DNA from: a virus
Lineage: Duplodnaviria; Caudoviricetes
IMG/VR virus record: IMGVR_UViG_3300010163_000016
Location: 1 to 64,000 of that record
Direction: 5' to 3' (one strand)
DNA: 64,000 bases
Shown here: one piece after another, positions 1 to 64,000 of the stretch
Layout: each line of letters opens with the position of its first letter
How positions within the stretch are numbered: position 1 is the stretch's first letter
The notes under the pieces: model-generated
Seen by the model: only the letters and a program-made list of their open reading frames with translations
Databases searched by the model: none
What the model was told of the DNA's origin: nothing
Position numbers and translations under genes: made by a program

Positions 1-403
1 TCCCCGCCACGCCGAATATGCTGACGCCGGATTTGATGTTGCCCGCCACAAGATTAGCGTCGCCTGCTACATATACACTGTTTGTCGTGTACCTCCCTTT
101 TGGAACGGCAAGGTTAGGAGATGTCCCCGGCATCACTGTTGCAAGCCCCTGGGTTGTCAGCTGTTTGGTGGCGTTCTTCGTCCCAGCCGGGACTTTCCCC
201 GCGCTTTGGGTGCTGCTGGCTGTAATAAGTCCGTTTTCATCGACTGTGATACTTGGCGTTGCCTGCGCTACCTCCGGCATGGTCCCGGTCAAAGGATTCC
301 CGGCCTGGTCGATAAGCTGTTTCCCGCTCAGCAGATCAGCGGCAGAGCCGGGGTTGTCAATGGAGGGCAGTTTCTTCCCGGTGACTATGGGATTGAGTAT
401 CAT
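1..403 (-). CDS. Tail-fibre-like glycine-rich repeat protein, runs off the window start
   Basis: Own translation from ATG 403: MILNPIVTGKKLPSIDNPGSAADLLSGKQL...GDANLVAGNIKSGVSIFGVAG, open to base 1; motif resembles Clostridial phage tail-fibre repeats. Confidence 0.55.
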   Translation of the reverse strand, partial: MILNPIVTGKKLPSIDNPGSAADLLSGKQLIDQAGNPLTGTMPEVAQATPSITVDENGLITASSTQSAGKVPAGTKNATKQLTTQGLATVMPGTSPNLAVPKGRYTTNSVYVAGDANLVAGNIKSGVSIFGVAG

Positions 404-549
404 CCCGCCACCCCCTTGTGCAAGGTGACGGCAGAAGCTAGATCACGCCCCCCCCCAATTTACATAACGCTTATTGTGCATGTCGTACATAATGGTCCTC
501 CTTCAAATATTTTAGAATGATGCCACAAATCCCCATAGCGCCTCCTATA

Positions 550-837
550 TCAAATCAGAAACATCGACCAAGGGGAACGTGTCCTGAAACAGGTGTGCCA
601 CATCTCCCCATTCAATCGTTTGATAACAGCTACCCCCCAGCAGATCTGTTGATTCCATGGATTGATGCCGATGGCAGCCACATCACTGAATTTCCATGAT
701 CTCCACGAACGGAACAGCCTCTCCGGGAATTTATCATAAAGGATCTGCAAGAAACCGTGAAAATCCTCTTCACGAGAAAAGTGGATAGGCCTTGCCACCA
801 TTTCCTGAAACAGTTCGTCTGTCGTCTGTATCTCCAT
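550..837 (-). CDS. Hypothetical phage protein
   Basis: 95-aa ORF, AGGAGG-type RBS, tightly packed with neighbours. Confidence 0.6.
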   Translation of the reverse strand: MEIQTTDELFQEMVARPIHFSREEDFHGFLQILYDKFPERLFRSWRSWKFSDVAAIGINPWNQQICWGVAVIKRLNGEMWHTCFRTRSPWSMFLI

Positions 838-851
838 TTTTCTAGTCCTCC

Positions 852-1157
852 TTAAATCAGGTCTTCCACAAAAACCGCGTCATGGCGGTCTGCCGCGAGA
901 GCGTCTCTGAAAGGGATGCAGCTTTTGTTTGGAACGCATGAAAAGAGCATTCCAGCGTTCAGCCCATATGTGATAGGATAGCAAAACCCTTCCGCCAGGA
1001 GGGCTCCATTGACAACATCCATGACAAAGTCCTCGTCTATTTCATCAAAGTCAATTGTCATCCCCTGGCCAAATATCTCCGTGAGCAGCTCGCGCTCCTC
1101 TGACGTGTTTTCACAGATCACGCCGGAATGCTCGCTGAAAAACTGCCTCCAGTCCAT
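852..1157 (-). CDS. Small protein with DLI tail (C-[DE]-[TS]-x-EE family)
   Basis: RBS; GVICENTSEERE motif; ends VFVEDLI. Confidence 0.7.
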   Translation of the reverse strand: MDWRQFFSEHSGVICENTSEERELLTEIFGQGMTIDFDEIDEDFVMDVVNGALLAEGFCYPITYGLNAGMLFSCVPNKSCIPFRDALAADRHDAVFVEDLI

Positions 1158-1178
1158 CTCAAGGCTCCTTTCTTACTC

Positions 1179-1781
1179 CTAATGCTCACAAAATACCACC
1201 TGCTCTCCCCTTTTCAAAGACCAACAGCCTACATCCGTCAGCGCGCACTCCGTACAGTTGCCGCCGCATTCCAAGGCTTCCGGGCTGGCTGTCGTCGTCC
1301 CATCCCGATACCGCACATGGGCCTCGGGGAAAGAAAATGGGTTGACCATCGGAAGGCCAACCCATGCGCTGAAAACAATATGCAGATTGTCGGGGATCGC
1401 AGCGCCCTCCCTGACCAGCTCGTTGACAAATTCATACCGCTTGGTAAAGCAGAGGATCTCGCAGTGCTGCTGCCGGGTCGCCACCCCCACCATGGTCCTG
1501 AGATACTCTATATGGGGAATATCGCCGGACACATGGAAACGGAAGTAGCGCGACATCATAATAGCCGCCTCCACCTCCCGCCAATAGGTCTCGGGATCAT
1601 GGAGCAACACGTCCAGATTGTGCCGGTAAGCCGCCCTGACATTGGGGCGGAGCTGTTCCAGGCGTTTGGCATAGCACTTTCCTTGACAGGCGCACTCCCG
1701 GCAGGTGACGCCGGCAGGAAGAGACACGCTGGGGATCGCGCCCAGTTTGCTGTTGCCGGGGCTGATCTTTACGGTTGACAA
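1179..1781 (-). CDS. Gp88-like Cys-rich phage protein
   Basis: SLPAGVTCRECACQGKCYAK and FRFHVSGDI motifs, C-terminal Cys cluster. Confidence 0.6.
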   Translation of the reverse strand: MSTVKISPGNSKLGAIPSVSLPAGVTCRECACQGKCYAKRLEQLRPNVRAAYRHNLDVLLHDPETYWREVEAAIMMSRYFRFHVSGDIPHIEYLRTMVGVATRQQHCEILCFTKRYEFVNELVREGAAIPDNLHIVFSAWVGLPMVNPFSFPEAHVRYRDGTTTASPEALECGGNCTECALTDVGCWSLKRGEQVVFCEH

Positions 1782-1831
1782 GGGTTAGCCTCCTTTCTCA
1801 GATCGTCGATCTGTATTGCATCTGCTGCCAG

Positions 1832-2302
1832 TCAGCGCGTCGGCGGCACAAGTATGCCCAAGTCCAAAAGTTTGGTAATCGCTGCGAGAAATTTTTCCTG
1901 GATGATCCGGTCGTTATCGCATTGGATGTCCTCCTCACGGAAGAATTCGGTGAATTGATAGGAGCACATCCCGCCGTAGGCATCAATGGAAAAGCGGAAC
2001 CGCCCCGCAAACCTTGGGGCGTCCTCGTCGTGTATGCCGATCCAAAAGGAATTGTCCGTGCAGAAACGATGGTCTGCGGGCGTACCGGCACTTCCTGAGA
2101 TGCACCAGGCGCGGACAACATCGTTCCGCCAGAAGAGCGGCGGCTTGAGAAGGCTCCGGTTTCCTACTTTTAACTGACGGATTTTGGGAATTGTCAGATG
2201 ATATTTATTCTTTGGTGAGGATCTTTTCCCATTTTCCATACCTCTATCCTTCCGTATGACGCGCATAGTCACTCGACTTCTCTTGTGCAGATCGTCCAGC
2301 AA
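1832..2302 (-). CDS. Hypothetical protein (true start probably near 2237)
   Basis: ORF in packed minus-strand cluster. Confidence 0.55.
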   Translation of the reverse strand: MLDDLHKRSRVTMRVIRKDRGMENGKRSSPKNKYHLTIPKIRQLKVGNRSLLKPPLFWRNDVVRAWCISGSAGTPADHRFCTDNSFWIGIHDEDAPRFAGRFRFSIDAYGGMCSYQFTEFFREEDIQCDNDRIIQEKFLAAITKLLDLGILVPPTR

Positions 2303-2577
2303 TAGATCGTGGCAGGCTGCATTGTCATAGGGTCGAAACCCAGGTGGATCTCGTTATCGCCCTCCCAGGTCATATCCTCCTGCCAGAAATCAGAATCGAA
2401 TTCTTGCCGGATCTTGTCCGCTTCCTCGATCATCTTCTTTTTCGCGCCCTCATGGCAGGCATAAACGCCCACGATTTCCTCCCCTTCCACATCGGGAGTA
2501 TCCCAGGTGTGGAGCAATACATGAACGGTCATAGTCAATTTCCTCCGTTGTAGATCGTTTCGTTGTTGTCGATACAT
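2269..2577 (-). CDS. Hypothetical protein (true start probably MTMTVHV)
   Basis: ORF with internal GGAGG RBS. Confidence 0.55.
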   Translation of the reverse strand: MYRQQRNDLQRRKLTMTVHVLLHTWDTPDVEGEEIVGVYACHEGAKKKMIEEADKIRQEFDSDFWQEDMTWEGDNEIHLGFDPMTMQPATIYCWTICTREVE

Positions 2578-2609
2578 ATGGAATCATGAAAATTTGTGTT
2601 TTCCTTTGC

Positions 2610-2635
2610 AATATGATAAGATAAATTATCATATT
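2610..2635. promoter_or_regulatory. Perfect 10-bp inverted repeat, operator-like
   Basis: AATATGATAA-N6-TTATCATATT in an AT-rich gap between divergent genes. Confidence 0.45.
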
Positions 2636-2651
2636 CGAAAGGGGCGATGAT

Positions 2652-3119
2652 ATGGAACCCAGCAAGATGGATTTGCTCAGGATGTATTGGGATGAATGGA
2701 AGTTCAGACAAGAGGGGCTGTGGAAGCGGATCATCCAATTTTCCATTGTCATTTTCTTTACATCTACCATGCCGATCACCGCAAGGGCGCTCAATGTGGA
2801 AGTACCAAGCGTTTCCCTCGCTGTTTTCCCAGCTGTGGGCATTGTTCTCACAGTCTTTTTCTACTGGTTCTGTCTCTGTGAAGCCAGCCGGATCAATACC
2901 ATCGACGCTAAAATAAAAGGGATCATCTCAGACCTGTTTTCTCCAAAATATGCAAAAACAGACCTGCTGCCGTTTTCAAAGGAAACCGCTTTCCTTATGC
3001 CCCTCTTTAAGCACCGCATGGCGCTGTGGGTCCCGGCGCTGCTCTCCGCTCTGCATGTGTTTATTGCCGGTTTCATGCTGTATGTCATATCGACCGGTAA
3101 ATTGCCGCCCCTTGCATAA
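2652..3119 (+). CDS. Multi-pass membrane protein, moron-like, opposite to the cluster
   Basis: 155 aa with about three hydrophobic stretches; AT-rich upstream region. Confidence 0.65.
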   Translation: MEPSKMDLLRMYWDEWKFRQEGLWKRIIQFSIVIFFTSTMPITARALNVEVPSVSLAVFPAVGIVLTVFFYWFCLCEASRINTIDAKIKGIISDLFSPKYAKTDLLPFSKETAFLMPLFKHRMALWVPALLSALHVFIAGFMLYVISTGKLPPLA

Positions 3120-3738
3120 AAGGAGCTGCAGACTGGTATGGGCGCCGCGGAAGAAGTGAACGAATTCCTCGATTTGACGGAGGAACGACTCCCGCCCGAC
3201 CTGATATTCAGCGGCGAGGCGTTTCTCTTCGGCCCCGATCCAGTCCTTGTTCATGTGCCATTCCTCCGCTATTTTCGCACTTCGCTTCTGTGGTGTGCTG
3301 TTACGCCAAAGTCTCTAACGGTACTGGGCGAACCAGTCGGCAAACCCTGTTTCAAACACCGCAGTCGGTAGCTATCTCCAACCACATATGCCGAAACGCC
3401 ATTAACCCGTAAAGTCGTTGCCTGACCCGGACGAACCGGTATCAGGGGCTCTTGAAAACCCTGCGCATGATTTTCTTCTTTTTGACACTCCTTAGATGAT
3501 GGCTGCTTTTAAGCCTACATCCCACAGAGACGTTTGTGGGAAAACCCATTATTTTTGCCCGCGGTTGTCCCGCGTCTTTAGTCCGGCCTTGTGGCCTGAT
3601 GGTTCGGCTTTTGCAATGCTCCCCGGGCGGCGTTCTCCTCAAGAGATCCATCATTACGGACGCGGAAACCATGTCTGCGGAGCGGAGCATCAACCCACAG
3701 CATAGGTTGTGTGATATCGTACGCCCTGATTTTGATAA

Positions 3739-4149
3739 TCAGGTAGTCCGATAGATGAGTTTATACTCTTTCTCGCTACGACTGGTAGCTATTATGGTGG
3801 CTTTCTCCGCTACCATGGAACCCATATTACCCTCCTCCTGAATGGTGCTCCACTGGCATCCGCTATAGATGACCTTGCGGTCCAGCTTGCAGACCACCAG
3901 GGAGAAGTCCGCCAGGGTGGAAAAGTCGATACCGTCTCTGATAGCATCGTCTGTGGCGTAGAGCCTGGTCAGCTTTATAACATACTTGCTCTGACCATTG
4001 ATGGTAGCCACCGAGTCGCTCTCGCCGAAAGCCTCCGGCGCCTGACTGCTCTTGGTGGCCTTGGCGGTATAGCTCTGTACTACAGCTACTTTTTTGCCCT
4101 CCAGCTCCAGATAGATGTCGCGGCTGGTAGAAAACCCTATACACTTCAT
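3739..4149 (-). CDS. Orphan tail-tube-like protein (XkdM-like)
   Basis: DIYLELEGKKVAVVQSYTAK...LTRLY...YSGCQWSTIQEEG resembles contractile tail-tube proteins from recall. Confidence 0.55.
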   Translation of the reverse strand: MKCIGFSTSRDIYLELEGKKVAVVQSYTAKATKSSQAPEAFGESDSVATINGQSKYVIKLTRLYATDDAIRDGIDFSTLADFSLVVCKLDRKVIYSGCQWSTIQEEGNMGSMVAEKATIIATSRSEKEYKLIYRTT

Positions 4150-4178
4150 TGCCTCCTCCTCTTGAGCGAGAGTCCTGT

Positions 4179-4556
4179 TTATCCGTTTTGGGATTTAATA
4201 CTAACAGATACATCAAATCCACTCCGAATGGCTCTCTCAGCCTCCGCATTGAGTGCAGTTCGGACATCGTCACTGCCAGACCATCCGCGTGCCGAGCCGA
4301 TAACTTTCTTGATTTCTCGCTCTACAGTCTCCGTTACCTTGCGGTCGAAAATGCTGCTGATCTTGTCCTCGACATAGCTGCCCATAGCAGACCTGAAGTA
4401 GCTGTCAATTGTTTGCTGAGTTATTGTACGGATGTCCTCACCAGTTATCCTGGCAGCCTCGATCTGTTCTCGGATCGTCTCGCGGATGGTTAGGCTATTG
4501 ATCTCTTCCATCATAGCCCTTCGAATCAACGTGTTGATTTCTTGTTGAATATCCAT
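4179..4556 (-). CDS. Hypothetical helical protein
   Basis: 125-aa ORF. Confidence 0.6.
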   Translation of the reverse strand: MDIQQEINTLIRRAMMEEINSLTIRETIREQIEAARITGEDIRTITQQTIDSYFRSAMGSYVEDKISSIFDRKVTETVEREIKKVIGSARGWSGSDDVRTALNAEAERAIRSGFDVSVSIKSQNG

Positions 4557-4570
4557 TTTTCACTACCAAA

Positions 4571-4789
4571 CTAATCTTTTATAAATTTCTTACCGCACAA
4601 AGGACAATACTTTATTTCCACAATATCCTGCGTCAACAGGCCGATAGTTTGTGGTCCATCAGCAAAATCAAGTACCCTTACACGAAGCATTCCCTGCCGG
4701 TTCAGCGATATGTCGATGCCACTGTACTCGATGGTTTGGTTGATTGGGTTAAACTGGTTTGTATTTATTTCGCAATATGGACAACTCAT
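4571..4789 (-). CDS. Small Zn-binding protein
   Basis: CPYC at the N-terminus and CPLC near the C-terminus. Confidence 0.6.
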   Translation of the reverse strand: MSCPYCEINTNQFNPINQTIEYSGIDISLNRQGMLRVRVLDFADGPQTIGLLTQDIVEIKYCPLCGKKFIKD

Positions 4790-4804
4790 AAACTCACCAC
4801 CAAA

Positions 4805-5104
4805 TTAACCTTTCATAATGCCAAGTGCTTCGGATATGCCTTGGTATTTGAGAACGTTTGCCTTTTTCTTCGCCTTTATATTGGTTACTTCTTCGCTCGG
4901 AAGTTCATGTACAATACCAGCGCCAATGAGCATATCCATCATGGTAACAAGCTGATAATACTCGACCATGAGCTTGTATTCGTTTGTTTCTAAAGTTTCT
5001 GGATGGTGATTGTCTGCACCAAACCGCATCACCTTAGAAATCTCTTGTGATACTTCTGCACACTCCTCGGATGTCACAAGGAGCAAATTTTCATGTCTTG
5101 TCAT
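4805..5104 (-). CDS. MazG-like nucleotide pyrophosphohydrolase
   Basis: SEECAEVSQEISKVMRFG helix motif and later acidic helix. Confidence 0.55.
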   Translation of the reverse strand: MTRHENLLLVTSEECAEVSQEISKVMRFGADNHHPETLETNEYKLMVEYYQLVTMMDMLIGAGIVHELPSEEVTNIKAKKKANVLKYQGISEALGIMKG

Positions 5105-5367
5105 AAAACCACGCTTTCCATTCAGATAGGATCGATCTTATCTACCGTATTACGAACAGCCTCTTGCATATCCCCAAAATGCACACATTTATTTACTGTC
5201 CCATCAAGTGCCGCTGTAACGCACTTATTAAATGCTTGGCATATACTGCACTCATTCTGTACATTCTTTGCTAAATACCAAGATACGGCAGCATCCTTTG
5301 GGGAGACTACAGTTCCCCAATCCGATGAAGATTCTGGAAAAATTATGTTTTTCAGAAAATCACATCC

Positions 5368-5631
5368 TTATTCAGTGAATACAACTATTCCGGCCTTTTC
5401 TAAATCTTCCATGCGCCAGTCGTCTTTATCTGTAATATGCTCTGGAACATATATTGCATCATCGCCCCATTCCCAGCAGAACATTTTAGAACGGAAGAAG
5501 TCCTCATTGTCATTGATGTAGACTTCTCCGCCATAGCCGAGTATGTCATCCTGAATATATCGCCTATCTTGTGTGTCGTAGACAAATCCATGTTGGAGCA
5601 GGCTTTCTCTTGGAGCAATCAATTTCCACAT
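5368..5631 (-). CDS. Hypothetical protein
   Basis: 87-aa ORF, packed. Confidence 0.6.
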   Translation of the reverse strand: MWKLIAPRESLLQHGFVYDTQDRRYIQDDILGYGGEVYINDNEDFFRSKMFCWEWGDDAIYVPEHITDKDDWRMEDLEKAGIVVFTE

Positions 5632-5635
5632 AAAA

Positions 5636-5971
5636 TCACACTTTCATCCATTTTAGATACGCGGACTGACCGGTATCAAGTTCCTGTAGTGCGGTGTCGC
5701 TGTCATCAATCCATTGTTGTGTGGAAACTCCACACTTTTTACATCGACAAATACAAAGCCGTGGCGGACATCCCATGTCATCAAGCTGAAGCACGTTAGA
5801 CTTCTCCGCCACTTCGTACTCATGTTTGCAGCGGGGACGAAGCGCACGAAGGATAACACGCTGATACCACTTCAAATCCAGGCCAAGATATTCATGTAAA
5901 AACGCATCGGGATAACGGCAATAAAACTCATGTAGCTTCCTGTTCATAGGCATATCCTTTTGCTTTCTCAA
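5636..5971 (-). CDS. Hypothetical Cys-containing protein
   Basis: 111-aa ORF with CRCKKCG. Confidence 0.55.
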   Translation of the reverse strand: MRKQKDMPMNRKLHEFYCRYPDAFLHEYLGLDLKWYQRVILRALRPRCKHEYEVAEKSNVLQLDDMGCPPRLCICRCKKCGVSTQQWIDDSDTALQELDTGQSAYLKWMKV

Positions 5972-6350
5972 GGCTGCTGATGTCGACAGCCTTTTGGAAG
6001 GGGTCGTTCAGATGAAAAGTTGGCAGAGTACGTGTGTCAGGGTTCCACTGTTTTTTTCCTTCTTCCGTCAACTCGAATCTACCAAGCACACCGCTGTTGT
6101 ATAGGACAATTCGATACCACCAGTCATCTCCAGACCCAACCTTCCCACAAATATCACAGTAGCTACCCATACGGACCTTGGTACTAGGGATAAAACCATG
6201 TACCCGATTCACTTCAACGCCAGGGTATTCAAATACGCACAGCTTGAACACATGCTTATGATCGGCCTTCTTCGGAGAACGTTTAGATGATTTCTTGCGA
6301 TGCCTGCACCGCTCATCAACCAACTCATTACAAACGTTCATTTTGCTCAT
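5928..6350 (-). CDS. Hypothetical protein
   Basis: 140-aa ORF, CDIC motif; start overlaps upstream stop. Confidence 0.55.
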   Translation of the reverse strand: MSKMNVCNELVDERCRHRKKSSKRSPKKADHKHVFKLCVFEYPGVEVNRVHGFIPSTKVRMGSYCDICGKVGSGDDWWYRIVLYNSGVLGRFELTEEGKKQWNPDTRTLPTFHLNDPFQKAVDISSLEKAKGYAYEQEAT

Positions 6351-6553
6351 AAGATATCTTCACCTACAGGTGCTCGTCTATTCCAGGCAGTTATAGCTTC
6401 CTCTTCGGTTTGAAACTCGCCCCAGTCCTGGCAACAATGCAATGATGGGCAGCCGCCACGGTTGTAACCGCAGGTGACGGACCAGTAGCCATGATGCCAT
6501 TGGGTTCCCGCATCGCCACATCCACAGAATGGGCAAGGTTTTAATGGAGTCAT
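6347..6553 (-). CDS. Lar-family restriction alleviation-like protein
   Basis: LKPCPFCG...C...EEEAITAWNRR signature; start moved to MTPLKP. Confidence 0.7.
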   Translation of the reverse strand: MTPLKPCPFCGCGDAGTQWHHGYWSVTCGYNRGGCPSLHCCQDWGEFQTEEEAITAWNRRAPVGEDIL

Positions 6554-6682
6554 CTCAGATACTCCTTGTAGATGGTGATCCCGAAAACGCGATAGGCGAT
6601 ATAATCGCAATGCTCCATGTAGATACAGCTTGACGGCAAAACCCGCTGCAAAAAGTCAAAAAGTTTCTTTCCGATGTCCATT

Positions 6683-6988
6683 TTATGCCTCCTCATAATT
6701 CAAGACCTGTCTACACTCCGGACAAATCTCATAATAGGGATTCTGATAATATCCGTCGTCGCATTCTCCACCCAGGTTGGCTCCGCAGCACGGACAGCGA
6801 TTAGGACTCCATCTCTCTCGAATGGGCTTTGATGGGATACACTTTGATACCTCTCGAATTGCGAATTCCAGTTCCTTCTTGACCGGCTTCCAATAATCGC
6901 GATAACGATATAGAGACTCTGTAACAAGAATGGCTTGTAAAAACTCAATGCTCTCATGAGCTTGGGCGATTTCCTGCTCTTTTGTCAT
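6683..6988 (-). CDS. Zn-ribbon protein
   Basis: CPCCG and CPEC pairs; start at MTKEQ after RBS. Confidence 0.6.
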   Translation of the reverse strand: MTKEQEIAQAHESIEFLQAILVTESLYRYRDYWKPVKKELEFAIREVSKCIPSKPIRERWSPNRCPCCGANLGGECDDGYYQNPYYEICPECRQVLNYEEA

Positions 6989-6995
6989 AACCTGC

Positions 6996-7226
6996 TCACT
7001 CCTCTTCACTTTTTGCTGACCGGATTTTCGCAAAACGGCCAAGCTTCTCACCAAAGATCTGAAGTATTGCAACGAAAACGACGAGCAATACTAGAATAGG
7101 CCAAAGAGTGATAATTGCACGCTGAGACTCATCAAGATCCTTGCCGATTTTCCCGGAAAGCGCACTAAGGGAGAAACCGACTATGTAATACGCCGAGATG
7201 CAAACTAACGCAATTGCTATAGTCAT
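6996..7226 (-). CDS. Small two-TM membrane protein
   Basis: Two hydrophobic segments. Confidence 0.55.
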   Translation of the reverse strand: MTIAIALVCISAYYIVGFSLSALSGKIGKDLDESQRAIITLWPILVLLVVFVAILQIFGEKLGRFAKIRSAKSEEE

Positions 7227-7594
7227 TTCTCGCCTTTGCAGTATTTGCCTGATCTGCCGACCGGCTCCATTCGCTGTGCCGCGACATCTTGCCAGAAAAC
7301 TTCACTGTACGGAACAGCGTAGGCAAACCGCCCGGCAAAGTACACGAAGCATTCTTGATCACAATTCATCGGGATGAGCACATATGTCCTGGCGGCAGTC
7401 ATGGCTTGTCCGCCAATACCGCCGAAACCAAGCGCAGTGCTGCCCCATGTCTGTGTGAAGGTATATAGCTCAAAATCATCAATGGATGGGCGCGGATTTT
7501 CGGTGTAGTCGAGTCTGAACGGAAGATCACACTCAATCTCCAACAGCTCCCGCGCCATCTGTGTCAGTTTGTTGCTCATATGTGTTGTCCTCAC
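7223..7594 (-). CDS. Hypothetical phage protein
   Basis: QTWGSTALGFGGIGGQAMT motif. Confidence 0.6.
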   Translation of the reverse strand: MRTTHMSNKLTQMARELLEIECDLPFRLDYTENPRPSIDDFELYTFTQTWGSTALGFGGIGGQAMTAARTYVLIPMNCDQECFVYFAGRFAYAVPYSEVFWQDVAAQRMEPVGRSGKYCKGEK

Positions 7595-7789
7595 TCTTCA
7601 AAATGATAGTCCTTGGGGCGGATCAAAATTTGGAATAGCTCGTGCAGCTCCTGGAGAGTAAACAGCTTGTCCACAACAACCGCATCGCAGACCCACCATC
7701 CTACTTCGTCCCAGGCCATTCCGCCGAGGGCTTTTTTTATGCTCGTCCTCCATATGACGGAAAAATTTGAGATATTCTTCTTTAATCAT
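7591..7789 (-). pseudogene. Small gene apparently frameshifted at an A7 tract
   Basis: Removing one base from T7 at 7732-7738 joins MIKEEYLKFFRHMEDEHKK to ALGGMAWDEVGWWVCDAVVV...HFEE. Confidence 0.45.
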
Positions 7790-8087
7790 GCCTTTCAATC
7801 GTTTCTTCTCTGCGCTTCCATCCATCGCACTGTGAACAGCTAATATTGGAGCACTCTCCGCACGGCTCTCCAGTTGGGTCCCACCCGCAGCCAGAATCGT
7901 GCTGCCCGCCGACCTCATCAACGTAAAAAGTATTATCCTCAAATGGGAAGAATACGGGGATGCAATTTTGCAGCCCCACCTCATCGCCATAATCGTTGAT
8001 TGCAAGCCTGCCGTCTGGCTTGAGGATGACGCGAGTATCATCCTCGACATATCGCATTTTCGTTGTATCGTATACTTTGTATCGCAT
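7782..8087 (-). CDS. Hypothetical protein (YopX-like N-terminus)
   Basis: MRYKVYDTTKMRYV; Cys-rich C-terminus. Confidence 0.5.
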   Translation of the reverse strand: MRYKVYDTTKMRYVEDDTRVILKPDGRLAINDYGDEVGLQNCIPVFFPFEDNTFYVDEVGGQHDSGCGWDPTGEPCGECSNISCSQCDGWKRREETIERHD

Positions 8088-8097
8088 ATAACAGCTC

Positions 8098-8343
8098 CTA
8101 TAGTGCGTCAATAATTTCTTGCATTTCGCAGATCACATTTTCAAGAGTATCCTTACTGTAACTTCGCAGGCTCACATTATCCGGGATTGCTACCACCGCA
8201 TTGTCTGGGAACGCTGACTTCACACAATTGAATATGCTCTGCATTTCAGCAAGCGAGACTTCTTTCAGGGGGAACCTTAACACAATTGCTTCTGTCAGAC
8301 GCGGATGAATTGTTTCAACCTGTGGGATCAAATCTATATCCAT
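8098..8343 (-). CDS. Hypothetical protein
   Basis: 81-aa ORF, packed. Confidence 0.55.
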   Translation of the reverse strand: MDIDLIPQVETIHPRLTEAIVLRFPLKEVSLAEMQSIFNCVKSAFPDNAVVAIPDNVSLRSYSKDTLENVICEMQEIIDAL

Positions 8344-8355
8344 AAAGTCACCCTT

Positions 8356-8700
8356 TCATTGTGCGTCTTTGCTCTTAATCCGGACAAAATAAATTTTGTG
8401 ATAAATCACTTTAGCACTCGTGTCATAAACCATATAGAGATCACCAACAATGTGATACGTCTTACTCGTATGGCAAATATTCTTAAATTTATCCCAGTTT
8501 TCGTAGCTTATCGGGTTAATTACATTCTTGAGGACATACCATAGACCCGCTGGAATAAAAACAAGTATGATGGCAAGGACACACCAGGGCTTGATAAACA
8601 CATAGGTCAACCCGTTAAAATCAAACTCTTCTTCAAGGAAGATAAGTAGTCCTGCGATTGCATAACAAATTAGAAATCCAAGCAGCAAACCCCTTATCAT
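8356..8700 (-). CDS. Membrane protein
   Basis: Two N-terminal hydrophobic segments. Confidence 0.55.
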   Translation of the reverse strand: MIRGLLLGFLICYAIAGLLIFLEEEFDFNGLTYVFIKPWCVLAIILVFIPAGLWYVLKNVINPISYENWDKFKNICHTSKTYHIVGDLYMVYDTSAKVIYHKIYFVRIKSKDAQ

Positions 8701-8787
8701 AAAATCCCCTTTTCATTCCCAATTGGTTTCCCATTTCAGATAGGTGTAGCCCAGACAATTTTTTAAAACACGGCATGGAGCGGCACT

Positions 8788-9009
8788 TTACAGCCATTCG
8801 CTTTTGAACCAGTAGGTTAAATTACCCTCTGAGTCGTATTCGTACCGCAGAATTTCTTGGGTAAGGGAATAGTAATCATCATCAAGGGAATGGATCGCCT
8901 CCCCATCCCAGCGGCAGGAACCGAACAGCATGTCTTCTCCGTATGGATCGGAGCATCTGACTGTGATGCAGTCCAATGGATGGTCAGGAAGAATATCTTT
9001 TAGTTTCAT
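8788..9009 (-). CDS. Hypothetical protein
   Basis: 73-aa ORF, start overlaps upstream stop. Confidence 0.55.
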   Translation of the reverse strand: MKLKDILPDHPLDCITVRCSDPYGEDMLFGSCRWDGEAIHSLDDDYYSLTQEILRYEYDSEGNLTYWFKSEWL

Positions 9010-9269
9010 TTAGCAAAATCTCCTAAGTGGTGCTCGGTCTCAAAGGCCATCAGTCTTGTTGTCACGAGACCCAGCATATCTCTGGTAGAGGGTACGTTAC
9101 ACTTACCGGCACGGCATCCCCAACGGGCAACATCAGCTTTAAGCCGGTCGTACAGCTTCTTTTCCCCGACAGTAAGGCCAAGGCGCTGGGCTTCACAGCG
9201 GGAAATATCATCCTCACAGCGGGACTCCTTTCCACACGTCTCACAGACAAAAACGCGGTACGATTTCAT
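9006..9269 (-). CDS. Hypothetical protein
   Basis: CETCG motif; packed. Confidence 0.55.
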   Translation of the reverse strand: MKSYRVFVCETCGKESRCEDDISRCEAQRLGLTVGEKKLYDRLKADVARWGCRAGKCNVPSTRDMLGLVTTRLMAFETEHHLGDFAK

Positions 9270-9687
9270 TAAGTGATCTCCTTATTCCATCCACAGTTCC
9301 CGCACTCGAGTTTGTGAATTGGCGGCAAAGTACAGATCTCTATGGGAGTAAGCTCGCCGCCGCAGACCGGGCACTTCCCCGGAACAGGTGATGTATCCGG
9401 CACCGGCTGAGGTTCGCACTTTACCAGCAGCTCTGCGTAGTGCTGCTTGTACCAGTCACGCTCAGCCTTGAGCTTCAGGATTTTGTATTTTGCAGTCTCC
9501 ATGGCTTTGTCGTGCTTTGCTTTCTCCTCAATAAAGCCATCCCATAGGTTTCGTGAAATACAAATAACTCTGTCTGAAAACCTGGCGCCATTTTCAATTT
9601 TTGACACCGCATCAATACTTTCCAGAAGTTTACTGTAATCTTCGGATTTTTCTGCAACACCTCGTATGCACTCTTGCTGATCCACAT
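9269..9687 (-). pseudogene. Coiled-coil/Zn-ribbon gene apparently frameshifted at an A5 tract
   Basis: RBS + MWISKSAYEVLQK joins SEDYSKLLES...CPVCG...CGNCG if one base is added at T5 9647-9651. Confidence 0.45.
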
Positions 9688-9690
9688 GGG

Positions 9691-9993
9691 TTACGCCCCT
9701 TTCGTCCATCGGTCGATATCGAGCTTGCATTTTCTCAACGCCTCACCCCAGGTACGGCCTTGCCAGTCATAGTGGCGCCCCGGGCCAATGACGTAGCAGT
9801 GGAGCGTGATCTGGTAGAAGTCAGGATTGGCCGTGGCGGTTTCGTCCTCAAAGTAGTTCGGATAGGACACCAGCAGCTCCCAGGTTCCCTCATAGGATTT
9901 GCAGCCGCAATCTATTTCCAGCTCTTTGGCGATAGCGCCCGCTACCTGTTTGCGCAGAGCGTTGAATTTTGCATATTCCTGTTTGGTCATCAT
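9691..9993 (-). CDS. Hypothetical protein
   Basis: 100-aa ORF with GGAGG RBS. Confidence 0.6.
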   Translation of the reverse strand: MMTKQEYAKFNALRKQVAGAIAKELEIDCGCKSYEGTWELLVSYPNYFEDETATANPDFYQITLHCYVIGPGRHYDWQGRTWGEALRKCKLDIDRWTKGA

Positions 9994-10002
9994 GATGCCT
10001 CC

Positions 10003-10269
10003 TTACAGCTGCTTTAACCACTTTTCAATTTCCTCATCGCCCATGCCGTCCTCCCGGCAGTTTCGGATCAGTGCTTTAGTAAATTTATCCAAATCATCTT
10101 CTGGTTGGGAAGTGGACGAGCTGAACCCGCAGGATCTTGCGATTGCCAAGAACAAATCCACGCCATTCAACGGAGCGAAATGGCACTTTTCGCCGTTGTT
10201 CAGCAGATTGCAGCCAGAATCTTGCCAGAATTTGTTGTTGTGCCTGCAGAATGTACAGCGTTTGTTCAT
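10003..10269 (-). CDS. Hypothetical Cys-rich protein
   Basis: Start MNKRCTFCRHN after GGAGG. Confidence 0.55.
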   Translation of the reverse strand: MNKRCTFCRHNNKFWQDSGCNLLNNGEKCHFAPLNGVDLFLAIARSCGFSSSTSQPEDDLDKFTKALIRNCREDGMGDEEIEKWLKQL

Positions 10270-10358
10270 GTCGTTTCCTCCTCTGTTTCTTAACGTACAC
10301 GGTTTTTCCAACTTCATCTCCCCACGCATTTTTTTGATTGGATAACCGCTTCACGCGC

Positions 10359-10655
10359 TTACATCGACCGCAAGTGTGTTGCAAGAGCATCCTCAACCGC
10401 GCTCTGAGCTGCCTCATCCCAGTCCATATCGTGATCATCGATATTGCCGAGGCAAACATGGGCGATATCTGAGAGCATAGCTTCATCCTCCAGGAACCGG
10501 ATGGCCAGATCTCCCTCAGCATCGTCACACTCGGCAAATTCTTCCAAAGTCTCTCTGACCTGGTCGATAAGGAAAATGTGCTGCTGCTCCAGATAGGCGG
10601 CCATCCTCTCCTGCTCTGTGAGTTCGATCGCAGTACCGTCTCTTTTGATAATCAT
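10359..10655 (-). CDS. Acidic hypothetical protein
   Basis: 98-aa ORF with GAGGT RBS. Confidence 0.6.
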   Translation of the reverse strand: MIIKRDGTAIELTEQERMAAYLEQQHIFLIDQVRETLEEFAECDDAEGDLAIRFLEDEAMLSDIAHVCLGNIDDHDMDWDEAAQSAVEDALATHLRSM

Positions 10656-10667
10656 ATGCCCACCTCT

Positions 10668-10925
10668 TCAAATCAGATCTTCAATGTAAACCGATGGTTG
10701 GTCAACGATCTCCTCGATACAATAAGCATTCCAGACCCAGCCGAGACCGTCATTTTCAGATCGATCTTCTTCCATATCAACTCGTGCCCAGAAGCATTTC
10801 CAGACAGTCATAACGGTTCCCAGCCAGTGGTCCATCCGGCCATCAGTATTTTGGCAGCATCGACTATTCCAGTGATCTACAATGCGCACGCGGTCTCCCG
10901 GCCGCAATATTGAAATATCAACCAT
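10668..10925 (-). CDS. SH3/KOW-like small protein with DLI tail
   Basis: LRPGDRVRIV; ends VYIEDLI. Confidence 0.7.
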   Translation of the reverse strand: MVDISILRPGDRVRIVDHWNSRCCQNTDGRMDHWLGTVMTVWKCFWARVDMEEDRSENDGLGWVWNAYCIEEIVDQPSVYIEDLI

Positions 10926-10949
10926 TATCGTTTCCTCCTTACAGCCATA

Positions 10950-10987
10950 AGGAAATCGCCCGCCGTTTGCTCGGCGGGCGATTTCCT
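10950..10987. terminator. 16-bp stem hairpin (terminator or processing site)
   Basis: AGGAAATCGCCCGCCG-N6-CGGCGGGCGATTTCCT. Confidence 0.55.
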
Positions 10988-11000
10988 ATGATGTATTTCC

Positions 11001-11546
11001 TTATTCGTTGATGATATGGATCTGGCACGCTTTCATAGCGGACAGAGCGTTGGCGTGGCTCTCAGACGTAACGCCGGCGCAGCAGGCAGCATCCACACAA
11101 ATGGGCACATCCGGCAAAAATGTTTTGATCGTCATGGCGTTGGAGATCACACAGATGTCCGTGCAGAGGCCAACCAACTGAATTTCCTCGATGGGAATAT
11201 CCATGTGAAGCGCAGAGAGCGCCTGTGCCAGAGAACGGCACCCGAACGTATTCTTTGTCAGATACGTCACATTGGAAAATGCGGCGTTCTTGGCGGAGAG
11301 TATGGCCTGCACGGTATGATCGATTTCCCATCCATAGGTCTCCTCCACACAGTGGATGACCGGCAGCAGCCGCCCCTCCTGGGTGGACAAATACTCCTTA
11401 TCGTGAGTGTCCTGGGTGACGAAAATATCCCCTTCCCATTGGCTGATTTTTTCCATTACCTTTGGAACAATAGCCTCGGCAGCAGGCGTTCCAAGGGCGC
11501 CGGATATAAAATCATTCTGCATATCCACTACGATCAATATTTTCAT
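11001..11546 (-). CDS. pncA: Nicotinamidase / isochorismatase-family cysteine hydrolase
   Basis: VVDMQNDF, QDTH, HC, KNTFG and GLCTDICV motifs. Confidence 0.85.
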   Translation of the reverse strand: MKILIVVDMQNDFISGALGTPAAEAIVPKVMEKISQWEGDIFVTQDTHDKEYLSTQEGRLLPVIHCVEETYGWEIDHTVQAILSAKNAAFSNVTYLTKNTFGCRSLAQALSALHMDIPIEEIQLVGLCTDICVISNAMTIKTFLPDVPICVDAACCAGVTSESHANALSAMKACQIHIINE

Positions 11547-11658
11547 ATAATGCCTCCTGATGATACGTTTGTTCTGATATCCTAGCACAAAAACAGTACG
11601 TTTGCAATCCTAAATTCCTGTTGGCTCATTCTGAGCACAGCTTTGCAGATTGTTTCCT

Positions 11659-11892
11659 TTAGATCAAATCGTCGACAGCGGGCAGATCTGCATCCCATGG
11701 GATGAGTTGGCTCAGCGGCCACCAGAATATTTCGTTTTCCAACCTTGCCCCTGGCCCTTCAATGTGGGTGATCTGTAGAGGGCACCTCGCAAATGCGGCG
11801 TTCCAAGATGTTGCACAAATACCATAATGCATTGAACCGCCGGGATAAGGCCGCAGGCAAACCAGATCGCCTACCCGGAATTGTCCATTCAT
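11659..11892 (-). CDS. SH3/KOW-like small protein with DLI tail
   Basis: FRVGDLVCLR; ends PAVDDLI. Confidence 0.7.
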   Translation of the reverse strand: MNGQFRVGDLVCLRPYPGGSMHYGICATSWNAAFARCPLQITHIEGPGARLENEIFWWPLSQLIPWDADLPAVDDLI

Positions 11893-12275
11893 ATCAGATC
11901 CTCCAGTTCAACGCCAGTTTCATAACATTCAGCCGCTGGGATCTTCTGAACCATATTTTCTTGTAGAAAGGGCTCATACTGGATGATTGACTGACAAGTG
12001 CAGGTCTTGCCGTTTTCAAAATACGCCTTCCAGCGGTCTTCAATATCTTCTCCATCACCGGTCAGTTCAAAGAAACAGCCTGGATACTGCACGGACAGCT
12101 GCAGCAGATCGGTTTCCCACTCATACCATTTTGCGTACCCGCTGGCATAGACCCTACTCCCTACAGATGCTGTGTCATTAAAAACACAGAGGTTGTCCAG
12201 GTCCTTCAGAAGCTGATCCCGCATGCCGGACATAACATGATTAACCGTCAAATCAAATGTCGTATAGTAGCCCAT
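11889..12275 (-). CDS. Hypothetical protein with DLI tail
   Basis: MGYYT...AKWYEWE...GEDIED; ends VELEDLI. Confidence 0.7.
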   Translation of the reverse strand: MGYYTTFDLTVNHVMSGMRDQLLKDLDNLCVFNDTASVGSRVYASGYAKWYEWETDLLQLSVQYPGCFFELTGDGEDIEDRWKAYFENGKTCTCQSIIQYEPFLQENMVQKIPAAECYETGVELEDLI

Positions 12276-12287
12276 ATTCTTTCTCCC

Positions 12288-12632
12288 TTAGATCAAATCG
12301 TCGATGTTTGGCAGGAGCGCGTCGTCCTTCATCAGCCACTCCTGGAAGGTATACCATGTGTGCTCGTTGACACCGCTGGCATCGGACAGCGTCCCATTTT
12401 CCAGGAGCGTATGCGCCATATCCCGGTTGATCCTGGCGATACAATGGGGAAATTTCTCTCCAAGAGCCCAGCGGAAGCCGGCTGTTTCAGGCATCAGGGC
12501 AAATTGCGGAACGAAACCAAACTTCCCCAGCATGGAATATCCGGCGGCGTGCAGCATGTTAGCCAACTCCAAGCACTCCTCCTGTGTATCGCAGAGGATA
12601 CACTCCCCTCTTTTCAGCAGCATATATCCCAC
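12288..12632 (-). CDS. Small protein with DLI tail (C-[DE]-[TS]-x-EE family)
   Basis: ILCDTQEECLE; ends PNIDDLI. Confidence 0.7.
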   Translation of the reverse strand: MGYMLLKRGECILCDTQEECLELANMLHAAGYSMLGKFGFVPQFALMPETAGFRWALGEKFPHCIARINRDMAHTLLENGTLSDASGVNEHTWYTFQEWLMKDDALLPNIDDLI

Positions 12633-12639
12633 TCCTTTT

Positions 12640-12813
12640 TCAAATCAGCTCCAAAACAATAGGGTAAGGCCATCCGGGTTGCGTCTGGGCCATAACGGCA
12701 TTCCCTCCCGCCACATTGCCTTTGAGAGCAACACCATGGCCTGGACCATTAGGGTCATGACATTTGAAAATCTGGAAGCCGCCGCCCCGGCGGAAAAATT
12801 CATGGATATCCAT
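12640..12813 (-). CDS. 57-aa ORF below the track cutoff
   Basis: AGGAG RBS; MDIHEFFRRGGG...PIVLELI fills the gap between genes. Confidence 0.4.
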   Translation of the reverse strand: MDIHEFFRRGGGFQIFKCHDPNGPGHGVALKGNVAGGNAVMAQTQPGWPYPIVLELI

Positions 12814-12822
12814 ATCGCACTC

Positions 12823-13134
12823 CTATATTAAATCGGAAACGTCCACGAAGGCAGCATGGACCTCCGCCGGGAACAGGTCTGCCGCAGCGATGTGCCTATA
12901 GCCAGTGATTTCCCTGCCGTTTCCATATGCATTGACCCCACGCGACGTCAAAAACAAATATTGCCAGTAACTGCTTCCATCATAGGATCGTTCCCAATTC
13001 GTCCGCGGCACCCCATAGATGGTTTCCATCAGGGGGGCGACGATCAGCGTTTCTTCCTGAGAGTCACACACGACAAAGCTGTAGTCGCCACACCCCTGGA
13101 CGCCGATCGCTTCAATAAGCTGTTCCCTTGTCAA
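12823..13134 (-). CDS. Small protein with DLI tail (C-[DE]-[TS]-x-EE family)
   Basis: FVVCDSQEETL; ends VDVSDLI. Confidence 0.7.
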   Translation of the reverse strand: MTREQLIEAIGVQGCGDYSFVVCDSQEETLIVAPLMETIYGVPRTNWERSYDGSSYWQYLFLTSRGVNAYGNGREITGYRHIAAADLFPAEVHAAFVDVSDLI

Positions 13135-13751
13135 AGCACATCCTCCAAAAGCTCGCAGCGGATATGGAGGCTGACGCTCTGTCCCTGACGCGCTAGCCGC
13201 CGCAGGGAGTTGGCGACGTGATCCGCGTCAAAGGCGCCGCGAAACCGGAGGCTGAATTCCTCCAGGGAGAGCGGCACAGTTTCCTGGGCAGGCCGCGGAT
13301 CCTCCTGGGGCTGGGGCGCTGGTTCCTGTCCGGGATGGAAGAAATTCATCAGGAGTATTCGCTGCCCGTTCGTCATACGGCTGCCGCAGGTGAAAAGGCC
13401 GGAAAGGTCGCAGTCCGCCACAGAGCGGCGGAAGGTGCTGATGGAGACCCCAAAAGCCTCGGCAATAACGCTCATGGTGGCTCCGTATGTATGGGCCAGG
13501 AAAGCGGTATACTGCCGCCGCAGATCGGCGGGCATATCCCGGAATTCCTGGAAGGTCATCGGTTCGCTGAGTTTGTAGCTTTTTACTTCTCCGTTCATTC
13601 TCTCCAGCTCCTTCTTGGTTTTATGGTCGGACGGCAGGGACACATAGGCGGTCCTGCTGCCGCTTCTTCTGCGGCGGGCGCTGTGTCCGGCGGACTTTTT
13701 CTCCCGGATATCGCCGTAGAATACGGACTTGATCTCTCTGGCGTCCATCAT
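13131..13751 (-). CDS. Basic helix-turn-helix protein directly downstream of retron ncRNA unit 3
   Basis: GAAAGGAGG RBS, start MMDAREIK; Arg/Lys-rich N-terminus; MSVIAEAFGVSISTFRRSV HTH-like segment. Confidence 0.7.
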   Translation of the reverse strand: MMDAREIKSVFYGDIREKKSAGHSARRRRSGSRTAYVSLPSDHKTKKELERMNGEVKSYKLSEPMTFQEFRDMPADLRRQYTAFLAHTYGATMSVIAEAFGVSISTFRRSVADCDLSGLFTCGSRMTNGQRILLMNFFHPGQEPAPQPQEDPRPAQETVPLSLEEFSLRFRGAFDADHVANSLRRLARQGQSVSLHIRCELLEDVL

Positions 13752-13791
13752 GCGGGGTGTGTGCCCCTCCTTTCGTAGGTGGATTGATGTT

Positions 13792-13970
13792 GTCTGCGAT
13801 CCATGAGGCCTGTCTTCCTGCCGGGCTGGGCGCCAGCCGGGCAGTGAAGACAGAGCCGAGTGCACGGGCCTGCGCCCGCTTGGCGTTAGCAATTTTTGTC
13901 TGGCTGCGTTGTACGTCCGCGCTGCGCTGGACGTTTCTCCGTGATGCGGAAGAAGATTTTCATCGCAGAC
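13792..13970 (-). ncRNA. Retron-like msr-msd ncRNA, unit 3 (179 nt)
   Basis: 9-bp arms GUCUGCGAU/AUCGCAGAC with opposing Gs (13961, 13801); SL1 abutting SL2 ACGUCC-A-GCG-CAG-CGC-GGACGU (13913-13934); long msd hairpin about 13807-13858. Confidence 0.75.
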
Positions 13971-13975
13971 TGTGT

Positions 13976-14286
13976 TTTGGTACTGCTGGATAGATTTCTT
14001 AGGTCAGGGCGACCTGGTCTCTGAAGGGTACTGTCCTTGAGACTTTGATGGTGATTAACGCTCGGTCGGACGGTTTAAGGCAGTGCAGGGGCTGGATGTC
14101 TGGGGATCAGCTCCGATTCCGGTGAAATTGCCGTGGTTATTTCCTTTATCCGATGAGAGCCTCACGTCCGTGTCTTGTATCGCGCGCCGCGGCAGCCTGG
14201 CCGGCTGCATCCGTCCTCCGGCCGAACCTGTGCTCCCGCGTTCCGCTGGGAGCTTTGCTTGAGCAAGCAAATATACCAGTACCAAA
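13976..14286 (-). ncRNA. Retron-like msr-msd ncRNA, unit 2 (311 nt)
   Basis: 10-bp arms UUUGGUACUG/CAGUACCAAA with opposing Gs (14276, 13986); GUAUA linker, SL1 UUUGCUU/AAGCAAA, SL2 GCUCCC-A-GCG-GAA-CGC-GGGAGC (14232-14253). Confidence 0.8.
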
Positions 14287-14344
14287 TGAGAGTTTTATTT
14301 TTCCGCTGAGAAGCTTTCTGAAGAAGGCCTCTCAATTGACTGAC

Positions 14345-15496
14345 TTATGCGGCGATATCCTGCCGCAGCATTTCCTTGACATCCCCGCCGAACTGCTGCC
14401 CGTAGAGCTCCAACACAGCCTTCATCCAGGCCGGTTCCACCATGGCGGCATAGGAGATGTTTCCCTGGAGCCGGTTCAATTCACCAACAGGTGTGGGAAT
14501 ATGGTTTTGCCGGTCGGTGAGATAATTGAAGATCCAGGCGCGCAGATCCCGCTTCCGCCGGTGGCCCAGCGTGATCTCGTTGTCTTTATTCACCATAAGC
14601 CCCAGCATCCAGTTCCTGCCGGAGCGGGACCCATAGTGGGTCTTCTCCGGCTTGATGCGGAACGGCGCATGGTTCTTTTCCAGGACCCGGTCGATGAGAG
14701 CGACGATCTTCCTGTAGTCAAAATCATACCGGGAACTGATGGTGATATCGTCGGCATAGCGGGTGTAGATATAGCGGTTCTTTTCGTAGTCCCGCAGTGT
14801 GTTGCTCAGCTCGTAGTCAATGGGGATCATGACGGCGTTGGTGAGCAGAGGAGAGATCGGTGTCCCCTGCGGCAGCCCCCCATTCAGGAAACAGAGGCTG
14901 AGGGCCTTTTCCAAAGCTGCTTTCCCCCGCGGGTAGCGGACCACCTCGCTGAAAGGGAAGATCTGGCTGAACTGCGCCATGGTAAACTCCAGGGTAGTGC
15001 TGCCGAAGAAGTTGGAGAAATCTGTTTTCAAATACCATCGGGAGTCGTTAGCCTGGTGCCGCCTGGCGGCGTCCACCGTGCATCTGCCGGTCACGTAGGC
15101 GTAGGCAGCCGTGTGATGGAGTACACGGAAATCCGATTCAAAAATCGATTTCAATATCCGCAGAGCCAGATCCAGATCAGCATGCGGCTGGTCAATGGGG
15201 CGTTTCCCTTTGCCGTTTTTCTTGGGGATCTCATAGTGGCTGTAGAGAGACGCGCGCTCCGCCTGAAACAGCGGCTCAAACTGCTGATTAAACTGCTCCA
15301 GACGGCGGATCAAAGCAGCCACGTCCAGCTGCCGGTACAGCTTATCGCTGGGCCAACTGATCAAATAGGTGCGGGTGGCGCCCTTTACATTTTTCCAAGG
15401 GGGGGCCGGGACGGCCCGGTCCAGATCTCCAAAAATCAGCTCGTCCAGAGAGAACTGATGGGATGCAGGCATCTGCTTGACCGTTACATATGGCAT
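14345..15496 (-). CDS. Retron-type reverse transcriptase
   Basis: IPKKNGKGKRPI, AARRH (region X-like), LKTDFSNFF, LPQGTPISPLLTN, YTRYADD, MLGL at the VTG position; no maturase, HNH or nitrilase domain. Confidence 0.9.
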   Translation of the reverse strand: MPYVTVKQMPASHQFSLDELIFGDLDRAVPAPPWKNVKGATRTYLISWPSDKLYRQLDVAALIRRLEQFNQQFEPLFQAERASLYSHYEIPKKNGKGKRPIDQPHADLDLALRILKSIFESDFRVLHHTAAYAYVTGRCTVDAARRHQANDSRWYLKTDFSNFFGSTTLEFTMAQFSQIFPFSEVVRYPRGKAALEKALSLCFLNGGLPQGTPISPLLTNAVMIPIDYELSNTLRDYEKNRYIYTRYADDITISSRYDFDYRKIVALIDRVLEKNHAPFRIKPEKTHYGSRSGRNWMLGLMVNKDNEITLGHRRKRDLRAWIFNYLTDRQNHIPTPVGELNRLQGNISYAAMVEPAWMKAVLELYGQQFGGDVKEMLRQDIAA

Positions 15497-15526
15497 AGGG
15501 TTTCTCCTTTCTTGAAAGTTTTGTTC

Positions 15527-15801
15527 TGTGATGTTCCTGATACGATGATGAGTCGTACAGCTAGGGCTCTCGTATTGGCCAACACAATCGTGATTTGGTC
15601 TGCGAATGGCATTTCATGGCTCTGGGTCTCCTTGCGGCTGGGGCGTTTGCCGATATAGTGTCGGTACGCTTGGTTATTGATCCTTCTCACGCCATCGCGA
15701 CTATACGCGACAGCGTAGTCTGGTCCATATTTTCCCGCCGCCGAATTCTTGCTCCCGCGTTCCGCTGGGAGCCGGTTTTGACAACCGTATACAACATCAC
15801 A
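15527..15801 (-). ncRNA. Retron-like msr-msd ncRNA, unit 1 (275 nt)
   Basis: 9-bp arms UGUGAUGUU/AACAUCACA with opposing Gs (15792, 15536); GUAUA linker, SL1 CGGUU/AACCG, SL2 identical to unit 2 (15751-15772); canonical position upstream of RT. Confidence 0.85.
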
Positions 15802-15827
15802 AATTAAATTTCTTGATGATACGCTGC

Positions 15828-16505
15828 TCAGAACGCATCCAGGGAGGGCAGGAATGCGTCCGTCTGAATGGTACGGCGGAAGGTCTTCCCTTCCGATTTG
15901 ACGAAGTTCATGAAATTGCTCACCGCCAGGGAGCAGATCAGATAGACTGTCGTGCAGACGGAGAGCGCCGTGTTGCAGGCGGTGTGGGGCGTTTCCGCGG
16001 CGGCCTGTTCGTCCGTGAAGTCCATAGTGCCGATGAAATTTCGAACGCTCAGGCTGTCGTGCCAGTCAGCCAGATAATGCTGGGCGTCGGTGAGGCTGAT
16101 GCGGACGTCGCTCATGACTGCAATGGATGGGTTCAGCTTATGCTGCTTAGCAATCGCTTTTCGGGTGGCGATACTATCCACGCAGAGGAATACGCACCCG
16201 GAGAGCGGCTGATCCTCATACCGTTCCGGGACAAGCCGGATCTGTTCCCCAATCCCGCTGTTGATCTCCGTCAGGATCTCCCCCAGCGCGTCCACCTTCT
16301 TTTTCCCGACATCCTTCTCCCGGAACATCTGATTGGCGATGTTGTGGGGCTCCACCATGTCGTCGTCGTACAGGACAAAATCCGTCAGGCCGGCATGGGC
16401 CAGCATGACGGCAATGGTGCTTCCAACCGCCCCGCATCCGATGATATGGATGCGGCCCCGGACCATGGACGGATGAAAGAATCCTTCCATTTTAATGAGA
16501 TCCAT
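15828..16505 (-). CDS. ThiF/E1-like adenylyltransferase (Ubl-activating enzyme)
   Basis: IHIIGCGAVGS, YDDDMVEPHNIANQ, CVDS; candidate catalytic Cys in TPHTACN; no Zn CxxC pairs. Confidence 0.9.
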   Translation of the reverse strand: MDLIKMEGFFHPSMVRGRIHIIGCGAVGSTIAVMLAHAGLTDFVLYDDDMVEPHNIANQMFREKDVGKKKVDALGEILTEINSGIGEQIRLVPERYEDQPLSGCVFLCVDSIATRKAIAKQHKLNPSIAVMSDVRISLTDAQHYLADWHDSLSVRNFIGTMDFTDEQAAAETPHTACNTALSVCTTVYLICSLAVSNFMNFVKSEGKTFRRTIQTDAFLPSLDAF

Positions 16506-16507
16506 AT

Positions 16508-17377
16508 TTAAATCCCCCTTCCCGCGCAGGACACCCAGCGTCCTGCCTCGTCATAGCAGCCATATGGTTCGTCGTCCGCATCATATCGGTCGCCATAAGG
16601 GTCCTCGTCGTAAAGATCGTTGGCCCATTTCTTTTGGGAAGCTCCTGTCGTGGGGCTGGCGGTCTTGCCCGCAGTCCCAGCTGTGGAGGCGGGCGGCGTA
16701 TAGCTGCCGGGGTAGGAAGTCCGCCCGCCGCCGGAGGTGGTCGTCTGATATGTCTGGACAACCATTTCCTGTGCGGACTTCAGGAACGGCTCCGCCTGGA
16801 AAGTTTCATCCCCGATGTAGACGTCAACGTCAGCGGTCTCATACATGACGCCGAACTTGTTGTCATAGAGCCGGATGAACAGCTTGCCCGGCTTGTTCAT
16901 GATAAAGAAGAGATAGAAATCCCCGGGCTGCAGCATGTTCGTCAGATCCCGCTGGAGATCGTCGTCGGTGGCGCTGGAAAACGTATCCATATTGACATGG
17001 CTGTGGCCGTGGAAGCGGATCTTGCGGAGCGTTTCTGTGGGGAACCGGTCCAGCCACGCGCCGTGCTTGATCTCATCCGTTGTGATATTGGCCCCGGTGA
17101 CACGCTGTGGGTAGACCATGACATCCTCCAGCAGGAACCGGTCATCCGCCTCCGGATCCCGGCAGCAAACGCCCTGCCAGCCGACTTCGCTGGTGAAGTG
17201 CTGAATGAGCAGCTGCATCTTGAGCCAGGCCATCGGGGCGACAACCACTTTTACCCGCCTGGGCGCGCCGGCGGGAAGCGGCATTCCGCTCAGGACGCGG
17301 GGATCGAACTTTCCCGCCAGGAGGCGGGCGGCCTTCAGGTAATCAATGGCCTCCTGGTGCAATGTAAAGTTTTTCAT
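16508..17377 (-). CDS. JAB/MPN metallopeptidase (Ubl processing/deconjugation)
   Basis: SEVGW Glu and HGHSHVNMDTFSSATDD JAMM motif; low-complexity C-terminal tail. Confidence 0.85.
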   Translation of the reverse strand: MKNFTLHQEAIDYLKAARLLAGKFDPRVLSGMPLPAGAPRRVKVVVAPMAWLKMQLLIQHFTSEVGWQGVCCRDPEADDRFLLEDVMVYPQRVTGANITTDEIKHGAWLDRFPTETLRKIRFHGHSHVNMDTFSSATDDDLQRDLTNMLQPGDFYLFFIMNKPGKLFIRLYDNKFGVMYETADVDVYIGDETFQAEPFLKSAQEMVVQTYQTTTSGGGRTSYPGSYTPPASTAGTAGKTASPTTGASQKKWANDLYDEDPYGDRYDADDEPYGCYDEAGRWVSCAGRGI

Positions 17378-17400
17378 ACGCTTTCTCCTTCTCCTTCTGC

Positions 17401-18831
17401 TCACAGCGTTTCCAAATACTCCCGGCAGGTCATTGCGGACCCATCGCGCAGCAACAGACACTTCTGCTGACTGGAGCATAACCAATTCGAGAACTTGCTG
17501 ATGGCGCTGTCGTGGATGGTGATCTGGCTGGTGGCCGCAACCGTTACTGCCACGGCGCCGGCGTAGTCTCCGGCAATCAGGGCTTCGTTCAGGTTGTCAG
17601 CGTGGGAACCCCAGCAGCCGTACCCCATCAGATGGGGATTCATGAGATAGTCCTTCAGCTCCGGAATCAGAGGTCTGTCCTCATGGATGGTGATCCCGAT
17701 CTGCTCATCCGTATAGCGGAGGTCGAACGCCGCCGCCATCCGAATTCGCACCGTCCGCTCCAAAAAGATTTCCTTCAAAAGCTGCTGGAACTTTCTTTTG
17801 GGAATATCATGGTTTTCGCAGCCATCATAGAGATAGCCGCTCAGCGTTTTGATATAGCTTTCAGCCTCCTGATCGTCCCAATAGGTCATCTCGCTCTTGA
17901 CCCAATAGGAAAATCCGCTTTGGGTCTGTCCATCGAACACCAGAGCCTTATTCGTCAGAAAGTATGTCAACAGCTCCTGATCCGCGCTTTCGTCCTGTCC
18001 GGCGGCATAGCGCAGCCCGTACAGCTCGATCATCTTCCTGTCGCGTTGGGCGGTCGTTGCCCGAATTCTGTCCTGGTACGTCCGCAGATCTCTTGTCAGA
18101 TTCTCGACGGTCTTTTCAACCGTCTTGAGCCGCTGTTCCCTCGCCCTGCCCGTGAACTTAGCCAGCTCCCGGCGGATCGTGGCGCCGCGGAAATCGTGGC
18201 CGGCCTCAAACCGGCTCATGATTTCCCGGTAAGTGTCCAGAGACACGGCTTTGGCCGAAGACAGGCAGCGTATCATTGCCTCCTCATCCTCCGTGAAGGG
18301 ATGCTCCAAGAAGAAGTTTTTGAAATAGCTGCGCATGAAGACCTGAATGATATGCCATTTCCTGGCGTTCATGCTGTCCGTGAAGATGACAGTATTGGCA
18401 ATATCATCCTGGATAAAAGTCAGGATATACGAAGGAGTTTTCCCATCATGGAACCGGCTGTAGATCCGCTCATGGAACTCATGCCCCGGGACGCCGGTTT
18501 TGCGGATGGCGTCCGCCACGTGAGCCATAGTTTCATGATCGGCAGAAATGCTCACTACAGTGACGGTGTTCCGGGCGGAGACGTCCGCCAGATCCAGCAG
18601 GCCGGACGCCGGGTTCTTTCCTTTGCCGGAAGGAAGCTGGTCCACCTGCCGCAGGCGGAGATATGCCTCCTCCCCGGCGGGGAGACGGGAAGGCAGCAGC
18701 GCACGCATGGTCGCCAGCCAGCTCACGTCCTCGTTATAAGTATCACAGTGGATATGGGGAAAAATTTCATCGGCAACGTCTGAGGCGAGACGCACCTGAT
18801 CTTTTGTGATCGTGCCAGCGATCATGTTCAC
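17401..18831 (-). CDS. Large protein with coiled coil and C-terminal E2-like domain
   Basis: NPHLMGYGCWG resembles the prokaryotic E2 PH...C motif; coiled coil around REQRLKTVEK; sits between Ubl and JAB. Confidence 0.6.
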   Translation of the reverse strand: MNMIAGTITKDQVRLASDVADEIFPHIHCDTYNEDVSWLATMRALLPSRLPAGEEAYLRLRQVDQLPSGKGKNPASGLLDLADVSARNTVTVVSISADHETMAHVADAIRKTGVPGHEFHERIYSRFHDGKTPSYILTFIQDDIANTVIFTDSMNARKWHIIQVFMRSYFKNFFLEHPFTEDEEAMIRCLSSAKAVSLDTYREIMSRFEAGHDFRGATIRRELAKFTGRAREQRLKTVEKTVENLTRDLRTYQDRIRATTAQRDRKMIELYGLRYAAGQDESADQELLTYFLTNKALVFDGQTQSGFSYWVKSEMTYWDDQEAESYIKTLSGYLYDGCENHDIPKRKFQQLLKEIFLERTVRIRMAAAFDLRYTDEQIGITIHEDRPLIPELKDYLMNPHLMGYGCWGSHADNLNEALIAGDYAGAVAVTVAATSQITIHDSAISKFSNWLCSSQQKCLLLRDGSAMTCREYLETL

Positions 18832-18860
18832 TACTCCCTTTCAAAATGGATTTTCATTGC

Positions 18861-18903
18861 GCCGTGGAGAGAGGTTTTCTTTTTTTGAACCCCTCTCCAC
18901 GGC
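18861..18903. terminator. Intergenic hairpin between Ubl and E2-like genes
   Basis: GCCGTGGAGAG / CTCTCCACGGC 11-bp stem. Confidence 0.45.
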
Positions 18904-18909
18904 CATCGG

Positions 18910-19167
18910 TTACTTCCGGCCGCCGTTGGCAGGCTTGACGCCGCTGAGGATCAGGGTGGTATCGGCCGTGATGTCGGGGTGGGCGGAAGCGATCTCGTCA
19001 AAGCTCTTATCGGCTTCGTCGGCGGTCAGGGGGATGCCGTTGATCTGGAGATTGTAGTTGCCCAGGGTAACGCCGTTGTCGCGGATGAACGCGCGGGGCG
19101 TGACGCTGCCGTCCACACACTTGGGGTCGATGCGGTCCAGATTGTTCTTGTACATGACCTGATACAT
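18910..19167 (-). CDS. Ubiquitin-like (beta-grasp) protein ending NGG-RK
   Basis: 85 aa; LQINGIPL and terminal strand LILSGVKPANGG followed by two extra residues; adjacent to E2, JAB and E1. Confidence 0.7.
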   Translation of the reverse strand: MYQVMYKNNLDRIDPKCVDGSVTPRAFIRDNGVTLGNYNLQINGIPLTADEADKSFDEIASAHPDITADTTLILSGVKPANGGRK

Positions 19168-19209
19168 AATTTTGTTCTCCTTTTTTGATATGTAAATTCG
19201 TTAATGATG

Positions 19210-19256
19210 TGTGATGTTCCTGATGAGGCGGAGACCGGCGCGGCGCGCCGGTCTCC
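19210..19256 (-). other. Orphan copy of the ncRNA unit 1 3-prime arm preceded by a 12-bp hairpin
   Basis: TGTGATGTTCCTGAT at 19210-19224 is identical to 15527-15541; hairpin at 19230-19256. Confidence 0.6.
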
Positions 19257-19268
19257 TGGCGGGGATTG

Positions 19269-19670
19269 TTACATGACTACGTCGATGAGGCCGGAGAGGA
19301 ACTCCTGCTCCTCGGCGATCTGGGTGAGAGCGGGCTGGAACTGCTCCTCCACCTTGCGGAGGTTCAGGATGGCGGCGCCGAACTTCTCAGCCACATACTT
19401 CTTCACGTCCTCGTCGGTGCCCTTGCCGCTGATGTCCACCGTCAGCATGGCCTTCTTGGGCGCGGTGTTGGTGTCGGCGCTGAAGGTGGCGCCGAAGGTG
19501 TTCAGAGAGCCGGTCTTGCCCGCGGCAACCCGGAAATACTCCTGCTTCTTGCCGTCCACTTCCTTGGTGAGCGCCAGAGCCTCGCTCTTGCCGGCCTGCA
19601 GCTTCTTCAGGTCCTCCATCGTGACCTCAGTGGTTACTACCAGGGAATTACCGATTGTTTTGATCTTCAT
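19269..19670 (-). CDS. Lys-rich 133-aa protein, first gene of the Ubl operon
   Basis: Strong AAGGAG RBS, marked G/C-ending codon bias. Confidence 0.8.
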   Translation of the reverse strand: MKIKTIGNSLVVTTEVTMEDLKKLQAGKSEALALTKEVDGKKQEYFRVAAGKTGSLNTFGATFSADTNTAPKKAMLTVDISGKGTDEDVKKYVAEKFGAAILNLRKVEEQFQPALTQIAEEQEFLSGLIDVVM

Positions 19671-19759
19671 GACTATTTTCTCCTTTTCAAAAATGTTGGT
19701 CCCATTCAGTATGATCCGCCATCGCCGCGGGGAGGCAGGGGCCGTGATGACATATAAAC

Positions 19760-19785
19760 AGCGCCGCCCACGAAAGGGCGGCGCT
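19760..19785. terminator. 10-bp GC hairpin upstream of the Ubl operon
   Basis: AGCGCCGCCC-ACGAAA-GGGCGGCGCT. Confidence 0.5.
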
Positions 19786-20080
19786 AAATGAGGTCGTCTA
19801 AATTTGGAATATACGGCACACCATATTCCAGCCAGGTGTATGTGTGGGAATAATTGTGCTGTGCATAGTCTTCAAAGCCGTAGCCGACATATCTGGTATC
19901 GTGATACCGGTTATAGATCGGCCATTCCGGTATGCGTCTACGGTAGTGGGGCGGACCGGCGGAAATCCTGTGCGTATCACATTCTTCTTGAAATGCCAAA
20001 AACGTTTCCACCGAAGGAAAGAAAACCAGACACCTGGAAGACGCCAGGAACGTCTCCCAGTCAAATGGCTGTTTTATCAT
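19784..20080 (-). CDS. Small protein with DLI tail
   Basis: Ends PNLDDLI. Confidence 0.7.
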   Translation of the reverse strand: MIKQPFDWETFLASSRCLVFFPSVETFLAFQEECDTHRISAGPPHYRRRIPEWPIYNRYHDTRYVGYGFEDYAQHNYSHTYTWLEYGVPYIPNLDDLI

Positions 20081-20091
20081 CGATTCCCTCC

Positions 20092-20346
20092 TCAGATCAA
20101 ATCGTCCAGATCAGGCGGCACATCATTGTGAAGAGCGAGCTCTTCCAATTCATAATTCCAGCCGTAACCCTCCTCTACCCGCCCAGCGCAGTCATGTAAA
20201 CGGGGATGATATTCGTCATGCTGAACAGCATATCGACCATCCCTCAGTACACAGAACACGGTTCCAACCATCCCTATCTGGTGGGGCATTGTCCCATTCC
20301 ATTCCTTGTTTGCAACACAGATCACCCGGTCGCCGATTGAAAACAT
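20092..20346 (-). CDS. SH3/KOW-like small protein with DLI tail
   Basis: FSIGDRVICV, LHDCAG...GYGW; ends PDLDDLI. Confidence 0.7.
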   Translation of the reverse strand: MFSIGDRVICVANKEWNGTMPHQIGMVGTVFCVLRDGRYAVQHDEYHPRLHDCAGRVEEGYGWNYELEELALHNDVPPDLDDLI

Positions 20347-20366
20347 ACTTATCCCCCTTTCTCGTG

Positions 20367-20624
20367 TCAAATCAAGCCGGAAACATCCGGCGGGTCATCT
20401 TTCTCTGCAAGGCCGGCAAACATATCATCTGTCCACCAATACCCAGCTTCTTCAAGGACATACTTACCGCAGGTTGCTGATCGAATCGTTACGATCTGTC
20501 CTTTCCAACGAATCATTGGCTCTACAACCGCATCTCCGATATCACAACCATCCATATAATAGACCTTGCGCAAGACAAGGTCATCCCGCACCAGGACGCG
20601 GTCGCCGGGTGCATACTTCGCCAT
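20367..20624 (-). CDS. SH3/KOW-like small protein, variant tail
   Basis: YAPGDRVLVR; ends PDVSGLI. Confidence 0.7.
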   Translation of the reverse strand: MAKYAPGDRVLVRDDLVLRKVYYMDGCDIGDAVVEPMIRWKGQIVTIRSATCGKYVLEEAGYWWTDDMFAGLAEKDDPPDVSGLI

Positions 20625-20640
20625 AGGAGCCTTCCTTTCC

Positions 20641-20865
20641 TTAAATCAAATCATCAACGTTGGGCAGGTCGTTTCTGTTGGGAACCTGGATAATGGTCCA
20701 CACGCCGTGTTTGATATAGTCGGTGATCTCTTGTTCGGAATAGTTTTCATAGCGTTTTCCGGTTGTCATACTGACTAGATAACTGCTGCTGCCGTCTATT
20801 ACATATTCGTAACGAGGTCTGGAAGAGCCATAGTATTCAATAACGGCACGGCGCGGGATGTTCAT
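20641..20865 (-). CDS. Small protein with DLI tail
   Basis: Ends PNVDDLI. Confidence 0.65.
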   Translation of the reverse strand: MNIPRRAVIEYYGSSRPRYEYVIDGSSSYLVSMTTGKRYENYSEQEITDYIKHGVWTIIQVPNRNDLPNVDDLI

Positions 20866-21062
20866 GGCGCCAGCTCCTCATCTTCTTGGGACGCCAAGAT
20901 CCTGCGGATGGCTTTCTGCTGTTTGCTTGTCAATGTTGCGAAATCCAGCTCAAAATCGTCGCAGCCCCTCTTGGGGTATGGCAATCCGTCGTCGCAATCC
21001 CAGGAATATCTATACCGGCAATGCTCGCATACAGTCACGATAGACTCCTCCTTTCCATGTCT

Positions 21063-21347
21063 CTATATCAGGTCGCTCAGGTCGATCCATGGGATTTCTT
21101 CTACAGGGGCGACCATATCGTCATCTACATACCACCCATAGCCCCTCTCGCAGTTGCCGTTGCAGCTATGAAAATTGGACGTGTCGCATTCCACTTCCCA
21201 GCAGACGCCAAAGCGGCTGGGCCCTCCCAGCATTCCCATGCTGTCGACCACGGTGCCACAGATCCCAGTGCGGAGGACTGGATTACCCTCCGGATAATCC
21301 ACCAGCAGGCAGACGCGGTCGCCTTTTTTATACTGGAATTCGTCCAT
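21063..21347 (-). CDS. SH3/KOW-like small protein with DLI tail
   Basis: YKKGDRVCLL, FHSCNG...GYGW; ends IDLSDLI. Confidence 0.7.
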   Translation of the reverse strand: MDEFQYKKGDRVCLLVDYPEGNPVLRTGICGTVVDSMGMLGGPSRFGVCWEVECDTSNFHSCNGNCERGYGWYVDDDMVAPVEEIPWIDLSDLI

Positions 21348-21362
21348 GGTTTCCTCCTTCTG

Positions 21363-21710
21363 TTAAATCAAGTCGTCAACATCAATACCAATGTCGGACC
21401 CGATTAGGTGAGCAATTTCGTCATACAGGACTGCTGATGATGGCCGGGCAGCCGAAAATTCAATCCCGTCTGAAAACGAAGAGCACATGACAGTGGGCCA
21501 ATGACAGCTTTCTTTTATATCGGCTTCCGGGTCTGCAAGCATCTTTTCAGACCAGCCGGAACCCCCATGGGGAATTCCATGATCCAGCAAAAATTGAATG
21601 ACAGTGGCGCGGTCGCTGCCATTATCACAGTAGACGGAGATACGGCCTGCGCAGAACGCATCCAGAAATTCATCCAAGCTCACGGCAATACGCCTCCCTC
21701 TCCTCCTCAC
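21363..21710 (-). CDS. Small protein with DLI tail
   Basis: ISVYCDNGSDR; ends IDVDDLI. Confidence 0.65.
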   Translation of the reverse strand: MRRRGRRIAVSLDEFLDAFCAGRISVYCDNGSDRATVIQFLLDHGIPHGGSGWSEKMLADPEADIKESCHWPTVMCSSFSDGIEFSAARPSSAVLYDEIAHLIGSDIGIDVDDLI

Positions 21711-22185
21711 TTTCCTCTACCACCCAGATGGGGATTGCCGTCAAACCGAGACGTTTGGCAGCCACATAGGCGCTGTAGCCGTCCGTCAGCGTATGCCAGA
21801 GCTTGGTGACCTCAATTCGGGTTTGAAAGCTCCCACACAGCGCATATTCCTGCTCGCGGGTTCGGATCTTCCTTCGGCTGGGCGGCGTCATGAGGAATTT
21901 TGCCGGCACATCGATGGAACGGGGATTTGCCCAAGCGTGTACCGCCGTCACCGGCCGGAGAGCTCCTGTCGCCCCAGTGCGGTCTGTCATTTCCTTTACC
22001 TTCTCCGGGTCGCAGGAGGCTTGGCCGACTGCGATGGCAAGAGCTTTTCCCTGGCAGGTATCCACCTCCAGTCTCGTCCCCGGGACAATCATGAAGGCGA
22101 GGCTGGCGGGGACGGCAAAACAATAGGTTTTCTTGGCGCGGGGGTGGTGCTTGACCTCCACCACATAGGGGTATGTCGCGTTCAT
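21670..22185 (-). CDS. Protein with C-terminal ParB/Srx-like motif
   Basis: LTDGYSAYVAAKRLGLTAIPIWV; start MNATYP after GGAGG. Confidence 0.55.
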   Translation of the reverse strand: MNATYPYVVEVKHHPRAKKTYCFAVPASLAFMIVPGTRLEVDTCQGKALAIAVGQASCDPEKVKEMTDRTGATGALRPVTAVHAWANPRSIDVPAKFLMTPPSRRKIRTREQEYALCGSFQTRIEVTKLWHTLTDGYSAYVAAKRLGLTAIPIWVVEESEEEREAYCRELG

Positions 22186-22397
22186 GACGTTTCCTCCTTG
22201 ATTTTTCGTTTGACCGCACGCGCCTCCCTGGCGGGCGGCGGCATGGGCATCCATGCCTTGACAGGCACATGGGTGGCGAATTTCCCTTTATAGTACCGGG
22301 AAGAGGTCACGCGGTCCGTCTCTGTTGTGATGATGATTTCCGCGTATTCCTCCGGCGGGTCGGTTTTGGGATCCCGCCAGGGCGGGGTGAATGACAT
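22182..22397 (-). CDS. DUF551-like small phage protein
   Basis: WRDPKTDPPE...VKAWMPMPPP. Confidence 0.65.
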   Translation of the reverse strand: MSFTPPWRDPKTDPPEEYAEIIITTETDRVTSSRYYKGKFATHVPVKAWMPMPPPAREARAVKRKIKEETS

Positions 22398-22426
22398 GGG
22401 GGTACTCCTTTCGTGGGGATTTTTAA

Positions 22427-22534
22427 TGGTGTCGGTGGCGGGGATTGAACCCGCTTGCCTGATGTGGAAGGCAGGAACAAATTCCAGATTAACATTTTTG
22501 AGAAAATGGTCAGAGATTACATCAGGGCACCGAC
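22427..22534 (-). ncRNA. tRNA-like RNA (108 nt) with acceptor stem, T-arm and CCA but no canonical D-arm
   Basis: GUCGGUG/CACCGAC-A-CCA; GCGGG-UUCAAUC-CCCGC; internal 8-bp helix CCUGAUGU/ACAUCAGG. Confidence 0.6.
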
Positions 22535-22553
22535 AGATATGGACCATTTTCTC

Positions 22554-22766
22554 TTACAATGCACTTTTCATATGCAGTCCTTCATACGTCATGATTTTCT
22601 GCAAAGCTTCTTTCATATCCTCATAGCAATAATAACTGGCGTGGGAGGCAGCATTGTCAGGCGTGTTTTGATTGGTTTGGGCCACGACAAAGGGGTGTTT
22701 TGCTCCCCGGTCCAGCAGAAGAGAAATTTTTCTGCCAAGACTTTCCCCTTCGCACACAAGTATCAT
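22554..22766 (-). CDS. Hypothetical protein
   Basis: 70-aa ORF, start overlaps upstream stop. Confidence 0.5.
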   Translation of the reverse strand: MILVCEGESLGRKISLLLDRGAKHPFVVAQTNQNTPDNAASHASYYCYEDMKEALQKIMTYEGLHMKSAL

Positions 22767-23047
22767 GGATGCGCCCCCTTCCGGACAGCGTAATACTGAT
22801 CCCCGATCTCATCGTAGTAGTAGGTATAGTATTTGCTGAATTCTTCGTCGTTTGTCCGCACCACCTGGTAGAAGGTATTGGGCTCTGTATGCTCCATATC
22901 CTCCGCTTCCTGTTGCGTCAGCAGGAAACAGTAGCCCATTTCCGTATTCCGGACGTACTCCGCACTGTCATGCGCGCACTCATACTCAAACCAGGTTCCC
23001 TTTTTCACAGCTTCGCTGAACGTATCATGGATCTCTTTTGCAGTCAT
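22763..23047 (-). CDS. Acidic hypothetical protein
   Basis: Start MTAKEI after GGAGGT. Confidence 0.55.
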   Translation of the reverse strand: MTAKEIHDTFSEAVKKGTWFEYECAHDSAEYVRNTEMGYCFLLTQQEAEDMEHTEPNTFYQVVRTNDEEFSKYYTYYYDEIGDQYYAVRKGAHP

Positions 23048-23244
23048 GCCCACTTGATATACCTCCTTGTTGTTCTGCGGCTGCGGCGGAGCTTCTGCCG
23101 GGTCAGCCGGATCAATGTCGTAATGCCGCACAGAATAAGGCCGGCAGCCAGCCAAAGGACAAACAGCGCCGTGACGAAGACGACTAAATTCGCAGTGGGG
23201 CCGAATACCAGCACCGCGTCAAAAGCTCTTAACAGCAGCTCCAT
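23044..23244 (-). CDS. Small membrane protein
   Basis: One long hydrophobic segment and a basic tail. Confidence 0.5.
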   Translation of the reverse strand: MELLLRAFDAVLVFGPTANLVVFVTALFVLWLAAGLILCGITTLIRLTRQKLRRSRRTTRRYIKWA

Positions 23245-23245
23245 A

Positions 23246-23797
23246 CTACGCCCCCAGGAGCGCAAGCTCCATATCCTGCGCAGCCATCCGGAGCGCAGTT
23301 TCTGCATTCACCGGCCTGCGGCGGTCGGCTATCACACGGGCGTCGCGGTATGTATGTTCCAGGTGGCCGGCGTATTCCATTGGGAATTCCCCAGCGGGCA
23401 GCCCCACCCGGTCTTTCAGCACCAGCACCTCGCGGACAGGGTCCTCGCGCAGATCACCGCCGCCCAGAAGCATGGCGAACACCTTTCTGTCCTCCTGCTC
23501 GGCGGAAGTCAGGGGCCGCTCCGGCAGGCTCAGGAATTCCCTCATGGGATAAACCTTCCCGCAGTGGCGGCAGGCGGCCTTTGCCCCTCCCCAGGTCGTG
23601 GTGAAGGTCCAGCCGCCGCAGGCGCACCGTCTCATTCCCGTGCGGGTGTTCTTATCACCCAGTTTATCCGCAATATGGACGTGTATCCGCTGCGGTTTCT
23701 TTGTGTGGTTCCCGCTGTAGAAGCCTCCCTTTCCCTGCTCGGTGATGGCCTGCATTTCCTGGCTGATGGCATAGCAGTGGACGCCGTGTTTGCTCAT
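23246..23797 (-). CDS. Zn-finger hypothetical protein
   Basis: CACG and CRHCG; AGGAGG RBS. Confidence 0.6.
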   Translation of the reverse strand: MSKHGVHCYAISQEMQAITEQGKGGFYSGNHTKKPQRIHVHIADKLGDKNTRTGMRRCACGGWTFTTTWGGAKAACRHCGKVYPMREFLSLPERPLTSAEQEDRKVFAMLLGGGDLREDPVREVLVLKDRVGLPAGEFPMEYAGHLEHTYRDARVIADRRRPVNAETALRMAAQDMELALLGA

Positions 23798-23852
23798 GAT
23801 GTTCTCCTCCTTATCCTGTTTTCCATTTTCTCAAGCGTCCAAAAGGGCGCAA

Positions 23853-23887
23853 AAATGCCCGCCAGCTTGCTGGGCTGGCGGGCATTT
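23853..23887. terminator. Hairpin terminator
   Basis: AAATGCCCGCCAGC / GCTGGCGGGCATTT. Confidence 0.6.
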
Positions 23888-23993
23888 CTCTGCTCTTTTG
23901 TGATTTTGGCGCAGACTATCCCTGTGAAAAATCAATTTTCCAAATGATTTCACTGGATAGGGCGCGAAGATTGCCCCACAGGCGCGGCTTTCC

Positions 23994-24022
23994 TTGACTG
24001 CTTAACCAAGACGTGTTATCCT
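23994..24022 (+). promoter_or_regulatory. Sigma-A promoter for the type I toxin candidate
   Basis: TTGACT-17-TATCCT. Confidence 0.55.
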
Positions 24023-24107
24023 ATCGGTGTTCTTAACTTACCCCTGGAGGAACGAAGCGGACGCTTGACAGCTGAGCTGAAACTTCGGCCCAGAAAGGGG
24101 GACACCT

Positions 24108-24215
24108 GTGGAAACTATCTTGCTTTCCATCACCTGCAGCTTAATCGCTGGGGTCATCTTGGAGCTCGGTAAATTTGTCATTCGGCATTTCTGCCACTTC
24201 CGGAGAGTCCGTTAA
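24108..24215 (+). CDS. 35-aa hydrophobic peptide, type I toxin-like
   Basis: AGAAAGGGGG RBS, GTG start; METILLSITCSLIAGVILELGKFVIRHFCHFRRVR; structured leader and downstream hairpin. Confidence 0.6.
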   Translation: METILLSITCSLIAGVILELGKFVIRHFCHFRRVR

Positions 24216-24345
24216 GAAAGCGCCGGGTCGCGTCACCAGATACCGTGACGGGCCCGGTTTGCGCATGTGGGGCATGGTATGAAAAGGGTTTTCCCTTGAC
24301 ATTGATGTTGGAGAGGGGCGCCGCTCATGCAGCACCCCCTCTCCG

Positions 24346-24374
24346 TTGACATTTCCTTCACAGACTGGTAAGAT
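24346..24374 (+). promoter_or_regulatory. Sigma-A promoter with no clear downstream gene
   Basis: TTGACA-17-TAAGAT. Confidence 0.5.
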
Positions 24375-24764
24375 GGATTTGCCCAACTGGGGCGGGAAAG
24401 GAGACTGTCATTTGAAACAGTTTTTGAACTCGCCTGTCTCTGAAGTAATGCCGATGCGTGGGCGAACACAGCCTTGACGCTGTGACGCGGGACCTGACCG
24501 CTGAAGTGATGGCTCCTTGGGTAAGAGAGAACGCTCACATCACGTTCATGTTGATGGCGGGGAAAGCGTGCATATGCCAGTTGCTCAATTCCGGGCTGAC
24601 GCCCAACCGGAATAAAAGGAGTCCTATTTTGTGAGCAGCGGAATAGGCGTCGCCATCTTCATTGCGCCAAGGATCAGGGAAAACAAGCCAGGGAGAAAGC
24701 GCCGGTTGATGTGGCCGGCGTTTTCTTTATGCCACGCCGTGCCCAGTATGTATTGTGGACACAA

Positions 24765-24791
24765 AAGGCCCCCGATTAGTTCGGGGGCCTT
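24765..24791. terminator. Hairpin terminator after the MrpR-like gene
   Basis: AAGGCCCCCGA / TCGGGGGCCTT. Confidence 0.55.
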
Positions 24792-24808
24792 AGTCTATCC
24801 AAAATAGT

Positions 24809-25741
24809 TTACTTTTCACCAATAATTTGCAGGTATGCGTCGTACAAAAGCATATTGTCCTTATGATTTCGCTTTGATTTTCCCAGGCAGAGGCGGACCT
24901 TGTCAGCGTTCTTCACAGCACGAACATCTACACCGGCCTGGTCCATTTGATGGAGACGATAGAAATTTCCGGATCGCTGGACGTTGGTATAATTGATAAC
25001 TTTGCTGTTTGGTAATTGCTCGTGGAGCTTGTCATTAAAAATTGTGATCCAGGCTCGCATGGATTTTGTAGAAATAGGCTGTCCTACTTTTTTGCTGTCC
25101 TTGTCTACCATGCGCTTGATAAAAAACCCCAAATCATCCGCATACACTGGATAAGTCTGGTTTTTCGTTCGCTCGGAAGTTTTTATGGTACTGTATTCCT
25201 GGAGCAATTTCCGAATGCAATCGGGCATATCTGGCGCTATGACAGAGCCATTTGCACTATAGATTTTCCCTGCCTTGACATCTACACACTCCGTCGGCAG
25301 GCGGATAGCGTCATCCAAATCTACACCAAGCCACGCCATACACAGAGCTGGTATAACTGACTGGGCAGTTTCCACATGATAAACAACGGCAATGTTCTGC
25401 AGAAGTTCCTCAGGGGTTTTGATGATCGTTGGCGCAAAGTATTTCGCGTACGGGAACATATTTACTTTATATTCCCGGATGTGATGGCCGGAGAGATTGT
25501 GCAGAATGCAGTACCAGTCGGCATAGGAAGCCACTAATCCCAATCTAGTGCGAACTACATCAGGCTCCATAAATCCAAGCAGTTCAAAAAATTGTTGCAG
25601 TTCGTTCACAGAAAAACATGCAAGGTCGTGGCAGACTGATTTCTCAATAGTCTCAGACGCTAGAAACAGTCCTATTACTCTGCTGACAACACTATTCGAG
25701 CATTCCGTTAGATACTTTTCCTTGATTTCCGCATTGAACAT
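24809..25741 (-). CDS. MrpR/YopR-like repressor with a tyrosine-recombinase fold
   Basis: MFNAEIKEKYL start, SAM-like N-domain, NVQRSGNFY in place of the HxxR motif; SPbeta-like context. Confidence 0.55.
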   Translation of the reverse strand: MFNAEIKEKYLTECSNSVVSRVIGLFLASETIEKSVCHDLACFSVNELQQFFELLGFMEPDVVRTRLGLVASYADWYCILHNLSGHHIREYKVNMFPYAKYFAPTIIKTPEELLQNIAVVYHVETAQSVIPALCMAWLGVDLDDAIRLPTECVDVKAGKIYSANGSVIAPDMPDCIRKLLQEYSTIKTSERTKNQTYPVYADDLGFFIKRMVDKDSKKVGQPISTKSMRAWITIFNDKLHEQLPNSKVINYTNVQRSGNFYRLHQMDQAGVDVRAVKNADKVRLCLGKSKRNHKDNMLLYDAYLQIIGEK

Positions 25742-25773
25742 AGAGCACCCCCGCTGATACATACTCTACGCCT

Positions 25774-25802
25774 ATTTTACTTTTTGCGGTTGCAAAAGTC
25801 AA
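25774..25802 (-). promoter_or_regulatory. Sigma-A promoter for the MrpR-like gene
   Basis: TTGACT-17-TAAAAT. Confidence 0.65.
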
Positions 25803-25872
25803 GTTTTGGCGTATGTATTTGCGGGAGGGCTAGTTAGTAGTATGAGCGGGGGGGCGATGTGCGGGCGCAGAA

Positions 25873-25904
25873 AACCCCGCTGTGTTATAGAGCACAGCGG
25901 GGTT
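25873..25904. terminator. Terminator after the YafQ-like toxin
   Basis: AACCCCGCTGTG / CACAGCGGGGTT. Confidence 0.6.
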
Positions 25905-25909
25905 ATTAC

Positions 25910-26188
25910 TCACTTTCCGAACAAATCTGCATGGGTGCCTGTTCTGGATGCAACCAAGATTAGTTTTTCGCCGTCGATTGCATAAATCAACAACCAATCA
26001 GGCAAGATGTGACATTCACGAAATCCGACATAATCCCCTGTTAGGGCATGATCCCTGTGTTTACCGGCAAGTTGCTTTCCTGAACAGAGATCGTCTAACA
26101 CAGATTGCAACAGAGCAAGATCATAACCGCGTTTCTTAATAAGCTTATAATCCTTGCGGAATCTTCCGGTTTCAACAAGAGTCAACAC
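25910..26188 (-). CDS. yafQ: YafQ/RelE-family mRNA interferase toxin
   Basis: HRDHALTGDYVGFRECHILPDWLLIY...RTGTHADLF. Confidence 0.9.
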   Translation of the reverse strand: MLTLVETGRFRKDYKLIKKRGYDLALLQSVLDDLCSGKQLAGKHRDHALTGDYVGFRECHILPDWLLIYAIDGEKLILVASRTGTHADLFGK

Positions 26189-26481
26189 GGTTCATCCTCC
26201 GTTTCTGCGTCCAATTCCGCAAAAAGCTCACTGGCAGAATGATACTGCTTCGCAGGTAATTTTCCACTCATGATTTGCCTTGCCTCTTGAATGGCGGCTT
26301 CTGTTTCTGCATTATAACGCGGATATTTAACATCAAACGGCAGACCGCCCTCCATCAAGGATTTTCGCAAAAAAATTGTAATGGCATCACTAATCGTAAT
26401 GCCAAAGCTCGCAAAAAGCTTTTCTGCACCGAGTTTCGTTTCTGCGTCAATGCGCACATTGATACTAGCAGATTTTGCCAT
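26182..26481 (-). CDS. dinJ: RelB/DinJ-family antitoxin
   Basis: INVRIDAETK...AITIFLRKSLMEGGLPF...YNAETEAAIQEA. Confidence 0.9.
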   Translation of the reverse strand: MAKSASINVRIDAETKLGAEKLFASFGITISDAITIFLRKSLMEGGLPFDVKYPRYNAETEAAIQEARQIMSGKLPAKQYHSASELFAELDAETEDEPC

Positions 26482-26514
26482 AGTGGTTCACCTCCCTTGT
26501 CTATGCTTTGTTAT

Positions 26515-26544
26515 AGTATATCACATTTGTAATGATATTGTCAA
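26515..26544 (-). promoter_or_regulatory. Promoter of the TA operon
   Basis: TTGACA-18-TATACT. Confidence 0.6.
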
Positions 26545-26596
26545 CACAACGCAAGACAAACAGATGATAATATGGGCTAAGGGTTCTCTCGTACCA

Positions 26597-27511
26597 TTAC
26601 GCTACGGTTTCCTCGCTGGCGGGCTCCTCAGCTATCACGGTCACTTCCCCGCCTTCGGCGGTCTCAATATATTCCTGAGGCTGGGTGCCACCCACTGTCG
26701 GATTCTGCTGGCCGGACTTGTCCTTTTCCTGGGTGTTCTGGAACGCATATGCCAAGGAGTGCCGCCGGGTGTAGATCGCGCGGAACAGGAATTCCTCCAT
26801 GCTGGCGGCGTTGCGGACGGCGAACTGTCCCGCCTCATCGGTAGTGGACTTCTTCGCAGAGATGAGCGCAGATGCAAAATACCGCACATCGGGTTTCAGC
26901 ATTTTTGGGGCCACCTCGTCAGGGAGAATAGCCGTAACAACTTCATTTAGCAGGGCTACCAGTTTCGTCATGGACACACTGCCTCCACGGTCAGGCTGCC
27001 AGATGGCACCCATCTTCTTCCGCTGTTCTAAAAGCTTCGCAGACATGGCATTACGGACCACGTACTGACGCCCGGCAGCATCCGCACGGTTCACCACTAC
27101 GTACTCGCAGAAAACGCGAAGCATCGTAGCCCAATTTTCCATACGGGCCAGATGCCCATTAGAATCGGAGGCATCATGAAACGCCTTATCCATGGCGGCA
27201 AAGCTCACGCGCTTTGTAGCAGCGTTCTCGTCATCCGGGGTCCGCAGGGAATATTTACCGGTTTCTTTGTCCTGGTCCAGCCTGTACACTAGAACAAACT
27301 GATGATCGATGTATTCCGGCCACATAGCGGCGGGATCCATGTTTAACAGCTCCTCAATACGCTCCTGCGAGATCTGATCGTTGACCGCTTCTACAGCCTT
27401 CTTTACGTTCTCCAGTTCAACGCTGGAATCAGCTCCCGCCTTAACGGCGGCGTTCAGTACCTTTACGGCCTCCTGCATGGTTAACACTTTCTTCTCCATA
27501 ACGCTACTCAT
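26597..27511 (-). CDS. First gene of the leftward arm, unknown function
   Basis: About 304 aa, GGAGGT RBS, downstream of tandem promoters. Confidence 0.75.
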   Translation of the reverse strand: MSSVMEKKVLTMQEAVKVLNAAVKAGADSSVELENVKKAVEAVNDQISQERIEELLNMDPAAMWPEYIDHQFVLVYRLDQDKETGKYSLRTPDDENAATKRVSFAAMDKAFHDASDSNGHLARMENWATMLRVFCEYVVVNRADAAGRQYVVRNAMSAKLLEQRKKMGAIWQPDRGGSVSMTKLVALLNEVVTAILPDEVAPKMLKPDVRYFASALISAKKSTTDEAGQFAVRNAASMEEFLFRAIYTRRHSLAYAFQNTQEKDKSGQQNPTVGGTQPQEYIETAEGGEVTVIAEEPASEETVA

Positions 27512-28192
27512 AATAGTTACCTCCAAATTCTCAAAAATATTTTTTTGTGGTTATACGCTCAAGCGGACGCACTTTCCGGGTGGAAAATGCGCCCTATCAG
27601 CGTATAACGTGCCGTATCTCATAACTACGGCACGTTTGTTAACATTATGTTTTGTGTGCAGTGTTCGCGCATCATGCACAATTCACCGCACCTTACCCCG
27701 CCGAACCGTCTAAATTCGGCTGATAAGTCAGCCGTGCAGTCGTGGCAATCAGTCCCGCATTTACGGCTTGACGCTCTTGCACGTGGGCCACTTGTTTTCC
27801 GGCAGGTATCACCCTACCCCGGGGCGGCGGCATCCGCCCGGCTTGCTACTTTCAGCGGTTCAGATTTACAGGTTGTAAGGCTGTAAACTTCCCCTAAATG
27901 CGCCGCTAGGGTATGTGTAGCTTGCGCCACTACACGCCAGCCCCGAACGCAAGTTATAAATCACGCTTTACCAGGCCCGCACCAAATCCGACGTTACTAG
28001 ATTTCACGCCCCTATACCTTGCGGTATAGGCCCCGTAACGGGTGGCAGGTGTTCCTGGCACTACATGGACTTGTCAAGGTGCGCACCGCCTGACCGGTTA
28101 TCAAGCGGGCCTGTAATTTACGCCCTACAGGTAAGGCACGGTGCTGACTGCTACAGCTTGCGCCGTAGCCGCTAGGGTTGCTGTCAGTCCTG

Positions 28193-28448
28193 TGATACGG
28201 ATTTTACTACTTGTACTCTTGACACTCGCCGCCGTGGGCCACGCTCTCGCTGCCCGTGTTCGGCGGCTCCTGTCTGGTACTGTAACAATACTATCACGGA
28301 TTTTACCACTTGTCAACCCTAAATTTCGGCCTTTGAAGTTTTGGCGTCCCGCCTCTCCCGTCTCCCGGTGAGCGGTGCCCGCCTCTGTCCGCGGCCTCTT
28401 TGTTTGGTACGGTCATAGGATATCACGGATTTTACCACTTGTCAACCC
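28193..28448 (-). promoter_or_regulatory. Tandem repeated leftward sigma-A promoters
   Basis: Identical 28-mers at 28292-28319 and 28421-28448 giving TTGACA-17-TAGTAT and TTGACA-17-TATCCT; degenerate third copy at 28197-28214. Confidence 0.75.
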
Positions 28449-29081
28449 CCATTTTCAATTTTTTTTGAAATTTTTTTGAAATTTTTTTCGTGTGTCCGTT
28501 TTTGGGCATTATAATGTATAGGGGGATGTTTGATCTGTTTGGGTGTATTGTTTTCTGGTTTTTTAACGATGTTTCTGATGTTTTGATGTTTTAGTTTTAC
28601 TGTATTTCTTGTTCTATATTCCAGTTTTGCTGTATTAGGTCTACATGTGTAGACCGACTATACTATATATCACATAGTATCATCAGATGAGGTAGTCTAT
28701 GTGGTATACTATCATTTAACCACATTGGGTAATGGGGGGTATTTTAGACTTATTAGTACATAATTCCATTGATTTTCCGCCTAGTTGTCATATTTCTTCA
28801 TTCAGAAAAGCAAAAATTTGAGATGCTACAAAACGACCCCCTATTTGATTGTATATCTTATTTTGGAACCTTCTCAGCATACCGAAAACTAACCTTTCCA
28901 TCCACAAATCGTTAGAGGATCAAGCAGCATCGAACCGCACTTATTTAATGCCGCAATCTGGAGAGTATTTTAATATAAAGATAATCTTACAAATTGAAGA
29001 ATTCTTGTATATTTTCGATTGAAACATCTGCATTTTTAATCTGTTTTATTAGATTATTCTAATATTTTTTGGTATTTTGTC

Positions 29082-29110
29082 TTGACAAATTGCAGCATTT
29101 GTGTTATCAT
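29082..29110 (+). promoter_or_regulatory. Rightward sigma-A promoter
   Basis: TTGACA-17-TATCAT with an AT-rich upstream tract. Confidence 0.7.
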
Positions 29111-29165
29111 ATATTTGAGAAAAAGGTTAGAGAGCAGGGACACGGCAGCCAAAGGAGGGTAGCCC

Positions 29166-29936
29166 ATGTCCGTGATCCAGCTCCAGCAATTTATACAGCC
29201 AGTTCCCCATCAATTCAGGAGACCACGCAACATCACAATAGTCAATTCCATATTCAATGACACGACCCCGGAACCCAAGAGGCACCCGGCTGATCCGCTG
29301 AAGGATAGTAACGATATCAAGCGGATATGCGATTTTCTGGTAGAGCATCAACGCTACCGTGATAATCTGCTGTTTACAGCTGGCGTCAATCTTGGTTTTC
29401 GGTGCGGCGACCTGCTTCAGCTCAAGTGGGGTCATCTGCTTTACCCAGATGGCAGCTACAGAGCTTCGGTCACACTGCAGGAGCAGAAGACCAGCAAATG
29501 CAGAACCGCCTACTATTGCCAAGCGATATGGGATGCAGCCGATCTTTACCTTGAGAGGCTGGAGCGAGACTATGGTGGCGTGGACCTGAATTCTTTTGTT
29601 TTTAAGGGGGAATCGAACCGTAATAACAGTGACAAGCCGCTGACCGTTTACTCAGTGGAACGCATCCTGAAGTCCGTTATTAACGACGAACTCCACATCG
29701 ACATCAACGCCAGCACCCACTGCCTGAGAAAGACATTCGGCTACCATGTCGTAATGACTGCCCGCGACCGCACCCGTGCTGTGGAGCTGCTTCAGAAAAT
29801 CTTCGGACACTCCTCCCCTTCCATCACGCTTGCCTATATCGGCATCACCAACGAAGAAATCCGGAGTGTCTATGAGAATCTGAACCTTGGATTGCTGAAC
29901 CCGGCACAGTGCTGCGGCGTGGAGATGGCTGGTTGA
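29166..29936 (+). CDS. Tyrosine recombinase, short catalytic-domain type
   Basis: GFRCGDLL, THCLRKTFG, FGHSSPSITLAY. Confidence 0.9.
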   Translation: MSVIQLQQFIQPVPHQFRRPRNITIVNSIFNDTTPEPKRHPADPLKDSNDIKRICDFLVEHQRYRDNLLFTAGVNLGFRCGDLLQLKWGHLLYPDGSYRASVTLQEQKTSKCRTAYYCQAIWDAADLYLERLERDYGGVDLNSFVFKGESNRNNSDKPLTVYSVERILKSVINDELHIDINASTHCLRKTFGYHVVMTARDRTRAVELLQKIFGHSSPSITLAYIGITNEEIRSVYENLNLGLLNPAQCCGVEMAG

Positions 29937-30611
29937 GGAGGGCACGTTTGGAGATAGAAGTCAACAGAAAAAAGAAAGAACCGGCGCCAGCCTCCGACTA
30001 GATGTGCGGTGACGGGAGAAGGGCCAGCTACGTCCTCCTCCCTACCGCAGAATCTGCCGAGAAGAAACATCCCTCCCAAGGAACATGACGGTCTGCTCCT
30101 GCACCAATAAAAATGGAGGTGTACAAGTAAGCGAAGCGCCTGCGGCGAGCCTGCCTGTAGACAAAGATGGATGTAGGGGTGCTGGTCGGCAGCTGGTCCC
30201 GCATGAACCTTCCTCCCTGCTGAACGGCAGGCGAGCTATGATATATGTGGGAAGAACTATGATGGAGCGGTCCTTGAGACTGGGCGCCCTGCTGGACGGG
30301 CACGCGCACCTTGAAAAATGAATATTGTATTCCACAAAGTCCCCAAGCAAATCACAGCGACGGTGAAGAGGCTATGAGATCAAGAGAAGCCTCCAATGAT
30401 ATGCGTCACTAACCGCCGGCCATCCGCCCTGCGGACGGGTTCGTCAGTTAGTGAACGATATCAGAACAATGTTTGCTTCTTTTCTAAAGGAACGTCAGTC
30501 AATCCCTTGCGCCCCAAGGGTTTGCGCTTACGTTTGTGACCTCGATGGTCACAAATCCATTTTTCGGCCCCATTTTAGCTCCTCGTCGCCAAATTTTCAG
30601 AAAGGAACTGA

Positions 30612-30935
30612 ATGAGAAAAGCAACACAAACAAACGAATATATCTCTGGGCTCGGACTGGCCCATGCCGGAGGCTACTTCAGCGAGGCACATTACCGCGC
30701 TATGCTTCGCAACATGGCCCCTGGCTGTGACGTAGAAGCCAGCTCTACAAAGCAGGGCGGCACCATCACCCGCATCATCCGAAACATCTATGGCGCTCCT
30801 GTGTGCGTCCAGGTAGCGACCGGAGAAGGGCATAAACAGATCGACTTCATATCTGTGGATCGCATCGACTGTTTCGAGCCGACCCGTGAGTGCGCCGGTT
30901 ATTACGACGACCTGGCCGCCGGGATGTATGATTAG
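30612..30935 (+). CDS. Hypothetical protein (start uncertain)
   Basis: ORF immediately before the helicase-like gene. Confidence 0.4.
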   Translation: MRKATQTNEYISGLGLAHAGGYFSEAHYRAMLRNMAPGCDVEASSTKQGGTITRIIRNIYGAPVCVQVATGEGHKQIDFISVDRIDCFEPTRECAGYYDDLAAGMYD

Positions 30936-30946
30936 GGGGTGGCGCT

Positions 30947-32239
30947 TTGATCCATGTCTGCGACGCTATTATGGGCAGCGGCAAGACCCAGGCAGCCATG
31001 GCGTTCATGAACGCACACCCTCGTCAAAAGTTCATTTATATTTCCCCCTACAAGACGGATGGCCCCAACGTGGCGGCCGCCTGCCCTTCCCTACACTTTG
31101 CGCTTCCCGCCAACATCCCTGCTTATAGCTTCTCCAAGACAGAGCACTGCCGAAAGCTGCTGGAACGGGGAAAGAATATTGCCTGTACGCACGAACTGTT
31201 CAAAAGATATAACCGTGATGTCCTTGACATCATTCGGGAGCAAGGGTACACACTTATCATAGACGAAGAAGTCTCCGTCCTGGAGGAATGCGATCTGCAT
31301 CCAGACGACTTGGAGCTTTTGAAAGCGGGCGGGTATGTCACAGACGCCCCCGGGGGCTGCATTCAACCTACAGAGCGCCGGTATTACGGGAACGCCTTCA
31401 AGGAGTTATTCCGGGTCATGGAAAGCCGTAGTCTGAACCGCTGCGGTGAGGATAGCGAGGAAAAATATTTTTACTGGCAGCTCCCTCCCGATCTGCTGCT
31501 TGCGTTCGAAGACGTCTATATCCTGACTTTTATGTTTTATTGCCAGGACATCAGATATATGCTCGACATTGGCGGGATCACATATCAGCACATCTATATT
31601 CGCCGGACAGGCGGCGGCAGGTATGCCTTCTCAGACGCTCCGAGCTATCTGCCGCCCTATGTGGCCCATCTCAGCGAAATGATCGACATTTACGAGGGCG
31701 AAAACCTTAACGCCGTTGGACGCCCACAGTTCCCGAGGGAATGTCCACTCTCCATGAATTGGTTTTCCAGTAAATCGGACCGTGCGGACGAGCTGCGAAA
31801 AAACCTGATCAATTACTTTGCCCATTACACAGATGGCGCTGACAGCAGCCGGAAAATGTGGGGAACATATACCGATGGGCCGCGCAATCTTCTGAGCAGA
31901 AAAGGCTACGCCGGAGGCTTCGTGACCTTCAATATGAGAGGCAGTAACGAGTATCGAAATCGGGATTGGCTGGCCTACTGTGTCAATATTTACATGTCTC
32001 CCCGCATCGTGACCTATTACAGCCGGTTTGGTATCGAGCCAAACGGAGACGCTCGGGCTTTGTCCACGATGATACAGTGGATTTGGCGCAGTGCCATCAG
32101 AGACGGCCAAAAGATACACATCTACATTCCCAGCGAGAGAATGCGCGGACTCCTCAAGGCATGGATAGCCGAGATGGAGTCTATGGCTCGCTCTGGCTCC
32201 TGGTGCAAGACGGAGGCGTTAGAGAATATAGCCTCTTAA
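30947..32239 (+). CDS. SF2 (DExx) helicase-like protein
   Basis: DAIMGSGKT Walker A, IIDEE Walker B, IQWIWRSAIR motif VI-like. Confidence 0.75.
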   Translation: MIHVCDAIMGSGKTQAAMAFMNAHPRQKFIYISPYKTDGPNVAAACPSLHFALPANIPAYSFSKTEHCRKLLERGKNIACTHELFKRYNRDVLDIIREQGYTLIIDEEVSVLEECDLHPDDLELLKAGGYVTDAPGGCIQPTERRYYGNAFKELFRVMESRSLNRCGEDSEEKYFYWQLPPDLLLAFEDVYILTFMFYCQDIRYMLDIGGITYQHIYIRRTGGGRYAFSDAPSYLPPYVAHLSEMIDIYEGENLNAVGRPQFPRECPLSMNWFSSKSDRADELRKNLINYFAHYTDGADSSRKMWGTYTDGPRNLLSRKGYAGGFVTFNMRGSNEYRNRDWLAYCVNIYMSPRIVTYYSRFGIEPNGDARALSTMIQWIWRSAIRDGQKIHIYIPSERMRGLLKAWIAEMESMARSGSWCKTEALENIAS

Positions 32240-32391
32240 TCTCCCTTTATCGCGCTATTCCCAATGGTTTACATACATCATGTCATCGAACAAAAATGAT
32301 CCTTTCTACCCGCCGGTGGGACGGCGGGCAGCACAGCCTTGCGGAGCGCGGGCGGCCATTGGCATCAACTATGAAAGGATCACCATACATA

Positions 32392-32607
32392 ATGACCAAC
32401 ATCCCTTATATCTGCTGCGCCGACTGCATCTGGCGCGGCAAGTGTCCTGAACAGGACGCCGTCGGCGATCTGGACCAGTTCACCCTCACCGGAGTGATCT
32501 GTGACGATTATTCCCCGGCGGACGAGAGAGACCGCACAGACGACTACGAACAGGATTTAAAGGAAAGAGCGGCAGCCTACGACCCACTCCTGCGGGAGTT
32601 CCAGTGA
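32392..32607 (+). CDS. Small Cys-rich protein
   Basis: GAAAGG RBS; CCADCIWRGKC. Confidence 0.5.
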   Translation: MTNIPYICCADCIWRGKCPEQDAVGDLDQFTLTGVICDDYSPADERDRTDDYEQDLKERAAAYDPLLREFQ

Positions 32608-32625
32608 ATCTGGCTGGGAGAGGGG

Positions 32626-35600
32626 GTGCGAGGTATAGCTCTTTCCAGGCTCTATCCCATCTACAGCTTGCAGACCTCCGCGTTCTACACAGACGAGGAG
32701 GCTGAAATCGACCGTCAGCTCTGCGCCCTCCGCGTGAGGGCCAATCAGGGCAAAAAGTCCGGCGCAAGGAAAAAGAGCCGGCAGCAGCGGGAAAATGAGA
32801 AGCTCCCCCCGCTGACGAAAGCGGAGCGAAAGGAAAATATCCAACAAATCAAGACTGCAAAGGAGCGCCTGAAACAGAAGCTCCTTGAAAATATGAGTAT
32901 CACCAGAACGGTGCGCCCAGAGTTCCTGGCCGACCGGAATATCATCTGCATCTTTGACTCCGACCTGACGCGCTCTCTGGGCCTGCGGGAGGATGCCTTG
33001 AACGACGCCATCATTATCGTCAAGGTCTATTATTACGAGGTGGCCGAGAGCATCATCAAGAACGGATTTTACATGAATGGAGAGAAGTACGTCTTCTTCT
33101 CCGCCAGCGCCGGCCAGATCCGCACCAAGAAGTTTGTGGCCGTGAAGGAAACCGCTATCGCCCAGTGCATGGACAAGCTGACCTGCGGGCTGTCCCTGGA
33201 GCGGATCAACCGCCAGGGCGGCGTCAATGTGAACAAATATCTGGCCTATCTGGCCCTGTGCAACAGCGCAACCGACCTGTGGGAAGATTTTGACATCGAC
33301 CGCTGTATCGTGGTGGAGGATTTTGAAACGCAGGTCCCGGCTATGGTGGACCACATCACAGTGGAGGACGGCGCCATTGCCCGACGCCGGATGGATGTGC
33401 CAGTCACCCACACCGACGGCTGCGGCATGGTCCTCCCCTCCGTCTCCGCTAAAAATTTCATGGTGCGTCTGCCCTGGATCAAAGGGCTGCTGGCCGCCTT
33501 CCCCTTCGATAAGTTCATCCGGGAGGCCAACCGCCGGGACAGCACCGTGAATCACGGCCTCATCACCGACATCTACGGCGTGGAGCATGACGTACTAGCG
33601 GAGGATATCCGCATCATCTTCACCCGCTCCCAATTCAAACTGGCGGGCCACTACGGTTCCTGGGATGAGTACAAGGCAAATTTCAAGCAATTTGGCTGCT
33701 CTGCCGGGAAATGCAATGTGGAGGAGAGCTACATTCCCAACGCTCAATTCAACTATCAAATGCTACAGACTTTGAGCGATATGACAAGCGATGAATTGGA
33801 GGAATTGGCTTCCAAGACCAATGAGAAGATCCGGCGGCTCAGTTCGGACCGCGGGACGATGCTCCAGGTCTTTGGCGCGGCCAGGTTTGACCGGCGGGAG
33901 GAGCCCTTCCAGGAGTGCCTGCACATCTACCCGGAGCTTCTCCAGGACGCCTACTGTGTGGAGTCCCTGCGCTCCATCAAAAACAAGCTGGTCAAGGAGG
34001 GGCGGGGCGGCAGGCTGGACATCCGCGGGAAATACCTCTTTTTGATCCCTGACCTCTATGCCGCCTGCGAGCACTGGTTCCTGGGTGTTGAAACGCCCAG
34101 GGGGCTGCTGGCCGACGGCGAGGTCTATTGCCGCTCCTTCCCTGCCGACAAAAAGCTGGACTGCCTGCGCAGCCCCCATCTCTATCGGGAGCACGCTGTC
34201 CGCCGAAATGTGTTTGGAGAGGATGACGAGCGAAAGCGGTGGTTTGCCACCGACGGCATCTATACCAGCAGCTGGGATGTGATTTCGAAGATTTTACAGT
34301 AAACTATCTTGCTGTACCGGCTCGAAAGGGTCGGATATAAAACTCCGTGAACCCGTAATTGCGGGGTGTCTGCCCTATTAGCAGGCTAACGGTGAAGGCT
34401 TCATTGATAATACCGTGCTAAGATCAAACACGAGGTAAATCTAATTAGGAGGATTTACTGCAATCGAAGAATTTAAAGAAATAAATTACCAGGGCATCCA
34501 TTACAGAGTAGGAAACGAAGGTACCATATACAGAAATGGAAATCCAGCAAAAATCATTGTATCACCAGATGGTTATCACAAAGTATCTACCAAAACCAGC
34601 AATATCGGAGTGCATAGATTGGTAGCTATGTGTTGGGTAGAAAATGATGACCCTGGTACTAAAACCGAAGTAAACCATAAGGACTATTGCCGAACCAATA
34701 ATCGTGCCAGTAATTTGGAATGGCTGTCTCATGCGGACAATATTCGGTATTCAGCTGGCAGGAAAAATATCCGTGGAGAAAGAAACCCGAATTATGGTAA
34801 TAAAGCTTTGAGCAGGTTTTACCGCGATCACCATGATGTTGCAATCATAAAGCAGGGACGCCCAGGACTTCAAAATGGGCGATGCAGATCAATATCGGTA
34901 TATAAGGACGGTTGTTTACTTCACACATTTGATATGGTGATTGATTGCTGCCGCTATCTCCAAAAAGAATATGGAGTGTCTGCAAATCTGATATCCATTC
35001 GATGTCAGATTGACAGAAGCATCAGAGATGGAAAACCATATAAAGGGCTTACCTTTCAAAAATAAGTACTTTGTGTTTGATAAAAGTGTAACGACTATCG
35101 AACGGATAGCCGGCTGGGCTTCGGGTCAGCCGGTGAGGAACCAAGTAGAGTAGCTGTTGGGTGAAACTCCCGGCAGCGAAGCGCGGAGCACCTAAGTCCG
35201 AGAGGATATGGTGAAGAGATAGTCTGCCTCCGCTCCGGCGGAGACGTTGATAATGACGGAGACAAGTCGCTGGTGTGCGCGGAGCCGGTGGTCATCGAGG
35301 CTGCTGAGCGCAACTGCAAGGATGTTGTTCCCCTGTACTATGAGATGAAAAAAGCCCCCGCCCATGTCCTTGACGCTGATCTGATGTGGCGGGGGATGAA
35401 AAACGCCTACGACGGCGGTAAGATCGGCCCCATCAGCAACAGCATTTCCAAGATATGGAACAGCGCCTCACCGGATCTGGACGCTGTCAAGCTGCTGTGT
35501 GCCCAGAATAATTTCGTAATCGACTACGCGAAGACGTTATATATGCCTGACTGGCCGGAAGAGGCGGCGCTGCGGATGCAGCGGGCTTCCTCCGGCAAGG

Positions 35601-36244
35601 TCCCCCACTTCTTTATTTACGCCAAAGACAAGACCTCCCGACAGGTGGAACCGGCCAACAGCTCCGTGGTGAACCGGCTGGAAAAGATCGTCCGCTCCCC
35701 CAACCTGCGCTTTGAGAAGAGGGCTTTGGGCAAGTTCGACTACCGGATGCTCATGCACGATCCAAATACACAGATCACCGAGGGGGACACGCCGGTCATC
35801 GAGGCATTCAACGGCTTGTCCGCCACATGCGGGAACCGCCTGTCCGAAAGCGAGAGCGGCAGGAACAGCCAGGGCCATGTGTTCCGCCAGATCCGGGAGG
35901 CTGTGCTGGAACTGGACGGCGACATCTCCCATGTGACGGACCTGTTGGTGCTCCAGCTTTTCAGCATCCAGAACAGCAAGCGAAAACGGGTGTTCTGGGG
36001 CTGCTTCGGAGATATCGTATTGGAGAACCTGCGCAGGAACATCGACCAAAACGCCATCCTGTGCGAGTGCTGCGGCCGGAGACTTCTCCCCACCACAAAC
36101 CGCCAGCGGATGTGCTCAAACTGCGCAGAAAAGCAGGAGAGGGCGCTGACCCGGGATCGGGTGCGGCGTTATCGGGAGCGGCGGAAAAATGTGACAAAGG
36201 GCGGTGAAAGTCTCCTGAAAAATGTGACGGCAGAAGCCGGATGA
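32626..36244 (+). CDS. YonO-like single-subunit RNA polymerase, two exons (32626-34300 and 35247-36244, about 890 aa)
   Basis: SAGQIR, TDGCG, VRLPWIKG, RSPH motifs; splicing rebuilds ILQ-FDNDGD catalytic motif. Confidence 0.85.
34301..35246 (+). mobile_element. Group I intron in the RNA polymerase gene (946 nt)
   Basis: P1 UACAGU/GCUGUA with U-G wobble; R-like AACGACUA and S-like AAGAGAUAGUCU; terminal G; joined frame restored. Confidence 0.9.
34463..35065 (+). CDS. Intron-encoded HNH homing endonuclease
   Basis: VHRLVA...EVNHKDYCRTNNRASNLEW; open frame extends to an ATC codon 8-9 nt after AGGAGG. Confidence 0.8.
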   Translation: MEEFKEINYQGIHYRVGNEGTIYRNGNPAKIIVSPDGYHKVSTKTSNIGVHRLVAMCWVENDDPGTKTEVNHKDYCRTNNRASNLEWLSHADNIRYSAGRKNIRGERNPNYGNKALSRFYRDHHDVAIIKQGRPGLQNGRCRSISVYKDGCLLHTFDMVIDCCRYLQKEYGVSANLISIRCQIDRSIRDGKPYKGLTFQK

Positions 36245-36263
36245 AAATAGTGTAACGGTTTGA

Positions 36264-36310
36264 AAAAAAGCCCGCGATCCATTGCAGCACAATGGATCGC
36301 GGGCTTTTTT
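36264..36310. terminator. Long perfect hairpin, bidirectional terminator
   Basis: AAAAAAGCCCGCGATCCATTG-CAGCA-CAATGGATCGCGGGCTTTTTT. Confidence 0.75.
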
Positions 36311-36553
36311 ATTTATTGGGCGAAGGGACGAAAAACCTTGTGGTTCTAACTTTTTCGGAGATTATCCCGGAAAAGGTTTGCCACGTTTAGGGAGAAAAAC
36401 GGGTAATGGCTTGATATATGCACGATAAGCATCCGGGAGATAGCCCGCCCTCAAATGTTTTTTGACCGCTGCCCCCTCATGGAGCGGCCGACGGGCTATC
36501 TCTTCCCTCTGAACTGTCCTCCCGTTTGATCCCAAATTTGAAGAAAAGGATGA

Positions 36554-36769
36554 ATGGAATTGATCAAAGTTTCCCGGCAGGAAGCCGATATGATCCGGAG
36601 CCAGCTCCCGGCTGCCCGGGTCGTTACTGTCAACAGAAGCAAGTCCTACAAAAAATACTGGGCTGAGGAGAGCCGCGGTGTACTGCGTCTGCTGGGCCGC
36701 GACCGCGGAGAAAGCGGGCGGCGGGATCGCGGACGGGGGCAGCAGCCCCGGAACAGGGGCGTGCGGTGA
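36554..36769 (+). CDS. Small basic protein
   Basis: GAAAAGGA RBS, 71 aa. Confidence 0.55.
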   Translation: MELIKVSRQEADMIRSQLPAARVVTVNRSKSYKKYWAEESRGVLRLLGRDRGESGRRDRGRGQQPRNRGVR

Positions 36770-37836
36770 TGGACATGCGTGTAAGCGCCGTATCCCCTGA
36801 GCTGCTCTTTCCAGCTCCCGGGGAGGCCTACTATGACTATTTTGTCCGCCTGGCGACAAACAAAACAGCCTACGGCCTTGATTGGTCCGCTATTGCCAAG
36901 CTGCTGAACCGGGAAAACGGCAACGACTTCGGCGAGTGTACCTACCGCAAATTCTTCAACGCCTTCCAGGCCGGTATGGAGTACGCCGCCCAGCGGACCG
37001 GAGGCGCCCCCTCCCCTGCGCCCGCCGCGGCAGACCGCATTCTCTGTCTCAGTGACTTTCACTACCCTTTCCAGCTTCCTGTTGAGACCTTTTCCAGATT
37101 CCGGGGCATTGACACCCTGATCCTCAACGGGGACCTGGCGGACATGCAGGCCATCAGCCGTTTTCCGAAGGAATACCGCATCAGCCCCATGGACGAGATG
37201 ATCGGCGCCCGGGCCTACCTCATTGACCTCATCGACTACATGCATCCAAAGCGTGTCATCATCAACAAAGGCAACCATGAGGTCCGCTTTGGCTCCTATC
37301 TGGCGAAGTGCATGGACACGGAGCTGAAGGAACTGATGCCGGAGACGGCCCTGGACCTGATCGTGAACGACGGCTTCCACCACTACGACAAGATGAAGCG
37401 GACAAAGGTGTGGTACGAGCCGATCAAAACGGCTTTTGATGGGGTTACGATCACATACACAGGGGATTGGTGGTGCAAATACGGTAAGACGGTCTTTGCC
37501 CATCCCCTCGCCTACTCCTCCGGTATGCTGAAAACCGCCGAAAAGGCGGCCAACTACTTTTATCGGGTCACATCTGATTTTGACGCCATTGTACTGGCCC
37601 ACACCCACAAGCTGGGCATGTATGCCCAGGGCGGCGTGACCCTCTATGAGCAGGGCACATGCAGCCGCGTAGAGGCGCTGCGCTATGCGGACGGGCAGCT
37701 GACGAACCCCCAGCAGCAGGGGTTCTTATATCTTTGCCAGGATCGTGACGGGCATTTGCTGTTTGAGCAATCCAGGCTGATCTCTATTGATTCCCCAAAT
37801 GATAGGAAAGAGGTGGCGCCCCTTGACCAGAAATGA
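36766..37836 (+). CDS. Calcineurin-like metallophosphoesterase
   Basis: SDFH, NGD, GNHE, AHTH motifs. Confidence 0.85.
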   Translation: MMDMRVSAVSPELLFPAPGEAYYDYFVRLATNKTAYGLDWSAIAKLLNRENGNDFGECTYRKFFNAFQAGMEYAAQRTGGAPSPAPAAADRILCLSDFHYPFQLPVETFSRFRGIDTLILNGDLADMQAISRFPKEYRISPMDEMIGARAYLIDLIDYMHPKRVIINKGNHEVRFGSYLAKCMDTELKELMPETALDLIVNDGFHHYDKMKRTKVWYEPIKTAFDGVTITYTGDWWCKYGKTVFAHPLAYSSGMLKTAEKAANYFYRVTSDFDAIVLAHTHKLGMYAQGGVTLYEQGTCSRVEALRYADGQLTNPQQQGFLYLCQDRDGHLLFEQSRLISIDSPNDRKEVAPLDQK

Positions 37837-38155
37837 ATTTATCCGTATGGTTTCCAAGAAATATGGATACAGCCAAGATGTTGTCCGGGGATGGGTCGTG
37901 GCGATCACCGAAAGTATGGGGGAGGTTCTTGCCGCCGGCGACGATTTAAAGCTTCCTGGTTTTGGCACCTTTGAGCAGCGCATCTCCGCTCCAAAGGTTG
38001 GCCGGAATAAATACACCGGAGAGCCGGTGGATATCCCGGCAAGACACAAGGTCACCTTTGTGATGAGTACCGGGATCAAAGAGATGCTCCATGAGATCCC
38101 TGTAGAAAATGGCGCCCTCCCCTCTACAGATTGCAGTGGTGGGCAGAGGCAGTAG
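37823..38155 (+). CDS. HU/IHF-like DNA-binding protein
   Basis: LPGFGTFE...GRNKYTGEPVDIPARHKVTF; TTG start after GAGGT. Confidence 0.85.
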   Translation: MTRNEFIRMVSKKYGYSQDVVRGWVVAITESMGEVLAAGDDLKLPGFGTFEQRISAPKVGRNKYTGEPVDIPARHKVTFVMSTGIKEMLHEIPVENGALPSTDCSGGQRQ

Positions 38156-38254
38156 CACATATTAGACAACAACCGAGCAGCCGGCCAGACACCCTTGGGT
38201 TTTCCTCCTTTCCCCTGGGTCCTGGCCGGCTGCTGATTGATTAAGGAGACAAAT

Positions 38255-39277
38255 ATGGGACGGAAAACAAAGCAGAACAAGCTGACGTCCCCCGAGTTGC
38301 TTGCCCAGGTCAATCCTGATAATCGGGACCTCCTGGATGATTTTCTGACCTATTTAAAGTCCACGCAGCACAGCCCGGGGACGATCAGCGGCTATAAGAA
38401 TGATCTGGAGATTTTCTTTGTGTGGTGCCTTCAGAATTGCAGGAATAAACACTTCACGGAGATCACCAAACGGGAAATCATCTCCTATCAGAATTGGCTG
38501 CTGACGGAAAACGAGAACTCCCCCGCGCGCGTAAGGCGCATGAAGAGCGCGCTCTCCAGCCTCAGCAGCTACGTTGAGGATGTCCTGGACGATGAGTTCA
38601 AGGGATACAAGCCGGTTGTCAAAAAAATTAAGAATCCTCCGATCCGGCCGGTTCGGGAGAAGACCGTATGGCAAGATGCTGAACTGGAAGAGCTGCTGGA
38701 GAAATTGGGTGAGGCCGGCGAGCATGAGAAAGCCTGCGTGGTCGCCCTCGCCATGTACAGCGGCCGGCGCAAGGCAGAACTCTGCCGGTTCCGTGTCTCT
38801 GATTTTGATGAGACCAACTTGGTTTGCGACGGCGCCCTGTACAAGAGTGCTCCCATCAGGACCAAGGGCCGTGCAGGCGGAAAGTATATCCCTTGCTACA
38901 CATTGGCAAAAAAATTCAAGCCCTATCTGGACGCCTGGCTGAAACAGCGGGAGGGGCTGGGCATTGAGAGCGAGTGGCTGTTTCCTGACAAGAACGACCG
39001 GACACAGCAGATCCGTTTGTCCACGCTGAACAGCTGGGCGGAGATATTCAGCCGTATAACGGGCAGGCCGTTTTATTTACATAGTCTGAGGCATTTGTGG
39101 ACTTCCAACATGGTGCGCGCCGGCATCCCGGACAGTGTCATTGCCCAGATCATCGGCTGGGACTCTATCGACATGTGCCGGGTCTATACCGACATTGATA
39201 CCGATGAACAAGTCTCCATGTATTTTGAAAACGGCGACATCAAGCAGAGTGTAAAGAGAGATATCTCGGACCTATGA
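38255..39277 (+). CDS. Tyrosine recombinase / integrase family protein
   Basis: YSGRRKAEL, HSLRH, IIGW...RVY catalytic set. Confidence 0.85.
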   Translation: MGRKTKQNKLTSPELLAQVNPDNRDLLDDFLTYLKSTQHSPGTISGYKNDLEIFFVWCLQNCRNKHFTEITKREIISYQNWLLTENENSPARVRRMKSALSSLSSYVEDVLDDEFKGYKPVVKKIKNPPIRPVREKTVWQDAELEELLEKLGEAGEHEKACVVALAMYSGRRKAELCRFRVSDFDETNLVCDGALYKSAPIRTKGRAGGKYIPCYTLAKKFKPYLDAWLKQREGLGIESEWLFPDKNDRTQQIRLSTLNSWAEIFSRITGRPFYLHSLRHLWTSNMVRAGIPDSVIAQIIGWDSIDMCRVYTDIDTDEQVSMYFENGDIKQSVKRDISDL

Positions 39278-39287
39278 GGAGAAATAG

Positions 39288-40463
39288 ATGCCAAGAGGAA
39301 GGCCGAAAGGCACGGCGGTGAAAGCGCCGGCGCCAAAAAAGCCCGCAGCGCCAGGACTGATCCAAAAGGCAGATCCGCCGGGCACCGTCTATCGGTGTAC
39401 CTGCTGCGGCAATCCATATGATACACAGCGAAACAACTTTCCAGTCAGCTACTCCCAACTTTTTGCCGGCTGGGGCGGTTATTTCCCCGTCTGCAAGAAG
39501 TGTATGAAACAGTATTATGAGTGGCTTCTGGAGGATACCTTCCAGGGAGACGAGGCGTCCGCCATGCGGCGGGTTGCCCAGCTCTGCGACTGGTACTTCA
39601 GCGGCGACTTGCTCTCCCAGGCAATGAGCGTGGCGGCGGACGCCCCTTACAGCCTGGTTAACGCCTACACGATGCGAATGGGCATCCCTTATGTGAGAAA
39701 GCGCGGCGTGTCCTATGTCGATACCATCCTGCAGGAGCGTGCCGCTGAGCAGCATGCCGCTGAGGAGGACGCTGCACAGACTGCACATGCGGTTGAGCAG
39801 GCCGTTGCCGCCAAGGAAAAAGAGCTGACAGAGCAGTATGAGGCGTTGATCGACGAGATCAAGCGCAACGGACGCATGGGGCTGGTCGGCGACGCGCCGG
39901 AGGTCACCATGGAGGATATCGACCCCGAAACTGTGCGGTTCTTTGGCGGTGGCTTTACGCCGGAGGAATATTTCTATCTGGAGGACCAGTATAACGACTG
40001 GATGAAGGGCTATCCATGCGACTCCAAGGCCCAGGAGGAGATCTTCAAGAATATCAGCCTGGCGCAGCTGAACGTCTTGAGAGCGCAGCACTCGCCGGAC
40101 GGTGATACGACTAAGGCCATTAAGGCGTTTAACGACCAGCTGACCATGGCGAATATTGCGCCCAATCAGCAGAAAAACGTGCTGAATGACTCGGACACCT
40201 TCGGCACTCTCATTGAACGATGGGAAAACGAAAAGCCGATCCCGAAGCCAGACCCGGAGTGGGAGGATGTGGACGGCATCAAGAAGTACATCTCCACCTG
40301 GTTCTTCGGCCATCTGTGCAAGATGTTCAAGGTCAAAAACGACTGGGCCTCCCAATACGAGGACGAGATCGCCCCATACACTGCCCATCCGGTGGAGTAC
40401 GAGGGCGATTTTGATATTTCTGAGGGGGGCTCTGACGGCGGCGGTGATGGCGATGCTCCGTAG
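39288..40463 (+). CDS. Zn-finger protein preceding the terminase, probable small subunit
   Basis: CTCC and CKKC; position directly before TerL as in SPbeta-like phages. Confidence 0.5.
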   Translation: MPRGRPKGTAVKAPAPKKPAAPGLIQKADPPGTVYRCTCCGNPYDTQRNNFPVSYSQLFAGWGGYFPVCKKCMKQYYEWLLEDTFQGDEASAMRRVAQLCDWYFSGDLLSQAMSVAADAPYSLVNAYTMRMGIPYVRKRGVSYVDTILQERAAEQHAAEEDAAQTAHAVEQAVAAKEKELTEQYEALIDEIKRNGRMGLVGDAPEVTMEDIDPETVRFFGGGFTPEEYFYLEDQYNDWMKGYPCDSKAQEEIFKNISLAQLNVLRAQHSPDGDTTKAIKAFNDQLTMANIAPNQQKNVLNDSDTFGTLIERWENEKPIPKPDPEWEDVDGIKKYISTWFFGHLCKMFKVKNDWASQYEDEIAPYTAHPVEYEGDFDISEGGSDGGGDGDAP

Positions 40464-42228
40464 ATGCAGGTCCATGACCAGCGCCGAACTGCAGGAGCAG
40501 AGTGAAAAACTGCTGATGGACACAGTGGCGGAGCGGGCCAGCTTTTACCGGGCCAACCCCCACCGGTTCGCCAAGGAGTATCTGGGGCTCAATCTGCACA
40601 TTTTCCAGCAGATTTTGCTCTGCATGATGAATATGTCTACGAACGCTATGATACTTGCCAGCAGAGGTATTGGCAAGTCCTTCATTGTAGCTATCTTCTG
40701 CTGTATCCGGTGCATCTTGTACCCCGGCTCCAAGGTCGTGGTGACCGCAAAGACCAGAGGTCAGGCCTACGAGATCATCGACAAGATCGACAAGGAGCTG
40801 ATGCCACGCTCCGCCATGCTGCGCAGTGAGATCAATATCAAGAAGTCGAGCTTCACTGTGGCCGGCGGGACTGTCGCCTTCTGGAACAGCTCCTATATCC
40901 AGGTGGTCACAGCCAACGACAACGCCCGGCACTTCCGGGCAAACGTCCTGTGCTGTGATGAGTTCAGAATGATCGACCTGGACACCATCAATACCGTGCT
41001 CCGCAATTTCCTGGTGGGCGCCCGCTCCCCGGGTTATCTGAACAAACCGGAGTATAAGCACCTGGCCGAGCGCAACATTGAGCTGTACACCTCCTCCTGC
41101 TGGTACAGCTCCCACTGGAGTTATCAACTGGCAGAGGACTATATGGGGTATATGGCGGACTCCCGCAAGAAGTACTTCATCTGCGGTCTCCCCTATCAGC
41201 TGGCCGTCAAGGAGGGCATCCAAAGCCTGGAGGCCGTGGAGGACAAGATGTCGGAATCGACGTTCAACGCTGTGAAATTCCAGATGGAGTCTGAGGCCAT
41301 TTGGTATTCCGACACCGATGGCGGTCTATACAGCTATTCGGATATCGCCCGCAATTGCAAGATCGACTACCCCATGCTTCCCAGCCGCCTGACGGATCTT
41401 CTCGGCGACAACCGGCTGCTCATCAAGCCGAAGGTGCGGGGCGAGATCCGCATCCTGTCTGCAGACCTGGCGCTGATGGGCTCTACCGGAGGCAAGCGGG
41501 GCAACAACGACGCCACCTCCATTTTCATCAACCAGATGCTGCCCACCAAGAGCGGACGGTATCTGAACAACATCATCTATACGGAAAACTTCGAAGGTGT
41601 TCACACCGAGGATCAGGCCCTCATCATCCGCAAGATGTTTGAGGAGTACGACTGTGACTATCTGCCGATAGATAGTAAGGGTGTAGGTTTCGGTATTCTC
41701 GATCTGCTCCTCCGCGAACAGACCGACTATGCCACAGGCCAGATCTATCCTGCCCTGAGCTGCTGCAATGACGATGACATTGCAGCCAGGTGCAGCGACA
41801 GCAGGGCTAAGAAGTGCATTTGGGCCATCAAAGGCACCGCCCGGTTCAACTCCGAGGCGGCTCTCGGTCTTCGGGAGGCCTTCCGCCAGGGGACCATCCG
41901 CCTGCTCCGCTCTGAATATGACTGTGATGACCTGCTGAGTGACATCAAGGGATGGAGCAAACTGGACACCAGCACGCAGATGAGCATCAAAATGGCCTAC
42001 GTCAACACGGCGCTCCTGGTCAATGAGCTGATTAACCTGGACTACGAGGCCAAGGACACCCGCATCAAGGTCCGTGAGAAGGCCGGTATGCGAAAAGACC
42101 GATACAGCTCTCTCTCCTACAATCTGGCGGTGTCCAGAGAGCTGGAGCGCCAGCTGGCCCGCCCAAAGACAAGGCGCAGCATCAATATCGTACAATTCAA
42201 GCAGCCCAGCTTCAAAACATTTTCCTGA
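40453..42228 (+). CDS. terL: Terminase large subunit
   Basis: ASRGIGKS, CCDEFR, SADLA, DSKGVG, KDRYSSL. Confidence 0.9.
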   Translation: MLRRCRSMTSAELQEQSEKLLMDTVAERASFYRANPHRFAKEYLGLNLHIFQQILLCMMNMSTNAMILASRGIGKSFIVAIFCCIRCILYPGSKVVVTAKTRGQAYEIIDKIDKELMPRSAMLRSEINIKKSSFTVAGGTVAFWNSSYIQVVTANDNARHFRANVLCCDEFRMIDLDTINTVLRNFLVGARSPGYLNKPEYKHLAERNIELYTSSCWYSSHWSYQLAEDYMGYMADSRKKYFICGLPYQLAVKEGIQSLEAVEDKMSESTFNAVKFQMESEAIWYSDTDGGLYSYSDIARNCKIDYPMLPSRLTDLLGDNRLLIKPKVRGEIRILSADLALMGSTGGKRGNNDATSIFINQMLPTKSGRYLNNIIYTENFEGVHTEDQALIIRKMFEEYDCDYLPIDSKGVGFGILDLLLREQTDYATGQIYPALSCCNDDDIAARCSDSRAKKCIWAIKGTARFNSEAALGLREAFRQGTIRLLRSEYDCDDLLSDIKGWSKLDTSTQMSIKMAYVNTALLVNELINLDYEAKDTRIKVREKAGMRKDRYSSLSYNLAVSRELERQLARPKTRRSINIVQFKQPSFKTFS

Positions 42229-42248
42229 TAAAGTGAGGTGAGGAAAGA

Positions 42249-43757
42249 TTGATACAACACGCGAAGCGCAGGCCTCGGACGCTCCCCGCCAAAAAATCCG
42301 GCGCGGACGCCCAGAGAGAGGCGTTCGAGCGCGTTCTGCGGTTTGCCAAGCTGGCCCGCAATCAGCTGTGGAAGGTTGAGGATCAGTCCACCAAGGTCAA
42401 CCCGCGATATACGCGATACACCAAAGAGAACCTGCTCTCCTACATGCAGTCCCCCGCCGCCAACGAAAAGAATATTCGAAATGCCAGCATCTATATGTAC
42501 GACGCTTCGACGCAGTACAAGCGCCTCATCCTGTACTATGCTTTTCTGCTGGATTTTGTATACACCATCGCTCCCCTGAATTACGACCCCGCCAAGTCGG
42601 ACCCGGAGGCGTTCCGCAAGGCATACTGCAAGGTTGTTTTCCAGCTGGAGAACATGAATCTGCCCCATGAGATGCAGAAGGCATTTCAGGTAGCTCTACG
42701 GGACGGCATCCTGTACGGCGCCATTTGGAAGACGAACAGCTCCTTCTACATCCAGAGGATTAATCCCGACTACTGCGTGCTTACGGCCGTCAATGACGGG
42801 ACCTGGGCTTACGCGGTGGATATGAGCCAGATCAAAGAAGAAGCTCTTGATCTCTACCCACCCGATTTCACCGACATGTACCAGGCGTACAAGGCAGGCG
42901 GGAACAAGTACCAAGAGGTCCCGGAATCCATCGCCTTCTGCCTGAAGGCGGACGAGGCCAACGCGGCCTACAGCCTGCCCCCGTGGGCATCCACCCTCCC
43001 TATGCTCTACGATATCGAGACCTACAAGGCGCTGCAGCAGACGGCGACGGAGATCGCCAACTATAAGCTGCTGGCTATGAAGATCGACACGAACGAGGAT
43101 GGGACGCCCGCACTGGACTGGGATCTGGCGACACAGTATTACCGCCAGCTCTGTGCAGCCCTTCCGCCCTATGTTGGGGCGGCCATCAGCCCCATGAAGA
43201 TCGACTCCTTTGAATTTGACCGGGCGAACGGAACAAATGATGTGGATACTGTCAGCCGGGCGGAGGAGCAGTTCTGGTTCAATTCCGGAACCTCCCCCCT
43301 TCTTCACGGCAGTACCGGAAACAATACCGCCGGCGTTCTAAAGCTGTCCATCAAATCTGATGAGGAGCTGATGCTGGGGCTTATGACACAGGCTGAGCGG
43401 ATCATCAACCGTTTGCTGAAAACTGCCTCTGGAAAACAGAAGTTCAAGATCCATTTTCTGCCGGTCACGCGCTTTAACCGCGAGGAGCAGGCCAAGCTGT
43501 ATAAGGAGGCGGCCACCCTGGGTATCCCGGGCGCAAAATCCGCCTATGCCGCCACGGTGGGTACGCCCCAGAGCGATCTCCCCGGCATGGAATATATCGA
43601 GATGGATCTGCTGGGAATGGGCGGACTGACCCCCCTGCAGAGCGGATATACCGTTTCCTCCGGAGAAAACAGCGGGCGGAAGCCGGCAGCGGACGGAGAA
43701 CTGACCGACGAAGGCGAGCTGAGCCGCGAAAAGGACAGCAATGCCAACGCCGCATAG
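42249..43757 (+). CDS. Portal protein
   Basis: 502 aa after TerL; SPbeta-like gene order. Confidence 0.75.
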   Translation: MIQHAKRRPRTLPAKKSGADAQREAFERVLRFAKLARNQLWKVEDQSTKVNPRYTRYTKENLLSYMQSPAANEKNIRNASIYMYDASTQYKRLILYYAFLLDFVYTIAPLNYDPAKSDPEAFRKAYCKVVFQLENMNLPHEMQKAFQVALRDGILYGAIWKTNSSFYIQRINPDYCVLTAVNDGTWAYAVDMSQIKEEALDLYPPDFTDMYQAYKAGGNKYQEVPESIAFCLKADEANAAYSLPPWASTLPMLYDIETYKALQQTATEIANYKLLAMKIDTNEDGTPALDWDLATQYYRQLCAALPPYVGAAISPMKIDSFEFDRANGTNDVDTVSRAEEQFWFNSGTSPLLHGSTGNNTAGVLKLSIKSDEELMLGLMTQAERIINRLLKTASGKQKFKIHFLPVTRFNREEQAKLYKEAATLGIPGAKSAYAATVGTPQSDLPGMEYIEMDLLGMGGLTPLQSGYTVSSGENSGRKPAADGELTDEGELSREKDSNANAA

Positions 43758-43767
43758 GTAAAATAAC

Positions 43768-43974
43768 ATGCAGAAATATGTCTATATGCGAAGCCCGCTG
43801 AAGGCAGCCCAGCTGCTGGAGCGAGGCTTTTCTTATGTCAGGAGCCCTATGGCGCGGGGAAATTGCTTCTATATCTTTGAGGCTGTCCCCGCTCTGCTGG
43901 CTGTGCTTGACGAGCAGTTCACCGTCAATGAGGACTATGTGCTGCGGGACGGCGCTGTGATGATAAACTTTTGA
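43768..43974 (+). CDS. Small hypothetical protein
   Basis: 68 aa between portal and protease. Confidence 0.5.
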   Translation: MQKYVYMRSPLKAAQLLERGFSYVRSPMARGNCFYIFEAVPALLAVLDEQFTVNEDYVLRDGAVMINF

Positions 43975-43991
43975 AGGGAGAAGCCTCTTCT

Positions 43992-45494
43992 ATGGATGAG
44001 CAAAAGAGATACGCTCAGATCACCTGCTGCAGCCGGATCGAGCCTGTCAAGCCTCTCAACGACGAGTTTACGCTGTGCAAGGTCTATGTGCAGGGCGTGG
44101 GCAAGAATCGCAATTACAGCTATATGAGCCGGGAGAACATTCTCCGGGCCGAGCCTACGCTTCATTATGTCCCCGTAGTCGGGCATCTGATGCCCAAGTA
44201 CGATGAGGACGGCAACGAAGTCGGCAAATATTTCGGCGGTCACGACTATGTTCTGGACGAGAACTGGAATGTAAAGGCGCTGACTGTGCCGTTTGGCGTT
44301 GTGACCAACGACCCCGTGGCGTTCGAGGAGGTGGAGGAATACGGGCAGAAGGTGCCCTATCTGACCGCCACCACGATTCTGTGGACAGGCCGCTATCCCG
44401 AGCTGAAGGAGGCCATTTACTCCAATGACTGCTGGTTCAACCAGAGCATGGAGATCTCCGTCAGCCAGTCCCGCCCCTACAGCGAGGACAGCAACTACAC
44501 GGAGCTGCTGGATTGGAATTACAGCGCCCTGTGTATCCTGGGGAAAAGCGACGAGCCCGAGTATCACGCCGAGCCCTGCTTTATCTCCTCCCGGTTCGTG
44601 CCGCTGACCTACAGCGAGAGCCGGGATCACTTCTATACCGATATGAGTGAGATGCGCGAGCATCTCGCTTTTATTTTATCACCCAGGAAAGGAGGAGAAA
44701 CACCGATGGATCTGGAAAACATGCAGGCCATTCTGTCTGAGTTTGGCCTGACTGCCGACATGGTCGATTTTACATGTGAGGGAATGGATGAGGATGCCCT
44801 GCGCCAGGCAGCCAAAGCGTTTGCCGAGGCGCACAAGGAGGACCATGGTTCCACCCCCGCCCCCGATTCCGGCTTCATGTGCGAGTTTGCCGTCACCTAT
44901 AACCAGCGCCGGGACGCCCTGAACAACGCTCTGGACGATGTGACTGTCCGGGACGGGATGGGCGAAGTCGTTTCTGCCACCCATTATTGGGTGCAGGATT
45001 TTGACGACAGTTACGTCTATGTGGTGCGGTATCGGTGGCAGAGAGACGGAGACAGCCATGAGGATCACGGCCGCTTTGCCTATACCTTCGACAGCGGCGA
45101 CCTCACCGCCTCCATCAGCGGCGAGTTTGAGGAGATGTTCCTGATGTGGCTTACCAATGATGAGAAACAGAAGCTGGAAACCTCCCGCAGCGTCTTTGAG
45201 GAGCTGCAGCGGTACAAGGACGAAAATGAGAAAGCCAAGCGCAAGGCCGCCGTGGACGAGCTGTTCGCCCAGTTCCAGGAGCTGGAGCAGGCGGATGGAT
45301 TTGAGGCTATGCGCCTTGCCGCCTATGAATCCGGCGAACTGGAGGACATTGAGACCAAGCTGTACGCCATGCGTGGCAAGCTGGCGAAAAACTTTGCCAG
45401 AACGCCCGCCAAGTCTACGGTCCGTGTAGGGATCGGCCGCGAGAGCGGGAACGAGCCTGACGAGACCTTTGGGGGCCTGCTGCGCAAGTGGTAA
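43992..45494 (+). CDS. Prohead protease/scaffold protein
   Basis: NRNYS, PVVGH, QSMEI, ALCILG...PCF; helical acidic C-terminus. Confidence 0.7.
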   Translation: MDEQKRYAQITCCSRIEPVKPLNDEFTLCKVYVQGVGKNRNYSYMSRENILRAEPTLHYVPVVGHLMPKYDEDGNEVGKYFGGHDYVLDENWNVKALTVPFGVVTNDPVAFEEVEEYGQKVPYLTATTILWTGRYPELKEAIYSNDCWFNQSMEISVSQSRPYSEDSNYTELLDWNYSALCILGKSDEPEYHAEPCFISSRFVPLTYSESRDHFYTDMSEMREHLAFILSPRKGGETPMDLENMQAILSEFGLTADMVDFTCEGMDEDALRQAAKAFAEAHKEDHGSTPAPDSGFMCEFAVTYNQRRDALNNALDDVTVRDGMGEVVSATHYWVQDFDDSYVYVVRYRWQRDGDSHEDHGRFAYTFDSGDLTASISGEFEEMFLMWLTNDEKQKLETSRSVFEELQRYKDENEKAKRKAAVDELFAQFQELEQADGFEAMRLAAYESGELEDIETKLYAMRGKLAKNFARTPAKSTVRVGIGRESGNEPDETFGGLLRKW

Positions 45495-45567
45495 GCGCCG
45501 CCTCCAAAAAATACCAACCAAGCCGGGCTTTTGCCCGGCGCTTACTTTGATAAGGAGATATACAAAT

Positions 45568-46050
45568 ATGCCTTATGCAATTTGCAGAACGGACCGCCTG
45601 ATGGGCACCCGCGCGGAGTCCATGCTGGTGTCCTGCCGCTATCAGAGCGGCGGCGCTGACGCTGAGATCGAAAACGGCAATGTTGTGGAGCTGAAGGGCC
45701 TGATGGCCGGCGAGCGGGAACTGTTTGTCGCCAATGCCCCTACCGCCGGTTCCAAGCTGACTGACTGTGTTCTCATCTGCACTCCCGAGGTGATGTACGA
45801 TGAGCGCAAGAAGGACCTGAACCAGTTTATCAATGAGACCGGCACCAACTGCCGCGGCTACCGCCTCCACTCCGGCGACGTATTCTCCGTCACCAAGGAG
45901 GCCCTTGAGGGCGAGGCCAAGGTGGGCAATGCCATCGAGCTGATGGCCGGCACCAAGTGGAAGTCCGTGGCCTCCGCCACCTCCGGTTCCACTCAGGTGG
46001 GCAGCATCATCGAGCTGGACGGCGAGTACATCGTCATCCTGGTGGCGTAA
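45568..46050 (+). CDS. Capsid decoration/stabilising protein
   Basis: 160 aa directly before the major capsid gene, IENGNVV motif. Confidence 0.55.
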   Translation: MPYAICRTDRLMGTRAESMLVSCRYQSGGADAEIENGNVVELKGLMAGERELFVANAPTAGSKLTDCVLICTPEVMYDERKKDLNQFINETGTNCRGYRLHSGDVFSVTKEALEGEAKVGNAIELMAGTKWKSVASATSGSTQVGSIIELDGEYIVILVA

Positions 46051-46068
46051 CAAGGGAGGTACATAGAA

Positions 46069-47070
46069 ATGACCAATCAGTCTGATTTCATTCGGATGGC
46101 CCTGGCCGCAATGCGCGGCGAGGTCTCCGGCAACTTTACCGCTTCCGATACCTCTGAGTCCATCCGGCAGGCCATGATCGAGGCCAACGGCGGTTCTGCC
46201 GTCATCAATCTGAAGACCTTCCACCGGGGCAACAAGCTGTACGACCTGGTGGAGGAGCTGATCCCCCACATTGCCGAGGAGGGCCTGCGGGGCGACGAGT
46301 TTTTCTTCAACATGGTGGATTACCGCAATCTGGCCGAGGGCGACGCACCCGACTTCTGGACCGAGGACAAGAGCGAGTTCATCGTGGCCGACGTGGCCAA
46401 CGGCACCCAGGGCATCCGCCGCCAGCGCCTCAACGCCGGCGAGAACGTGACTTTGAGGACGACTCCTCACGCCATCAAGGTGTATGAGGAGCTGCGCCGC
46501 CTGCTGGCCGGCCGCGTGGACTTCAACACCTTCGTGGACAAGGTGAGCAAGGCTATCACCCGGGAGATGCGCTCCGACATCTACGCCGCCTTCAACGGTA
46601 TCACCGCCGCTACTGCCGGCCTGAACGACACCTATGTGATCAGCGGCACCTTTGATGAGGACAAGCTGCTGGCCCTCATTGAGCATGTGGAGGCCAAGAC
46701 CGGCAAGGTCGCCAAGATCCTTGGCACCAAGGCCGCCCTGCGGAAAGTCACCACTGCCGTTGTCTCCAACGAGGCCAAGAGCGATCTCTATAACATTGGA
46801 TTTTACGGCAAGTTCAACGGTACGGATATGGTGGCCGTGCGGCAGGTTCACAAGGCCGGGACCGACACCTTCCTGCTGGACGACAACAAGATCTATGTGG
46901 TCGCCTCTGACGAGAAGCCTGTCAAGTTCGTCAATGAGGGCGACGCGCTGATCATCCAGAACGATCCCACCCAGAACGCTGATCTGACCCAGGAGTATCT
47001 GTGCATCCAGCAGTGGGGCGTGGGCGTGATGTTTGACAGTGTGATCGGCATCTACACCATCACCGGCTGA
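46069..47070 (+). CDS. Major capsid protein
   Basis: 333 aa, strong codon bias, followed by a terminator; position in the head module. Confidence 0.75.
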   Translation: MTNQSDFIRMALAAMRGEVSGNFTASDTSESIRQAMIEANGGSAVINLKTFHRGNKLYDLVEELIPHIAEEGLRGDEFFFNMVDYRNLAEGDAPDFWTEDKSEFIVADVANGTQGIRRQRLNAGENVTLRTTPHAIKVYEELRRLLAGRVDFNTFVDKVSKAITREMRSDIYAAFNGITAATAGLNDTYVISGTFDEDKLLALIEHVEAKTGKVAKILGTKAALRKVTTAVVSNEAKSDLYNIGFYGKFNGTDMVAVRQVHKAGTDTFLLDDNKIYVVASDEKPVKFVNEGDALIIQNDPTQNADLTQEYLCIQQWGVGVMFDSVIGIYTITG

Positions 47071-47081
47071 TAGAAAGGGAC

Positions 47082-47116
47082 GATGGGGAGACGGACGGCA
47101 GGTCCGTCTCCCCATC
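47082..47116 (+). terminator. Terminator after the capsid gene
   Basis: 15-bp stem followed by TTT. Confidence 0.7.
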
Positions 47117-47140
47117 TTTATGGAATGAGAGGAAAATACT

Positions 47141-47701
47141 ATGCCCGCAAAAAGCACGACGAAGAAGCAGGAAACTGCTCCCCAGGCGGAGCAGACGCCT
47201 GTGAAGGCAAACCCTGGGAAGGTGCGCCTGGATGACAGCGCCCTGATCCGGGTCAAGAGCAACACCTTCGGCACCCTGATCTACATCAACAAGCGCACCG
47301 GGGACAAGACGGAGTGGAATGGCTTCGGCGACGAACAGCCGATGACGATGGCAGATCTGCGCGCCATGAGGGGCACCCAGAACACATTCTTCAGCGACAA
47401 CATGATCGTCATCACGGGGTGTGACGATGAACGCTATCCGGACGCGGCCCCCTCTGATATCTATGACGCGCTGCTGGTGAGCAAATATTATAAAAATATG
47501 CTGGATCCAGACCGGTTTGATACGCTCTTCTCGATGCCGGACGCTGAGATCCGCGAGCGTGTCGGATATCTGACCGGCAACGCCAGGCTGAATCTGGTGG
47601 TGGCCCTGAACAAGGCAGTACAGTCCGGCCAGCTGGATTCCCTGCGGAAGATCCGGCTGTTCGAGGAGCTGCTGGGCTGTGAGCTGGCAAAGCCGCAGTA
47701 A
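47141..47701 (+). CDS. Head-associated hypothetical protein
   Basis: 186 aa in the structural operon. Confidence 0.6.
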   Translation: MPAKSTTKKQETAPQAEQTPVKANPGKVRLDDSALIRVKSNTFGTLIYINKRTGDKTEWNGFGDEQPMTMADLRAMRGTQNTFFSDNMIVITGCDDERYPDAAPSDIYDALLVSKYYKNMLDPDRFDTLFSMPDAEIRERVGYLTGNARLNLVVALNKAVQSGQLDSLRKIRLFEELLGCELAKPQ

Positions 47702-47712
47702 CGAGGTGAAGC

Positions 47713-48156
47713 ATGTCCACCCCCTACAGAAATATCATCCAGAGGGCGCAGTTTCGTGTGACGGATTACGACGTGCTGAAACGCTCCTTCCAGTGCCAGA
47801 TCGATATGATGGCGGAATATCTGTTCTGCGCTGTGGCGGACTTTGCGCCCTACTGTGAATTTGACCTGGAGGATCGGGACGAGGATCTGTTCCAGTTCAA
47901 CCAGGATCTCGACCATGAGTGTATCCAGATCCTGGCCCTCGGCGTCGCCGCCTACTGGATGTCGTCCCGGGTCCTGAACAGCGAGCTGATGCGCAACAAA
48001 CTGTCCGCCAAGGAGTACAGCTACTTCTCCCCTGCCGCCCTGCTGAGCGAAGTGAAGTCTCTGCGGGATACCGTGATGGGAGAATTTAAGTCCGCTGTTG
48101 TCCGGTATACATACCGCCACGGGAATATCGTCCATCCCGGGCAGGAGGCGACATGA
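47713..48156 (+). CDS. Head-tail connector-like protein
   Basis: Position and size. Confidence 0.55.
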   Translation: MSTPYRNIIQRAQFRVTDYDVLKRSFQCQIDMMAEYLFCAVADFAPYCEFDLEDRDEDLFQFNQDLDHECIQILALGVAAYWMSSRVLNSELMRNKLSAKEYSYFSPAALLSEVKSLRDTVMGEFKSAVVRYTYRHGNIVHPGQEAT

Positions 48157-48473
48157 TGCGCTATACATCCTATGTCGCCTCTATGGTTGACCGCGTATTT
48201 AAGCTGCTGCCCCTTCGGGAGCAGTCGGATGGCGATCCCTCCTTTTTGGACGTGTACCTGGACGATCTTGCTGGAGAGATGGCGGGCGCCTTGCAGACTT
48301 TTCCGGAGCTGTATCAGATCCCGGCCTTCGTCGCGTCGGTCAACAGGCTGCAAAATTTAAGCCGCCGGTGGATGGAGATGGATTTTTCTCTATACCGGGG
48401 CGCTGTGCTGAAAATGACCAACGCATTGGCGGGTCTGGTAAAGGAGGACGTGGATGGATCACTGTCATCTTGA
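48153..48473 (+). CDS. Hypothetical structural-operon protein
   Basis: ATGA overlap with upstream gene. Confidence 0.55.
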   Translation: MMRYTSYVASMVDRVFKLLPLREQSDGDPSFLDVYLDDLAGEMAGALQTFPELYQIPAFVASVNRLQNLSRRWMEMDFSLYRGAVLKMTNALAGLVKEDVDGSLSS

Positions 48474-49458
48474 CTACCAGAGCTATCTGGAATCCCTTTC
48501 CCTCTATGGACGTACTGCCCGGGAACGGGATATTGCCAGGGCGAAGGAAGACTTTGCGCGGTCTGTGGTGGACAATCCCGCCTACCAGGAAGACTGCCTG
48601 CGCAATGGCGCGCCCCAGCGGTTCATGATCACCCGCACAGACACGCCGTATAAATGCGGCATCACAGCCTTCCCTGGAGAGGAGCTGTATCCGGGTGATA
48701 TCATCACAGCCTTCGACGAGCATTGGATCGTTTATCAGACGCGGGTAGCCAATCCCATCCAGGCCACGGGCGTGATCTGGCTGTGCAACCACCTGTTCCG
48801 GTGGCAGAACGGCACGCCGGAGATCGTAGAGCGGTGGGGCGTGCTGGACGCCGGCGTCTATTCTACGACAAAGACGGGCGGCTATGAGGTCAACACCCCG
48901 GATGTACAGTATAAGATCTACCTGCCGTTGGATCAGGATACCAGGCGGCTGTATGTGGACAAGCGCATTGCCACCAACATCCGTTACGACGCCAGCGGGA
49001 AGGAGATCCTGGAGGTCTATAAGCTGACGCGGGTGGACCCCACCAGCCAGGCCTATGGGAGGGGCGCGCATCTGCTCCTGCTCCACGCCAGGAGTGACGA
49101 CTATATCGCTGAACATGACAGCCTGGAAGAGCGAATCTGCGGTTATATTCCGACCAAGCAGATGGAAGTGCCCGTACCGCCGGCGGGGCCGGCAGAGTAT
49201 CTGCCGTGCAGGATCTCAGGCCGCTCTGTGATCCGTCTGGGCTCCTCCAGGACCTACACAGTGGACATGGACGGCAGGGCCGATCCCATCTGGCGCATTG
49301 ACCCGCCCCTGGATGGCCTGTCTCTGGAGGGCAGCGGCGTGACCGCGAAGCTCACCGCCGGGGAAGATACGGCCCTGGTTGGCTCTGCCATTGTTCTGAC
49401 GGTGACGGACGCCGCGCGCGTCTATGGGGATGCGCAGATAACTGTGGAGGTGGTCTGA
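48454..49458 (+). CDS. Head closure/adaptor protein with Ig-like C-terminal domain
   Basis: Position; beta-rich C-terminus ending ITVEVV. Confidence 0.55.
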   Translation: MDHCHLDYQSYLESLSLYGRTARERDIARAKEDFARSVVDNPAYQEDCLRNGAPQRFMITRTDTPYKCGITAFPGEELYPGDIITAFDEHWIVYQTRVANPIQATGVIWLCNHLFRWQNGTPEIVERWGVLDAGVYSTTKTGGYEVNTPDVQYKIYLPLDQDTRRLYVDKRIATNIRYDASGKEILEVYKLTRVDPTSQAYGRGAHLLLLHARSDDYIAEHDSLEERICGYIPTKQMEVPVPPAGPAEYLPCRISGRSVIRLGSSRTYTVDMDGRADPIWRIDPPLDGLSLEGSGVTAKLTAGEDTALVGSAIVLTVTDAARVYGDAQITVEVV

Positions 49459-49459
49459 C

Positions 49460-49975
49460 ATGGCCAGAAGCACCCATATCGACCAGCTGGTGGACTACAA
49501 CCAGCGCGTCGTAAGCAAGATCCTGTCTGCGCAGCCCGTGATGGCCCTGATTTCCAACGACCCGGCGCTTGATCTGGACAGCGACGCCGCCGCACAGTGG
49601 GAGGAACATGTCCTGGACCACGCCTGGATCGATGAGACCGTCCAGGAATCCGGCGCGTTCGTAACTGTGGACGTGGACATCCCCGAGATGAGCAGCGGCA
49701 CCATCAAGGAGATGCGCGTCTATGTGGAGGTGCTGGTCAGCAAGACGTTTATGCCCCTCTCCCCTTCCCTGTTCAAGGGCTGCAGGGGGAATCGGAGGGA
49801 CAACATCGTCCGCCAGATCGACCTGCTGATCAACGGCAGCTATGACTTCGGTATTGGCCGTTTGGACCTGAAAAGCATCCGTACCGTCACCACCGCCAAT
49901 AAGTTTGCCGGGAAGCTGATGACCTACGAGGCGTCGGATTTTGCCAGGGATCGGAGCAGGCTGGATGCCAGATAA
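49460..49975 (+). CDS. Tail terminator-like protein
   Basis: Position before the tail tube. Confidence 0.5.
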   Translation: MARSTHIDQLVDYNQRVVSKILSAQPVMALISNDPALDLDSDAAAQWEEHVLDHAWIDETVQESGAFVTVDVDIPEMSSGTIKEMRVYVEVLVSKTFMPLSPSLFKGCRGNRRDNIVRQIDLLINGSYDFGIGRLDLKSIRTVTTANKFAGKLMTYEASDFARDRSRLDAR

Positions 49976-50726
49976 TCATGTGTTGATCGCCGGCTCTTCC
50001 TATTGGGTCGGCGATATTCTCTGCCGCCAGCCTACTCTTGGCGATATCTACAGGGATAAGGATGTTGGCCATGAGATCTATCAGGCATACCTGTATGTGA
50101 TCGGCATGACGGTGGATCGGTTTCTGGATGCGGAGGGGCTCAGGGATGGGTTTGCATCCCTGTCGGCGGAGGAACAAGCCCAGATCGATATTTTGGGCCT
50201 GCTGACCCACCAGTCTGCCTGGCGCTCTCTCCTTCTGGATGCCCTGGATTTCTTTGTAGATGGCAGCCCCCGCTTTGATGCGGCTACTGGCAGGATCGTC
50301 ATAGAGCGGGACGGCGGCAGCCCGGTCCTGCTGACCGGGGACGCCTATGCCGCCCTGCGGAAGGAGATCATGCAGTGCGCCTGCTTGAAGGCGGAGGACG
50401 ACAAACCCAAGGGGTTCTATAACAATGCGGCCAAAAGGCTCTATGAAAAGAGCCTGGCGCTGAAGCAAAAGCGCGCTAAAGCCAATGCGAAATCTGACGC
50501 TGACTACGAGATCTGGAATGTGATCGGCGCTGTATCCGCCCGCCATCCCAGCTACAATCTGCTGAATATCTGGGGCCTGACGGTATTTCAGCTCTATGAC
50601 CAGTTTTCCCGTATCCATGGCGGCATCCAGCTGGACGGCATGATCCACAAGTGGGCCGCGTGGGGCACGGCTCAATTCGATTTCTCCGCATGGTTCAAAA
50701 AGGAACCGTCGGGGTCCAACCACTGA
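49965..50726 (+). CDS. Hypothetical tail-module protein
   Basis: YNLLNIWGLTVFQLYDQF motif. Confidence 0.55.
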   Translation: MPDNHVLIAGSSYWVGDILCRQPTLGDIYRDKDVGHEIYQAYLYVIGMTVDRFLDAEGLRDGFASLSAEEQAQIDILGLLTHQSAWRSLLLDALDFFVDGSPRFDAATGRIVIERDGGSPVLLTGDAYAALRKEIMQCACLKAEDDKPKGFYNNAAKRLYEKSLALKQKRAKANAKSDADYEIWNVIGAVSARHPSYNLLNIWGLTVFQLYDQFSRIHGGIQLDGMIHKWAAWGTAQFDFSAWFKKEPSGSNH

Positions 50727-50746
50727 GATTGATAAGGAGATACACA

Positions 50747-51493
50747 ATGAGTGTAAATTCTGCGACTACCTTTGCCAATCGCGAGGTCTATAACCTGAAG
50801 ATCTGCGATTACAACACCAAGAAGCCCGTCATTTATATTGACTGGGCCAACGGCACCGCCAACGAACTGACCGGCGAGGCTGTATACGCTTATGGAGGGT
50901 GGCAGCACCCCAAACGCGTTACCTTCTACGGCGAGAAGGGCGGCACCCTGACCCTGGAGACCCAGATGCAGTCCTACCAGCTCTACTCCATTATCACCGG
51001 CGCCGCCATTGAGAGCACCGCTAAGTTCCTGGAGCGGGAAAAGGTCACTGCCAACGCCGAGGGCTCCGTGACCATTAAGGGCACCCCTATAGCCGGGTCT
51101 GTCAATGTGTTCGCCGCCGAGGACGACTGCGGTACTCCCCTGGAGGGCGTAACCGTGGCCGACAAGGTGGTCTCCGCCACCGGCATCAAGGCCGACAGCG
51201 ACTATATTGTGTACTACATGAAGGAGTACACCAAAGGCGTCACCAAGCTGAATATCAAGAACACCACGGTGCCCAAGTCCTGCATCATCTACGGCGACAC
51301 CATCTCCAAGACCGAGGACGACCTGATCGTATCCCAGCGTCTGATCGCCTACAAGGCGACGCCCCAGCAGAACGTGTCCTGGAGCTACTCCAACACCGGC
51401 GATCCCGCCAGCCTGTCCATCACCTTCGACCTTCTGTGCGACGAGGACGACAATCTGATGGATCTGATCACCATCGAGGACGAGGCGGCGTAA
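50747..51493 (+). CDS. Major tail (tube) protein
   Basis: AAGGAG RBS, strong codon bias, GDPASLSITFDLL; position before chaperones and TMP. Confidence 0.7.
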   Translation: MSVNSATTFANREVYNLKICDYNTKKPVIYIDWANGTANELTGEAVYAYGGWQHPKRVTFYGEKGGTLTLETQMQSYQLYSIITGAAIESTAKFLEREKVTANAEGSVTIKGTPIAGSVNVFAAEDDCGTPLEGVTVADKVVSATGIKADSDYIVYYMKEYTKGVTKLNIKNTTVPKSCIIYGDTISKTEDDLIVSQRLIAYKATPQQNVSWSYSNTGDPASLSITFDLLCDEDDNLMDLITIEDEAA

Positions 51494-51562
51494 TACCCGT
51501 CCTTCAAAGCCGGGAGCGGAAGCACTGTCCGCTCCCGGCTCCTTTGTGAAAGATGCTGCAAA

Positions 51563-52027
51563 ATGGAAAGAACAAAATTCAACGTAGGCAAGGATATCGA
51601 AAAACGCTCTTGTGATGGACATGTTTTCGCCAGTGTGCTGGAAATGAGGTACTACCAGGAGGTGGTGGTTCCGGGGGTCGCGGACGGGAGCATTCTTCAT
51701 TACGAACTGCAGAAGCCGTACCTTTTGCAAGAGGGATTTTCCTATCAGGGGATGGCCGTGAGGCCCATTGTGTATGTAGCTGATTTTTATCTGGTCTATG
51801 CGGACGGGACTGAGGAGGTCATTGACACGAAGGGCATGGCGGACAGCGTGGCAAAGCTGAAGCGGAAGCTGTTCTGGCATACCTATCCGGATCTTGTCTA
51901 CACCTGGGTCGGGTACTCCAAAATGGATGGAGGGTGGCTGCCCTATGACCAGATACAGAAGCTTCGAAGAAAAAGGACCAGGGCCAAACATAGGGCCCAG
52001 AAAAGGAAGGAATCAGAAAATGGATAA
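51563..52027 (+). CDS. DUF1064-like PD-(D/E)xK protein
   Basis: FASVLEMRYY...YVADF...IDTKG...KRKLF. Confidence 0.7.
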   Translation: MERTKFNVGKDIEKRSCDGHVFASVLEMRYYQEVVVPGVADGSILHYELQKPYLLQEGFSYQGMAVRPIVYVADFYLVYADGTEEVIDTKGMADSVAKLKRKLFWHTYPDLVYTWVGYSKMDGGWLPYDQIQKLRRKRTRAKHRAQKRKESENG

Positions 52028-52715
52028 CAAAAAGAAGGCGGCTGACAGCCGTTTGGATACTCTGCGGGAGATGACGGCGCAGGAAAATGTAGTCGATACG
52101 GTCTATTACTTTGGCGCAGACCGCAAAGAACTGCCCATCCGCATTACCCGCTCTATCCCCTTCAGTGAATACAGCGCCATGGTGCGGAGTATTGCCGACG
52201 CGCTGTGGGATGGCGACACCTATCTGCCTCACATGGGGTTTACTAAGCGTTTGTATGTGTATTCCAACTACACAGATCTGCCTCTGGGCGAGATGGATGC
52301 TGATTTGTGCCGCACAGTCTGCATGGACGATGAACTGTTCCGGTTTGTGACCGGGCTCATAGTCGATGATATGCATGATCTGGATGGCGAGGTGGACGAG
52401 CTGGTTGCCTGGGAGCAGCGGCGAAAGCTCCACAGGTCTTCCAATGAACTGCTCGACACCGCCGCCGCGTTCTTTGCACATCTGGACACCTTGCTGAGCA
52501 AGGTCGAGGAAAGCCTCAAAGCGCCTGACGGACGCAGCCATATGGATCTGCAGGCTCTCGTCAAAGCCATGGAAGCCGTGGGGTCTAAGGATGAGGGAGA
52601 AATCGCCAAGGCGGTCCTGCGCGAACAGCAGAGACGCGCTGCCGCCAAGCCAAAGAAACGCTCTGTCAAGAAAACGCCTGAGGTTGAGCTGGTCGTCACC
52701 GGCGGGGAGAAGTAG
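52020..52715 (+). CDS. Probable tail assembly chaperone
   Basis: Position and helical composition. Confidence 0.5.
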   Translation: MDNKKKAADSRLDTLREMTAQENVVDTVYYFGADRKELPIRITRSIPFSEYSAMVRSIADALWDGDTYLPHMGFTKRLYVYSNYTDLPLGEMDADLCRTVCMDDELFRFVTGLIVDDMHDLDGEVDELVAWEQRRKLHRSSNELLDTAAAFFAHLDTLLSKVEESLKAPDGRSHMDLQALVKAMEAVGSKDEGEIAKAVLREQQRRAAAKPKKRSVKKTPEVELVVTGGEK

Positions 52716-52727
52716 CGGAGGCGTTCT

Positions 52728-53378
52728 ATGCCCATCACAGAGTCGCAGTATACCAAAATGTTGAAGGCCTATATCGCTTCGAGCGAAGGCAGGAAGCGGA
52801 TCGATGAATATATCACAAAGAAGACCGGCAGGCCGGCGGACGTGTTCTACACCGACGATCAGATGCGTTCCATTGCCGCTGAGCTGCGAGACATGGTCGT
52901 TGCGGCCTATAAAAAAGAAGTCCGCACCAAGGGCGCAGATTATTTTGACCTCAGCGAGGTCCATATCGGCACACCTTTGAAACCGCGGACCAAGGACGGC
53001 AAAGTACGGCTCAGGGTCATCTTCAGCGACAAAGCGTTGAGCCGCCGGTCCCTCCACTCCAGCAGGCCGGGCAAAGCCGAAAACCATGGGAGACAATACG
53101 TCTATTCGCCCAAGAACTGGGGCGCAGACTATTTTACCGGCAGGGGCGTCTATGATATTTTCGGCCTTTTTACGCAGGGATATGACGCCAAGCCGGTATA
53201 TGGCGAGTGGTGGGACAACGAGACCGACGCGGGCGAGGCAGACTACAAGGGCTTTCGCGGGCGAAGCCTGCCCCACCGCGCCGGGAGCGGCTTTATCACA
53301 AAAACGATCCGCGAATTTCAAACCAAATATCCATCTATCGAGGTGGAGTACCCCCGTCTGTGGGGTGGTACAAAATGA
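52728..53378 (+). CDS. Hypothetical tail-module protein
   Basis: 216 aa before TMP. Confidence 0.55.
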   Translation: MPITESQYTKMLKAYIASSEGRKRIDEYITKKTGRPADVFYTDDQMRSIAAELRDMVVAAYKKEVRTKGADYFDLSEVHIGTPLKPRTKDGKVRLRVIFSDKALSRRSLHSSRPGKAENHGRQYVYSPKNWGADYFTGRGVYDIFGLFTQGYDAKPVYGEWWDNETDAGEADYKGFRGRSLPHRAGSGFITKTIREFQTKYPSIEVEYPRLWGGTK

Positions 53379-53416
53379 CGCCGGGCTATCCGGCGTCGTT
53401 CTTTTTATGGAGGTAG

Positions 53417-56400
53417 GTGGAACATGCATTGAGCGAAGCCCTTGAATTACTATTTGGCGTAAAAGGCGGCAGCGAAATATCGCCTGGTACATCCGGCGGG
53501 CAGATCAAGGCGGATATCGACAGCATTGTCAAGCAGCTCCATACCGGCGGAAGTCTGGAGCTGACCTTTACCGCCAAACAGGACTCTCTGTCGGCGCTGC
53601 GGGACGAGATCAAGAAGGCCGCTGGCAACATTGAAGTCACCTTCGCCAAGGGAGGCAGTATTGGCGGCGATGGTCCCGGCGGCGCCAAGAGCGCAGATCA
53701 GGAGCTGAAAAGCATCAAGGCCCTGACGGACGGCTGGAAACAATACTATGCGCTCAGGACCAAAGCGACGAATGCAAAGCGCAATGACACGCGGGGTGTT
53801 TATGACAAGGCCGCCTACCGCCTGCGCACTGAGCTGATAGAGCAGGAAAAGCAGTATCAGCTGACAGCCCGACAGACCGTTGTGATAGACCGCCTAAAGG
53901 CAGAGGAACAGAGGAAACTCGGCCTGGCGGTAGAGCTCAGCAGCAAAGCCGCACAGAGGCGCAGCGCGGCAGAGAAAAAGGCCGTCTCTGCGTCTCTTGT
54001 TCAGGTCGCCGAGCTGCGCAGTCAGTATCGAAATTTCCAGAAGGAAATGCATGCGGCTTCCTTCTCCGGTCTGATCAGCCAAAACGATCTTGCCGATCTG
54101 GAAGCTGTCGCCAAACAGGCGATGACCATCAAGAAGATCGATCTGACGGGTGTGGTGAAAGAAACAGACCTTGCGAACATTAACCTGCAAAGGCTTGGCA
54201 AGGTCAACCTGGATCACACCATCAAGACCATCTCCTCCCTCAGATCGAAAGTCAAATCCCTTACGGAGGAGACGATCGGCGGTCAGCGCGCAGCTGCCGC
54301 GGTTTCCAACAGCTACGATAAGCTGGCGAACCGTATGCAGGACTATATGACGCGCATCCAGGCCAGCTTAAAGAGCGATCCGTATACCTATCAGAAACTG
54401 CAGCACATGATAGACCAGGTACGCCTTGGACCAACAGGCGCATATCGGTCCGTCGTTCAGGCGTCCGCGGCATTCCAGCGGCTGCAGGGTGATATCAAGA
54501 TGGCTGGCTTGGAGTCTGAAACGCTGGGGCAGTCGATTACACGAATCTTCAAGCAGAAGTTCGGTTACGGCGTGATCGCGTCTGCCGCGCTGGTCGCGCG
54601 GAGGAGCCTGCAGCAGGTCTACCAAGACGTGGTGGAGATCGACGCCAAGCTGACCGAATTGCAGATCGTTTCCGGCGAGTCCGGTGAAACCATGGTCCGC
54701 TATATGGACAAGGCCGCCGCCAGCGCCAAGCGGGTTTCCGCCGCCATTACCGATATCATCGACGCCACAACGGTTTACCGCCGTCTGGGCTTCAGCATGT
54801 CTGACAGCCTGGATTTTGCGGAACTGACGACGATGTACTCCAAGGTGGGCGGCGTTGAGATCGGCGAAGCGGAGAGCAACATCACCGCCATCATCAAGGC
54901 ATTTAACCTTGAAAACGCGGATAAGCTGCGGGAAGCAATGGACAAAATTGTTAGGATCGGCAACAATTTTGCCATTAGCAGCGCGGAAATCGGGCAAGGC
55001 CTTAACAACGCCGCCTCTGCTCTGGTGGCGGCCAACAACTCCTTTGAAGAGAGCCTGGCTGTTCTGACCGCAGCGCAAGCTATCACGCAGGACGCAAGCA
55101 AGAGCAGTACGGCCATCAGGACCATTGCTGCCCGCCTTACGCAGAGCAATACGGAGCTGGAGGATCTGGGCGAGGAGCTCGACAGCGCCTACAGCACGAC
55201 AGCCAAATATCGTGAAAAGCTTCTGGCAATCACTGGTGTTGACATCCTGAAAGAGAACGGACAGGATTTTAAGAGCACTTTCCAGATCCTGCGGGAGCTT
55301 GCCGGAGCCTGGGAGGGTCTGAGCGACCTGGACCAGTCATCTGTGACCTATATGGTCGCAGGCATTCGCAACTCCAACGTGTTTAATTCCCTCATGCAGC
55401 AGTGGAAGGACGCCGAGGGCGTCGTAAAAGCTGCCGCTACCGCTTCCGGCGCTATGTCGGAGGCATATGAGGTCTATACAGATTCGATTGAAGGCAGGCT
55501 GAATGTTCTGAAGGCCAGCGCCCAGGAATTAAGCGCAGATCTGCTTGATGATGCTGTTGTCAAAGGCGCTGTCAGCGGCGTGACTGCGTTGGTCAATGCC
55601 TTTGATCGTTTGATCGATACCGTGGGCCCCCTCCCTGTTGTTTTGGGTGGAATTGGGCTGGCGGGATTGATCCATTCGGTGGGTGGGGCTAAATGGATTG
55701 CCCTCACAAGTGCGCCCACCTATGTCCCGGCGGTGACGCGGAACGAGTATGTAGCGTGATCGTGCTGCATACAAGGGGACATTGGAAAAACCGGTTAAAT
55801 TGGCCCTGAAAGGGCGGCGAGTTTGGACAATTCTCGTCCGGGAACTGAAAAGAACCCGCAGCGAAGCTCAGGATGAAGATGAAACTGTATTTTCATTGTG
55901 AGAACGTTCAACGACTATAATGCCGGTACGGCACCCCGACGATACAGGGCTCTGTCGTGATGGGATAGTCTGGTCAACCGTCGAGAGGCGGAAAAATTGT
56001 AAGCGGTTCGGCACCGCTGCCAACATGCCGGAATAGAATTAAGGATGCCTGAACCCATCAAAGGAATCAGGCATCCTGCAATGGGGAGTCAGTTGTCATT
56101 TACAATGTCAGAGTAGATTTGCAACTAATGTGGGGTCTTCCTTTAGTATTTTATAGGCGGTCCACATCTCACTAAGTTGTTTCAAATGTGAACTTGGGAC
56201 TGTAACATCTTTGTAGCCCTCACCTTTAAACCGGATCGTAACATTGTCTGCTGTAATCATATCTTCTACGATAGGTTCTAAATCAATCAGCCGAGGATCG
56301 TCATATGATTCCAGACCGTATTTTGACAAATCAACGTTAAAATGCCCATATGGCGCTATCTCCGCAATTGATCCTCCGCTTATATCGGTTATGCGATCCC

Positions 56401-59400
56401 AAAAATCTACATATAGCGTATGTTGTGACTTGTCACAATCAATAACAATCTTATCAATAAACAGCCAGTCTGATTGCCGAAAGCCTAAAAAGAAGGTGAA
56501 AAGTACGTTCTGATTATCATCGACCACGATCCATGGTTCAATATTTCTGTTATATCCTATATCAATGTATTTTGTACTCAGTCCTTTCGGTACTATGTTA
56601 TATTCCTTGTCTATTTTATCATACTGGATTGTGATATCTGCTTTCATGTTTTGCAGGCGTTCAACGGACATTTGGCGGTTTAATTCCGATAATGTGGTTG
56701 AGAATTTTGTATCTAAGGCTTTCCCATTATCGTCAGTGAGCGTTAAAATAGCATCTTGTATATCTCCTGAACGGGCTTGCTCCTCCGCTAAAGCAAATAC
56801 TTCTTCAATAGACCTATTCTTGATTTGCTCAACCGCATCATTTATGAGATCAGCAGGGGTTATCATTAAATAAATAAGAATTTCCCTATATTGCTCCTGG
56901 CTCACCATACTTTCGATTTCTTGCAGTACAAGATGTTGGAAGTTTTCCTGTCTTTCTTTTCTGTCATTGCGGAATGTATCGCTTTGGTAAGATGGATCTA
57001 AATCAGCATAGAGGGCAAAGGCCTCAAGCGTTTTCCCATCAGCAAGCAATTCATTTGCCTGGGATTGGATTTCTTCATAAATCATATCTTGCGCATTGTT
57101 CTTGCAGTCTTGTGCTTTTGTATAATTTAAAATATCTTCTTTGGTAACTTGGGAAAAATTGTCAACTGCTTTCCGATAGTCGCCGTTTTCCAAACAAATA
57201 TCGCCTGATTTATAAGCTTTGCGGGATCTGGAAATGCTCAATATTTCAGTGTCAAACTCTCTCACTTCATGATCTATTAGAAAAAAGTCTAAATAGACGA
57301 AAGCGTCTTGAATGTCTTCTACATTTAAATAAGTGTTTGCATAGTCATTGACTAGGGCAGTTGCTCGTTGTAATGCCTCACTATGCGCCATTTCTGCGAA
57401 CTTAGCATTGTCTTTATTATCATTATAAATTTCAAAGGATCTTTCATATTCACCGCGGGATAGTGCATCCTGAAATCGAAGAATAGGCAAAAAGAAAAAT
57501 GCGGAAACTATGAATGCGATAATGAGAAGGATACATATTGTCCCGCAAATTATCAATATCTTGTTTCTTATTTTCCTTTTCTTTTCTGGTACATTTTCTA
57601 TTTGCAAGTTCCTACTCATTTGCTTTTCCTCCTATATTACGTTTGGGTTCTACTATTTCGTTGCGGTTTGGCCGCCGCAAATAAAAATGACCGACACTAA
57701 AAACAGAACTCATCGGAGCAAACGTAGTATTAGGCAGCGTCCACAATATTCAAACTGCTGTGCAGTGGCTGACACAATATGACGACGCGATTTTGAAGGT
57801 CATTCTGAGTAAAACGACACTCAGCAAAGCAGATCAAAAGGCGGCGCTGGATGCCATCGCCAGGGCCAAGGCAGACCGTCTGGTTTTGGAAGTCAGCAAA
57901 GAACAGATCTTCACAGATGCTGTCGCCGCCGACGCTGACCGCAAAAAAATTGCCGCCGGGTTAAATGCAATCTTTGTTGAAAAGCAGGAAGCAGCCGGTA
58001 TTAAGGCATGTACCCAAGCAGAGCTGGAGCACATGCTGGTCTCCAATGGCGTGAACACAGTCAAGGCGAAAGAGATCGCCGCCAGGTATGCCAACGGCGA
58101 GGCGGCAACGAGAGAGGGGCTCTCCATCAAAGGCGCGGGAGATCTGGCAAAAGCTGCCGCGGCGCGGGTTGGAAAGCTGGTAACAGCGGCCGGCAGCCTC
58201 CCGGCTCTGGCGGCCGCTATCGGTGTCGGCTTCATGGCTGCAAACGCGGTACACGAGGGGTATCAAAAGAGACTTGACGCCTCCAAGGAGAAAAATGAAG
58301 CCCTGATTTCCGAAGTGTCCAATCTGGAGCAGGAGCTGAGGAATGTCCGGGACAGGATCGCAGAGATCAATTCTTTGGATACTCCCACGCTTGCAGATAT
58401 GGAGGAGCTGAAAAACCTCAAGGAGACGAATCGTGAGCTTCAACTGGAGCTGGATACCAAGCGCGAGCTCCAGCGTCTTGCGGCGGCTGAGGCGGAGGAT
58501 AACGCCGCAGCATGGCTCAGAGGAAATCCGTTCCGCATATCGGAAACAACAACCAATCCGTATTCCGGCGAGGCCAGAGTACAGGTCAAGGAAATCAACT
58601 GGAATGAATACGGCGATATTCAGCTCCAGAAATACCACGAGCTCCAGGCACAGCTAAAGTCCGCCCGCGAAGAGGCCGCCGTCCTTGCCGCTTCTCACCC
58701 AGGGCAGGCCGCCCTTGAGGAGGCGCAGGCTAACATTGCCTCCCTGGAGGCGTCTGTCGCCGCGCAGAAAAAGAGCGTCATAGGCTTCTATACAACGATG
58801 AAGGAGAACATCGTTGACGCAATCGGGGATTCCGCCGATACGGAGTGGGGCAAAGAATTCCTGGCCATGTGGGAGAAGTTCCTGGCGGAATATGAGAAAG
58901 TCATTAACGGCCTCAGTCTGGAAAACATCGACCTCAGCGAACATACAGGCGCTATTGCCGCACTGACAAACGCCTTGAACGGCGGCGGCAATACAGACTG
59001 GGAGGGCCTTTACAGGGGCAACTCTGCCGTGAGAGAGCTTATCGATCTGCTCGTTGAGCTTGGCATCATTGACGGTCCCACAACGGACGGCATCCGGTCA
59101 ATCGCAGAAGCCCTGGATCATATGGGTACAGCCGCCGGCAATGCTCACGATGCGCTTTTGCCAACTCTGGAAAGCTTCTCCGCGATCTATGACCGTGTTA
59201 CAGCAAAGACGGATCTCCTCACCAACGCGCAGAACAAGCTGAGCAGCCAGCAGGCTCTGACCAATGAGGAAATCGTAAAGCTTCTTGATGCGTATCCCAG
59301 CCTGATCAGCTGTTATGATGCGGAGACTGGCAAACTGAAAGTCACTGTGGCCGTCCTGCAGGATAAGATCGACGCTGTGATCGCCGGTGAAAAGGCATCC

Positions 59401-61548
59401 CTGGAGGCCTCCAGGAAAACCGTTGAGGGCTACCTTGCGGAGGCGAAAGCCGCATATGCCGCCGCGGAAGCAACTGTCGCCCTGGCCCGTGCCAAAGGCG
59501 CTTCTGCGGTGAAACAGGCGACGCAGGGGAACTCCGCCTCCAGCGGGCGCGCGCTGTATCAATCGGCGCAATCGTATTTCAGGGAATATGAGAAAGTCCT
59601 GGTGAAGGACCGGCAATTATATGCGGAATACCGGAATTTTATGGATTCTGCGGAGAAGCATCAGAACAGCGCGAACTTCCTGATGGACGACCTGAATACC
59701 TTCCGGCTGCTGCAGAGCAAGATCGAAAGCTCTATCAAAAATACCGCTACGGACCGCTTTGACCAGGCGGCTTCAAACTATGAGTCCATGCTGGATACGA
59801 TCGAAGCCCAGATGGCTCTGCTCGATCGGCTTGGGAAATCCGAATTCGGCTCCTCCCTCCCTTCTTCCGCATCCTCTGCGGCCTCTTCTGTTAAGGACGC
59901 TTTTGAGGAGCTGAAGGATCAGCTGAACGACTGGTTTAGCGACATGGAATTCAAGGTGTCCCTGCGTGTGGACGCAGGCGACATCGAGGGAACCATTAAG
60001 CTGTACCAGCAGATGATCGACAAGGCCCAGAAAGCTCTGGACGCCGCCTATTCTGCGGGCAGAACGGTGGATGACGACTGGGTGCAGGAGCTCATCGGCA
60101 AAATCAGCGAATATAAGAAGGCTTTAGCCGATCTGCGTCTGGAGGAGTATGACAAACTCGTCGAATACAACGACGATTTCGACGTTTGGAACAAGGTGAG
60201 CTATCAGAAGCTGGATGTGCTGGCCGGTAAGCTGGAGAAGATCAACGATCTGTACCTCCAGGGCTACCTCTCTTATAAGGACTGGTACGACTATTACACC
60301 AGCACGGCCAAACAGATCTACGACCTCCAGCGGGACGCCCTGGATGAACTTCTGGATACCACCATGGACGCCATCAAAAGTCAGAACGACGCCCAGGTGG
60401 AGGCCCTGGAAAAGCAGTCGGACGTCTGTCAGAAGCTGATCGACCAGAAGAAAAAGCTGCTGGAGGATACCAGGGACCAGTCGGCTTATGAGCGGGAGGT
60501 CGCCAAGCGGGTCAAGGAGATCGCAAAGCTCCAGGAGCGCATTACCCAGCTGGAGCTGGATGACAGCCGGGACGCCGCCGCCGAACGCCACAAGCTGGAG
60601 AGCGAGCTGGCCGAGAAGCAGGAGGCGCTGGCCGACTATCAGGCGGAGTACGGAACAGACGCCGCCCTGGAGGCGCTGGACAAACAGGGCGAAGCCTTTG
60701 ATTCCGCCATGCAGGACCGCATTGACGCTGTTAAAGCTGAGGTGGAGAGCGAGACAGAGCTTCGCCGCCGCGCCATTGCTCTCATTGACCAGGACTACCA
60801 AAAGATGATGCAGAATGTCAAGGGCTACTTTGAGCGTCTTGGCATCACAATCGACAGCGAGCTGCTGGATAAGCTGACCCAGGGCCTCAATCTGGTGTCC
60901 CAGTTCGGCAGCTACACTGGCGCTGAATCAGGAATCGGTGCAAGCGGAAGCTTCTCTCCCCAGCAGATCCCTACGCTGGTAGAACAGATGAAGCGCAACT
61001 CCCAGAGCTGGCATACCGCGAAGGCCGCAGGAGACAAGACGGAGATGCAGCGTTTGAATGATGAGAATGAGCGCATCGCGCAGATGCTCAAGACCATGTT
61101 CGGCCTGGATATCTGGAAAAATGCCGCCCAGGGCAAATGGTATATCCGGCTCAACGGCAAAGAGATGGCGCTTTTTGATGTATATCACCAGGGCGGCGTG
61201 GTCTCCGGTTATCCGACCAAGAACAACAAGGAGGTCATGTCCCTTCTGGAAAAGGGTGAGGTGGTACTGGATGACCCGAAGCAGGAGCGGTTTATCTCCA
61301 TCATAGAAAATGCCGGCAAATGGGCGCAGGCGCGCATGGCCTCCGTGTTCAGCCGGGCGGTCTCCTCTCTTCCCACGCCGGTCTTGGCCGGCACGGGCAC
61401 GCTGGGCAGCTTCTCCCCCACCTTCCAATTTACCTTCCACCACAGCGGCCCCATGACGGAGGATGACGCCAGGCTCTGCGGCGAGATAGCCGCCGACACC
61501 GCCCTGGACAAGCTGTGGGCGACTTTACAGAAGCGGGGCATCGCGTAA
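53417..61548 (+). CDS. Tape measure protein, two exons (53417-55684 and 57694-61548, about 2040 aa)
   Basis: TP901-type TMP core (EIDAKLTELQIVSG...GNNFAISS) and long coiled coils; predicted splice joins HSVG to TLKTEL in frame. Confidence 0.85.
56042..56077 (-). terminator. Hairpin after the intron cargo gene
   Basis: AGGATGCCTGA / TCAGGCATCCT. Confidence 0.55.
56108..57619 (-). CDS. Membrane-anchored 503-aa protein with helical repeats, inside the TMP intron
   Basis: Basic N-terminus, one TM segment, TPR-like repeats, GGAGG RBS, AT-rich. Confidence 0.8.
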   Translation of the reverse strand: MSRNLQIENVPEKKRKIRNKILIICGTICILLIIAFIVSAFFFLPILRFQDALSRGEYERSFEIYNDNKDNAKFAEMAHSEALQRATALVNDYANTYLNVEDIQDAFVYLDFFLIDHEVREFDTEILSISRSRKAYKSGDICLENGDYRKAVDNFSQVTKEDILNYTKAQDCKNNAQDMIYEEIQSQANELLADGKTLEAFALYADLDPSYQSDTFRNDRKERQENFQHLVLQEIESMVSQEQYREILIYLMITPADLINDAVEQIKNRSIEEVFALAEEQARSGDIQDAILTLTDDNGKALDTKFSTTLSELNRQMSVERLQNMKADITIQYDKIDKEYNIVPKGLSTKYIDIGYNRNIEPWIVVDDNQNVLFTFFLGFRQSDWLFIDKIVIDCDKSQHTLYVDFWDRITDISGGSIAEIAPYGHFNVDLSKYGLESYDDPRLIDLEPIVEDMITADNVTIRFKGEGYKDVTVPSSHLKQLSEMWTAYKILKEDPTLVANLL

Positions 61549-61611
61549 ATTTCCGGGAGAGCCCAGGCGGGTGCATGGGCTCTCCTTCTGTACTCTGGAC
61601 AAACAGTTGAG

Positions 61612-61950
61612 GTGTTTATGCTAATCACAATACTTATTTCTGCCGTGGTGTCTTCTGTGGCTGCCATAATCGTCGTCAAGATGTGTTTCCGGAGCATTGA
61701 CCGCTGTCATAGCAGCAGCATGGAACATGTCTGCCAAGCCGAGACGGAAGCTCCAACTGAACAGCCGCATCAGCGTATAGGTACTGTGTGCCGGAAATGT
61801 GACAATTACATTTTGGCGCTGAGAGAGCTTCGCAGGCAGTGCATCACGAAATTTGCCAAATATATTGCCGTGCTTGTATTCACAGGAACATTGGCTATAG
61901 CCTTCGATAGCTATATTCCCTGCCTGTTTTTGTTTCTGCTGCTCTTGTAA
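61612..61950 (+). CDS. Possible small membrane protein
   Basis: GAGGTG RBS and hydrophobic ends, but overlaps the antisense gene. Confidence 0.3.
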   Translation: MFMLITILISAVVSSVAAIIVVKMCFRSIDRCHSSSMEHVCQAETEAPTEQPHQRIGTVCRKCDNYILALRELRRQCITKFAKYIAVLVFTGTLAIAFDSYIPCLFLFLLLL

Positions 61951-62851
61951 TAGAGATTTGTGGAGTTTCTGAGAAGGTTACACCATGTTTTTGTAAATAC
62001 TCTTTCACTGTCTCCACATGCTGCAGGCAAAAGCGCCTCGGAATGAATCGTGCAATACAGTTTCCAGTGTCTGTAAGCCTTATAGAACCAATTGGGAATT
62101 TTTTGTCAGGATATGAGATAACAGACATAACCATCTGGTCACAAACAATGTGTATGTGTGGGACTTGCTCATGGTTATATTTTAATAAATAGCCGCTGAA
62201 TGAGTCAAACGTGATGAGACCCATCTGCTCCATATCTTCCAATACGGAAAAGTTGATCCCAAGCTGCTTTAGATATTCAGCGTTGAAATCCCCGGCAATA
62301 AAAAATTCTGTGCTACCAATCTGGATTTGTCTGCCATCATCAATCAAGACATCCATGCTCAATGAACACAGGTTGGAAAACTTGTCAGCATAGCTGCGCG
62401 GCATCTCCGCCAAAACGCGAATAATGCTTGGGGGTGTGCTGCCAGGCTCCTCAAATTCTTTTGCCAGTACGTTTCCCCATAGCAACTGGGTTTCCTCATC
62501 GGAGACAAAGCGTGCTGCATCCATGAACCTTGCCACAAAATCGTTGTCAACACACGAACGGTCAGAGAAGTCAGTCCCTTCCTGGGCACTGGAGTGTGCG
62601 ATCTCTGCAACAGAGAGCTGATTAGTCAATTCCTTGCAATGCTTTTTAGCGTTTGCGATCAGCAGATATTTTTCATCCGGGGTATAATCTCCGTTTTCAA
62701 TGGATTTGACATAAATATCGACAGCTCTTTTGCGCAGACCCCAAAATGGGAATGGCGCGCCCAATACGCTGGCGATTTTATCTACGCTTTCTCTTGCGGC
62801 TCCTTCTGTGGCGGCTTTCGCTACCTCTAGCATTGGATCTTCTATTGGCAT
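61895..62851 (-). CDS. DUF2806-like protein, moron
   Basis: VDNDFVARFMDAARFVSDEETQLLWGNVLAKEFEEPGS motif; AT-rich; antisense to the tail operon. Confidence 0.75.
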   Translation of the reverse strand: MPIEDPMLEVAKAATEGAARESVDKIASVLGAPFPFWGLRKRAVDIYVKSIENGDYTPDEKYLLIANAKKHCKELTNQLSVAEIAHSSAQEGTDFSDRSCVDNDFVARFMDAARFVSDEETQLLWGNVLAKEFEEPGSTPPSIIRVLAEMPRSYADKFSNLCSLSMDVLIDDGRQIQIGSTEFFIAGDFNAEYLKQLGINFSVLEDMEQMGLITFDSFSGYLLKYNHEQVPHIHIVCDQMVMSVISYPDKKFPIGSIRLTDTGNCIARFIPRRFCLQHVETVKEYLQKHGVTFSETPQISITRAAETKTGREYSYRRL

Positions 62852-63201
62852 TTTGTGTCCCCCCCAGCATGACTATTTTTGCAACAACAATGTCCATAAG
62901 GCGGGCATTGCGTAAAACAAGAGATAGCTTGAGTACAATCATGATACTGACCCACGACACGGACTGCGGCATGACCCTTCACGGCGGTTTTCACCGCACT
63001 TTGGACAGTTACACGAGCTTTCGCCATGTAAATCACCTCCTATGTGTAGACGACAGGCACCCCTGCACAGTGCGCTCCTGCCTCCTTCGGTTGGTACGTC
63101 GGGAGGGCAAGGGGTCGGGTGTTTGCTGTGCAGGCACATAGGATACGGGCATACCCAGACTGTTCTTTTTTATACTATCATACCTTGCCGAAAAAGGCAA
63201 C

Positions 63202-64000
63202 ATGGCACCGGAAAGGAGGTCATGCCATCTGATCGTAGATTTCAGCAAATGGAGCGCCGGAGCGCGTCCTTCCCTGGTCCTGCGGACGCTGTCCGGCACA
63301 GCCATTCAGACGCTGGGCTGCGCCTACGGCGTGTCCGCCGAATTCCATTACAACGAGACCTCCACCCTGACCTTTTCCTATCCTGCCCGGCTGGATGGCA
63401 GGAGAGTCCCCGGCTACGAAAAGCTGGTGGGGATGCGCGTCGTGGACGCTGTTGGTATCGGCCAGTTTCTGCTGGTGAACCCCGGCATCAAGGAGAGCGC
63501 CTCCAAGGAGGTCAAGACTGTGACTGCATACTCCCTGGAGTATGAATTCACCTTTAAAAAGCTGACGCTGGAGCAGGGCACCTATAACTTCTGGAATCCG
63601 GCGGCACAGCAGAATACCATCCTCGGCATCATCCTGGAGAAGATGCCCTCCTGGCATGTGGGCCATGTGGACGGCACGCTCATCGGGAAATACCGCACCT
63701 ATGAGGTGAATAACGAAAACCTCTACAATTTCATCAAGGGCACGCTCCAGGACAGCTACGGCTGCATCTTTGATTTCGACACCTATCAACGGGAGATCAA
63801 TGTGCGGGACGTGTCCTCCTCCGCTGCTATCCAGCCGGTGTATGTGTCCCTGCACAACCTTGCCAAGGAGATCGAGGTCAAGGAGGATACGGAGAATATC
63901 TTTACCTGTCTGGATGTCAACGGCGCGGACGGCGTCTCCATCCGTAACGTGAATCCCACCGGCACCAACAAGATCTATGATCTGGACTACTTCATGACGG
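63202..64000 (+). CDS. Tail spike/Tal-like protein, N-terminal part, runs off the window
   Basis: Open frame to the end: LIVDFSK...NETSTLTF...VTAYSLEYEF...GCIFDFDTYQREINV; start may be CTG 63229 after GGAGGT. Confidence 0.7.
   Translation, partial: MAPERRSCHLIVDFSKWSAGARPSLVLRTLSGTAIQTLGCAYGVSAEFHYNETSTLTFSYPARLDGRRVPGYEKLVGMRVVDAVGIGQFLLVNPGIKESASKEVKTVTAYSLEYEFTFKKLTLEQGTYNFWNPAAQQNTILGIILEKMPSWHVGHVDGTLIGKYRTYEVNNENLYNFIKGTLQDSYGCIFDFDTYQREINVRDVSSSAAIQPVYVSLHNLAKEIEVKEDTENIFTCLDVNGADGVSIRNVNPTGTNKIYDLDYFMT

Follow-up and report, generated by a model that had tools for sequence, protein, structure and literature searches.

The window, a 64,000-nt stretch of a tailed-phage genome, carries on its minus strand, as do all genes located below, a block of ubiquitin-like (Ubl) and retron genes. 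These encode a retron-type reverse transcriptase (RT; 14345..15496) whose best profiles are retron St85 and type II-A; a ThiF/E1-like adenylating enzyme (E1; 15828..16505); a JAB/JAMM peptidase followed by a disordered acidic C-terminal region (16508..17485), with an E…HxH…S..D motif that is invariant in 38 homologues; a 476-aa E2-like protein (17401..18831) with an alpha/beta domain at its N terminus, a long coiled coil, and, at its C terminus, an RWD/UBC-like domain in which H400 and C406 are invariant; an 85-aa Ubl ending in …PANGG-RK (18910..19167); and a 133-aa conserved protein of unassigned function (p133; 19269..19670), which is always first in the operon.

An earlier note on this DNA listed 11 small ORFs ending in D-L-I, and all of them were found at their positions with that C terminus. 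One, encoding a 101-aa protein with the tail VFVEDLI, lies at 852..1157; the other ten bracket the operon, as the note had described. Those on one side (10668-13134) encode SH3-like proteins of 85 aa (VYIEDLI; 10668..10925) and 77 aa (PAVDDLI; 11659..11892), a 128-aa protein of phrog_6306, a family widespread in phages, with the added tail VELEDLI (11889..12275), a 114-aa protein (PNIDDLI; 12288..12632), and a 103-aa protein (VDVSDLI; 12823..13134). Those on the other side (19784-21710) encode a 98-aa protein (PNLDDLI; 19784..20080), an SH3-like protein (PDLDDLI; 20092..20370) with a likely true start at 20346 that would make it 84 aa long, a 74-aa protein (PNVDDLI; 20641..20865), a 94-aa SH3-like protein assigned to phrog_22041 (IDLSDLI; 21063..21347), and a 115-aa protein (IDVDDLI; 21363..21710). 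A twelfth DLI gene, at 545..837, is frameshifted at a G6 run: frame 550-837 ends in …SMFLI, and its 3' part is the ORF 545-658, which ends in …VDVSDLI. Five looser variants were also found. Two of these had been noted before and are as described, namely, an 85-aa SH3-like protein ending in PDVSGLI (20367..20624), which belongs to the clade's largest tail-bearing family (cluster 0), and a 57-aa protein ending in IVLELI (12640..12813). The remaining three are a 253-aa protein with a weak HTH_23 match and the ending …ELLEDVL (13131..13892), whose homologues were found only at related loci L039, L064, and L070; an 87-aa protein ending in …GEDIL (6347..6610), which resembles the E[IV]L tails seen at locus L039; and the product of 8098-8343, ending in …EIIDAL. 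The "early" status that the earlier note gave these genes can be read from their strand and the gene content, which would be consistent with it.

DLI is the commonest C-terminal tripeptide genome-wide, with 11 occurrences against 4 for the runner-up. Among the 68 genes called on the minus strand, 11 ORFs (12 with the frameshifted gene) end in DLI versus 0.017 expected by chance from the internal tripeptide frequency; none of the 67 plus-strand genes, which are structural and replication genes, does so. The tails follow the consensus [PV]-[DN]-[VLI]-[DSE]-D-L-I-COOH, with D at position -2 in 11 of 13 tails. Their Leu codons (CTG, TTG, CTC, and TTA), Ile codons (ATT, ATC, and ATA), and stop codons (TAA, TGA, and TAG) all vary, and the tailed genes share no DNA similarity in the tail codons. 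Since codons and stop codons differ among the DLI tails, selection acts on the peptide, as had been proposed.

The tailed proteins had been described as unrelated. This does not hold for five of them (10668, 11659, 20092, 20367, and 21063), which have a common SH3-like domain with the signature GDRV…G[YL]GW; for the rest, no kinship was detectable. The 12 tailed proteins of this phage form 11 BLAST clusters, and the same figure elsewhere is 12/14 in L064, 15/21 in L045, and 11/14 in L039. None of 57 representatives had a Pfam match. AlphaFold2 models residues 1-72 of the 20092 protein as a compact SH3-like beta-barrel (pLDDT of 92-97), and over the last 12 residues, which are disordered, pLDDT drops to 52-70; the tail is thus an exposed extension. 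The fold matches of this model are Xrn1-SH3, KOW, CAP-Gly, and Mind-bomb repeats (TM of 0.55-0.63). CAP-Gly entries are among the best structural matches (2hl5_C, 3e2u_D, 3tq7_P, and 1whj; TM of 0.51-0.60), although these are weak (E of about 0.01).

Alignment with E1 as the query retrieved at least 198 IMG/VR phage contigs with the RT–E1–JAB–E2-like–Ubl–p133 block, from which 80 loci were fetched. The gene order p133-(Ubl)-E2-like-JAB-E1-RT is kept in all 80. At 38 of the 80 loci, at least four small same-strand ORFs ending in [LIV][LI] flank the block on both sides, and across all loci such ends occur in 17% of small same-strand ORFs versus 6% on the opposite strand. A related phage may carry up to about 20 tailed small proteins within 10 kb on either side of the block, and the tail classes are genome specific: DL[LI], LE[ED][IV]L, ΦDΦxxLL, G[VI]xFxSLL (FxSLL), and NECxCxSLL (ECxCxSLL), with an …ELMxLLGG ending at further loci. 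Among the operon proteins, the Ubl diverges fastest between tail classes. The array-bearing clade is a large one of uncultured phages, probably of Bacillota. Co-occurrence of the tails with the Ubl operon holds as a positional link in many related phages. However, 42 of the 80 loci have the operon with at most two strictly terminal tails, and in a distant Xanthomonas jumbo phage an E1/Ubl module is present but the array is missing. Several of the 42 bear near-terminal ΦΦG(G) versions. Some lineages add one to eight residues after the motif, and a free carboxylate would therefore not be needed in every case.

The tail behaves as a module. It tracks the genome and is independent of gene family, since in each lineage the local tail is found on members of phrog_6306 and of SH3-like clusters 0 and 4, and most phrog_6306 homologues from other phages align to the 11889 protein only over residues 1-108/113. 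In a library of 1.84 billion proteins, SH3-like homologues with [DES]DLI ends were found (P0004, 7, 9, 11, 23, 46, 58, 77, 101, 118, and 129), together with additional homologues that have related acidic-amphipathic tails. Two orthologues, L073:18128-18424 and L075:17727-18029, match closely as far as …WTDDMF (identity of about 86% for protein and about 90% for DNA) and are wholly diverged past it, where one has the FxSLL and the other the ECxCxSLL tail. Selection for a matching tail need not be the cause of this breakpoint, which might instead stem from recombination at a conserved motif. The bodies evolve fast. In 27 phages with 99.6% identical E1, 281 SLL-tailed ORFs represent 179 distinct sequences, and 28% of body columns are variable versus 10% of tail columns, an approximately 3-fold difference; within the tails, variation falls mostly on the motif's "x" positions.

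We consider the chances slightly better than even that the tail is a modular docking handle and that one common partner reads all of its copies. D-L-I would be this phage's version of an exposed, acidic, and amphipathic C-terminal short linear motif of the general form Φ-x-x-[LIV]-[LI]-COOH, and a single reader would dock every handle. The adjacent Ubl machinery may be tentatively put forward as the leading candidate for this reader; the handle would contact either the 476-aa E2-like protein or, in a SIM/LIR-like manner, the Ubl itself. When the identity of operon proteins was ranked against tail class, no signal was seen; at L064 and L070, which have the same DL[LI] class, no operon protein is the nearest relative of this phage's counterpart. 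Gene presence and absence within ±10 kb revealed no gene limited to array-bearing lineages.

Nonpolar C termini are classic protease tags, and the tail could be a degron recognized through its hydrophobic end by a host protease, either AAA+ or tail specific (ClpXP, ClpCP, FtsH, Lon, or Ctp), such that the entire small-protein set would be short-lived and cleared together. The exposed, disordered tail of the 20092 model, the confinement of the tails to the nonstructural gene block, and the exact C-terminal position of a motif that in many lineages ends in two aliphatic residues are in line with this reading. We nevertheless regard it as unlikely: acidic residues near the end weaken ClpX recognition of ssrA-type tags, and D is nearly constant at -2; the conserved stretch of seven to eight genome-specific residues exceeds what such proteases need; and in some lineages ΦΦGG is extended by further residues. 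The DLI tail also does not match an ssrA-type end. One of the roles suggested in the earlier note was a hub-binding peptide of the clamp or single-stranded DNA-binding protein (SSB) type, and the tail might plug the host's beta sliding clamp, SSB-tail-binding proteins, or RNA polymerase to tether or block them. An acidic-amphipathic ΦxxΦΦ at a free C terminus is comparable to clamp and PIP-type motifs, the related-lineage tails …ESFLFGD and …SELMTLFGM resemble T4 SLDFLF, and a DUF2815-like SSB of an unrelated viral contig ends in DDDDDLI. The fit fails in detail, however. The sliding-clamp motif is Qφx[L/M][F/L] or Qφx[L/M]x[F/L] (PMC11139829), and the DLI tail has D or N in place of Gln at position 1 and an invariant Asp at position 4, where Leu or Met is needed; the Pro-Phe end of an SSB tail is absent, and a search of the record turned up no clamp gene. 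A conserved target would not predict such unlike tail classes among related phages, and 12 to about 20 different proteins aimed at one hub are hard to explain, which makes a host hub a decidedly unlikely target.

It is rather improbable that the tails form a network in which the SH3/CAP-Gly-like small proteins read their own and other tailed proteins' acidic-hydrophobic C termini, yielding hetero-oligomers or autoinhibition, as when CAP-Gly binds EEY/F-COOH ends. The largest tailed families are indeed SH3-like, with CAP-Gly among the best structural matches, SH3-like proteins occur in every array-bearing lineage, and in SLL lineages domain and tail are nearly always found together; yet the fold matches are common to many SH3-like folds, and the monomer model shows the tail undocked from its own domain. 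Encapsulin cargo is marked by a short C-terminal tag common to unrelated small proteins, and the HK97 fold is common to phage capsids and encapsulin shells. By analogy, the tail could dock cargo inside the capsid for injection into the next host, a prospect we hold to be a shade more improbable still, because the tailed genes are opposite the structural genes in both strand and block, beside repressor-like, NAD-salvage-type, and retron genes, tails are absent from structural-side genes, and the tails do not resemble known loading peptides. The likeness to encapsulin peptides (a short conserved C-terminal tag, a flexible linker, otherwise unrelated proteins, and one reader) has its counterpart in differences: the consensus is another, the tag here is genome specific and sits on about 12 to 20 fast-evolving phage proteins by a Ubl/retron block, and an encapsulin or capsid link would be hypothetical. 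Finally, the tails could lack a common function and be left over from shared ancestry or from recombination between the 3' ends of array genes. Recombination at WTDDMF does occur, and most tailed genes of the SLL lineages are paralogous, but tails are found on families without detectable kinship, have codons with no shared DNA similarity in this phage, are more conserved than the bodies, and fall into several independent lineage-specific classes; we consider this the least probable of the readings.

The docking-handle reading has partial parallels in known systems. Like the sliding-clamp motifs, including the T4 gp45-binding tails of gp43, gp33, and gp55, it posits a hydrophobic, often C-terminal peptide that enters one hub, although here the tail class varies between related phages. 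Substrate receptors of ubiquitin ligases, with their docking boxes (F-box, SOCS/BC-box, and H-box), likewise join a variable target-binding domain to a short constant motif that links it to ubiquitin-like machinery, and SIM and LIR/AIM motifs have hydrophobic cores with acidic flanks, some of them C-terminal; the spacing here departs from the canonical SIM/LIR, and the likeness, an analogy, would be one of architecture and gene neighborhood only. The SPO1 host-takeover module and other clusters of small early phage genes also contain many small, poorly conserved, adjoining genes of unassigned function, but they have no known common C-terminal tag. Bil (BilABCD), PRTRC, and type-6 Ubl operons and retrons offer the ThiF/E1, JAMM peptidase, small Ubl, E2/RWD-like, and retron-class RT components, whereas the present block is phage borne, is linked to a retron RT, and has tail-tagged arrays on its flanks, features of which none is described for them in the literature searched.

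In this clade, such tails mark arrays of fast-evolving small proteins, most of them unrelated, whose genes flank the retron-RT/E1/JAB/E2-like/Ubl/p133 block. If the docking-handle reading is correct, each of these proteins would consist of a variable head joined to a constant handle, and could serve as an exchangeable adaptor or client of the reader. The D-L-I ending of this phage looks like a previously undescribed address label.

All eleven ORFs that the earlier note had listed as ending in D-L-I are present in the window, as are the two variants ending in SGLI and LELI. A twelfth such tail, VDVSDLI, closes the ORF at 545-658 (-), the 3' part of a split gene (545-837, -) that is broken by a frameshift at a G6 (GGGGGG) run; this frameshift could be an assembly error, or it could mark a phase-variable or pseudogenized copy. 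Looser variants end a 253-aa HTH-like protein (…LLEDVL; 13131-13892, -) and the products of 6347-6610 (-; …GEDIL) and 8098-8343 (-; …EIIDAL). The tail consensus is [PV]-[DN]-[VLI]-[DSE]-D-L-I-COOH. Counting C-terminal tripeptides bears out an enrichment: D-L-I is the most frequent ending of the genome, with 11 occurrences versus 4 for the next, when 0.017 would be expected by chance among the 68 genes of the tail-bearing strand, and none of the 67 structural-side genes ends this way. As had been observed earlier, the Leu and Ile codons and the stop codons differ among the tails, and constraint therefore acts on the peptide. A cause at the DNA level, such as a repeat or a ribosome-binding site inside the tail, was rejected, since the codons differ and most sites lie 3' of the stop codon. 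A search of IMG/VR with a DNA pattern for P-N-x-D-D-L-I-stop returned 27 matches, approximately the chance number estimated by hand, and these were mostly spurious ORFs.

The tail-bearing proteins had been described as unrelated. This does not hold for five of them (those starting at 10668, 11659, 20092, 20367, and 21063), which have common GDRV…G[YL]GW motifs; the rest lack significant mutual similarity, and BLAST sorts the 12 tailed proteins into 11 clusters. A profile built from the five SH3-like proteins matched 198 proteins among 1.84 billion representatives. AlphaFold2 predicts the 20092 protein confidently (pLDDT 89.7) as a small, five-stranded SH3-like beta-barrel in which the last 12 residues are disordered (pLDDT 52-70). 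Foldseek aligned this model with probability 1.0 to the Xrn1-SH3, KOW, CAP-Gly, PsaE, and Mib (Mind-bomb) repeat folds (TM 0.53-0.63, E ~0.01). The protein starting at 11889 belongs to phrog_6306, a family that also occurs in jumbo phages, crAss-like phages, and phages of Streptomyces. The homologues there mostly align to residues 1-108/113 only, and the tail of the 11889 protein is therefore an addition. No informative family was assigned to the tailed proteins by Pfam, PHROGs, NCBIfam, or PADLOC, and searches of IMG/VR, JGI metagenomes, and GTDB genomes for near relatives of individual tailed proteins returned either none or one irrelevant Phycisphaerales match.

The IMG/VR virus record is 83,771 bp long, with a completeness of ~66% by CheckV estimate, and the window covers its first 64 kb. 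The genome is of the siphovirus type, with a terminase, a portal, tape-measure pieces, and integrase-like genes, and GGAGG-type ribosome-binding sites precede most minus-strand genes. The portal shows 31-37% identity to its counterparts in a human-faecal phage and in phages of Alicyclobacillus, Bacillus, and Brevibacillus. The 558-aa product of 32626-34302 (+) matches both Pfam RdRP (PF05183) and phrog_8308 and is a YonO-like single-subunit RNA polymerase, while the 317-aa product of 24809-25762 (-) has an MrpR N-terminal core-binding domain and is repressor-like; a YonO/RdRP-like polymerase and an MrpR-like domain are both features of SPβ-type phages. We infer that the host belongs to the Bacillota. 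Megablast of the window against GenBank phages gave no match. Within the array lies an isochorismatase/nicotinamidase-like gene (11001-11588, -), whose homologue in the human-faecal phage fragment MT835544.1 adjoins genes for NAD synthase, an NAMPT-like protein, and a phosphoribosyltransferase (locus L030, 12495-17745); these genes together look like an NAD-salvage set of the counter-defence type. The 200-aa product of 1179-1781 (-) contains a Pfam GP88 domain and has homologues in MT835544.1 and in several related loci.

The block that the tailed genes bracket, running from RT to the 133-aa protein p133 (14345-19670, -), carries the marks of a conjugation module: a ThiF adenylation domain, a JAMM protein, a small Ubl with a small-residue C terminus, and a Cys-bearing E2-like domain. 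E1 matches ThiF at 2.4e-21, the E…HSH…S..D motif of JAB is invariant in 38 sequences, and the Ubl homologues end in KADNA, ANGG, or similar. In the model of the 476-aa protein (17401-18831, -; pLDDT 91.5), an alpha/beta domain at the N terminus is followed by a long coiled coil and then by a C-terminal domain. The last of these shows a weak likeness to RWD/UBC folds (Z 6.7-7.1), and H400 and C406 are invariant in the protein; the model weakly suggests that this domain is E2-like. Foldseek returned no match for the 476-aa protein at E ≤ 0.001, VIA-wide yielded just the weak RWD-like one, and p133 found only unnamed Bacillota clusters in the ESM Atlas. Most Ubls of the clade (alignment A10) end in …V-K-A-D-N-A(A), not Gly-Gly, and the window Ubl (18910-19167, -) is divergent, ending in …PANGG-RK. 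Further conserved C-terminal peptides occur within the operon itself: across the clade loci (L031-L110 and the window), E1 ends in a conserved …Φ-x-Φ-D-A-F-COOH, and JAB has a disordered end with a D/E-rich …P-Y-G motif.

We used an alignment of two E1 proteins, from the window and from MT835544.1, as the query for related phages. At least 198 IMG/VR contigs were recovered; those listed range from ~15 to 150 kb, with most at 70-150 kb, and 80 loci were kept. The gene order p133-(Ubl)-E2-like-JAB-E1-RT is preserved in all 80. Tails accompany the operon in part of these loci: 38 of the 80 have four or more same-strand small ORFs ending in [LIV][LI] within ±10 kb, and over all loci such ends are found on 17% of same-strand small ORFs versus 6% of opposite-strand ORFs. 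The tail-bearing genes flank the block on both sides, and each lineage has its own tail class. In other metagenomes, small SH3-like homologues likewise have [DES]-D-L-I ends or related acidic-amphipathic ones, for example …DDIFAVIGG. MT835544.1, which holds homologues of RT, E1 (45% identity), JAB, the 476-aa protein, and p133, has at least 10 SH3-like paralogues, all ending in E-C-x-C-x-S-L-L. Among the fetched loci, the tail class is I-x-T-[IL]-D-[DG]-L-[LIV] in L064 and L070, L-[ED]-[ED]-[IV]-L in L039 (~14 to 20 genes, depending on ORF calling), Φ-D-Φ-x-x-L-L in L045 and L046 (~21 called genes in L045, where 30 raw ORFs end in LL), G-[VI]-x-F-x-S-L-L in L073, and N-E-C-x-C-x-S-L-L in L075 to L110. 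In many loci, few terminal tails accompany the operon, and where strictly terminal tails are missing, a near-terminal version is frequent; in L065, L067, and L068, for example, F-E-D-E-L-M-x-L-L-G-G is followed by 0 to 4 further residues, and in loci of this type the near-terminal motif occurs in 6.9% of 14-mers at the C terminus versus 1.5% of internal ones. Full-text literature searches turned up neither such tails nor this operon pairing. What is new here is that arrays with genome-specific tails flank a retron-Ubl block across a large phage clade.

E1 homologues also occur in crAss-like and Flavobacterium FpV4-type phages. In the cultured jumbo Xanthomonas phage PhiXhv-15 (locus L111; PV764602.1, 84889-88768), the gene for an E1 homologue with 35% identity follows genes for proteins of 892 aa and 141 aa, the latter with the C terminus …KASGG, and the tail-tagged array is absent.

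The tail follows the genome and not the protein family. Members of two SH3-like families (clusters 0 and 4) and of phrog_6306 bear, in each lineage, the local tail. The clearest example, a pair of SH3-like orthologues (L073, 18128-18424; L075, 17727-18029), has ~86% protein and ~90% DNA identity up to …WTDDMF, beyond which the two differ completely, ending in …LRFESLL and …NECYCESLL. This pair sits at the edge of a 2.3-kb block of 83% DNA identity (L073, 16039-18383; L075, 15644-17982) that comprises a 693/709-aa protein and one SH3-like gene and ends ~40 nt before the SH3-like stop; the rest of the two loci is much more diverged. The block indicates a recent exchange with its junction at the tail boundary, so that recombination at a conserved motif may also account for this junction. 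In 27 phages with 99.6% identical E1 proteins, 281 SLL-tailed ORFs represent 179 distinct sequences. Within orthologue groups of these phages, 28% of body columns vary versus 10% of tail columns, and the tail columns that do vary are mostly the free "x" positions. Since the body changes faster than the tail and the tails are genome specific, the small proteins are each built of a fast-changing head joined to a constrained, genome-specific handle. Fast-evolving heads that bear modular tags particular to each genome are the hallmark of an arms-race toolkit. Diversification of the DGR type by the RT was rejected as a source of this variation, since no template-repeat/variable-repeat similarity was found between the non-coding DNA flanking the RT and the small genes.

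These observations point to a docking or addressing peptide with a single reader that differs between genomes. Other readings are possible, among them that the tail mimics a ligand of a host hub. The earlier note had likened the tails to clamp-binding and SSB-tail peptides, and the tails fit neither sequence pattern. The beta-clamp binding motif is Qφx[L/M][F/L] or Qφx[L/M]x[F/L], with Gln, or at least Asn, at position 1 (PMC11139829). The corresponding tail position, -5, is Asp in 5 of 13 tails, Asn in 3, another residue in 5, and Gln in none; position 4, which should be Leu or Met, corresponds to -2, which is Asp in 11 of 13. The tails thus do not satisfy the published definition, and no clamp gene was found in the record. 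Compared with the SSB tail (D-D-D-[IL]-P-F), they end in D-L-I without Pro-Phe; the genuine SSB of locus L042 ends in DDDELPF. A 187-aa SSB-like phage protein ending in …DDLGDLDDDDDLI was seen in two unrelated viral contigs (L018, 979-1542; L021, 12688-13251). As a pattern match only, D-L-I-COOH agrees with [DE]-x-Φ-COOH, the loosely defined ligand of class III PDZ domains; a Pfam scan of ~30 window proteins found no PDZ domain.

A C-terminal degron is likewise possible. The tails do not fit an ssrA-type ClpX signal, …L-A-A-like and free of adjacent acidic residues: D-L-I has Asp at -2, with Asp, Ser, or Glu at -3. The tail could also be a capsid-loading signal, and as with encapsulin-type cargo-loading peptides, a common C-terminal tag is found here on unrelated proteins. 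Finally, it is possible that the tails bind the SH3/CAP-Gly-like folds of the small proteins themselves, forming a network among them. SIM and LIR/AIM peptides are defined by a core of [VIL]x[VIL][VIL] or [WFY]xx[LIV], acidic flanks, and a beta-grasp partner; Φ-[DSE]-D-L-I resembles Θ-x-x-Γ with an aliphatic residue replacing the aromatic one, a resemblance of pattern only.

For a docking peptide with a dedicated reader, the Ubl machinery is the obvious candidate, because of its constant synteny. Between the CxCxSLL and FxSLL phages, in a single comparison, Ubl identity falls from 74% to 39%, the steepest drop in the operon, and that of E1 from 94% to 66%. No direct tie between the tail and these proteins emerged, however: ordering the L064 and L070 operon proteins according to their identity with the window counterparts gave no signal of covariation, no gene specific to array-bearing lineages was found within ±10 kb, many loci keep the operon with few terminal tails, and PhiXhv-15 has an E1/Ubl module but lacks an array. 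We consider it rather unlikely that the arrays are fast-evolving, exchangeable substrate receptors, or clients, of a phage-encoded, retron-linked ubiquitin-like ligase. Under such a scheme, every small protein would use its variable head to bind a target of its own, in the host or in a rival phage, and its genome-specific C-terminal handle would dock it into the E2-like protein or the Ubl. A receptor repertoire of this kind would follow an F-box-like logic invented by phages.

The class concerned is large, with ~12 to 20 proteins per genome within the ±10 kb fetched and hundreds of variants over at least 198 contigs, some of which come from human faecal samples. If a single partner reads the handle, one peptide would open an entire class of phage "dark-matter" proteins to experiment: one bait could retrieve the reader, and tail swaps could probe its specificity. 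The tails are the first functional lead for an undescribed retron–ubiquitin-like module flanked by such arrays.

Follow-up and report, generated by a model that had tools for sequence, protein, structure and literature searches.

A stretch of 64,000 nucleotides from a Caudoviricetes virus (IMG/VR record IMGVR_UViG_3300010163_000016, positions 1 to 64,000; here called the window) carries genes for ubiquitin-like (Ubl) protein conjugation next to a retron-type reverse transcriptase (RT). Do the two form one system and, if so, which arm might act on which? Judged from sequence, they are one conserved block: a kit for ubiquitin-like protein tagging together with a retron that has three template RNAs. 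In the window every gene of the block lies on the minus strand, bearing out the co-orientation described in a first-pass annotation of this DNA, in the order p133, Ubl, p476 (E2-like), JAB, E1, non-coding RNA (ncRNA) unit 1, RT, and ncRNA units 2 and 3. Coordinates below are those of the window, and all features given are on this strand.

A ubiquitin-like tagging cassette

An intrinsic-terminator-like hairpin with a T run (19759–19786; 11 pairs, 9 of them G-C) marks the upstream boundary of the module, before p133. The p133 gene (19269–19670) is the first conserved gene, and most related loci have a homologue in the equivalent place. No assignment for p133 came from Pfam, PHROGs, PADLOC, Atlas or a profile search of the PDB; a single weak AbrB/MazE-like hint was seen at its N terminus (E = 0.0075). 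A perfect 12-bp G+C hairpin lacking a T run follows the p133 stop (19229–19263). The next gene encodes the Ubl (18910–19167; 85 aa), which ends in ...ANGG-RK. Its AF2 model (pLDDT 75.8) is a predicted beta-grasp fold; the top 50 PDB matches were all SUMO, ubiquitin or UBL domains, with probabilities of up to 0.99 and TM scores of 0.5–0.6. In related loci an open reading frame of 75–85 aa always lies between p133 and p476, and its product ends in ...KADNA, ...NGG or ...IGG.

A 16-bp hairpin (18861–18903) lies between the Ubl stop and the start of p476 (17401–18831; 476 aa, likely true start ATG 18825). The AF2 model of p476 (pLDDT 85.6) has an N-terminal alpha/beta domain, a long coiled coil and a C-terminal E2/RWD-like domain. 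Residues 284–438 match the Plasmodium falciparum E2 2h2y_B (Z 6.6, rmsd 3.2, 96 aa) and also resemble the RWD domains of Knl1, Listerin and FANCL, and H400 and C406 are invariant within an NPH..Y.C.G motif. Pfam returned no match for p476. We rejected a nucleotidyltransferase fold for the N-terminal domain, having found weak scattered matches only and no conserved catalytic motif; a second alignment of this domain gave a weak MoaB/MogA-like similarity (Z about 5).

The JAB/JAMM metalloprotease gene (16508–17485; likely true start ATG 17377) encodes an invariant JAMM motif (E100, H161, S162, H163, S171 and D174), and its profile matches Rpn11 at E = 0.009. It is followed by a minimal E1-like adenylating enzyme of the ThiF family (15828–16505; 225 aa; Pfam ThiF, 2.4e-21), a single ThiF-type domain in which GxGxxG and Cys177 are invariant. 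The best PDB matches of the E1 profile were the active adenylation domain of Uba1 (9e-18), UBA5, MccB, MoeB and Cap2.

This arrangement recalls the BilABCD operons (types I and II), ubiquitination-like anti-phage systems of bacteria, in which the genes run Ubl-E2-DUB-E1 and the DUB trims the residues after the reactive Gly (PMC10557695). The order Ubl-E2-DUB(JAB)-E1 is identical here, the Ubl is likewise a single predicted beta-grasp domain, and residues extend past its reactive small residue, consistent with trimming by JAB. The two differ in that Bil E1 has tandem IAD and AAD domains and a CYS domain, whereas the E1 here has one adenylation domain in 225 aa; the E2-like protein is extended by an N-terminal domain and a coiled coil; and the cassette has an extra gene, p133, and is linked to a retron. 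Searched as profiles, p476, JAB and Ubl matched no Bil chain in the PDB, where 8TZ0 and 8TYX are deposited, and BilD was absent among the best 60 of 81 E1 profile matches. Among the PADLOC defence models there was no match for p476, JAB, Ubl or any other protein of the cassette, except for the Rossmann part of E1.

One reverse transcriptase with three template RNAs

The RT gene (14345–15496) encodes 383 aa with a YADD motif and matches Pfam RVT_1. Its best PADLOC matches were all retron RT models, led by RT_II-A (4.4e-52), and its best NCBIfam match was retron_St85_RT at 187.8 bits, under that model's cut-off of 235. With a score below this cut-off and retron models as the best matches throughout, the RT forms a distinct clade inside the retron group. 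At its N terminus the protein is also longer than the model retron RTs matched, by a conserved extension of about 80 aa. Two other RTs, P0002 and P0003, are 85% identical to it.

The retron array proposed by the first-pass annotation is real. A covariance model (CM) of the family msr gave three minus-strand matches in the window and none other, at 15730–15811 (E = 2e-7), 14211–14293 (E = 0.0097) and 13892–13977 (E = 0.023). Each of the three units, unit 1 (15527–15801), unit 2 (13976–14286) and unit 3 (13792–13970), folds into an a1/a2 closing stem, two msr hairpins and an msd hairpin, with fold z-scores of -4.3, -2.4 and -6.9, respectively. In unit 1 the a1 arm, TGTGATGTT, lies at 15793–15801 and the a2 arm at 15527–15535. 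Units 1 and 2 have a 40-nt stretch in common that includes an msr hairpin; in unit 3 the a1/a2 arms are perfect over 9 bp, and compensatory changes preserve the shape of the msr hairpin.

Comparison across relatives shows these RNAs to be structured, with compensatory changes at 7/7 predicted pairs of the msr hairpin. In 80 distinct loci, a1/a2 pairing averaged 8.55 nt within a locus, compared with 5.4 nt across loci. All 297 CM matches in 133 related loci fell on the RT strand, and nhmmer matches on the RT strand outnumbered those on the opposite strand by 462 to 1. Retron synthesis is primed from the 2'-OH of a conserved G that lies unpaired beside a1. The family here has a CTGTAAYG motif closed by a nearly invariant G; in the window this final G sits inside the a1 stem, and the G that follows is unpaired. 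For the msd sequences, neither the rest of the window nor the relatives gave a match, and no Rfam family was matched.

Retrons of type II-A (St85/Sen2) supply the nearest RT models and likewise have an ncRNA with a1/a2 arms upstream of the RT. The retron here differs from them in having multiple ncRNAs, no nucleoside deoxyribosyltransferase-like effector, an RT score below the cut-off of 235 and the N-terminal extension of ~80 aa.

Directly after unit 3 lies a gene for an HTH-like protein (13131–13751; 206 aa from ATG 13751, with RBS and ATG seen; weak HTH_23 match), which had been put forward as a candidate effector. It had a homologue in 0/80 viral loci and in one genome locus only, and in the nearest relative, L154, other genes separate the HTH gene from unit 3; we ruled it out as the retron effector.

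Co-inheritance of the two arms

We followed the co-occurrence of RT with ThiF, JAB and E2 in three seeded sets, whose counts are not independent events because the carriers all belong to one broad phage lineage. E1 lay just upstream in 77/77 judgeable RT-seeded viral loci; JAB, E1 and RT were all present in 70/70 p476-seeded loci, none of which was without RT; and E1 was within 10 kb in 56/58 species-genome loci. RT homologues mostly without the Ubl genes, the pattern named beforehand as contrary to a coupling, are clearly not what these sets hold. Two further sets were picked by neither gene, and presence was all-or-none in both. In 24 portal-family records, RT, E1 and p476 occurred in the same 7 and all three were missing from the same 17; and in an even sample of 399 genomes from one class, the 5 with RT were also the 5 with Ubl genes.

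The association also extends to distant relatives. The order p133, p476, JAB, E1, msr and RT is intact in a record whose RT is only 36% identical, and the six genes remain linked at identities as low as 36% for RT and 22% for p476. No flanking gene family occurred in more than 64% of loci, and none of those downstream in more than 30%. Across pairs of loci, RT identity correlates with that of E1, JAB and p476 (Spearman 0.81–0.89) as closely as the Ubl genes do with one another, compared with 0.64 against the portal, although the genes are adjacent, so linkage alone gives correlated divergence as well as co-loss on truncated contigs. The only conserved partners of the RT are p133, Ubl, p476, JAB and E1, to which we ascribe a putative effector role; in related loci, no other conserved partner gene able to serve as a retron effector was found. 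A search for close relatives suited to fine comparison, by hairpin word among viral contigs, by RT in JGI metagenomes and by the portal protein alone, returned none. Together, these genomic comparisons show the retron and the Ubl genes to be a conserved unit, with both arms gained, lost and inherited together.

Could the two simply be independent neighbours, a retron with its effector in trans or with none and a Bil-like cassette that share one accessory slot of this phage lineage and travel together through linkage alone? Two RT-clade members, in integrated elements, adjoin an integrase, and neither their contig nor their genome has Ubl genes, so this RT does occur apart from the cassette; in addition, one portal family is common to all carriers (19/19 near-complete carrier records). 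We nevertheless consider independence unlikely: the flanks vary while the six genes hold together, though phage accessory regions are mosaic; presence is all-or-none in the two sets picked by neither gene; and every p476 locus has an RT, which itself has no other conserved partner.

We read the carrier lineage as temperate phages of gut Clostridia with genomes of roughly 105–140 kb. Retron Ec73 in prophage phiR73 likewise places a retron on a temperate phage; retron prophages like phiR73 differ in having a single ncRNA, classical effectors and no Ubl genes. The module is frequent in the lineage, with 228 RT-positive compared with 333 portal-positive viral contigs, and across 13 phages RT and E1 are conserved about like the portal (mean pairwise identity 0.55 and 0.60 versus 0.55). 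Both observations would fit a role in the phage life cycle, with the cDNA serving as primers or recombination substrates and the Ubl tagging virion or replication proteins. Against this, the whole block is missing from portal-family relatives of which one is 95% complete and several are 79–88% complete; the block is thus dispensable, like accessory genes in general, and we consider a life-cycle role highly improbable.

The junction between the arms

The distance from the E1 stop (gene end at 15828) to the a1 arm of unit 1 (15793–15801) is exactly 26 nt, as the first-pass annotation had it. That annotation had also seen no promoter or terminator between E1 and RT. Our consensus scan from E1 to the RT start (15496) agreed as to terminators, returning no minus-strand terminator-like site, and departed from it as to promoters, with one weak promoter-like match (9/12) at 15727–15700, within unit 1. 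Among relatives the spacing between the E1 stop and the ncRNA was 77 nt or less in 48/113 loci. In many relatives an extra gene interrupts the stretch from E1 to the ncRNA, and as much as 7 kb can separate E1 from the RT; DUF6273 is one example of the unrelated genes that frequently lie between the Ubl and retron arms. In 14/81 distinct relatives a terminator-like hairpin with a T run stands just before the RT-proximal ncRNA, parting it from E1. These hairpins and insertions are what independent neighbours would be expected to show, and they also bear on the co-transcription of the two arms described in the first-pass annotation, which is here taken as putative.

A 15-nt element, ATCAGGAACATCACA, had been offered as a further tie between unit 1 and the Ubl leader. 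It is real, with exactly two copies in the window, both on the minus strand: one in the a2 arm region of unit 1 (15527–15541) and an exact copy in the Ubl leader (19210–19224). Its expected count in the window is 0.01, so it is unlikely to arise by chance. As a general link it did not hold up, as the longest word common to the a2 region and the Ubl leader was 7.0 nt in 94 relatives compared with 6.7 nt in controls.

How the arms may work together

The explanation that we favour, at a probability of roughly 60%, is an accessory conflict module in which a Bil-like tagging cassette is joined to a multi-template retron, with the retron sensing and the Ubl arm effecting. This division of labour follows retron type I-A (Eco7/Ec78), in which a retron has captured PtuAB, the effector pair of Septu, and retron sensing is coupled to that effector (PMC12640716). 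There, as here, RT and ncRNA are joined at the operon level to effectors of an otherwise stand-alone system, the retron being thought the sensor and the captured module the actor. The locus here differs in having a five-gene Ubl conjugation set in place of an ATPase-nuclease pair, several ncRNA units per RT, a phage carrier and an RT clade nearest type II-A.

In such a module the RT would copy each msd into msDNA, and the RT-msDNA complexes would form the sensing or regulating arm, with the Ubl cassette as the effector arm. A trigger that damages or binds msDNA might then release or redirect Ubl conjugation onto a target; in Bil systems the Ubl is conjugated to a structural protein of the phage. 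The JAB protease could trim the Ubl tail (RK after GG in the window) and reverse conjugates, and several msDNAs may admit a broader set of triggers. The likely setting would be conflict, whether with rival phages or with host defences, in the course of lysogeny or infection. A more specific reading, close to the msDNA-gated conjugation suggested by the first-pass annotation, has reverse-transcribed DNA controlling protein tagging, each msDNA being a separate sensor or guide that switches or aims Ubl conjugation; it is possible and, to us, doubtful.

The direction of control might also be reversed: the cassette could, for example, tag the RT or a protein bound to msDNA and so switch cDNA synthesis on or off, with msDNA as decoy, sponge or guide output. 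This would resemble type II CBASS, in which Cap2 and Cap3 prime and un-prime the CD-NTase and the enzyme's own tail is what is conjugated. Type II CBASS shares with this block an E1-type adenylation domain and a JAB protease, and the Rossmann part of E1 matches Cap2 models; the block has no CD-NTase and no fused E1-E2 (Cap2). This reversal draws on the same association evidence as the conflict module, and on the likeness of E1 to the Cap2 adenylation domain, the conserved RT extension of about 80 aa and relatives with counter-defence-type genes (RtcB, NAMPT and DNA ligase) near the module. We find it rather improbable: unlike CBASS, the block has a dedicated free Ubl; no sequence feature marks the RT as a target; and we know of no retron regulated by Ubl tagging.

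Implications for retrons and phages

Retron types are defined by the effector that they carry. A retron with a Ubl conjugation set as its only conserved partners would be a new retron type and also a new way of controlling bacterial-type ubiquitination. We found no description of such a pairing in the literature searched: neither ThiF, JAB nor ubiquitin occurs as a term in the 13-type retron classification (PMC7736814) or in a review on RTs of prokaryotes (PMC8632793), and the Bil paper (PMC10557695) mentions neither retrons nor RTs. Also notable are the use of one RT for several template RNAs, a widespread gut phage lineage as carrier, and protein families that lie outside Pfam, ThiF for E1 and RVT_1 for RT excepted. 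If the arms of the favoured conflict module cooperate, how a retron signal reaches its effector and what prokaryotic Ubl systems target would become testable. A compact RT with several natural templates could interest users of retrons for in-cell DNA production. If msDNA controls tagging, the block would be a nucleic-acid-programmed protein-modification system carried by a virus.

Organization of the module

The phage is tailed and temperate, with genes for an integrase, a large terminase, a portal and a tape measure protein, and the window is part of an IMG/VR virus record that is 83.8 kb long. The module lies in the leftward gene block of the window, entirely on the minus strand. A terminator-like hairpin (19786-19759) precedes p133 (19269-19670), which is the first gene and is followed by those for an 85-aa Ubl (18910-19167), the 476-aa protein p476 (17401-18831), a JAB-type protein (16508-17485) and a ThiF-type E1 (15828-16505). 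Beyond E1 come ncRNA unit 1, the RT (14345-15496), units 2 and 3, and an HTH-like gene. Strong hairpins lacking T runs stand 3' of the p133 and Ubl genes (19229-19263 and 18861-18903, respectively) and may raise the output of both small proteins relative to the enzymes. We also observed many small minus-strand proteins at 19784-21683 and 12823-13134 that have a common short C-terminal tail (..DDLI, ..SGLI, ..SDLI).

The Ubl arm

The structural model of the Ubl is a beta-grasp, and its 50 best structural matches are all SUMO, ubiquitin or UBL domains. Its C terminus reads GG-RK; in relatives, the same position always holds an ORF of 75-85 aa, ending in KADNA, NGG or IGG plus zero to five residues. 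The JAMM motif of the JAB protein is invariant, as is Cys177 of E1, a minimal single-domain ThiF-type protein whose closest solved relatives, among the best 60 of 81 matches listed, are Uba1, UBA5, MccB, MoeB and Cap2. p476 had no match in Pfam. The C-terminal domain of its model (pLDDT 85.6) aligns to the E2 2h2y_B (Z 6.6; 96 residues at rmsd 3.2) as well as to RWD domains, and His400 and Cys406 are invariant. Because the structural Z values are moderate, the designation of p476 as E2-like is well supported by the model but falls short of proof.

The retron arm

The module carries the sequence-level features of a retron. The best matches of its RT are retron RT models (PADLOC RT_II-A, 4.4e-52), with a score against the nearest curated family, NCBIfam retron_St85_RT, of 187.8 bits, below the cut-off of 235. 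We compared 350 nt of sequence 5' of the RT in 80 viral loci (43-51% RT identity). Common to them are an a1 arm, whose core is CTGTAAYG, and two hairpins. The first is variable; the second is built from 5 bp, a bulge, 3 bp and a loop of 3 nt, and all seven of its predicted pairs show compensatory changes. Pairing between a1 and a2 averaged 8.55 nt when both arms came from the same locus, versus 5.4 nt when they did not. A covariance model of the msr found three matches in the window and 297 in 133 related loci, all on the RT strand, and an nhmmer search returned 462 matches on that strand versus one on the opposite strand. In the window, every unit is predicted to fold into an a1/a2 stem, the two msr hairpins and a hairpin in the msd.

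Among relatives, 118 units lie between E1 and RT; of those 3' of RT, 135 are no more than 1.5 kb away and 39 are more distant. A majority of loci carry two to four units, and the window carries three; the service of several template RNAs by one RT is therefore a family trait on sequence grounds, and such a multi-template retron is not peculiar to this phage. In the nearest relative, L154, the region between the ncRNA units and the HTH gene includes a tRNA-like sequence with a terminal CCA (~6718-6800).

The two arms occur together

The first-pass annotation held that the proposed link would fail if RT homologues occurred mostly without Ubl genes; five co-occurrence surveys show the opposite. 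On RT-seeded viral contigs, E1 was upstream on the same strand in 77 of 77 loci with enough upstream DNA, preceded by JAB and p476. Seeding with p476 recovered JAB, E1 and RT in all 70 judgeable loci, across which p476 identity is just 22-28%. When one genome per species was taken, E1 lay within 10 kb of RT in 56 of 58 loci; the hosts that the records name are for the most part MAGs of Clostridia, from the guts of humans, chickens, rabbits, ruminants and termites, and the natural hosts are uncultured. Two sets were chosen independently of these genes. In 24 viral records of at least 50 kb with a common portal family, RT, E1 and p476 occurred together in the same seven and none of the three in the remaining 17. 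In an even sample of 399 genomes from one bacterial class, the five that have p476 are also the five with the RT clade. The GenBank phage collection held only one related record (RT identity 36%), which keeps the order p133, p476, JAB, E1, msr, RT.

Broken contigs drop adjacent genes together, and this limits the weight of co-occurrence; of the 17 portal-set records without the module, one has a completeness of 95% and several others fall at 79-88%. Across 13 phages, pairwise identities of RT correlated with their E1, JAB and p476 counterparts (Spearman 0.81-0.89) as closely as the latter did with one another; the value for the portal was lower, 0.64. Flanking genes are far less constant: the most frequent family is found in 64% of loci, no downstream family exceeds 30%, and the window has none of the five most frequent. 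All 19 near-complete carriers share a single portal family, and the counts therefore represent one old lineage rather than many independent events. Two members of the RT clade adjoin an integrase on contigs that lack Ubl genes, and for one of them the whole MAG lacks such genes. These copies (L168, 7316-11140; L181, 9024-12374) sit beside a phage-type integrase amid ordinary bacterial genes and look like small integrated elements with the retron alone.

Downstream of the module, relatives often encode an RtcB RNA ligase, an ATP-dependent DNA ligase, an SPFH protein and a NAMPT-type phosphoribosyltransferase (L002, 14701-18672; L014, 19012-20538), which would fit repair or counter-defence roles. 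In four of the related records (G010, G015, G018 and G023) the portal gene matches as two segments separated by 0.4-1.1 kb, as though split by an intron, intein or inserted gene.

The junction between E1 and the ncRNA

Co-transcription of the two arms had been proposed partly from their close spacing, and the 26 nt between E1 and unit 1 were confirmed (the stop ends at 15828 and a1 begins at 15801). The E1-RT interval has no terminator-like site on the minus strand, as claimed, but does contain one weak promoter-like match, inside unit 1. The 15-nt element ATCAGGAACATCACA, shared by the a2 arm of unit 1 and the Ubl leader, is real in the window (2 copies versus 0.01 expected) but is absent as a family feature. 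The description of the junction was therefore correct. A 10-nt copy occurs in one other subgroup, and we left the element as a local oddity. The HTH protein (13131-13751), suggested as a retron partner, likewise did not hold up as a family feature: its gene, which follows unit 3 and has its own ribosome-binding site, has no homologue in the 80 viral loci and is displaced in L154.

In 14 of 81 distinct relatives, a hairpin and T run stand immediately 5' of the RT-proximal ncRNA. In L050, L051, L057, L061, L063, L067 and L072, such a terminator-like structure ends ~12 nt before a1; as so little sequence is left in these clearest cases, there is no room for a promoter, and read-through past the hairpin followed by RNA processing may occur. 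About one-third of related loci have a DUF6273 gene between E1 and the RT-proximal ncRNA (for example, L001 8799-9665; Pfam, 6.9e-18), and the E1-RT distance reaches 7 kb in some loci. In some loci with this insertion (L047, L177 and L185), an extra msr unit is still found directly 3' of the E1 stop.

Relation to known systems and proposed function

Bil operons have the same gene order of Ubl, E2, JAB and E1, and their JAB enzyme removes residues past the reactive glycine (PMC10557695). The logic is common to both, but the E1 of the module is much smaller, and sequence homology to Bil proteins was not detectable (for E1, among the best 60 of 81 matches listed). Nor is the module a CBASS system. 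The closest parallel is retron type I-A, a retron that captured the Septu effector pair. Terms linking retrons and Ubl systems are absent from the retron classification (PMC7736814), the RT review (PMC8632793) and the Bil paper (PMC10557695), and a full-text literature search found no published description of the pairing.

We interpret the module as a single accessory conflict system, because it is dispensable in its lineage, strongly conserved where present and carried by a temperate phage, and because both arms are of types found in phage-bacteria conflict and the retron lacks any further conserved partner. We consider functional coupling of the retron and Ubl arms probable (roughly 0.65-0.7), and the specific model in which msDNA gates conjugation unlikely. 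Which arm controls the other, what is tagged and how the phage benefits are points that we infer. In a coupled system, RT-msDNA complexes would be the sensing or regulating part and the Ubl cassette would be the acting part.

Follow-up and report, generated by a model that had tools for sequence, protein, structure and literature searches.

A bulged, triloop-capped hairpin shared by three retron-like RNA units is a candidate handle for a phage reverse transcriptase

The DNA analysed here (the window) comprises the first 64 kb of a phage genome of 83,771 bp, and contains a retron-type reverse transcriptase (RT) gene accompanied by three retron-like noncoding RNA (ncRNA) units, with all genes around the units lying on the minus strand (Table 1). 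Each unit is arranged in the same order: an a1 repeat, a guanosine, a variable stem-loop (SL1), a second stem-loop (SL2), a longer structured template, and an a2 repeat. Classical retrons comprise one RT and one template RNA.

Table 1. Features of the RT locus, in coordinates of the window
Feature	Position	Strand	Remarks
RT (P0001), retron-type, 383 aa	14345..15496	minus	PADLOC, NCBIfam, PDB and fold matches
RT residues 1-80	15257-15496		N-terminal extension
Upstream flank with E1/ThiF-like gene	15828-18831	minus	E1/ThiF-like gene directly upstream of RT
253-aa ORF	13131-13892		weak HTH_23 match
In-frame ATG of the 253-aa ORF	13751		GGAGG box
Unit U	15525..15803	minus	upstream of RT, between E1/ThiF gene and RT; unit 2 of the sequence-only reading
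U, a1	15803-15793	minus
U, candidate priming G	15795 or 15792	minus	15795 is the family column
U, SL1	15787-15773	minus
U, SL2	15772-15751	minus	GCUCCC-A-GCG-GAA-CGC-GGGAGC
U, a2	15535-15525	minus
Unit D1	13976..14286	minus	directly downstream of RT; unit 1 of the sequence-only reading
D1, a1	14286-14277	minus
D1, candidate priming G	14277/14276	minus
D1, SL1	14271-14254	minus
D1, SL2	14253-14232	minus	GCUCCC-A-GCG-GAA-CGC-GGGAGC, same as in U
D1, a2	13985-13976	minus
Unit D2	13792..13970	minus	5 nt past D1, in tandem; unit 3 of the sequence-only reading
D2, a1	13970-13962	minus
D2, candidate priming G	13961	minus
D2, SL1	13954-13935	minus
D2, SL2	13934-13913	minus	ACGUCC-A-GCG-CAG-CGC-GGACGU
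D2, long template hairpin	about 13857-13807	minus
D2, a2	13800-13792	minus

By sequence and by fold, the RT belongs to the retron clade. The best of its PADLOC matches is RT_II-A (4e-52), and the best 25 of 77 matches are all retron RT models; NCBIfam retron_St85_RT (NF038233) is matched with 187.8 bits, under the cut-off of 235. Sequence matches in the PDB are retron RTs, with the Ec83 RT (9e8z_H, 3e-23) and the Ec78 RT nearest, and an AlphaFold2 model of the RT (pLDDT 84) finds only retron RTs among its fold matches ranked 1–11, the best having TM scores of 0.72–0.79 normalised to the target. Homologues of the RT number in the thousands; the closest relatives show 85% and 84% identity (P0002 and P0003), and the loci compared below reach 60–61%.

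The RT carries YADD, and departs from the strict form of both retron signature motifs. Opposite NAKIH of the Ec83 RT, in region X, it has AARRH in place of NAxxH, of which only the histidine is kept (H147, invariant in the family); the consensus of 29 homologues is DAVKRH. In region Y it has MLG (NWMLGLMV) instead of VTG, as the sequence-only reading had noted, and MLG falls column for column on the VTG of the Ec83 RT and also aligns with that of the Ec78 RT. The family consensus at this position is NLG, with L298 and G299 invariant among the 29 homologues. Because the RT lacks strict NAxxH and VTG, retron-RT-like behaviour is not certain. The first 80 or so residues form an N-terminal extension that is conserved in the family and that solved retron RTs lack; the prediction shows a small beta/alpha unit in which residues 23–36 are a linker of low confidence.

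The genes neighbouring the RT are the E1/ThiF gene, ORFs of unknown function, and one for an HTH protein; no PADLOC or Pfam effector adjoins it. Homologues of the E1/ThiF-like gene occur in 125 of 160 related loci, those of a 325-aa ORF beside it in 102/160, and those of a 476-aa ORF in 25/160. Since the E1/ThiF gene and its neighbour ORFs recur, the RT and its RNAs are syntenic with a module of the ubiquitin-like-conjugation type, although, the loci being those of related phages, the synteny does not count as separate evidence that the two are functionally linked.

The a1/a2 repeats that close retron ncRNAs are present in all three units, with a1 arms of 9–11 nt pairing with a2 arms 180–310 nt downstream. 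In D1, an inverted repeat (I2) was detected, and the 9 nt preceding the guanosine have a 9/9 complement 311 nt downstream; in D2, a1 and a2 match at 9/9 positions. Fold z-scores were −3.5 for U, −2.7 for D1, and −7.5 for D2, and the fold of U includes the closing a1/a2 stem. An Rfam scan of window positions 12000–18000 matched no family at E ≤ 1.

SL2 has a common plan in the three units, consisting of a 6-bp outer stem, a bulged A, a GCG/CGC inner stem, and a 3-nt loop. Re-reading the minus strand confirmed the hairpin sequences and positions given in the sequence-only reading, including its statement that the bulged A and GCG/CGC are kept in all three. The 29/33-nt match that it reported between 14221–14253 and 15740–15772 is likewise correct, and a repeat search extends it to 40 nt at 83%. 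Its description of the D2 hairpin as having four outer pairs swapped with pairing kept holds for the pairing and overcounts the swaps: relative to U and D1, the outer stem of D2 has double changes at three of the six pairs (G-C to A-U, U-A to G-C, and C-G to U-A), the second outer pair being C-G in all.

The core AGCGNNNCGC is not enriched, with 12 matches in the window vs. 10.4 expected, and therefore the significance of the hairpins rests on their flanking complementarity. Across both strands of the genome there are 14 AGCGNNNCGC cores, and 6/6 complementary flanks are found only in the SL2 of U, D1, and D2; the others have at most 4/6. About 0.003 hairpins of this architecture are expected by chance in the 83.8-kb genome vs. 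three observed, which speaks against chance palindromes, and all three lie in the RT locus and share the strand of the RT gene.

A wider family was assembled from 80 loci in genome bins, 80 in IMG/VR viral contigs (mostly 60–140 kb), and 80 in metagenomes. Searching IMG/VR with the single RT protein gave no match, and a query made from an RT alignment retrieved relatives. A regular-expression pass found hairpins of the 6 + bulge + 3 + triloop form beside several RTs, with differing stem sequences and, in one locus (L139), at three places. A covariance model (R1) was built from 16 hairpin sites, and a second (R2) from the first-round matches; SL1 was left out of both because its MAFFT alignment was inconsistent. 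R1 gave 65 + 160 = 225 matches at E ≤ 1, and R2 gave 74 + 185 = 259 matches at E ≤ 0.01, adjoining homologous RTs in gut-phage contigs. Run on 133 kb of distant retron loci (L059–L080, 26–35% RT identity) and on the other 20 kb of the genome (L161), R1 gave no match.

The matches occupy set positions around the RT, clustering 300–400 nt before its start, just past its stop, and about 300 nt beyond that. No protein other than the RT goes with SL2 units in all the loci searched. At least three units are present in 42 of the 80 viral loci (R2 match table). In one IMG/VR phage contig (L111:2004-6056), seven SL2 units reach E ≤ 0.01; a single one precedes the RT and the other six are spread over 2.4 kb downstream of it, so that arrays may greatly exceed three units. 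The template RNAs thus found go with a large family of retron-type RTs in gut phages of 60–140 kb.

Family units share the layout of those in the window, with a median length of 298 nt. In the alignment of 215 units, the column that closes a1 on its 3′ side holds a G in 212; this conserved guanosine ending a1 stands where the branching or priming G of a retron is expected, and is a candidate for the priming role. SL2 starts 16–29 nt (median 21) past it. For the 9 nt before the G, a perfect complement lies within 450 nt downstream in 106/199 units vs. 2/995 shuffled arms, and a complement of at least 8/9 in 161/199. Synthesis of msDNA by the RT from these units is a prediction from their sequence.

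The three units of the window were scored by the same models, with E-values of 2.9e-7 (R1) and 2.9e-5 (R2) for U, 5e-7 (R1) for D1, and 9e-6 (R1) and 4.3e-3 (R2) for D2. At 46–55% GC they are G+C-rich outliers in an A+T-rich ncRNA family of about 30–45%, and it is owing to this richness that they score lowest with R2 (E of 3e-5 to 4e-3) with SL2 perfectly paired. A relative with 60% RT identity has, at L163:4085-4160, a third downstream unit with an apparent variant of SL2 (5 bp, bulged A, 2 bp, and a tetraloop) followed by the family tail AACAAAUUUG, which the covariance model missed. All three units of L163 have a bulged A, as do those of the window.

Pairing in SL2 is maintained throughout the family. 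Among 74 distinct sequences (E ≤ 0.01), 666 of 666 pair cells are standard pairs, in alignments that the covariance model had fitted to its structure, a procedure that favours pairing; two first-round alignments gave 100% and 99.8% paired cells. Double changes occur at seven of the nine pairs, with 141 compensatory cells in the 74 sequences, and 0 of 500 shuffles reach the observed covariation score. When the 3′ partner is slid by 1–3 columns as a control, pairing falls to 31–46%. The fit has no bearing on the restriction of the matches to one strand, their constant placement around the RT, the absence of matches in the negative controls, or the variety of pair types. The proposal that structure rather than sequence is selected, made originally from the three hairpins of one genome, is thus strongly supported by the 99.8–100% pairing, the compensatory changes at 7/9 pairs, and the shuffles.

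G.U pairs make up 101 of the 666 cells, and the opposite strand would have A.C mismatches in their place; the helix therefore forms on the RT-sense strand only, either as RNA or as single-stranded DNA of the same sense. This bears on the idea that the hairpins function in DNA form or through the opposite strand, for example to terminate plus-strand transcription, to serve as recombination sites, or to bind protein as palindromes. In its favour one could cite the plus-strand complement of the D1 hairpin, which is followed by TTTGCTTG and was flagged as terminator-like. All 259 R2 matches (and all R1 matches) lie on the RT-sense strand, the G.U cells would be unpaired on the other strand and do not fit the symmetry of duplex DNA, no plus-strand genes lie nearby to be terminated, and the T-rich tail is present at one of the three copies only. 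We consider such a role, or an origin of the hairpins as chance palindromes, very improbable. The terminator reading was rejected: the scan for terminators gave no minus-strand terminator-like site in 13600–16000, and a single plus-strand match overlapping SL2.

Conservation within SL2 is uneven. Outer pair 2 is an invariant C-G and pair 1 is mostly G.U, and the basal G.U, C-G, and U-A pairs together with the tail AACAAnUUGA are conserved family-wide whatever the RT divergence. The inner stem of 3 bp and the loop of 3 nt are present in 140 of 150 distinct units. A bulge is found in 96% of units, its letter being C in 81, U in 37, A in 23, and G in 3, with none in 6, and the 5′ side of the inner stem reads GCC, GCU, GCG, GUU, GGU, or others. 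What the family conserves is the position of the bulge and the triloop. Since the bulge letter and the inner stem vary, the bulged A and GCG/CGC are traits of this genome and not of the family, and the sequence-only reading went too far in taking them for the determinant: the letter is mixed and the inner stem covaries.

The units of a locus resemble one another in some parts more than in others. In 21 loci with RTs less than 80% identical, the identity of the apex (bulge, inner stem, and loop) was 0.80 within loci vs. 0.51 after label shuffling, and that of the tail past SL2 was 0.73 vs. 0.56, values that 0 of 2000 shuffles reached in either case. The a1 arms gave 0.57 vs. 0.55, which 289 of 2000 shuffles reached (not significant). 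Another comparison of units within loci showed a similar trend. Apex and tail are thus homogenised among the units of one locus, and a1 and SL1 are not.

The nearest relatives compared, L162 and L163 (60% RT identity), have orthologous U and D1 units with the same leaders, GUGAUGUUGUAUACGG and GGUAUAUUUGC. Their apex is A-GGC-AAA-GCC in both U and D1, whereas that of the window is A-GCG-GAA-CGC in both; because the U and D1 apexes agree within each genome and differ between genomes, the two units of each genome have undergone parallel change in the apex. Such a change would be expected if one trans-acting reader served both units, and local gene conversion could give the same picture.

Indeed, the likeness of the hairpins might reflect unit duplication with local gene conversion rather than a common reader, SL2 then being a generic stable stem inherited with the unit. 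The 40-nt stretch shared by U and D1 reaches 18 nt past the hairpin, SL2 and tail are nearly identical between U and D1 of L162 and L163, and across loci the tail is homogenised along with the apex. This explanation is nonetheless quite unlikely in our estimate. What D2 has in common with U and D1 is limited to the apex and two pairs, and still D2 is perfectly paired by way of three double changes; the compensatory changes at 7/9 pairs of a fully paired family stem require selection on structure; and the neighbouring a1 and SL1 show no homogenisation within loci.

Taken together, we regard SL2 as probably the second msr stem-loop of retron-like template RNAs and a shared handle for the single RT; by analogy with solved retrons, it is the best candidate for the element by which the RT could grip each RNA. 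In a type I-A retron, an msr stem-loop serves as a handle for the RT thumb (PMC12475279). In the solved complexes of Eco1 (Ec86) and Eco2 (Ec67), the loop of the recognition stem-loop is held by the RT thumb, its triloop stacking onto a thumb histidine, with the middle base on this conserved residue (PMC12405507). Like SL2, the Eco1/Eco2 stem-loop is short, has a 3-nt loop, and lies 3′ of the priming guanosine in the msr, being in Eco1 also the second stem-loop past the priming G; SL2 has the corresponding features in the family, as a structure-conserved stem-loop with a triloop 3′ of the candidate priming G. Unlike the Eco1/Eco2 element, SL2 has a conserved single-nucleotide 5′ bulge that splits the stem into 6 + 3 bp, and one hairpin is common to three template RNAs per RT (up to seven in relatives). 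The two have no sequence similarity.

The sequence-only reading had named SL2 as the determinant read by region Y and the thumb of the RT, and had tied this to MLG in place of VTG. Reading by the thumb is plausible on three counts: the fixed spacing of 16–29 nt past a priming-type G, the resemblance of the triloop to the Eco1/Eco2 recognition stem-loop (PMC12405507), and the evolution of the apex in concert within a locus, which a1 and SL1 do not share. Region Y has been described as guiding the RT to its msr (PMC7736814). The link to MLG does not stand, because [M/N]LG is constant in the family while the SL2 apex varies, and because in the type I-A structure the VTG motif lies beside the priming guanosine and the clamp, off the handle stem-loop (PMC12475279).

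By this analogy, the alpha-helical thumb of the RT (residues about 312–383) probably grips the SL2 of every unit, which would let the RT start from the conserved G on three distinct templates and copy each of them. The lineage of L111, L021, and L007 has GCG-NUU-CGC and GGU-NUA-ACC apexes side by side in units of the same locus; an RT serving both must therefore tolerate variation in apex sequence, and any reading would be of shape. Recognition would thus probably depend on shape (the bulge position and the triloop) and on the invariant basal C-G pair, not on the bulged A or GCG/CGC.

SL2 could instead be a structural ncRNA element with a purpose other than RT recognition: it might help the msr to fold or make it more stable, halt reverse transcription, or dock another phage protein, for example from the conserved E1/JAB-type module nearby or the downstream HTH protein. 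Covariation proves a structure and not which reader it has, the basal pairs and tail are conserved regardless of RT divergence, the E1/ThiF gene stands upstream of the RT in most of the loci, and two apex types can occur under one RT. We judge a non-RT role unlikely, given that the position and triloop of SL2 match the RT-bound stem-loops of solved retrons (PMC12405507 and PMC12475279), that only the RT accompanies SL2 units in every locus searched, and that an HTH neighbour occurs in just 1 of 160 loci.

Building on SL2 as an RT handle, a more specific and tentative possibility, which we hold to be somewhat doubtful, is that SL2 serves as a locus-specific address tag whose bulge, inner stem, and loop co-evolve with the RT of the same phage. 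One RT would then serve three to seven templates and ignore the RNAs of co-infecting related phages or host retrons.

The system does not fall readily into a known retron type. The nearest solved RTs by sequence and fold are those of type I-A (Ec78/Eco7 and Ec83, with the SL-1 handle); in type I-A, a single ncRNA is accompanied by an RT with strict NAxxH and VTG and by SMC-ATPase and HNH effectors, and neither an SMC-type ATPase nor an HNH nuclease gene lies beside the RT here. Type II-A (St85/Sen2; Mestre et al. 2020, PMC7736814) provides the best profile matches, RT_II-A and retron_St85_RT. In contrast to type II-A, the present RT scores below the St85 cut-off, has no NDT-like effector or neighbour, is phage-borne, carries the extra ~80 N-terminal residues, and is accompanied by several ncRNAs, some of them downstream of its gene. 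The lack of a recognisable toxin effector beside the RT is shared with stand-alone (msr-msd)-RT cassettes (PMC7736814). Because its motifs are non-strict, no effector is recognisable, it is phage-borne, and it has arrays of 3–7 RNAs, we place it in a divergent retron-related clade rather than in a defined type.

The closest parallel to the arrangement is synthetic. Engineered “multitron” arrays (bioRxiv 10.1101/2023.07.17.549397) likewise combine one RT with tandem msr-msd units that have the same msr recognition part and different templates; multitrons are synthetic copies of one natural msr, whereas the units described here are natural, with diverged a1, SL1, and template, and only SL2 and the tail alike. 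The literature searched for natural retrons with several ncRNAs gave only these engineered tandem arrays, and the present system would be the natural counterpart of such multi-msd designs.

To our knowledge, how an RT chooses its RNA is known from a few solved complexes only. The 22-nt hairpin is the part kept alike among the otherwise diverged RNAs of each locus, in hundreds of phages, and SL2 is accordingly a sharply defined and testable candidate recognition element of a natural multi-template retron. If the handle is sufficient and locus-specific, it would be useful for multiplexed retron-based DNA production and editing; if the address-tag reading is true, the locus would amount to an orthogonal multi-template retron of natural origin, and transplanting its handle could serve to programme the multiplexed production of single-stranded DNA. 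The locus also illustrates that RTs without textbook NAxxH and VTG can still sit amid retron-style RNAs, a clade that motif-based surveys would miss.

The 253-aa ORF downstream of the array overlaps unit D2 by its 5′ end. Its sole homologue aligns from residue 53 onwards, and an in-frame ATG with a GGAGG box is present further in (Table 1), so that the HTH gene probably begins at this ATG (about 206 aa), just past the a2 of D2.

Follow-up and report, generated by a model that had tools for sequence, protein, structure and literature searches.

The window analysed here, a 64,000-nucleotide stretch of the IMG/VR record IMGVR_UViG_3300010163_000016 (Duplodnaviria; Caudoviricetes), contains a tape measure protein (TMP) gene that is split by a predicted group I intron, within which a further gene, referred to below as the cargo, is encoded on the opposite strand. 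The locus is composed of the following elements:

53417..55684, plus strand: TMP exon 1, 756 codons, C-terminal end ...IHSVG
55685..57693, plus strand: predicted group I intron, 2,009 nt, splitting the 2,040-aa TMP gene
57694..61548, plus strand: TMP exon 2, 1,284 codons and stop, N-terminal end TLKTELIG...
56108..57619, minus strand: cargo gene P0001, 503 aa, intact open reading frame (ORF)
57628..57633, minus strand: ribosome-binding site (RBS) of the cargo gene, AGGAGG, 8 nt before the ATG
56042..56077, minus strand: G+C-rich hairpin of 11 bp, candidate first antisense terminator

Exon 1 matches Pfam PhageMin_Tail (4e-24) and positions 557–943 of the profile phrog_4211 (5.8e-61), and exon 2 matches positions 2108–2550 of phrog_4211, so that the two exons correspond to different parts of one TMP profile. 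Exon 1 is 45% identical to residues 1–762 of the uninterrupted TMP P0007, and exon 2 is 57% identical to the C-terminal 557 aa of the same protein. Without splicing, the exon 1 frame reaches a stop 24 codons on (55757–55759). The first possible start codon in exon 2, a GTG at 57760, is not accompanied by a Shine-Dalgarno sequence, and no RBS was found ahead of exon 2 in the window, in the related locus L014 or in lineage 3 of the related introns. Removal of the intron fuses the TMP frames in phase into 2,040 aa with zero internal stops, and the resulting ORF is collinear with the intron-less homologues P0007/L077 and L015. At the protein level, the spliced junction LIHSVG/TLKTELIG forms a gapless alignment with LTKSVG/ALKTSIIS of P0007, and the corresponding DNA of the intron-less allele is TCAGTGGGT-GCATTAAAGAC, compared with TCGGTGGGT/ACACTAAAAAC in the window. 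No DNA similarity to the window was detectable among GenBank phage records.

Some 30 related loci from phages and metagenomes carry this core at an identical codon position; the homologous cores collected comprise those of L014, L016, about 18 lineage-3 IMG/VR loci and 14 metagenome loci. The structural elements of the intron in the window are as follows:

55743..55993, plus strand: match to Rfam Intron_gpI (RF00028), P2.1 to P9, full model 1–253
55678..55720, plus strand: P1, exon GGUGGGU (55678–55684) with internal guide GCCCACC (55714–55720)
55791..55795 with 55922..55926, plus strand: P3, enclosing P4–P6
55913..55918 with 55965..55970, plus strand: P7, forming a pseudoknot with P3
55978..55991, plus strand: P9 hairpin with a GAGA (GNRA-type) loop
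56002..56018, no strand assigned: P9.1 hairpin, conserved, with double changes
57661..57680, plus strand: G+C-rich hairpin near the 3′ end of the intron
57691..57698, plus strand: 3′ splice site, with P9.0 pairing CC (57691–57692) to GG (55972–55973) and omega-G at 57693

The conserved ribozyme occupies the first ~335 nt of the intron and includes P1, P2, P2.1, P3–P8, P9 and P9.1. The original prediction had placed a compact core at 55685–55975; a core is present there and extends further, from P1, which begins at exon base 55678, to P9.1, which ends at 56018. An alignment of 16 cores covering 65 pairs showed 98.7% of cells paired and double compensatory changes in 20 of the 65 pairs, compared with at most three double-change pairs in slid controls, and none of 500 shuffles matched the observed values. 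P3, P6, P7 and P8 are fully paired (100%) and show double changes, and the pairing of P4/P5 is ambiguous. P1 (7 pairs), P3 (5 pairs) and P7 (6 pairs) are each 100% paired in the 16 sequences, with two pairs showing double changes in each helix. The top pairs of P7, G55913-C55970 (GC in 16/16) and A55914-U55969 (AU in 16/16), are invariant and lie at the usual guanosine-binding position. The U55684.G55714 pair at the end of P1 lies at the 5′ splice site, which follows U55684, and the P1 loop contains a small hairpin (55686–55689/55700–55703). In four lineages, P1 changes in step with the exon (GGUGGGU/GCCCACC, CGCGGGU/GCCCGCG, UGUGGGU/GCCCACA and, in L064, CAAGGGU/GCCCUUG), and P9.0 and P10 likewise co-vary with the exon sequences lineage by lineage. 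The RF00028 match scores 39.3 bits (E = 6.7e-8 in a 2.6-kb search and 5.2e-10 in a genome search), which is below the gathering score of 50, and a default Rfam scan therefore returns nothing; with RF00028 at E ≤ 0.001, the homologous cores of the relatives go undetected.

The 3′ splice site lies 1.7 kb beyond the core. G57693 is the sole in-frame G past the last stop and is preceded by CC; P9.0 reads CC:GG in the window, and the other lineages have UU:AA. P10 in the window consists of 4 bp with a one-base offset (exon CACU, 57695–57698, with AGUG, 55709–55712), compared with 6–7 bp of differing sequences in the relatives, in which the 3′ sites fall exactly where the long exon 2 frame begins. 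Because the P10 of the window is short, and, with wobble allowed, 25 of 1,601 G sites offered a P10 of at least 4 bp plus P9.0, the assignment of this 3′ site depends mostly on the reading frame, the continuity of the protein and the homology to the relatives. The loop of the 57661–57680 hairpin (UUGGC, 57668–57672) may pair alternatively with GCCAA (56019–56023) as a tentative P9.2 that would close the cargo loop. This closing helix is 5–6 bp in the window, which alone is not significant (1063/2000 shuffles), and its homologue in lineage 3 is 10 bp long and covarying.

The short P10, the weak closing helix and the sub-threshold Rfam score could be read as marks of a dead relic, in which the core and the 3′ splice site were driven apart by a 1.6-kb foreign insert, leaving a defective phage or a TMP made as two proteins. 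The sequence is moreover known from one record only, a linear metagenome-derived contig estimated to be 66% complete, so that the phage itself may not be viable. Against this, the window retains every helix intact, its differences from the relatives are compensatory, a layout with a remote 3′ site and 2.0–3.8 kb of cargo is maintained across many distinct phages, exon 2 lacks an RBS or plausible start, and the junction residues are conserved relative to the intron-less P0007; a relic is accordingly considered improbable. The covarying structure, the intron-less allele and the in-frame junction bear out the prediction that the TMP gene is interrupted by a group I intron, and these sequence comparisons indicate that the intron is very probably real and spliced.

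The cargo gene differs sharply in composition from its surroundings, with a GC of 0.374 and a GC3 of 0.35, compared with 0.56 and 0.68–0.70 for the TMP exons. Its RBS is preceded by an in-frame TAG four codons upstream, and no site resembling a promoter was detected ahead of the start of the cargo gene. On the minus strand, the hairpin at 56042–56077 lies 31 nt past the cargo stop (fold z −3.5); further downstream, the complement of P9.1 (56018–56002) is the only terminator-like site in 55500–57900. Since UACAAUUUUU comes after P9.1 on the minus strand, P9.1 also has the look of an intrinsic terminator of antisense transcription. On the sense strand, no terminator was detected. The two antisense terminators ahead of the core would be expected to keep antisense transcription out of exon 1, which argues against the further suggestion that such transcription could damp TMP expression in a lysogen, a suggestion for which no support was found. 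The earlier description of an AT-rich antisense gene for 503 aa with its own RBS and hairpin terminator thus agrees with the AGGAGG, the two downstream hairpins and the base composition. The gene had also been assigned to the P9 region; an insert of ~1.6 kb is indeed present, and it lies after P9 and P9.1 and before the 3′-terminal P9.0/omega-G segment, not inside P9. Among the properties associated with morons, an RBS, terminator hairpins, a deviant GC3 and variable cargo in relatives were observed, and the promoter search was without result. Expression and function of the cargo appear likely.

The position between P9.1 and the 3′-terminal segment is the cargo slot in the window and in the relatives alike. 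The relatives carry there a CptIN type III toxin-antitoxin unit (170 bits, 47-nt repeats) together with a skipping-rope RNA (58.5 bits), a drum RNA with a PBECR4 nuclease (1.3e-16), and an Asp-protease-like gene and zinc-ribbon genes at the matching intron position. Their cargo is also AT-rich (GC of the intron interior 0.40–0.45). An antisense zinc-ribbon gene beside the 3′ splice site is kept in all other lineages and is absent from the window. These loci bear on the question of whether bacterial DNA of 1.6 kb was chimerically joined into a phage contig during assembly. The sharp fall in GC (0.56 to 0.37) and the otherwise bacterial distribution of the cargo family, with no phage homologue of P0001 in 50,697 phage records or, by pattern search, in IMG/VR, would fit such an artefact. 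However, the insert lies exactly at the site of AT-rich cargo in independently assembled relatives, both intron ends and both exons are preserved in phase, and the orientation, RBS and core-facing terminators of the gene match those of the antisense genes of the relatives, so that a chimera is very improbable. The swapped cargoes at the TMP loci of relatives are those expected if, as had been proposed, the intron serves as a parking place, or “landing pad”, for accessory genes, and this comparison of sequences supports that reading.

P0001 is predicted to begin with a basic tail at its N-terminus, followed by a single transmembrane helix (residues ~19–42), TPR-like helices (~45–328) and a conserved C-terminal beta-rich domain (~329–503); the AF2 model has a pLDDT of 92.5 over the full length and of 95.6 over the C-domain. 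No family match was obtained with PADLOC, PHROG, Pfam or NCBIfam, and Pfam, PHROG and NCBIfam revealed no nuclease domain (LAGLIDADG, GIY-YIG, HNH, His-Cys or PD-(D/E)xK), in keeping with the original prediction of a membrane-anchored TPR-like protein instead of a homing endonuclease. A structure search with the C-domain gave nothing above noise (best IalB, 3dtd: Z 5.8, rmsd 3.5, 119 residues); LAGLIDADG chains, at Z 4–5, are within the noise. Five homologues (P0002–P0006) align over 96–99% of the length with 35–37% identity (E 1e-95 to 1e-89), and a profile search recovered 1,861 family representatives at E ≤ 1e-3 and 77 at E ≤ 1e-30. P0001 belongs to an unnamed Clostridia chromosomal family with a Zn-ribbon/TM/TPR-like/C-terminal beta-domain architecture, in which the N-terminal zinc ribbon is found in 26 of 56 members and is absent from the window copy. 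The homologues reside in bacterial chromosomal neighbourhoods, beside PspC-domain, kinase and nucleoside hydrolase genes and not in prophages, and are also present in Anaeromassilibacillus and a Clostridiales MAG.

It had also been suggested that the cargo acts like Ltp, as a superinfection-exclusion protein that would bind the TMP of incoming phages and block TMP-dependent injection. The predicted topology places most of P0001 outside the membrane, a defence-type cargo (the CptIN unit) occupies the matching site in relatives, and a temperate lifestyle is plausible given the two genes for tyrosine recombinases. On the other hand, P0001 has no sequence, family or fold match to Ltp or any Sie protein, its homologues lie in ordinary chromosomal neighbourhoods, and its anchor is modelled as a 24-residue transmembrane helix rather than a lipoprotein signal, as just 4 hydrophobic residues separate the basic tail from the Cys; an Ltp-like role is thus at best a slim chance. 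Nor is the cargo expected to serve the intron or the particle, as a maturase-like helper, a new mobility factor or a late envelope protein in lysis or assembly. Introns free of homing endonucleases need a route by which to spread, and the conservation of the antisense zinc-ribbon gene at the 3′ splice site in all other lineages indicates that this position may have an intron-related role, yet P0001 shows no BLASTP link to that gene at 1e-5, lacks a nuclease or RNA-binding domain and comes from a widespread cellular family. As a membrane-anchored protein modelled with its bulk outside the cell, it could not reach RNA or DNA, and such a role is considered improbable. A broader function in envelope-level defence or exclusion is possible, though doubtful. 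Our committed guess is that the cargo is an envelope protein expressed in the lysogen and benefiting the host-prophage pair, which could involve surface modification or phage exclusion; in relatives, this site is occupied by cargo of the abortive-infection type, namely the type III toxin-antitoxin unit.

In the proposed mechanism, RNA polymerase would read through the cargo during late transcription, the core would fold, and the closing helix and P9.0/P10 would bring in the distal 3′ end for ligation of the exons. Splicing would therefore be indispensable for TMP production. The cargo would be transcribed from the opposite strand, starting in or beyond the last ~75 nt of the intron, and translated by means of its strong RBS; the transcript would be ended at the two hairpins, of which the second is formed by the complement of P9.1, and would hence stop short of the core and of exon 1. 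The protein made would be a single-pass membrane protein with its N-terminus inside and its TPR-like scaffold and beta domain on the outer side of the membrane, encoded by a gene that was presumably captured from the low-G+C Clostridia-type chromosomal family. It is highly probable that 55685–57693 represents a TMP group I intron, the terminal region of which has turned into a store for an independently expressed accessory gene. Whether the intron family as a whole is specialised in carrying accessory and defence genes, with the terminal loop as a site of module exchange inside an essential virion gene, is a more speculative proposal that we regard as rather unlikely. If it is true, splicing would insulate the TMP gene from any cost of the modules, those observed being a type III toxin-antitoxin unit, ncRNA-nuclease pairs and envelope proteins, and the 503-aa product of the cargo would represent a novel type of membrane-anchored factor, acquired from the host and acting in exclusion or envelope defence.

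A literature search found no paper on TMP group I introns carrying accessory genes of this class, and several known systems share parts of the arrangement. In the phage T4 nrdD (sunY) intron, an ORF reportedly lies 3′ of the catalytic core and the 3′ splice junction is remote. The two introns have in common a compact 5′ core, a long P9-distal insertion and a far 3′ site recovered by terminal pairings; the T4 insert is a sense homing-endonuclease-type ORF of <1 kb, whereas that of the window is 1.6 kb, antisense and non-nuclease, and those of the relatives reach about 3.4 kb and are antisense or mixed in orientation. The group I introns TMP-IVS1/2/3 likewise interrupt long tape measure genes of Firmicutes phages or prophages, namely those of Bacillus cereus-group prophages, and require splicing for a single ORF (Tourasse and Kolsto, 2008; PMC2504315). 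Unlike these introns, that of the window has an oppositely oriented gene, not encoding a nuclease, as its cargo, and it belongs to a family holding swappable accessory modules; the terms “antisense” and “opposite strand” are both absent from the main text of that report. Protein genes on the strand opposite the intron and host gene are found in nuclear rDNA group I introns at position L2066 (PMC9548176), which differ in being located in eukaryotic rDNA and in that their antisense gene remains a homing endonuclease of the His-Cys type. The giant mitochondrial intron ND5-717 of corallimorpharians and hexacorals, for which back-splicing has been reported (PMC6545197), also encloses ordinary non-endonuclease genes; it is organellar, and the genes that it contains are conserved ones of the mitochondrion rather than variable accessory genes equipped with signals of their own. 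Finally, the cargo resembles phage morons and lysogenic-conversion genes, among which Ltp of the S. thermophilus phage TP-J34 is an example of superinfection exclusion (PMC3952083), in being an AT-rich, independently signalled gene for a surface-exposed protein (predicted here) in the structural-gene region. P0001 and Ltp have no family, lipoprotein signal or fold in common, and morons lie between genes, whereas the cargo of the window lies inside an essential gene, within an intron.

The IMG/VR record, of which the window forms the opening 64 kb, is 83.8 kb in length, with an estimated completeness of 66%. Two genes for tyrosine recombinases (Phage_integrase) are located at 29307-29846 and 38678-39202 of the window (42.5 and 64.7 bits, respectively); lysogeny is plausible because of these genes, and the phage is possibly temperate or plasmid-like. 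The tape measure protein (TMP) locus contains three open reading frames (ORFs):

53417-55759, plus strand, 780 aa: TMP, first half
56108-57619, minus strand, 503 aa: cargo gene
57760-61548, plus strand, 1,262 aa: TMP, second half

Both plus-strand ORFs match a single PHROG profile of 2,625 positions, the first at positions 557-943 and the second at positions 2108-2550, and the Pfam domain PhageMin_Tail was found in the first. The GC content drops from approximately 0.56 to 0.35-0.40 across about 56050-57700. In-silico excision of 55685-57693 yields an open TMP frame of 2,040 codons, in which the predicted ligated exon junction is ...CATTCGGTGGGT-ACACTAAAAACAG. The first start codon of exon 2, a GTG at 57760, is not accompanied by a Shine-Dalgarno sequence, and translation of exon 2 independent of exon 1 cannot be expected. 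Searches of GenBank phages with the TMP region and the core, performed using megablast and blastn, returned only one 53-nt match and nothing useful.

A default Rfam scan of the window gave zero matches. A permissive scan identified Intron_gpI at 55743-55993 over the full length of the model (39.3 bits, E 6.7e-8; E 5.2e-10 in the genome search), and a genome-wide search with RF00028 returned the TMP intron as its sole match; at 34301-35246, where an HNH-carrying group I intron had been proposed in a YonO-like RNA polymerase gene, no Rfam group I match was obtained at E<=10. In P1 of the window, the exon sequence GGUGGGU (55678-55684) pairs with GCCCACC (55714-55720), which produces a U.G pair at the 5′ splice site, and the guide follows the exon sequence from lineage to lineage (GGUGGGU/GCCCACC, CGCGGGU/GCCCGCG, UGUGGGU/GCCCACA, and CAAGGGU/GCCCUUG). 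The helices P1, the L1 hairpin, P2, two GNRA-capped hairpins, P3, a P5-like hairpin, P6, P7, P8, P9, and P9.1 were written out on an alignment of 16 ribozyme cores. In the resulting structure of 65 pairs, 98.7% of cells pair, a proportion that is favoured by the partial derivation of the structure from the same sequences. This derivation does not explain the double changes: both sides change in 20 of the 65 pairs, compared with at most 3 in controls in which the partner was displaced by 1-3 columns, and the observed values were attained in none of 500 shuffles. The top two pairs of P7 (G-C and A-U) are canonical and invariant across the alignment. A proposed intron-exon stem of the window is present in the MFE fold, but at a z of only -2.1.

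A search for relatives longer than exon 1 identified many uninterrupted TMPs of 1,500-3,100 aa. Exon 1 aligns to residues 1-762 of the best of these, P0007 (2,138 aa; 62% identity near the junction), and exon 2 aligns further along in the same order. In a multiple alignment, the spliced sequence LIHSVG/TLKTELIG (the slash marks the junction) stands opposite LTKSVG/ALKTSIIS of P0007 without a gap; at the DNA level, the P0007 allele reads TCAGTGGGT-GCATTAAAGAC, whereas the window reads TCGGTGGGT/ACACTAAAAAC. Exon 1 as a single-protein query found no match in IMG/VR, and an alignment-based query was required, which identified three related phages, L014, L015, and L016. The TMP of L015 is uninterrupted (2,667 aa); in L014 and L016, the corresponding position is interrupted by inserts that start, at the same codon, with a core approximately 70% identical to that of the window. 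A search for a conserved 17-mer added approximately 18 further IMG/VR loci, which form a third lineage, and a two-block pattern identified 14 metagenome loci, including human-gut assemblies and a fourth lineage (L064/L065). The TMP gene of L016 also contains a second interruption (10517-10818), which is 302 nt in length, ORF-less, and frame-shifting, lies between the equivalents of L015 residues 540 and 541, and matches no Rfam family at E<=1. L015 carries a separate group I intron at 1102-1418, which scores 73 bits, above the Rfam gathering score, and lies in a gene upstream of the uninterrupted TMP gene at a distance of approximately 7.5 kb.

The last stop codon in the exon-2 frame of the window is the TGA at 57688-57690, and 57694 is the only in-frame position preceded by a G in the next 30 nt; the predicted omega-G is therefore 57693. 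The CC before this residue can pair with GG at 55972-55973, just 3′ of P7 (P9.0), and the exon sequence CACU (57695-57698) can pair with AGUG at 55709-55712, beside the guide (P10). Candidate 3′ sites were scanned using P10/P9.0 counts, with wobble pairs allowed in P9.0, together with an open-frame check. In L014 and L016, a P10 of at least 4 bp and a P9.0 coincide at only 1-3 of approximately 1,670 G sites, and a site with a 6-bp P10 (AUAUUC/GAAUAU, P9.0 UU:AA) lies where the long exon-2 frame begins. Similarly, the GCAUCA/UGAUGU site of the third lineage (P10 of 6-7 bp, P9.0 UU:AA) opens a frame of 700-1,300 aa. The P10/P9.0 criterion alone is unselective in the window, where it retains 25 of 1,601 G sites if wobble pairs are permitted, and the putative 3′ site there rests on the frame, protein continuity, and the co-variation of CC:GG with UU:AA. 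In the L064 lineage, the 3′ splice site was not located by the P10/P9.0 criteria. These assignments give intron lengths of 2,009 nt in the window, 2,017 nt in L014, 2,224 nt in L016, and 3,137-3,843 nt in the third lineage. In the third lineage, the bases just 3′ of P9.1 form a 10-bp helix with a segment 18-22 nt before omega-G; this helix is reached by 32-98 of 2000 shuffles, and one of its positions varies between U.G, U-A, and C-G. The equivalent helix in the window and L014 has 5-6 bp and alone is not significant. This helix is a likely candidate for the stem that closes the cargo loop.

Extension of the cargo ORF of the window is blocked by a TAG four codons before its start; its ribosome-binding site, AGGAGG, is positioned 8 nt before the ATG. 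Its GC3 is 0.35, compared with 0.68-0.70 in the TMP gene. On the minus strand 3′ of the gene, an 11-bp hairpin (56077-56042) is followed by the complement of P9.1 (56002-56018) and then by UACAAUUUUU, and the latter two together are the sole terminator-like site reported by a scan of the region. Because P9.1 is accompanied by a conserved A-run in the window and all relatives, the opposite strand reads as a hairpin and then a U-run, and this element may double as a part of the ribozyme and as the antisense cargo terminator. No sense-strand terminator was found in the intron region of the window, and neither a convincing antisense promoter nor a sigma-70-like site was identified upstream of the cargo start.

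Five homologues of the cargo protein share 35-37% identity over its whole length, and a profile search identified 1,861 representatives, including 77 at E<=1e-30. Many members of the family start with a zinc ribbon, which precedes the membrane helix, and show TPR hits; the window protein has no zinc ribbon. The neighbourhoods of the homologues are chromosomal, with genes for a transporter, a PfkB kinase, a PspC-domain protein, and a nucleoside hydrolase, or for an XRE-type regulator. A second genome scan (the first found none) detected homologues in two Clostridia genomes, those of Anaeromassilibacillus senegalensis and a rumen Clostridiales MAG. No relatives were found in phages by an IMG/VR pattern search or by tblastn of GenBank phages (50,697 records). 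At three bacterial loci (L002, L004, and L010), the homologue genes have a lower GC content than the contigs that carry them (0.39 vs 0.42, 0.48 vs 0.61, and 0.50 vs 0.55, respectively); in bacteria, too, the family has the behaviour of foreign or accessory DNA. The predicted AlphaFold structure, which is of high confidence (pLDDT 92.5 for the whole protein and 95.6 for the C-domain modelled), consists of a membrane helix, approximately 280 residues of paired helices, and a beta-rich domain with two terminal helices. Pfam gave only sub-threshold TPR hits, PHROGs, PADLOC, and NCBIfam gave no match, and both a PDB sequence profile search and Foldseek against the PDB with the whole model returned only TPR repeats or proteins. 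In a wide structure search, the whole model matched helical repeats (Z <=8.6), and the best match of the C-domain, IalB (3dtd; Z 5.8, rmsd 3.5 over 119 residues), lies within the noise. BFVD returned only uncharacterised proteins, and the ESM Atlas only unnamed Bacillota clusters.

The features identified within the homologous introns are as follows:

L014, within 12004-12770: drum RNA (40.5 bits, just below the gathering score of 43)
L014, 12181-12723: PBECR4 (barnase/EndoU/RelE-like) nuclease gene, beside the drum RNA
L014, ~12742-12770: classical sense-strand terminator, after the PBECR4 gene
L014, 12773-13207, minus strand: antisense zinc-ribbon gene
L016, within 12213-13057: skipping-rope RNA (58.5 bits, above gathering)
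L016, 12394-12496: 47-nt repeat, 2.2 copies, 3′ of the skipping-rope RNA
L016, 12494-13057: CptIN-family type III toxin gene (NCBIfam 170 bits, cut-off 90)
L016, 13282-13878, minus strand: antisense zinc-ribbon gene
L024, 4269-5027, minus strand: antisense zinc-ribbon gene
L029, 11070-11801, minus strand: antisense zinc-ribbon gene
L064, near the 3′ end of the intron, antisense: zinc-ribbon ORF

A conserved antisense zinc-ribbon gene (144-252 aa) adjoins the 3′ splice site in all lineages but the window, where the 503-aa gene takes its place in the same orientation. The zinc-ribbon protein has the C-terminal motif VPKCPxCGSxN...GKTxxCxNCGxKF/W; searches of Pfam, PHROGs, PADLOC, and NCBIfam assigned it to no family. 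The repeat and CptIN gene of L016 together have the full layout of a type III toxin-antitoxin unit, which is lodged in a group I intron and directly preceded by the skipping-rope RNA. The terminator of L014 lies inside the intron; therefore, late transcription would need read-through to TMP exon 2. Introns of the third lineage carry an aspartyl-protease-like gene and several unknown genes on both strands. The cargo interiors are AT-rich in every lineage (GC 0.38-0.45).

The core, the open spliced frame, the intron-less alleles, and the relatives confirm the original prediction of a group I intron in the TMP gene that holds an antisense membrane-protein gene, and the window intron is, judged from its sequence, very probably functional. 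The cargo is a real and probably expressed accessory gene; superinfection exclusion by its product and antisense damping of the TMP are guesses. Comparison of the TMP loci of relatives, which had been proposed as a check, uncovered swapped cargoes (the CptIN unit, the drum RNA with PBECR4, the protease-like gene, and the zinc-ribbon genes) and supports the view of the intron as a landing pad for accessory genes. This arrangement suggests a route for keeping accessory genes within an essential late gene: imprecise deletion of the cargo would break the intron and therefore the TMP. Standard annotation misreads such loci: the introns escape Rfam at the gathering score, and the TMPs are reported as split by gene callers. 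The introns also provide a natural test case for a ribozyme that locates a 3′ splice site 2-4 kb distant.

Phage group I introns are regarded as selfish elements with homing endonucleases as their sole passengers. Here, one conserved intron at one conserved codon of an essential tail gene holds unrelated accessory modules depending on the phage, namely a membrane protein, a CptIN unit, or orphan drum or skipping-rope RNAs with nucleases. No report of such an arrangement was found in the literature on group I introns with a moron, cargo, or defence. Known cases are group I introns that interrupt TMP genes in prophages of the Bacillus cereus group (PMC2504315), antisense homing endonuclease genes within nuclear rDNA introns (PMC9548176), and giant introns of coral mitochondria that hold genes (PMC6545197). 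Weinberg et al. tied the drum and skipping-rope RNAs to particular neighbouring proteins in either orientation (PMC5737381). With the introns described here, these RNAs gain a concrete genomic setting.
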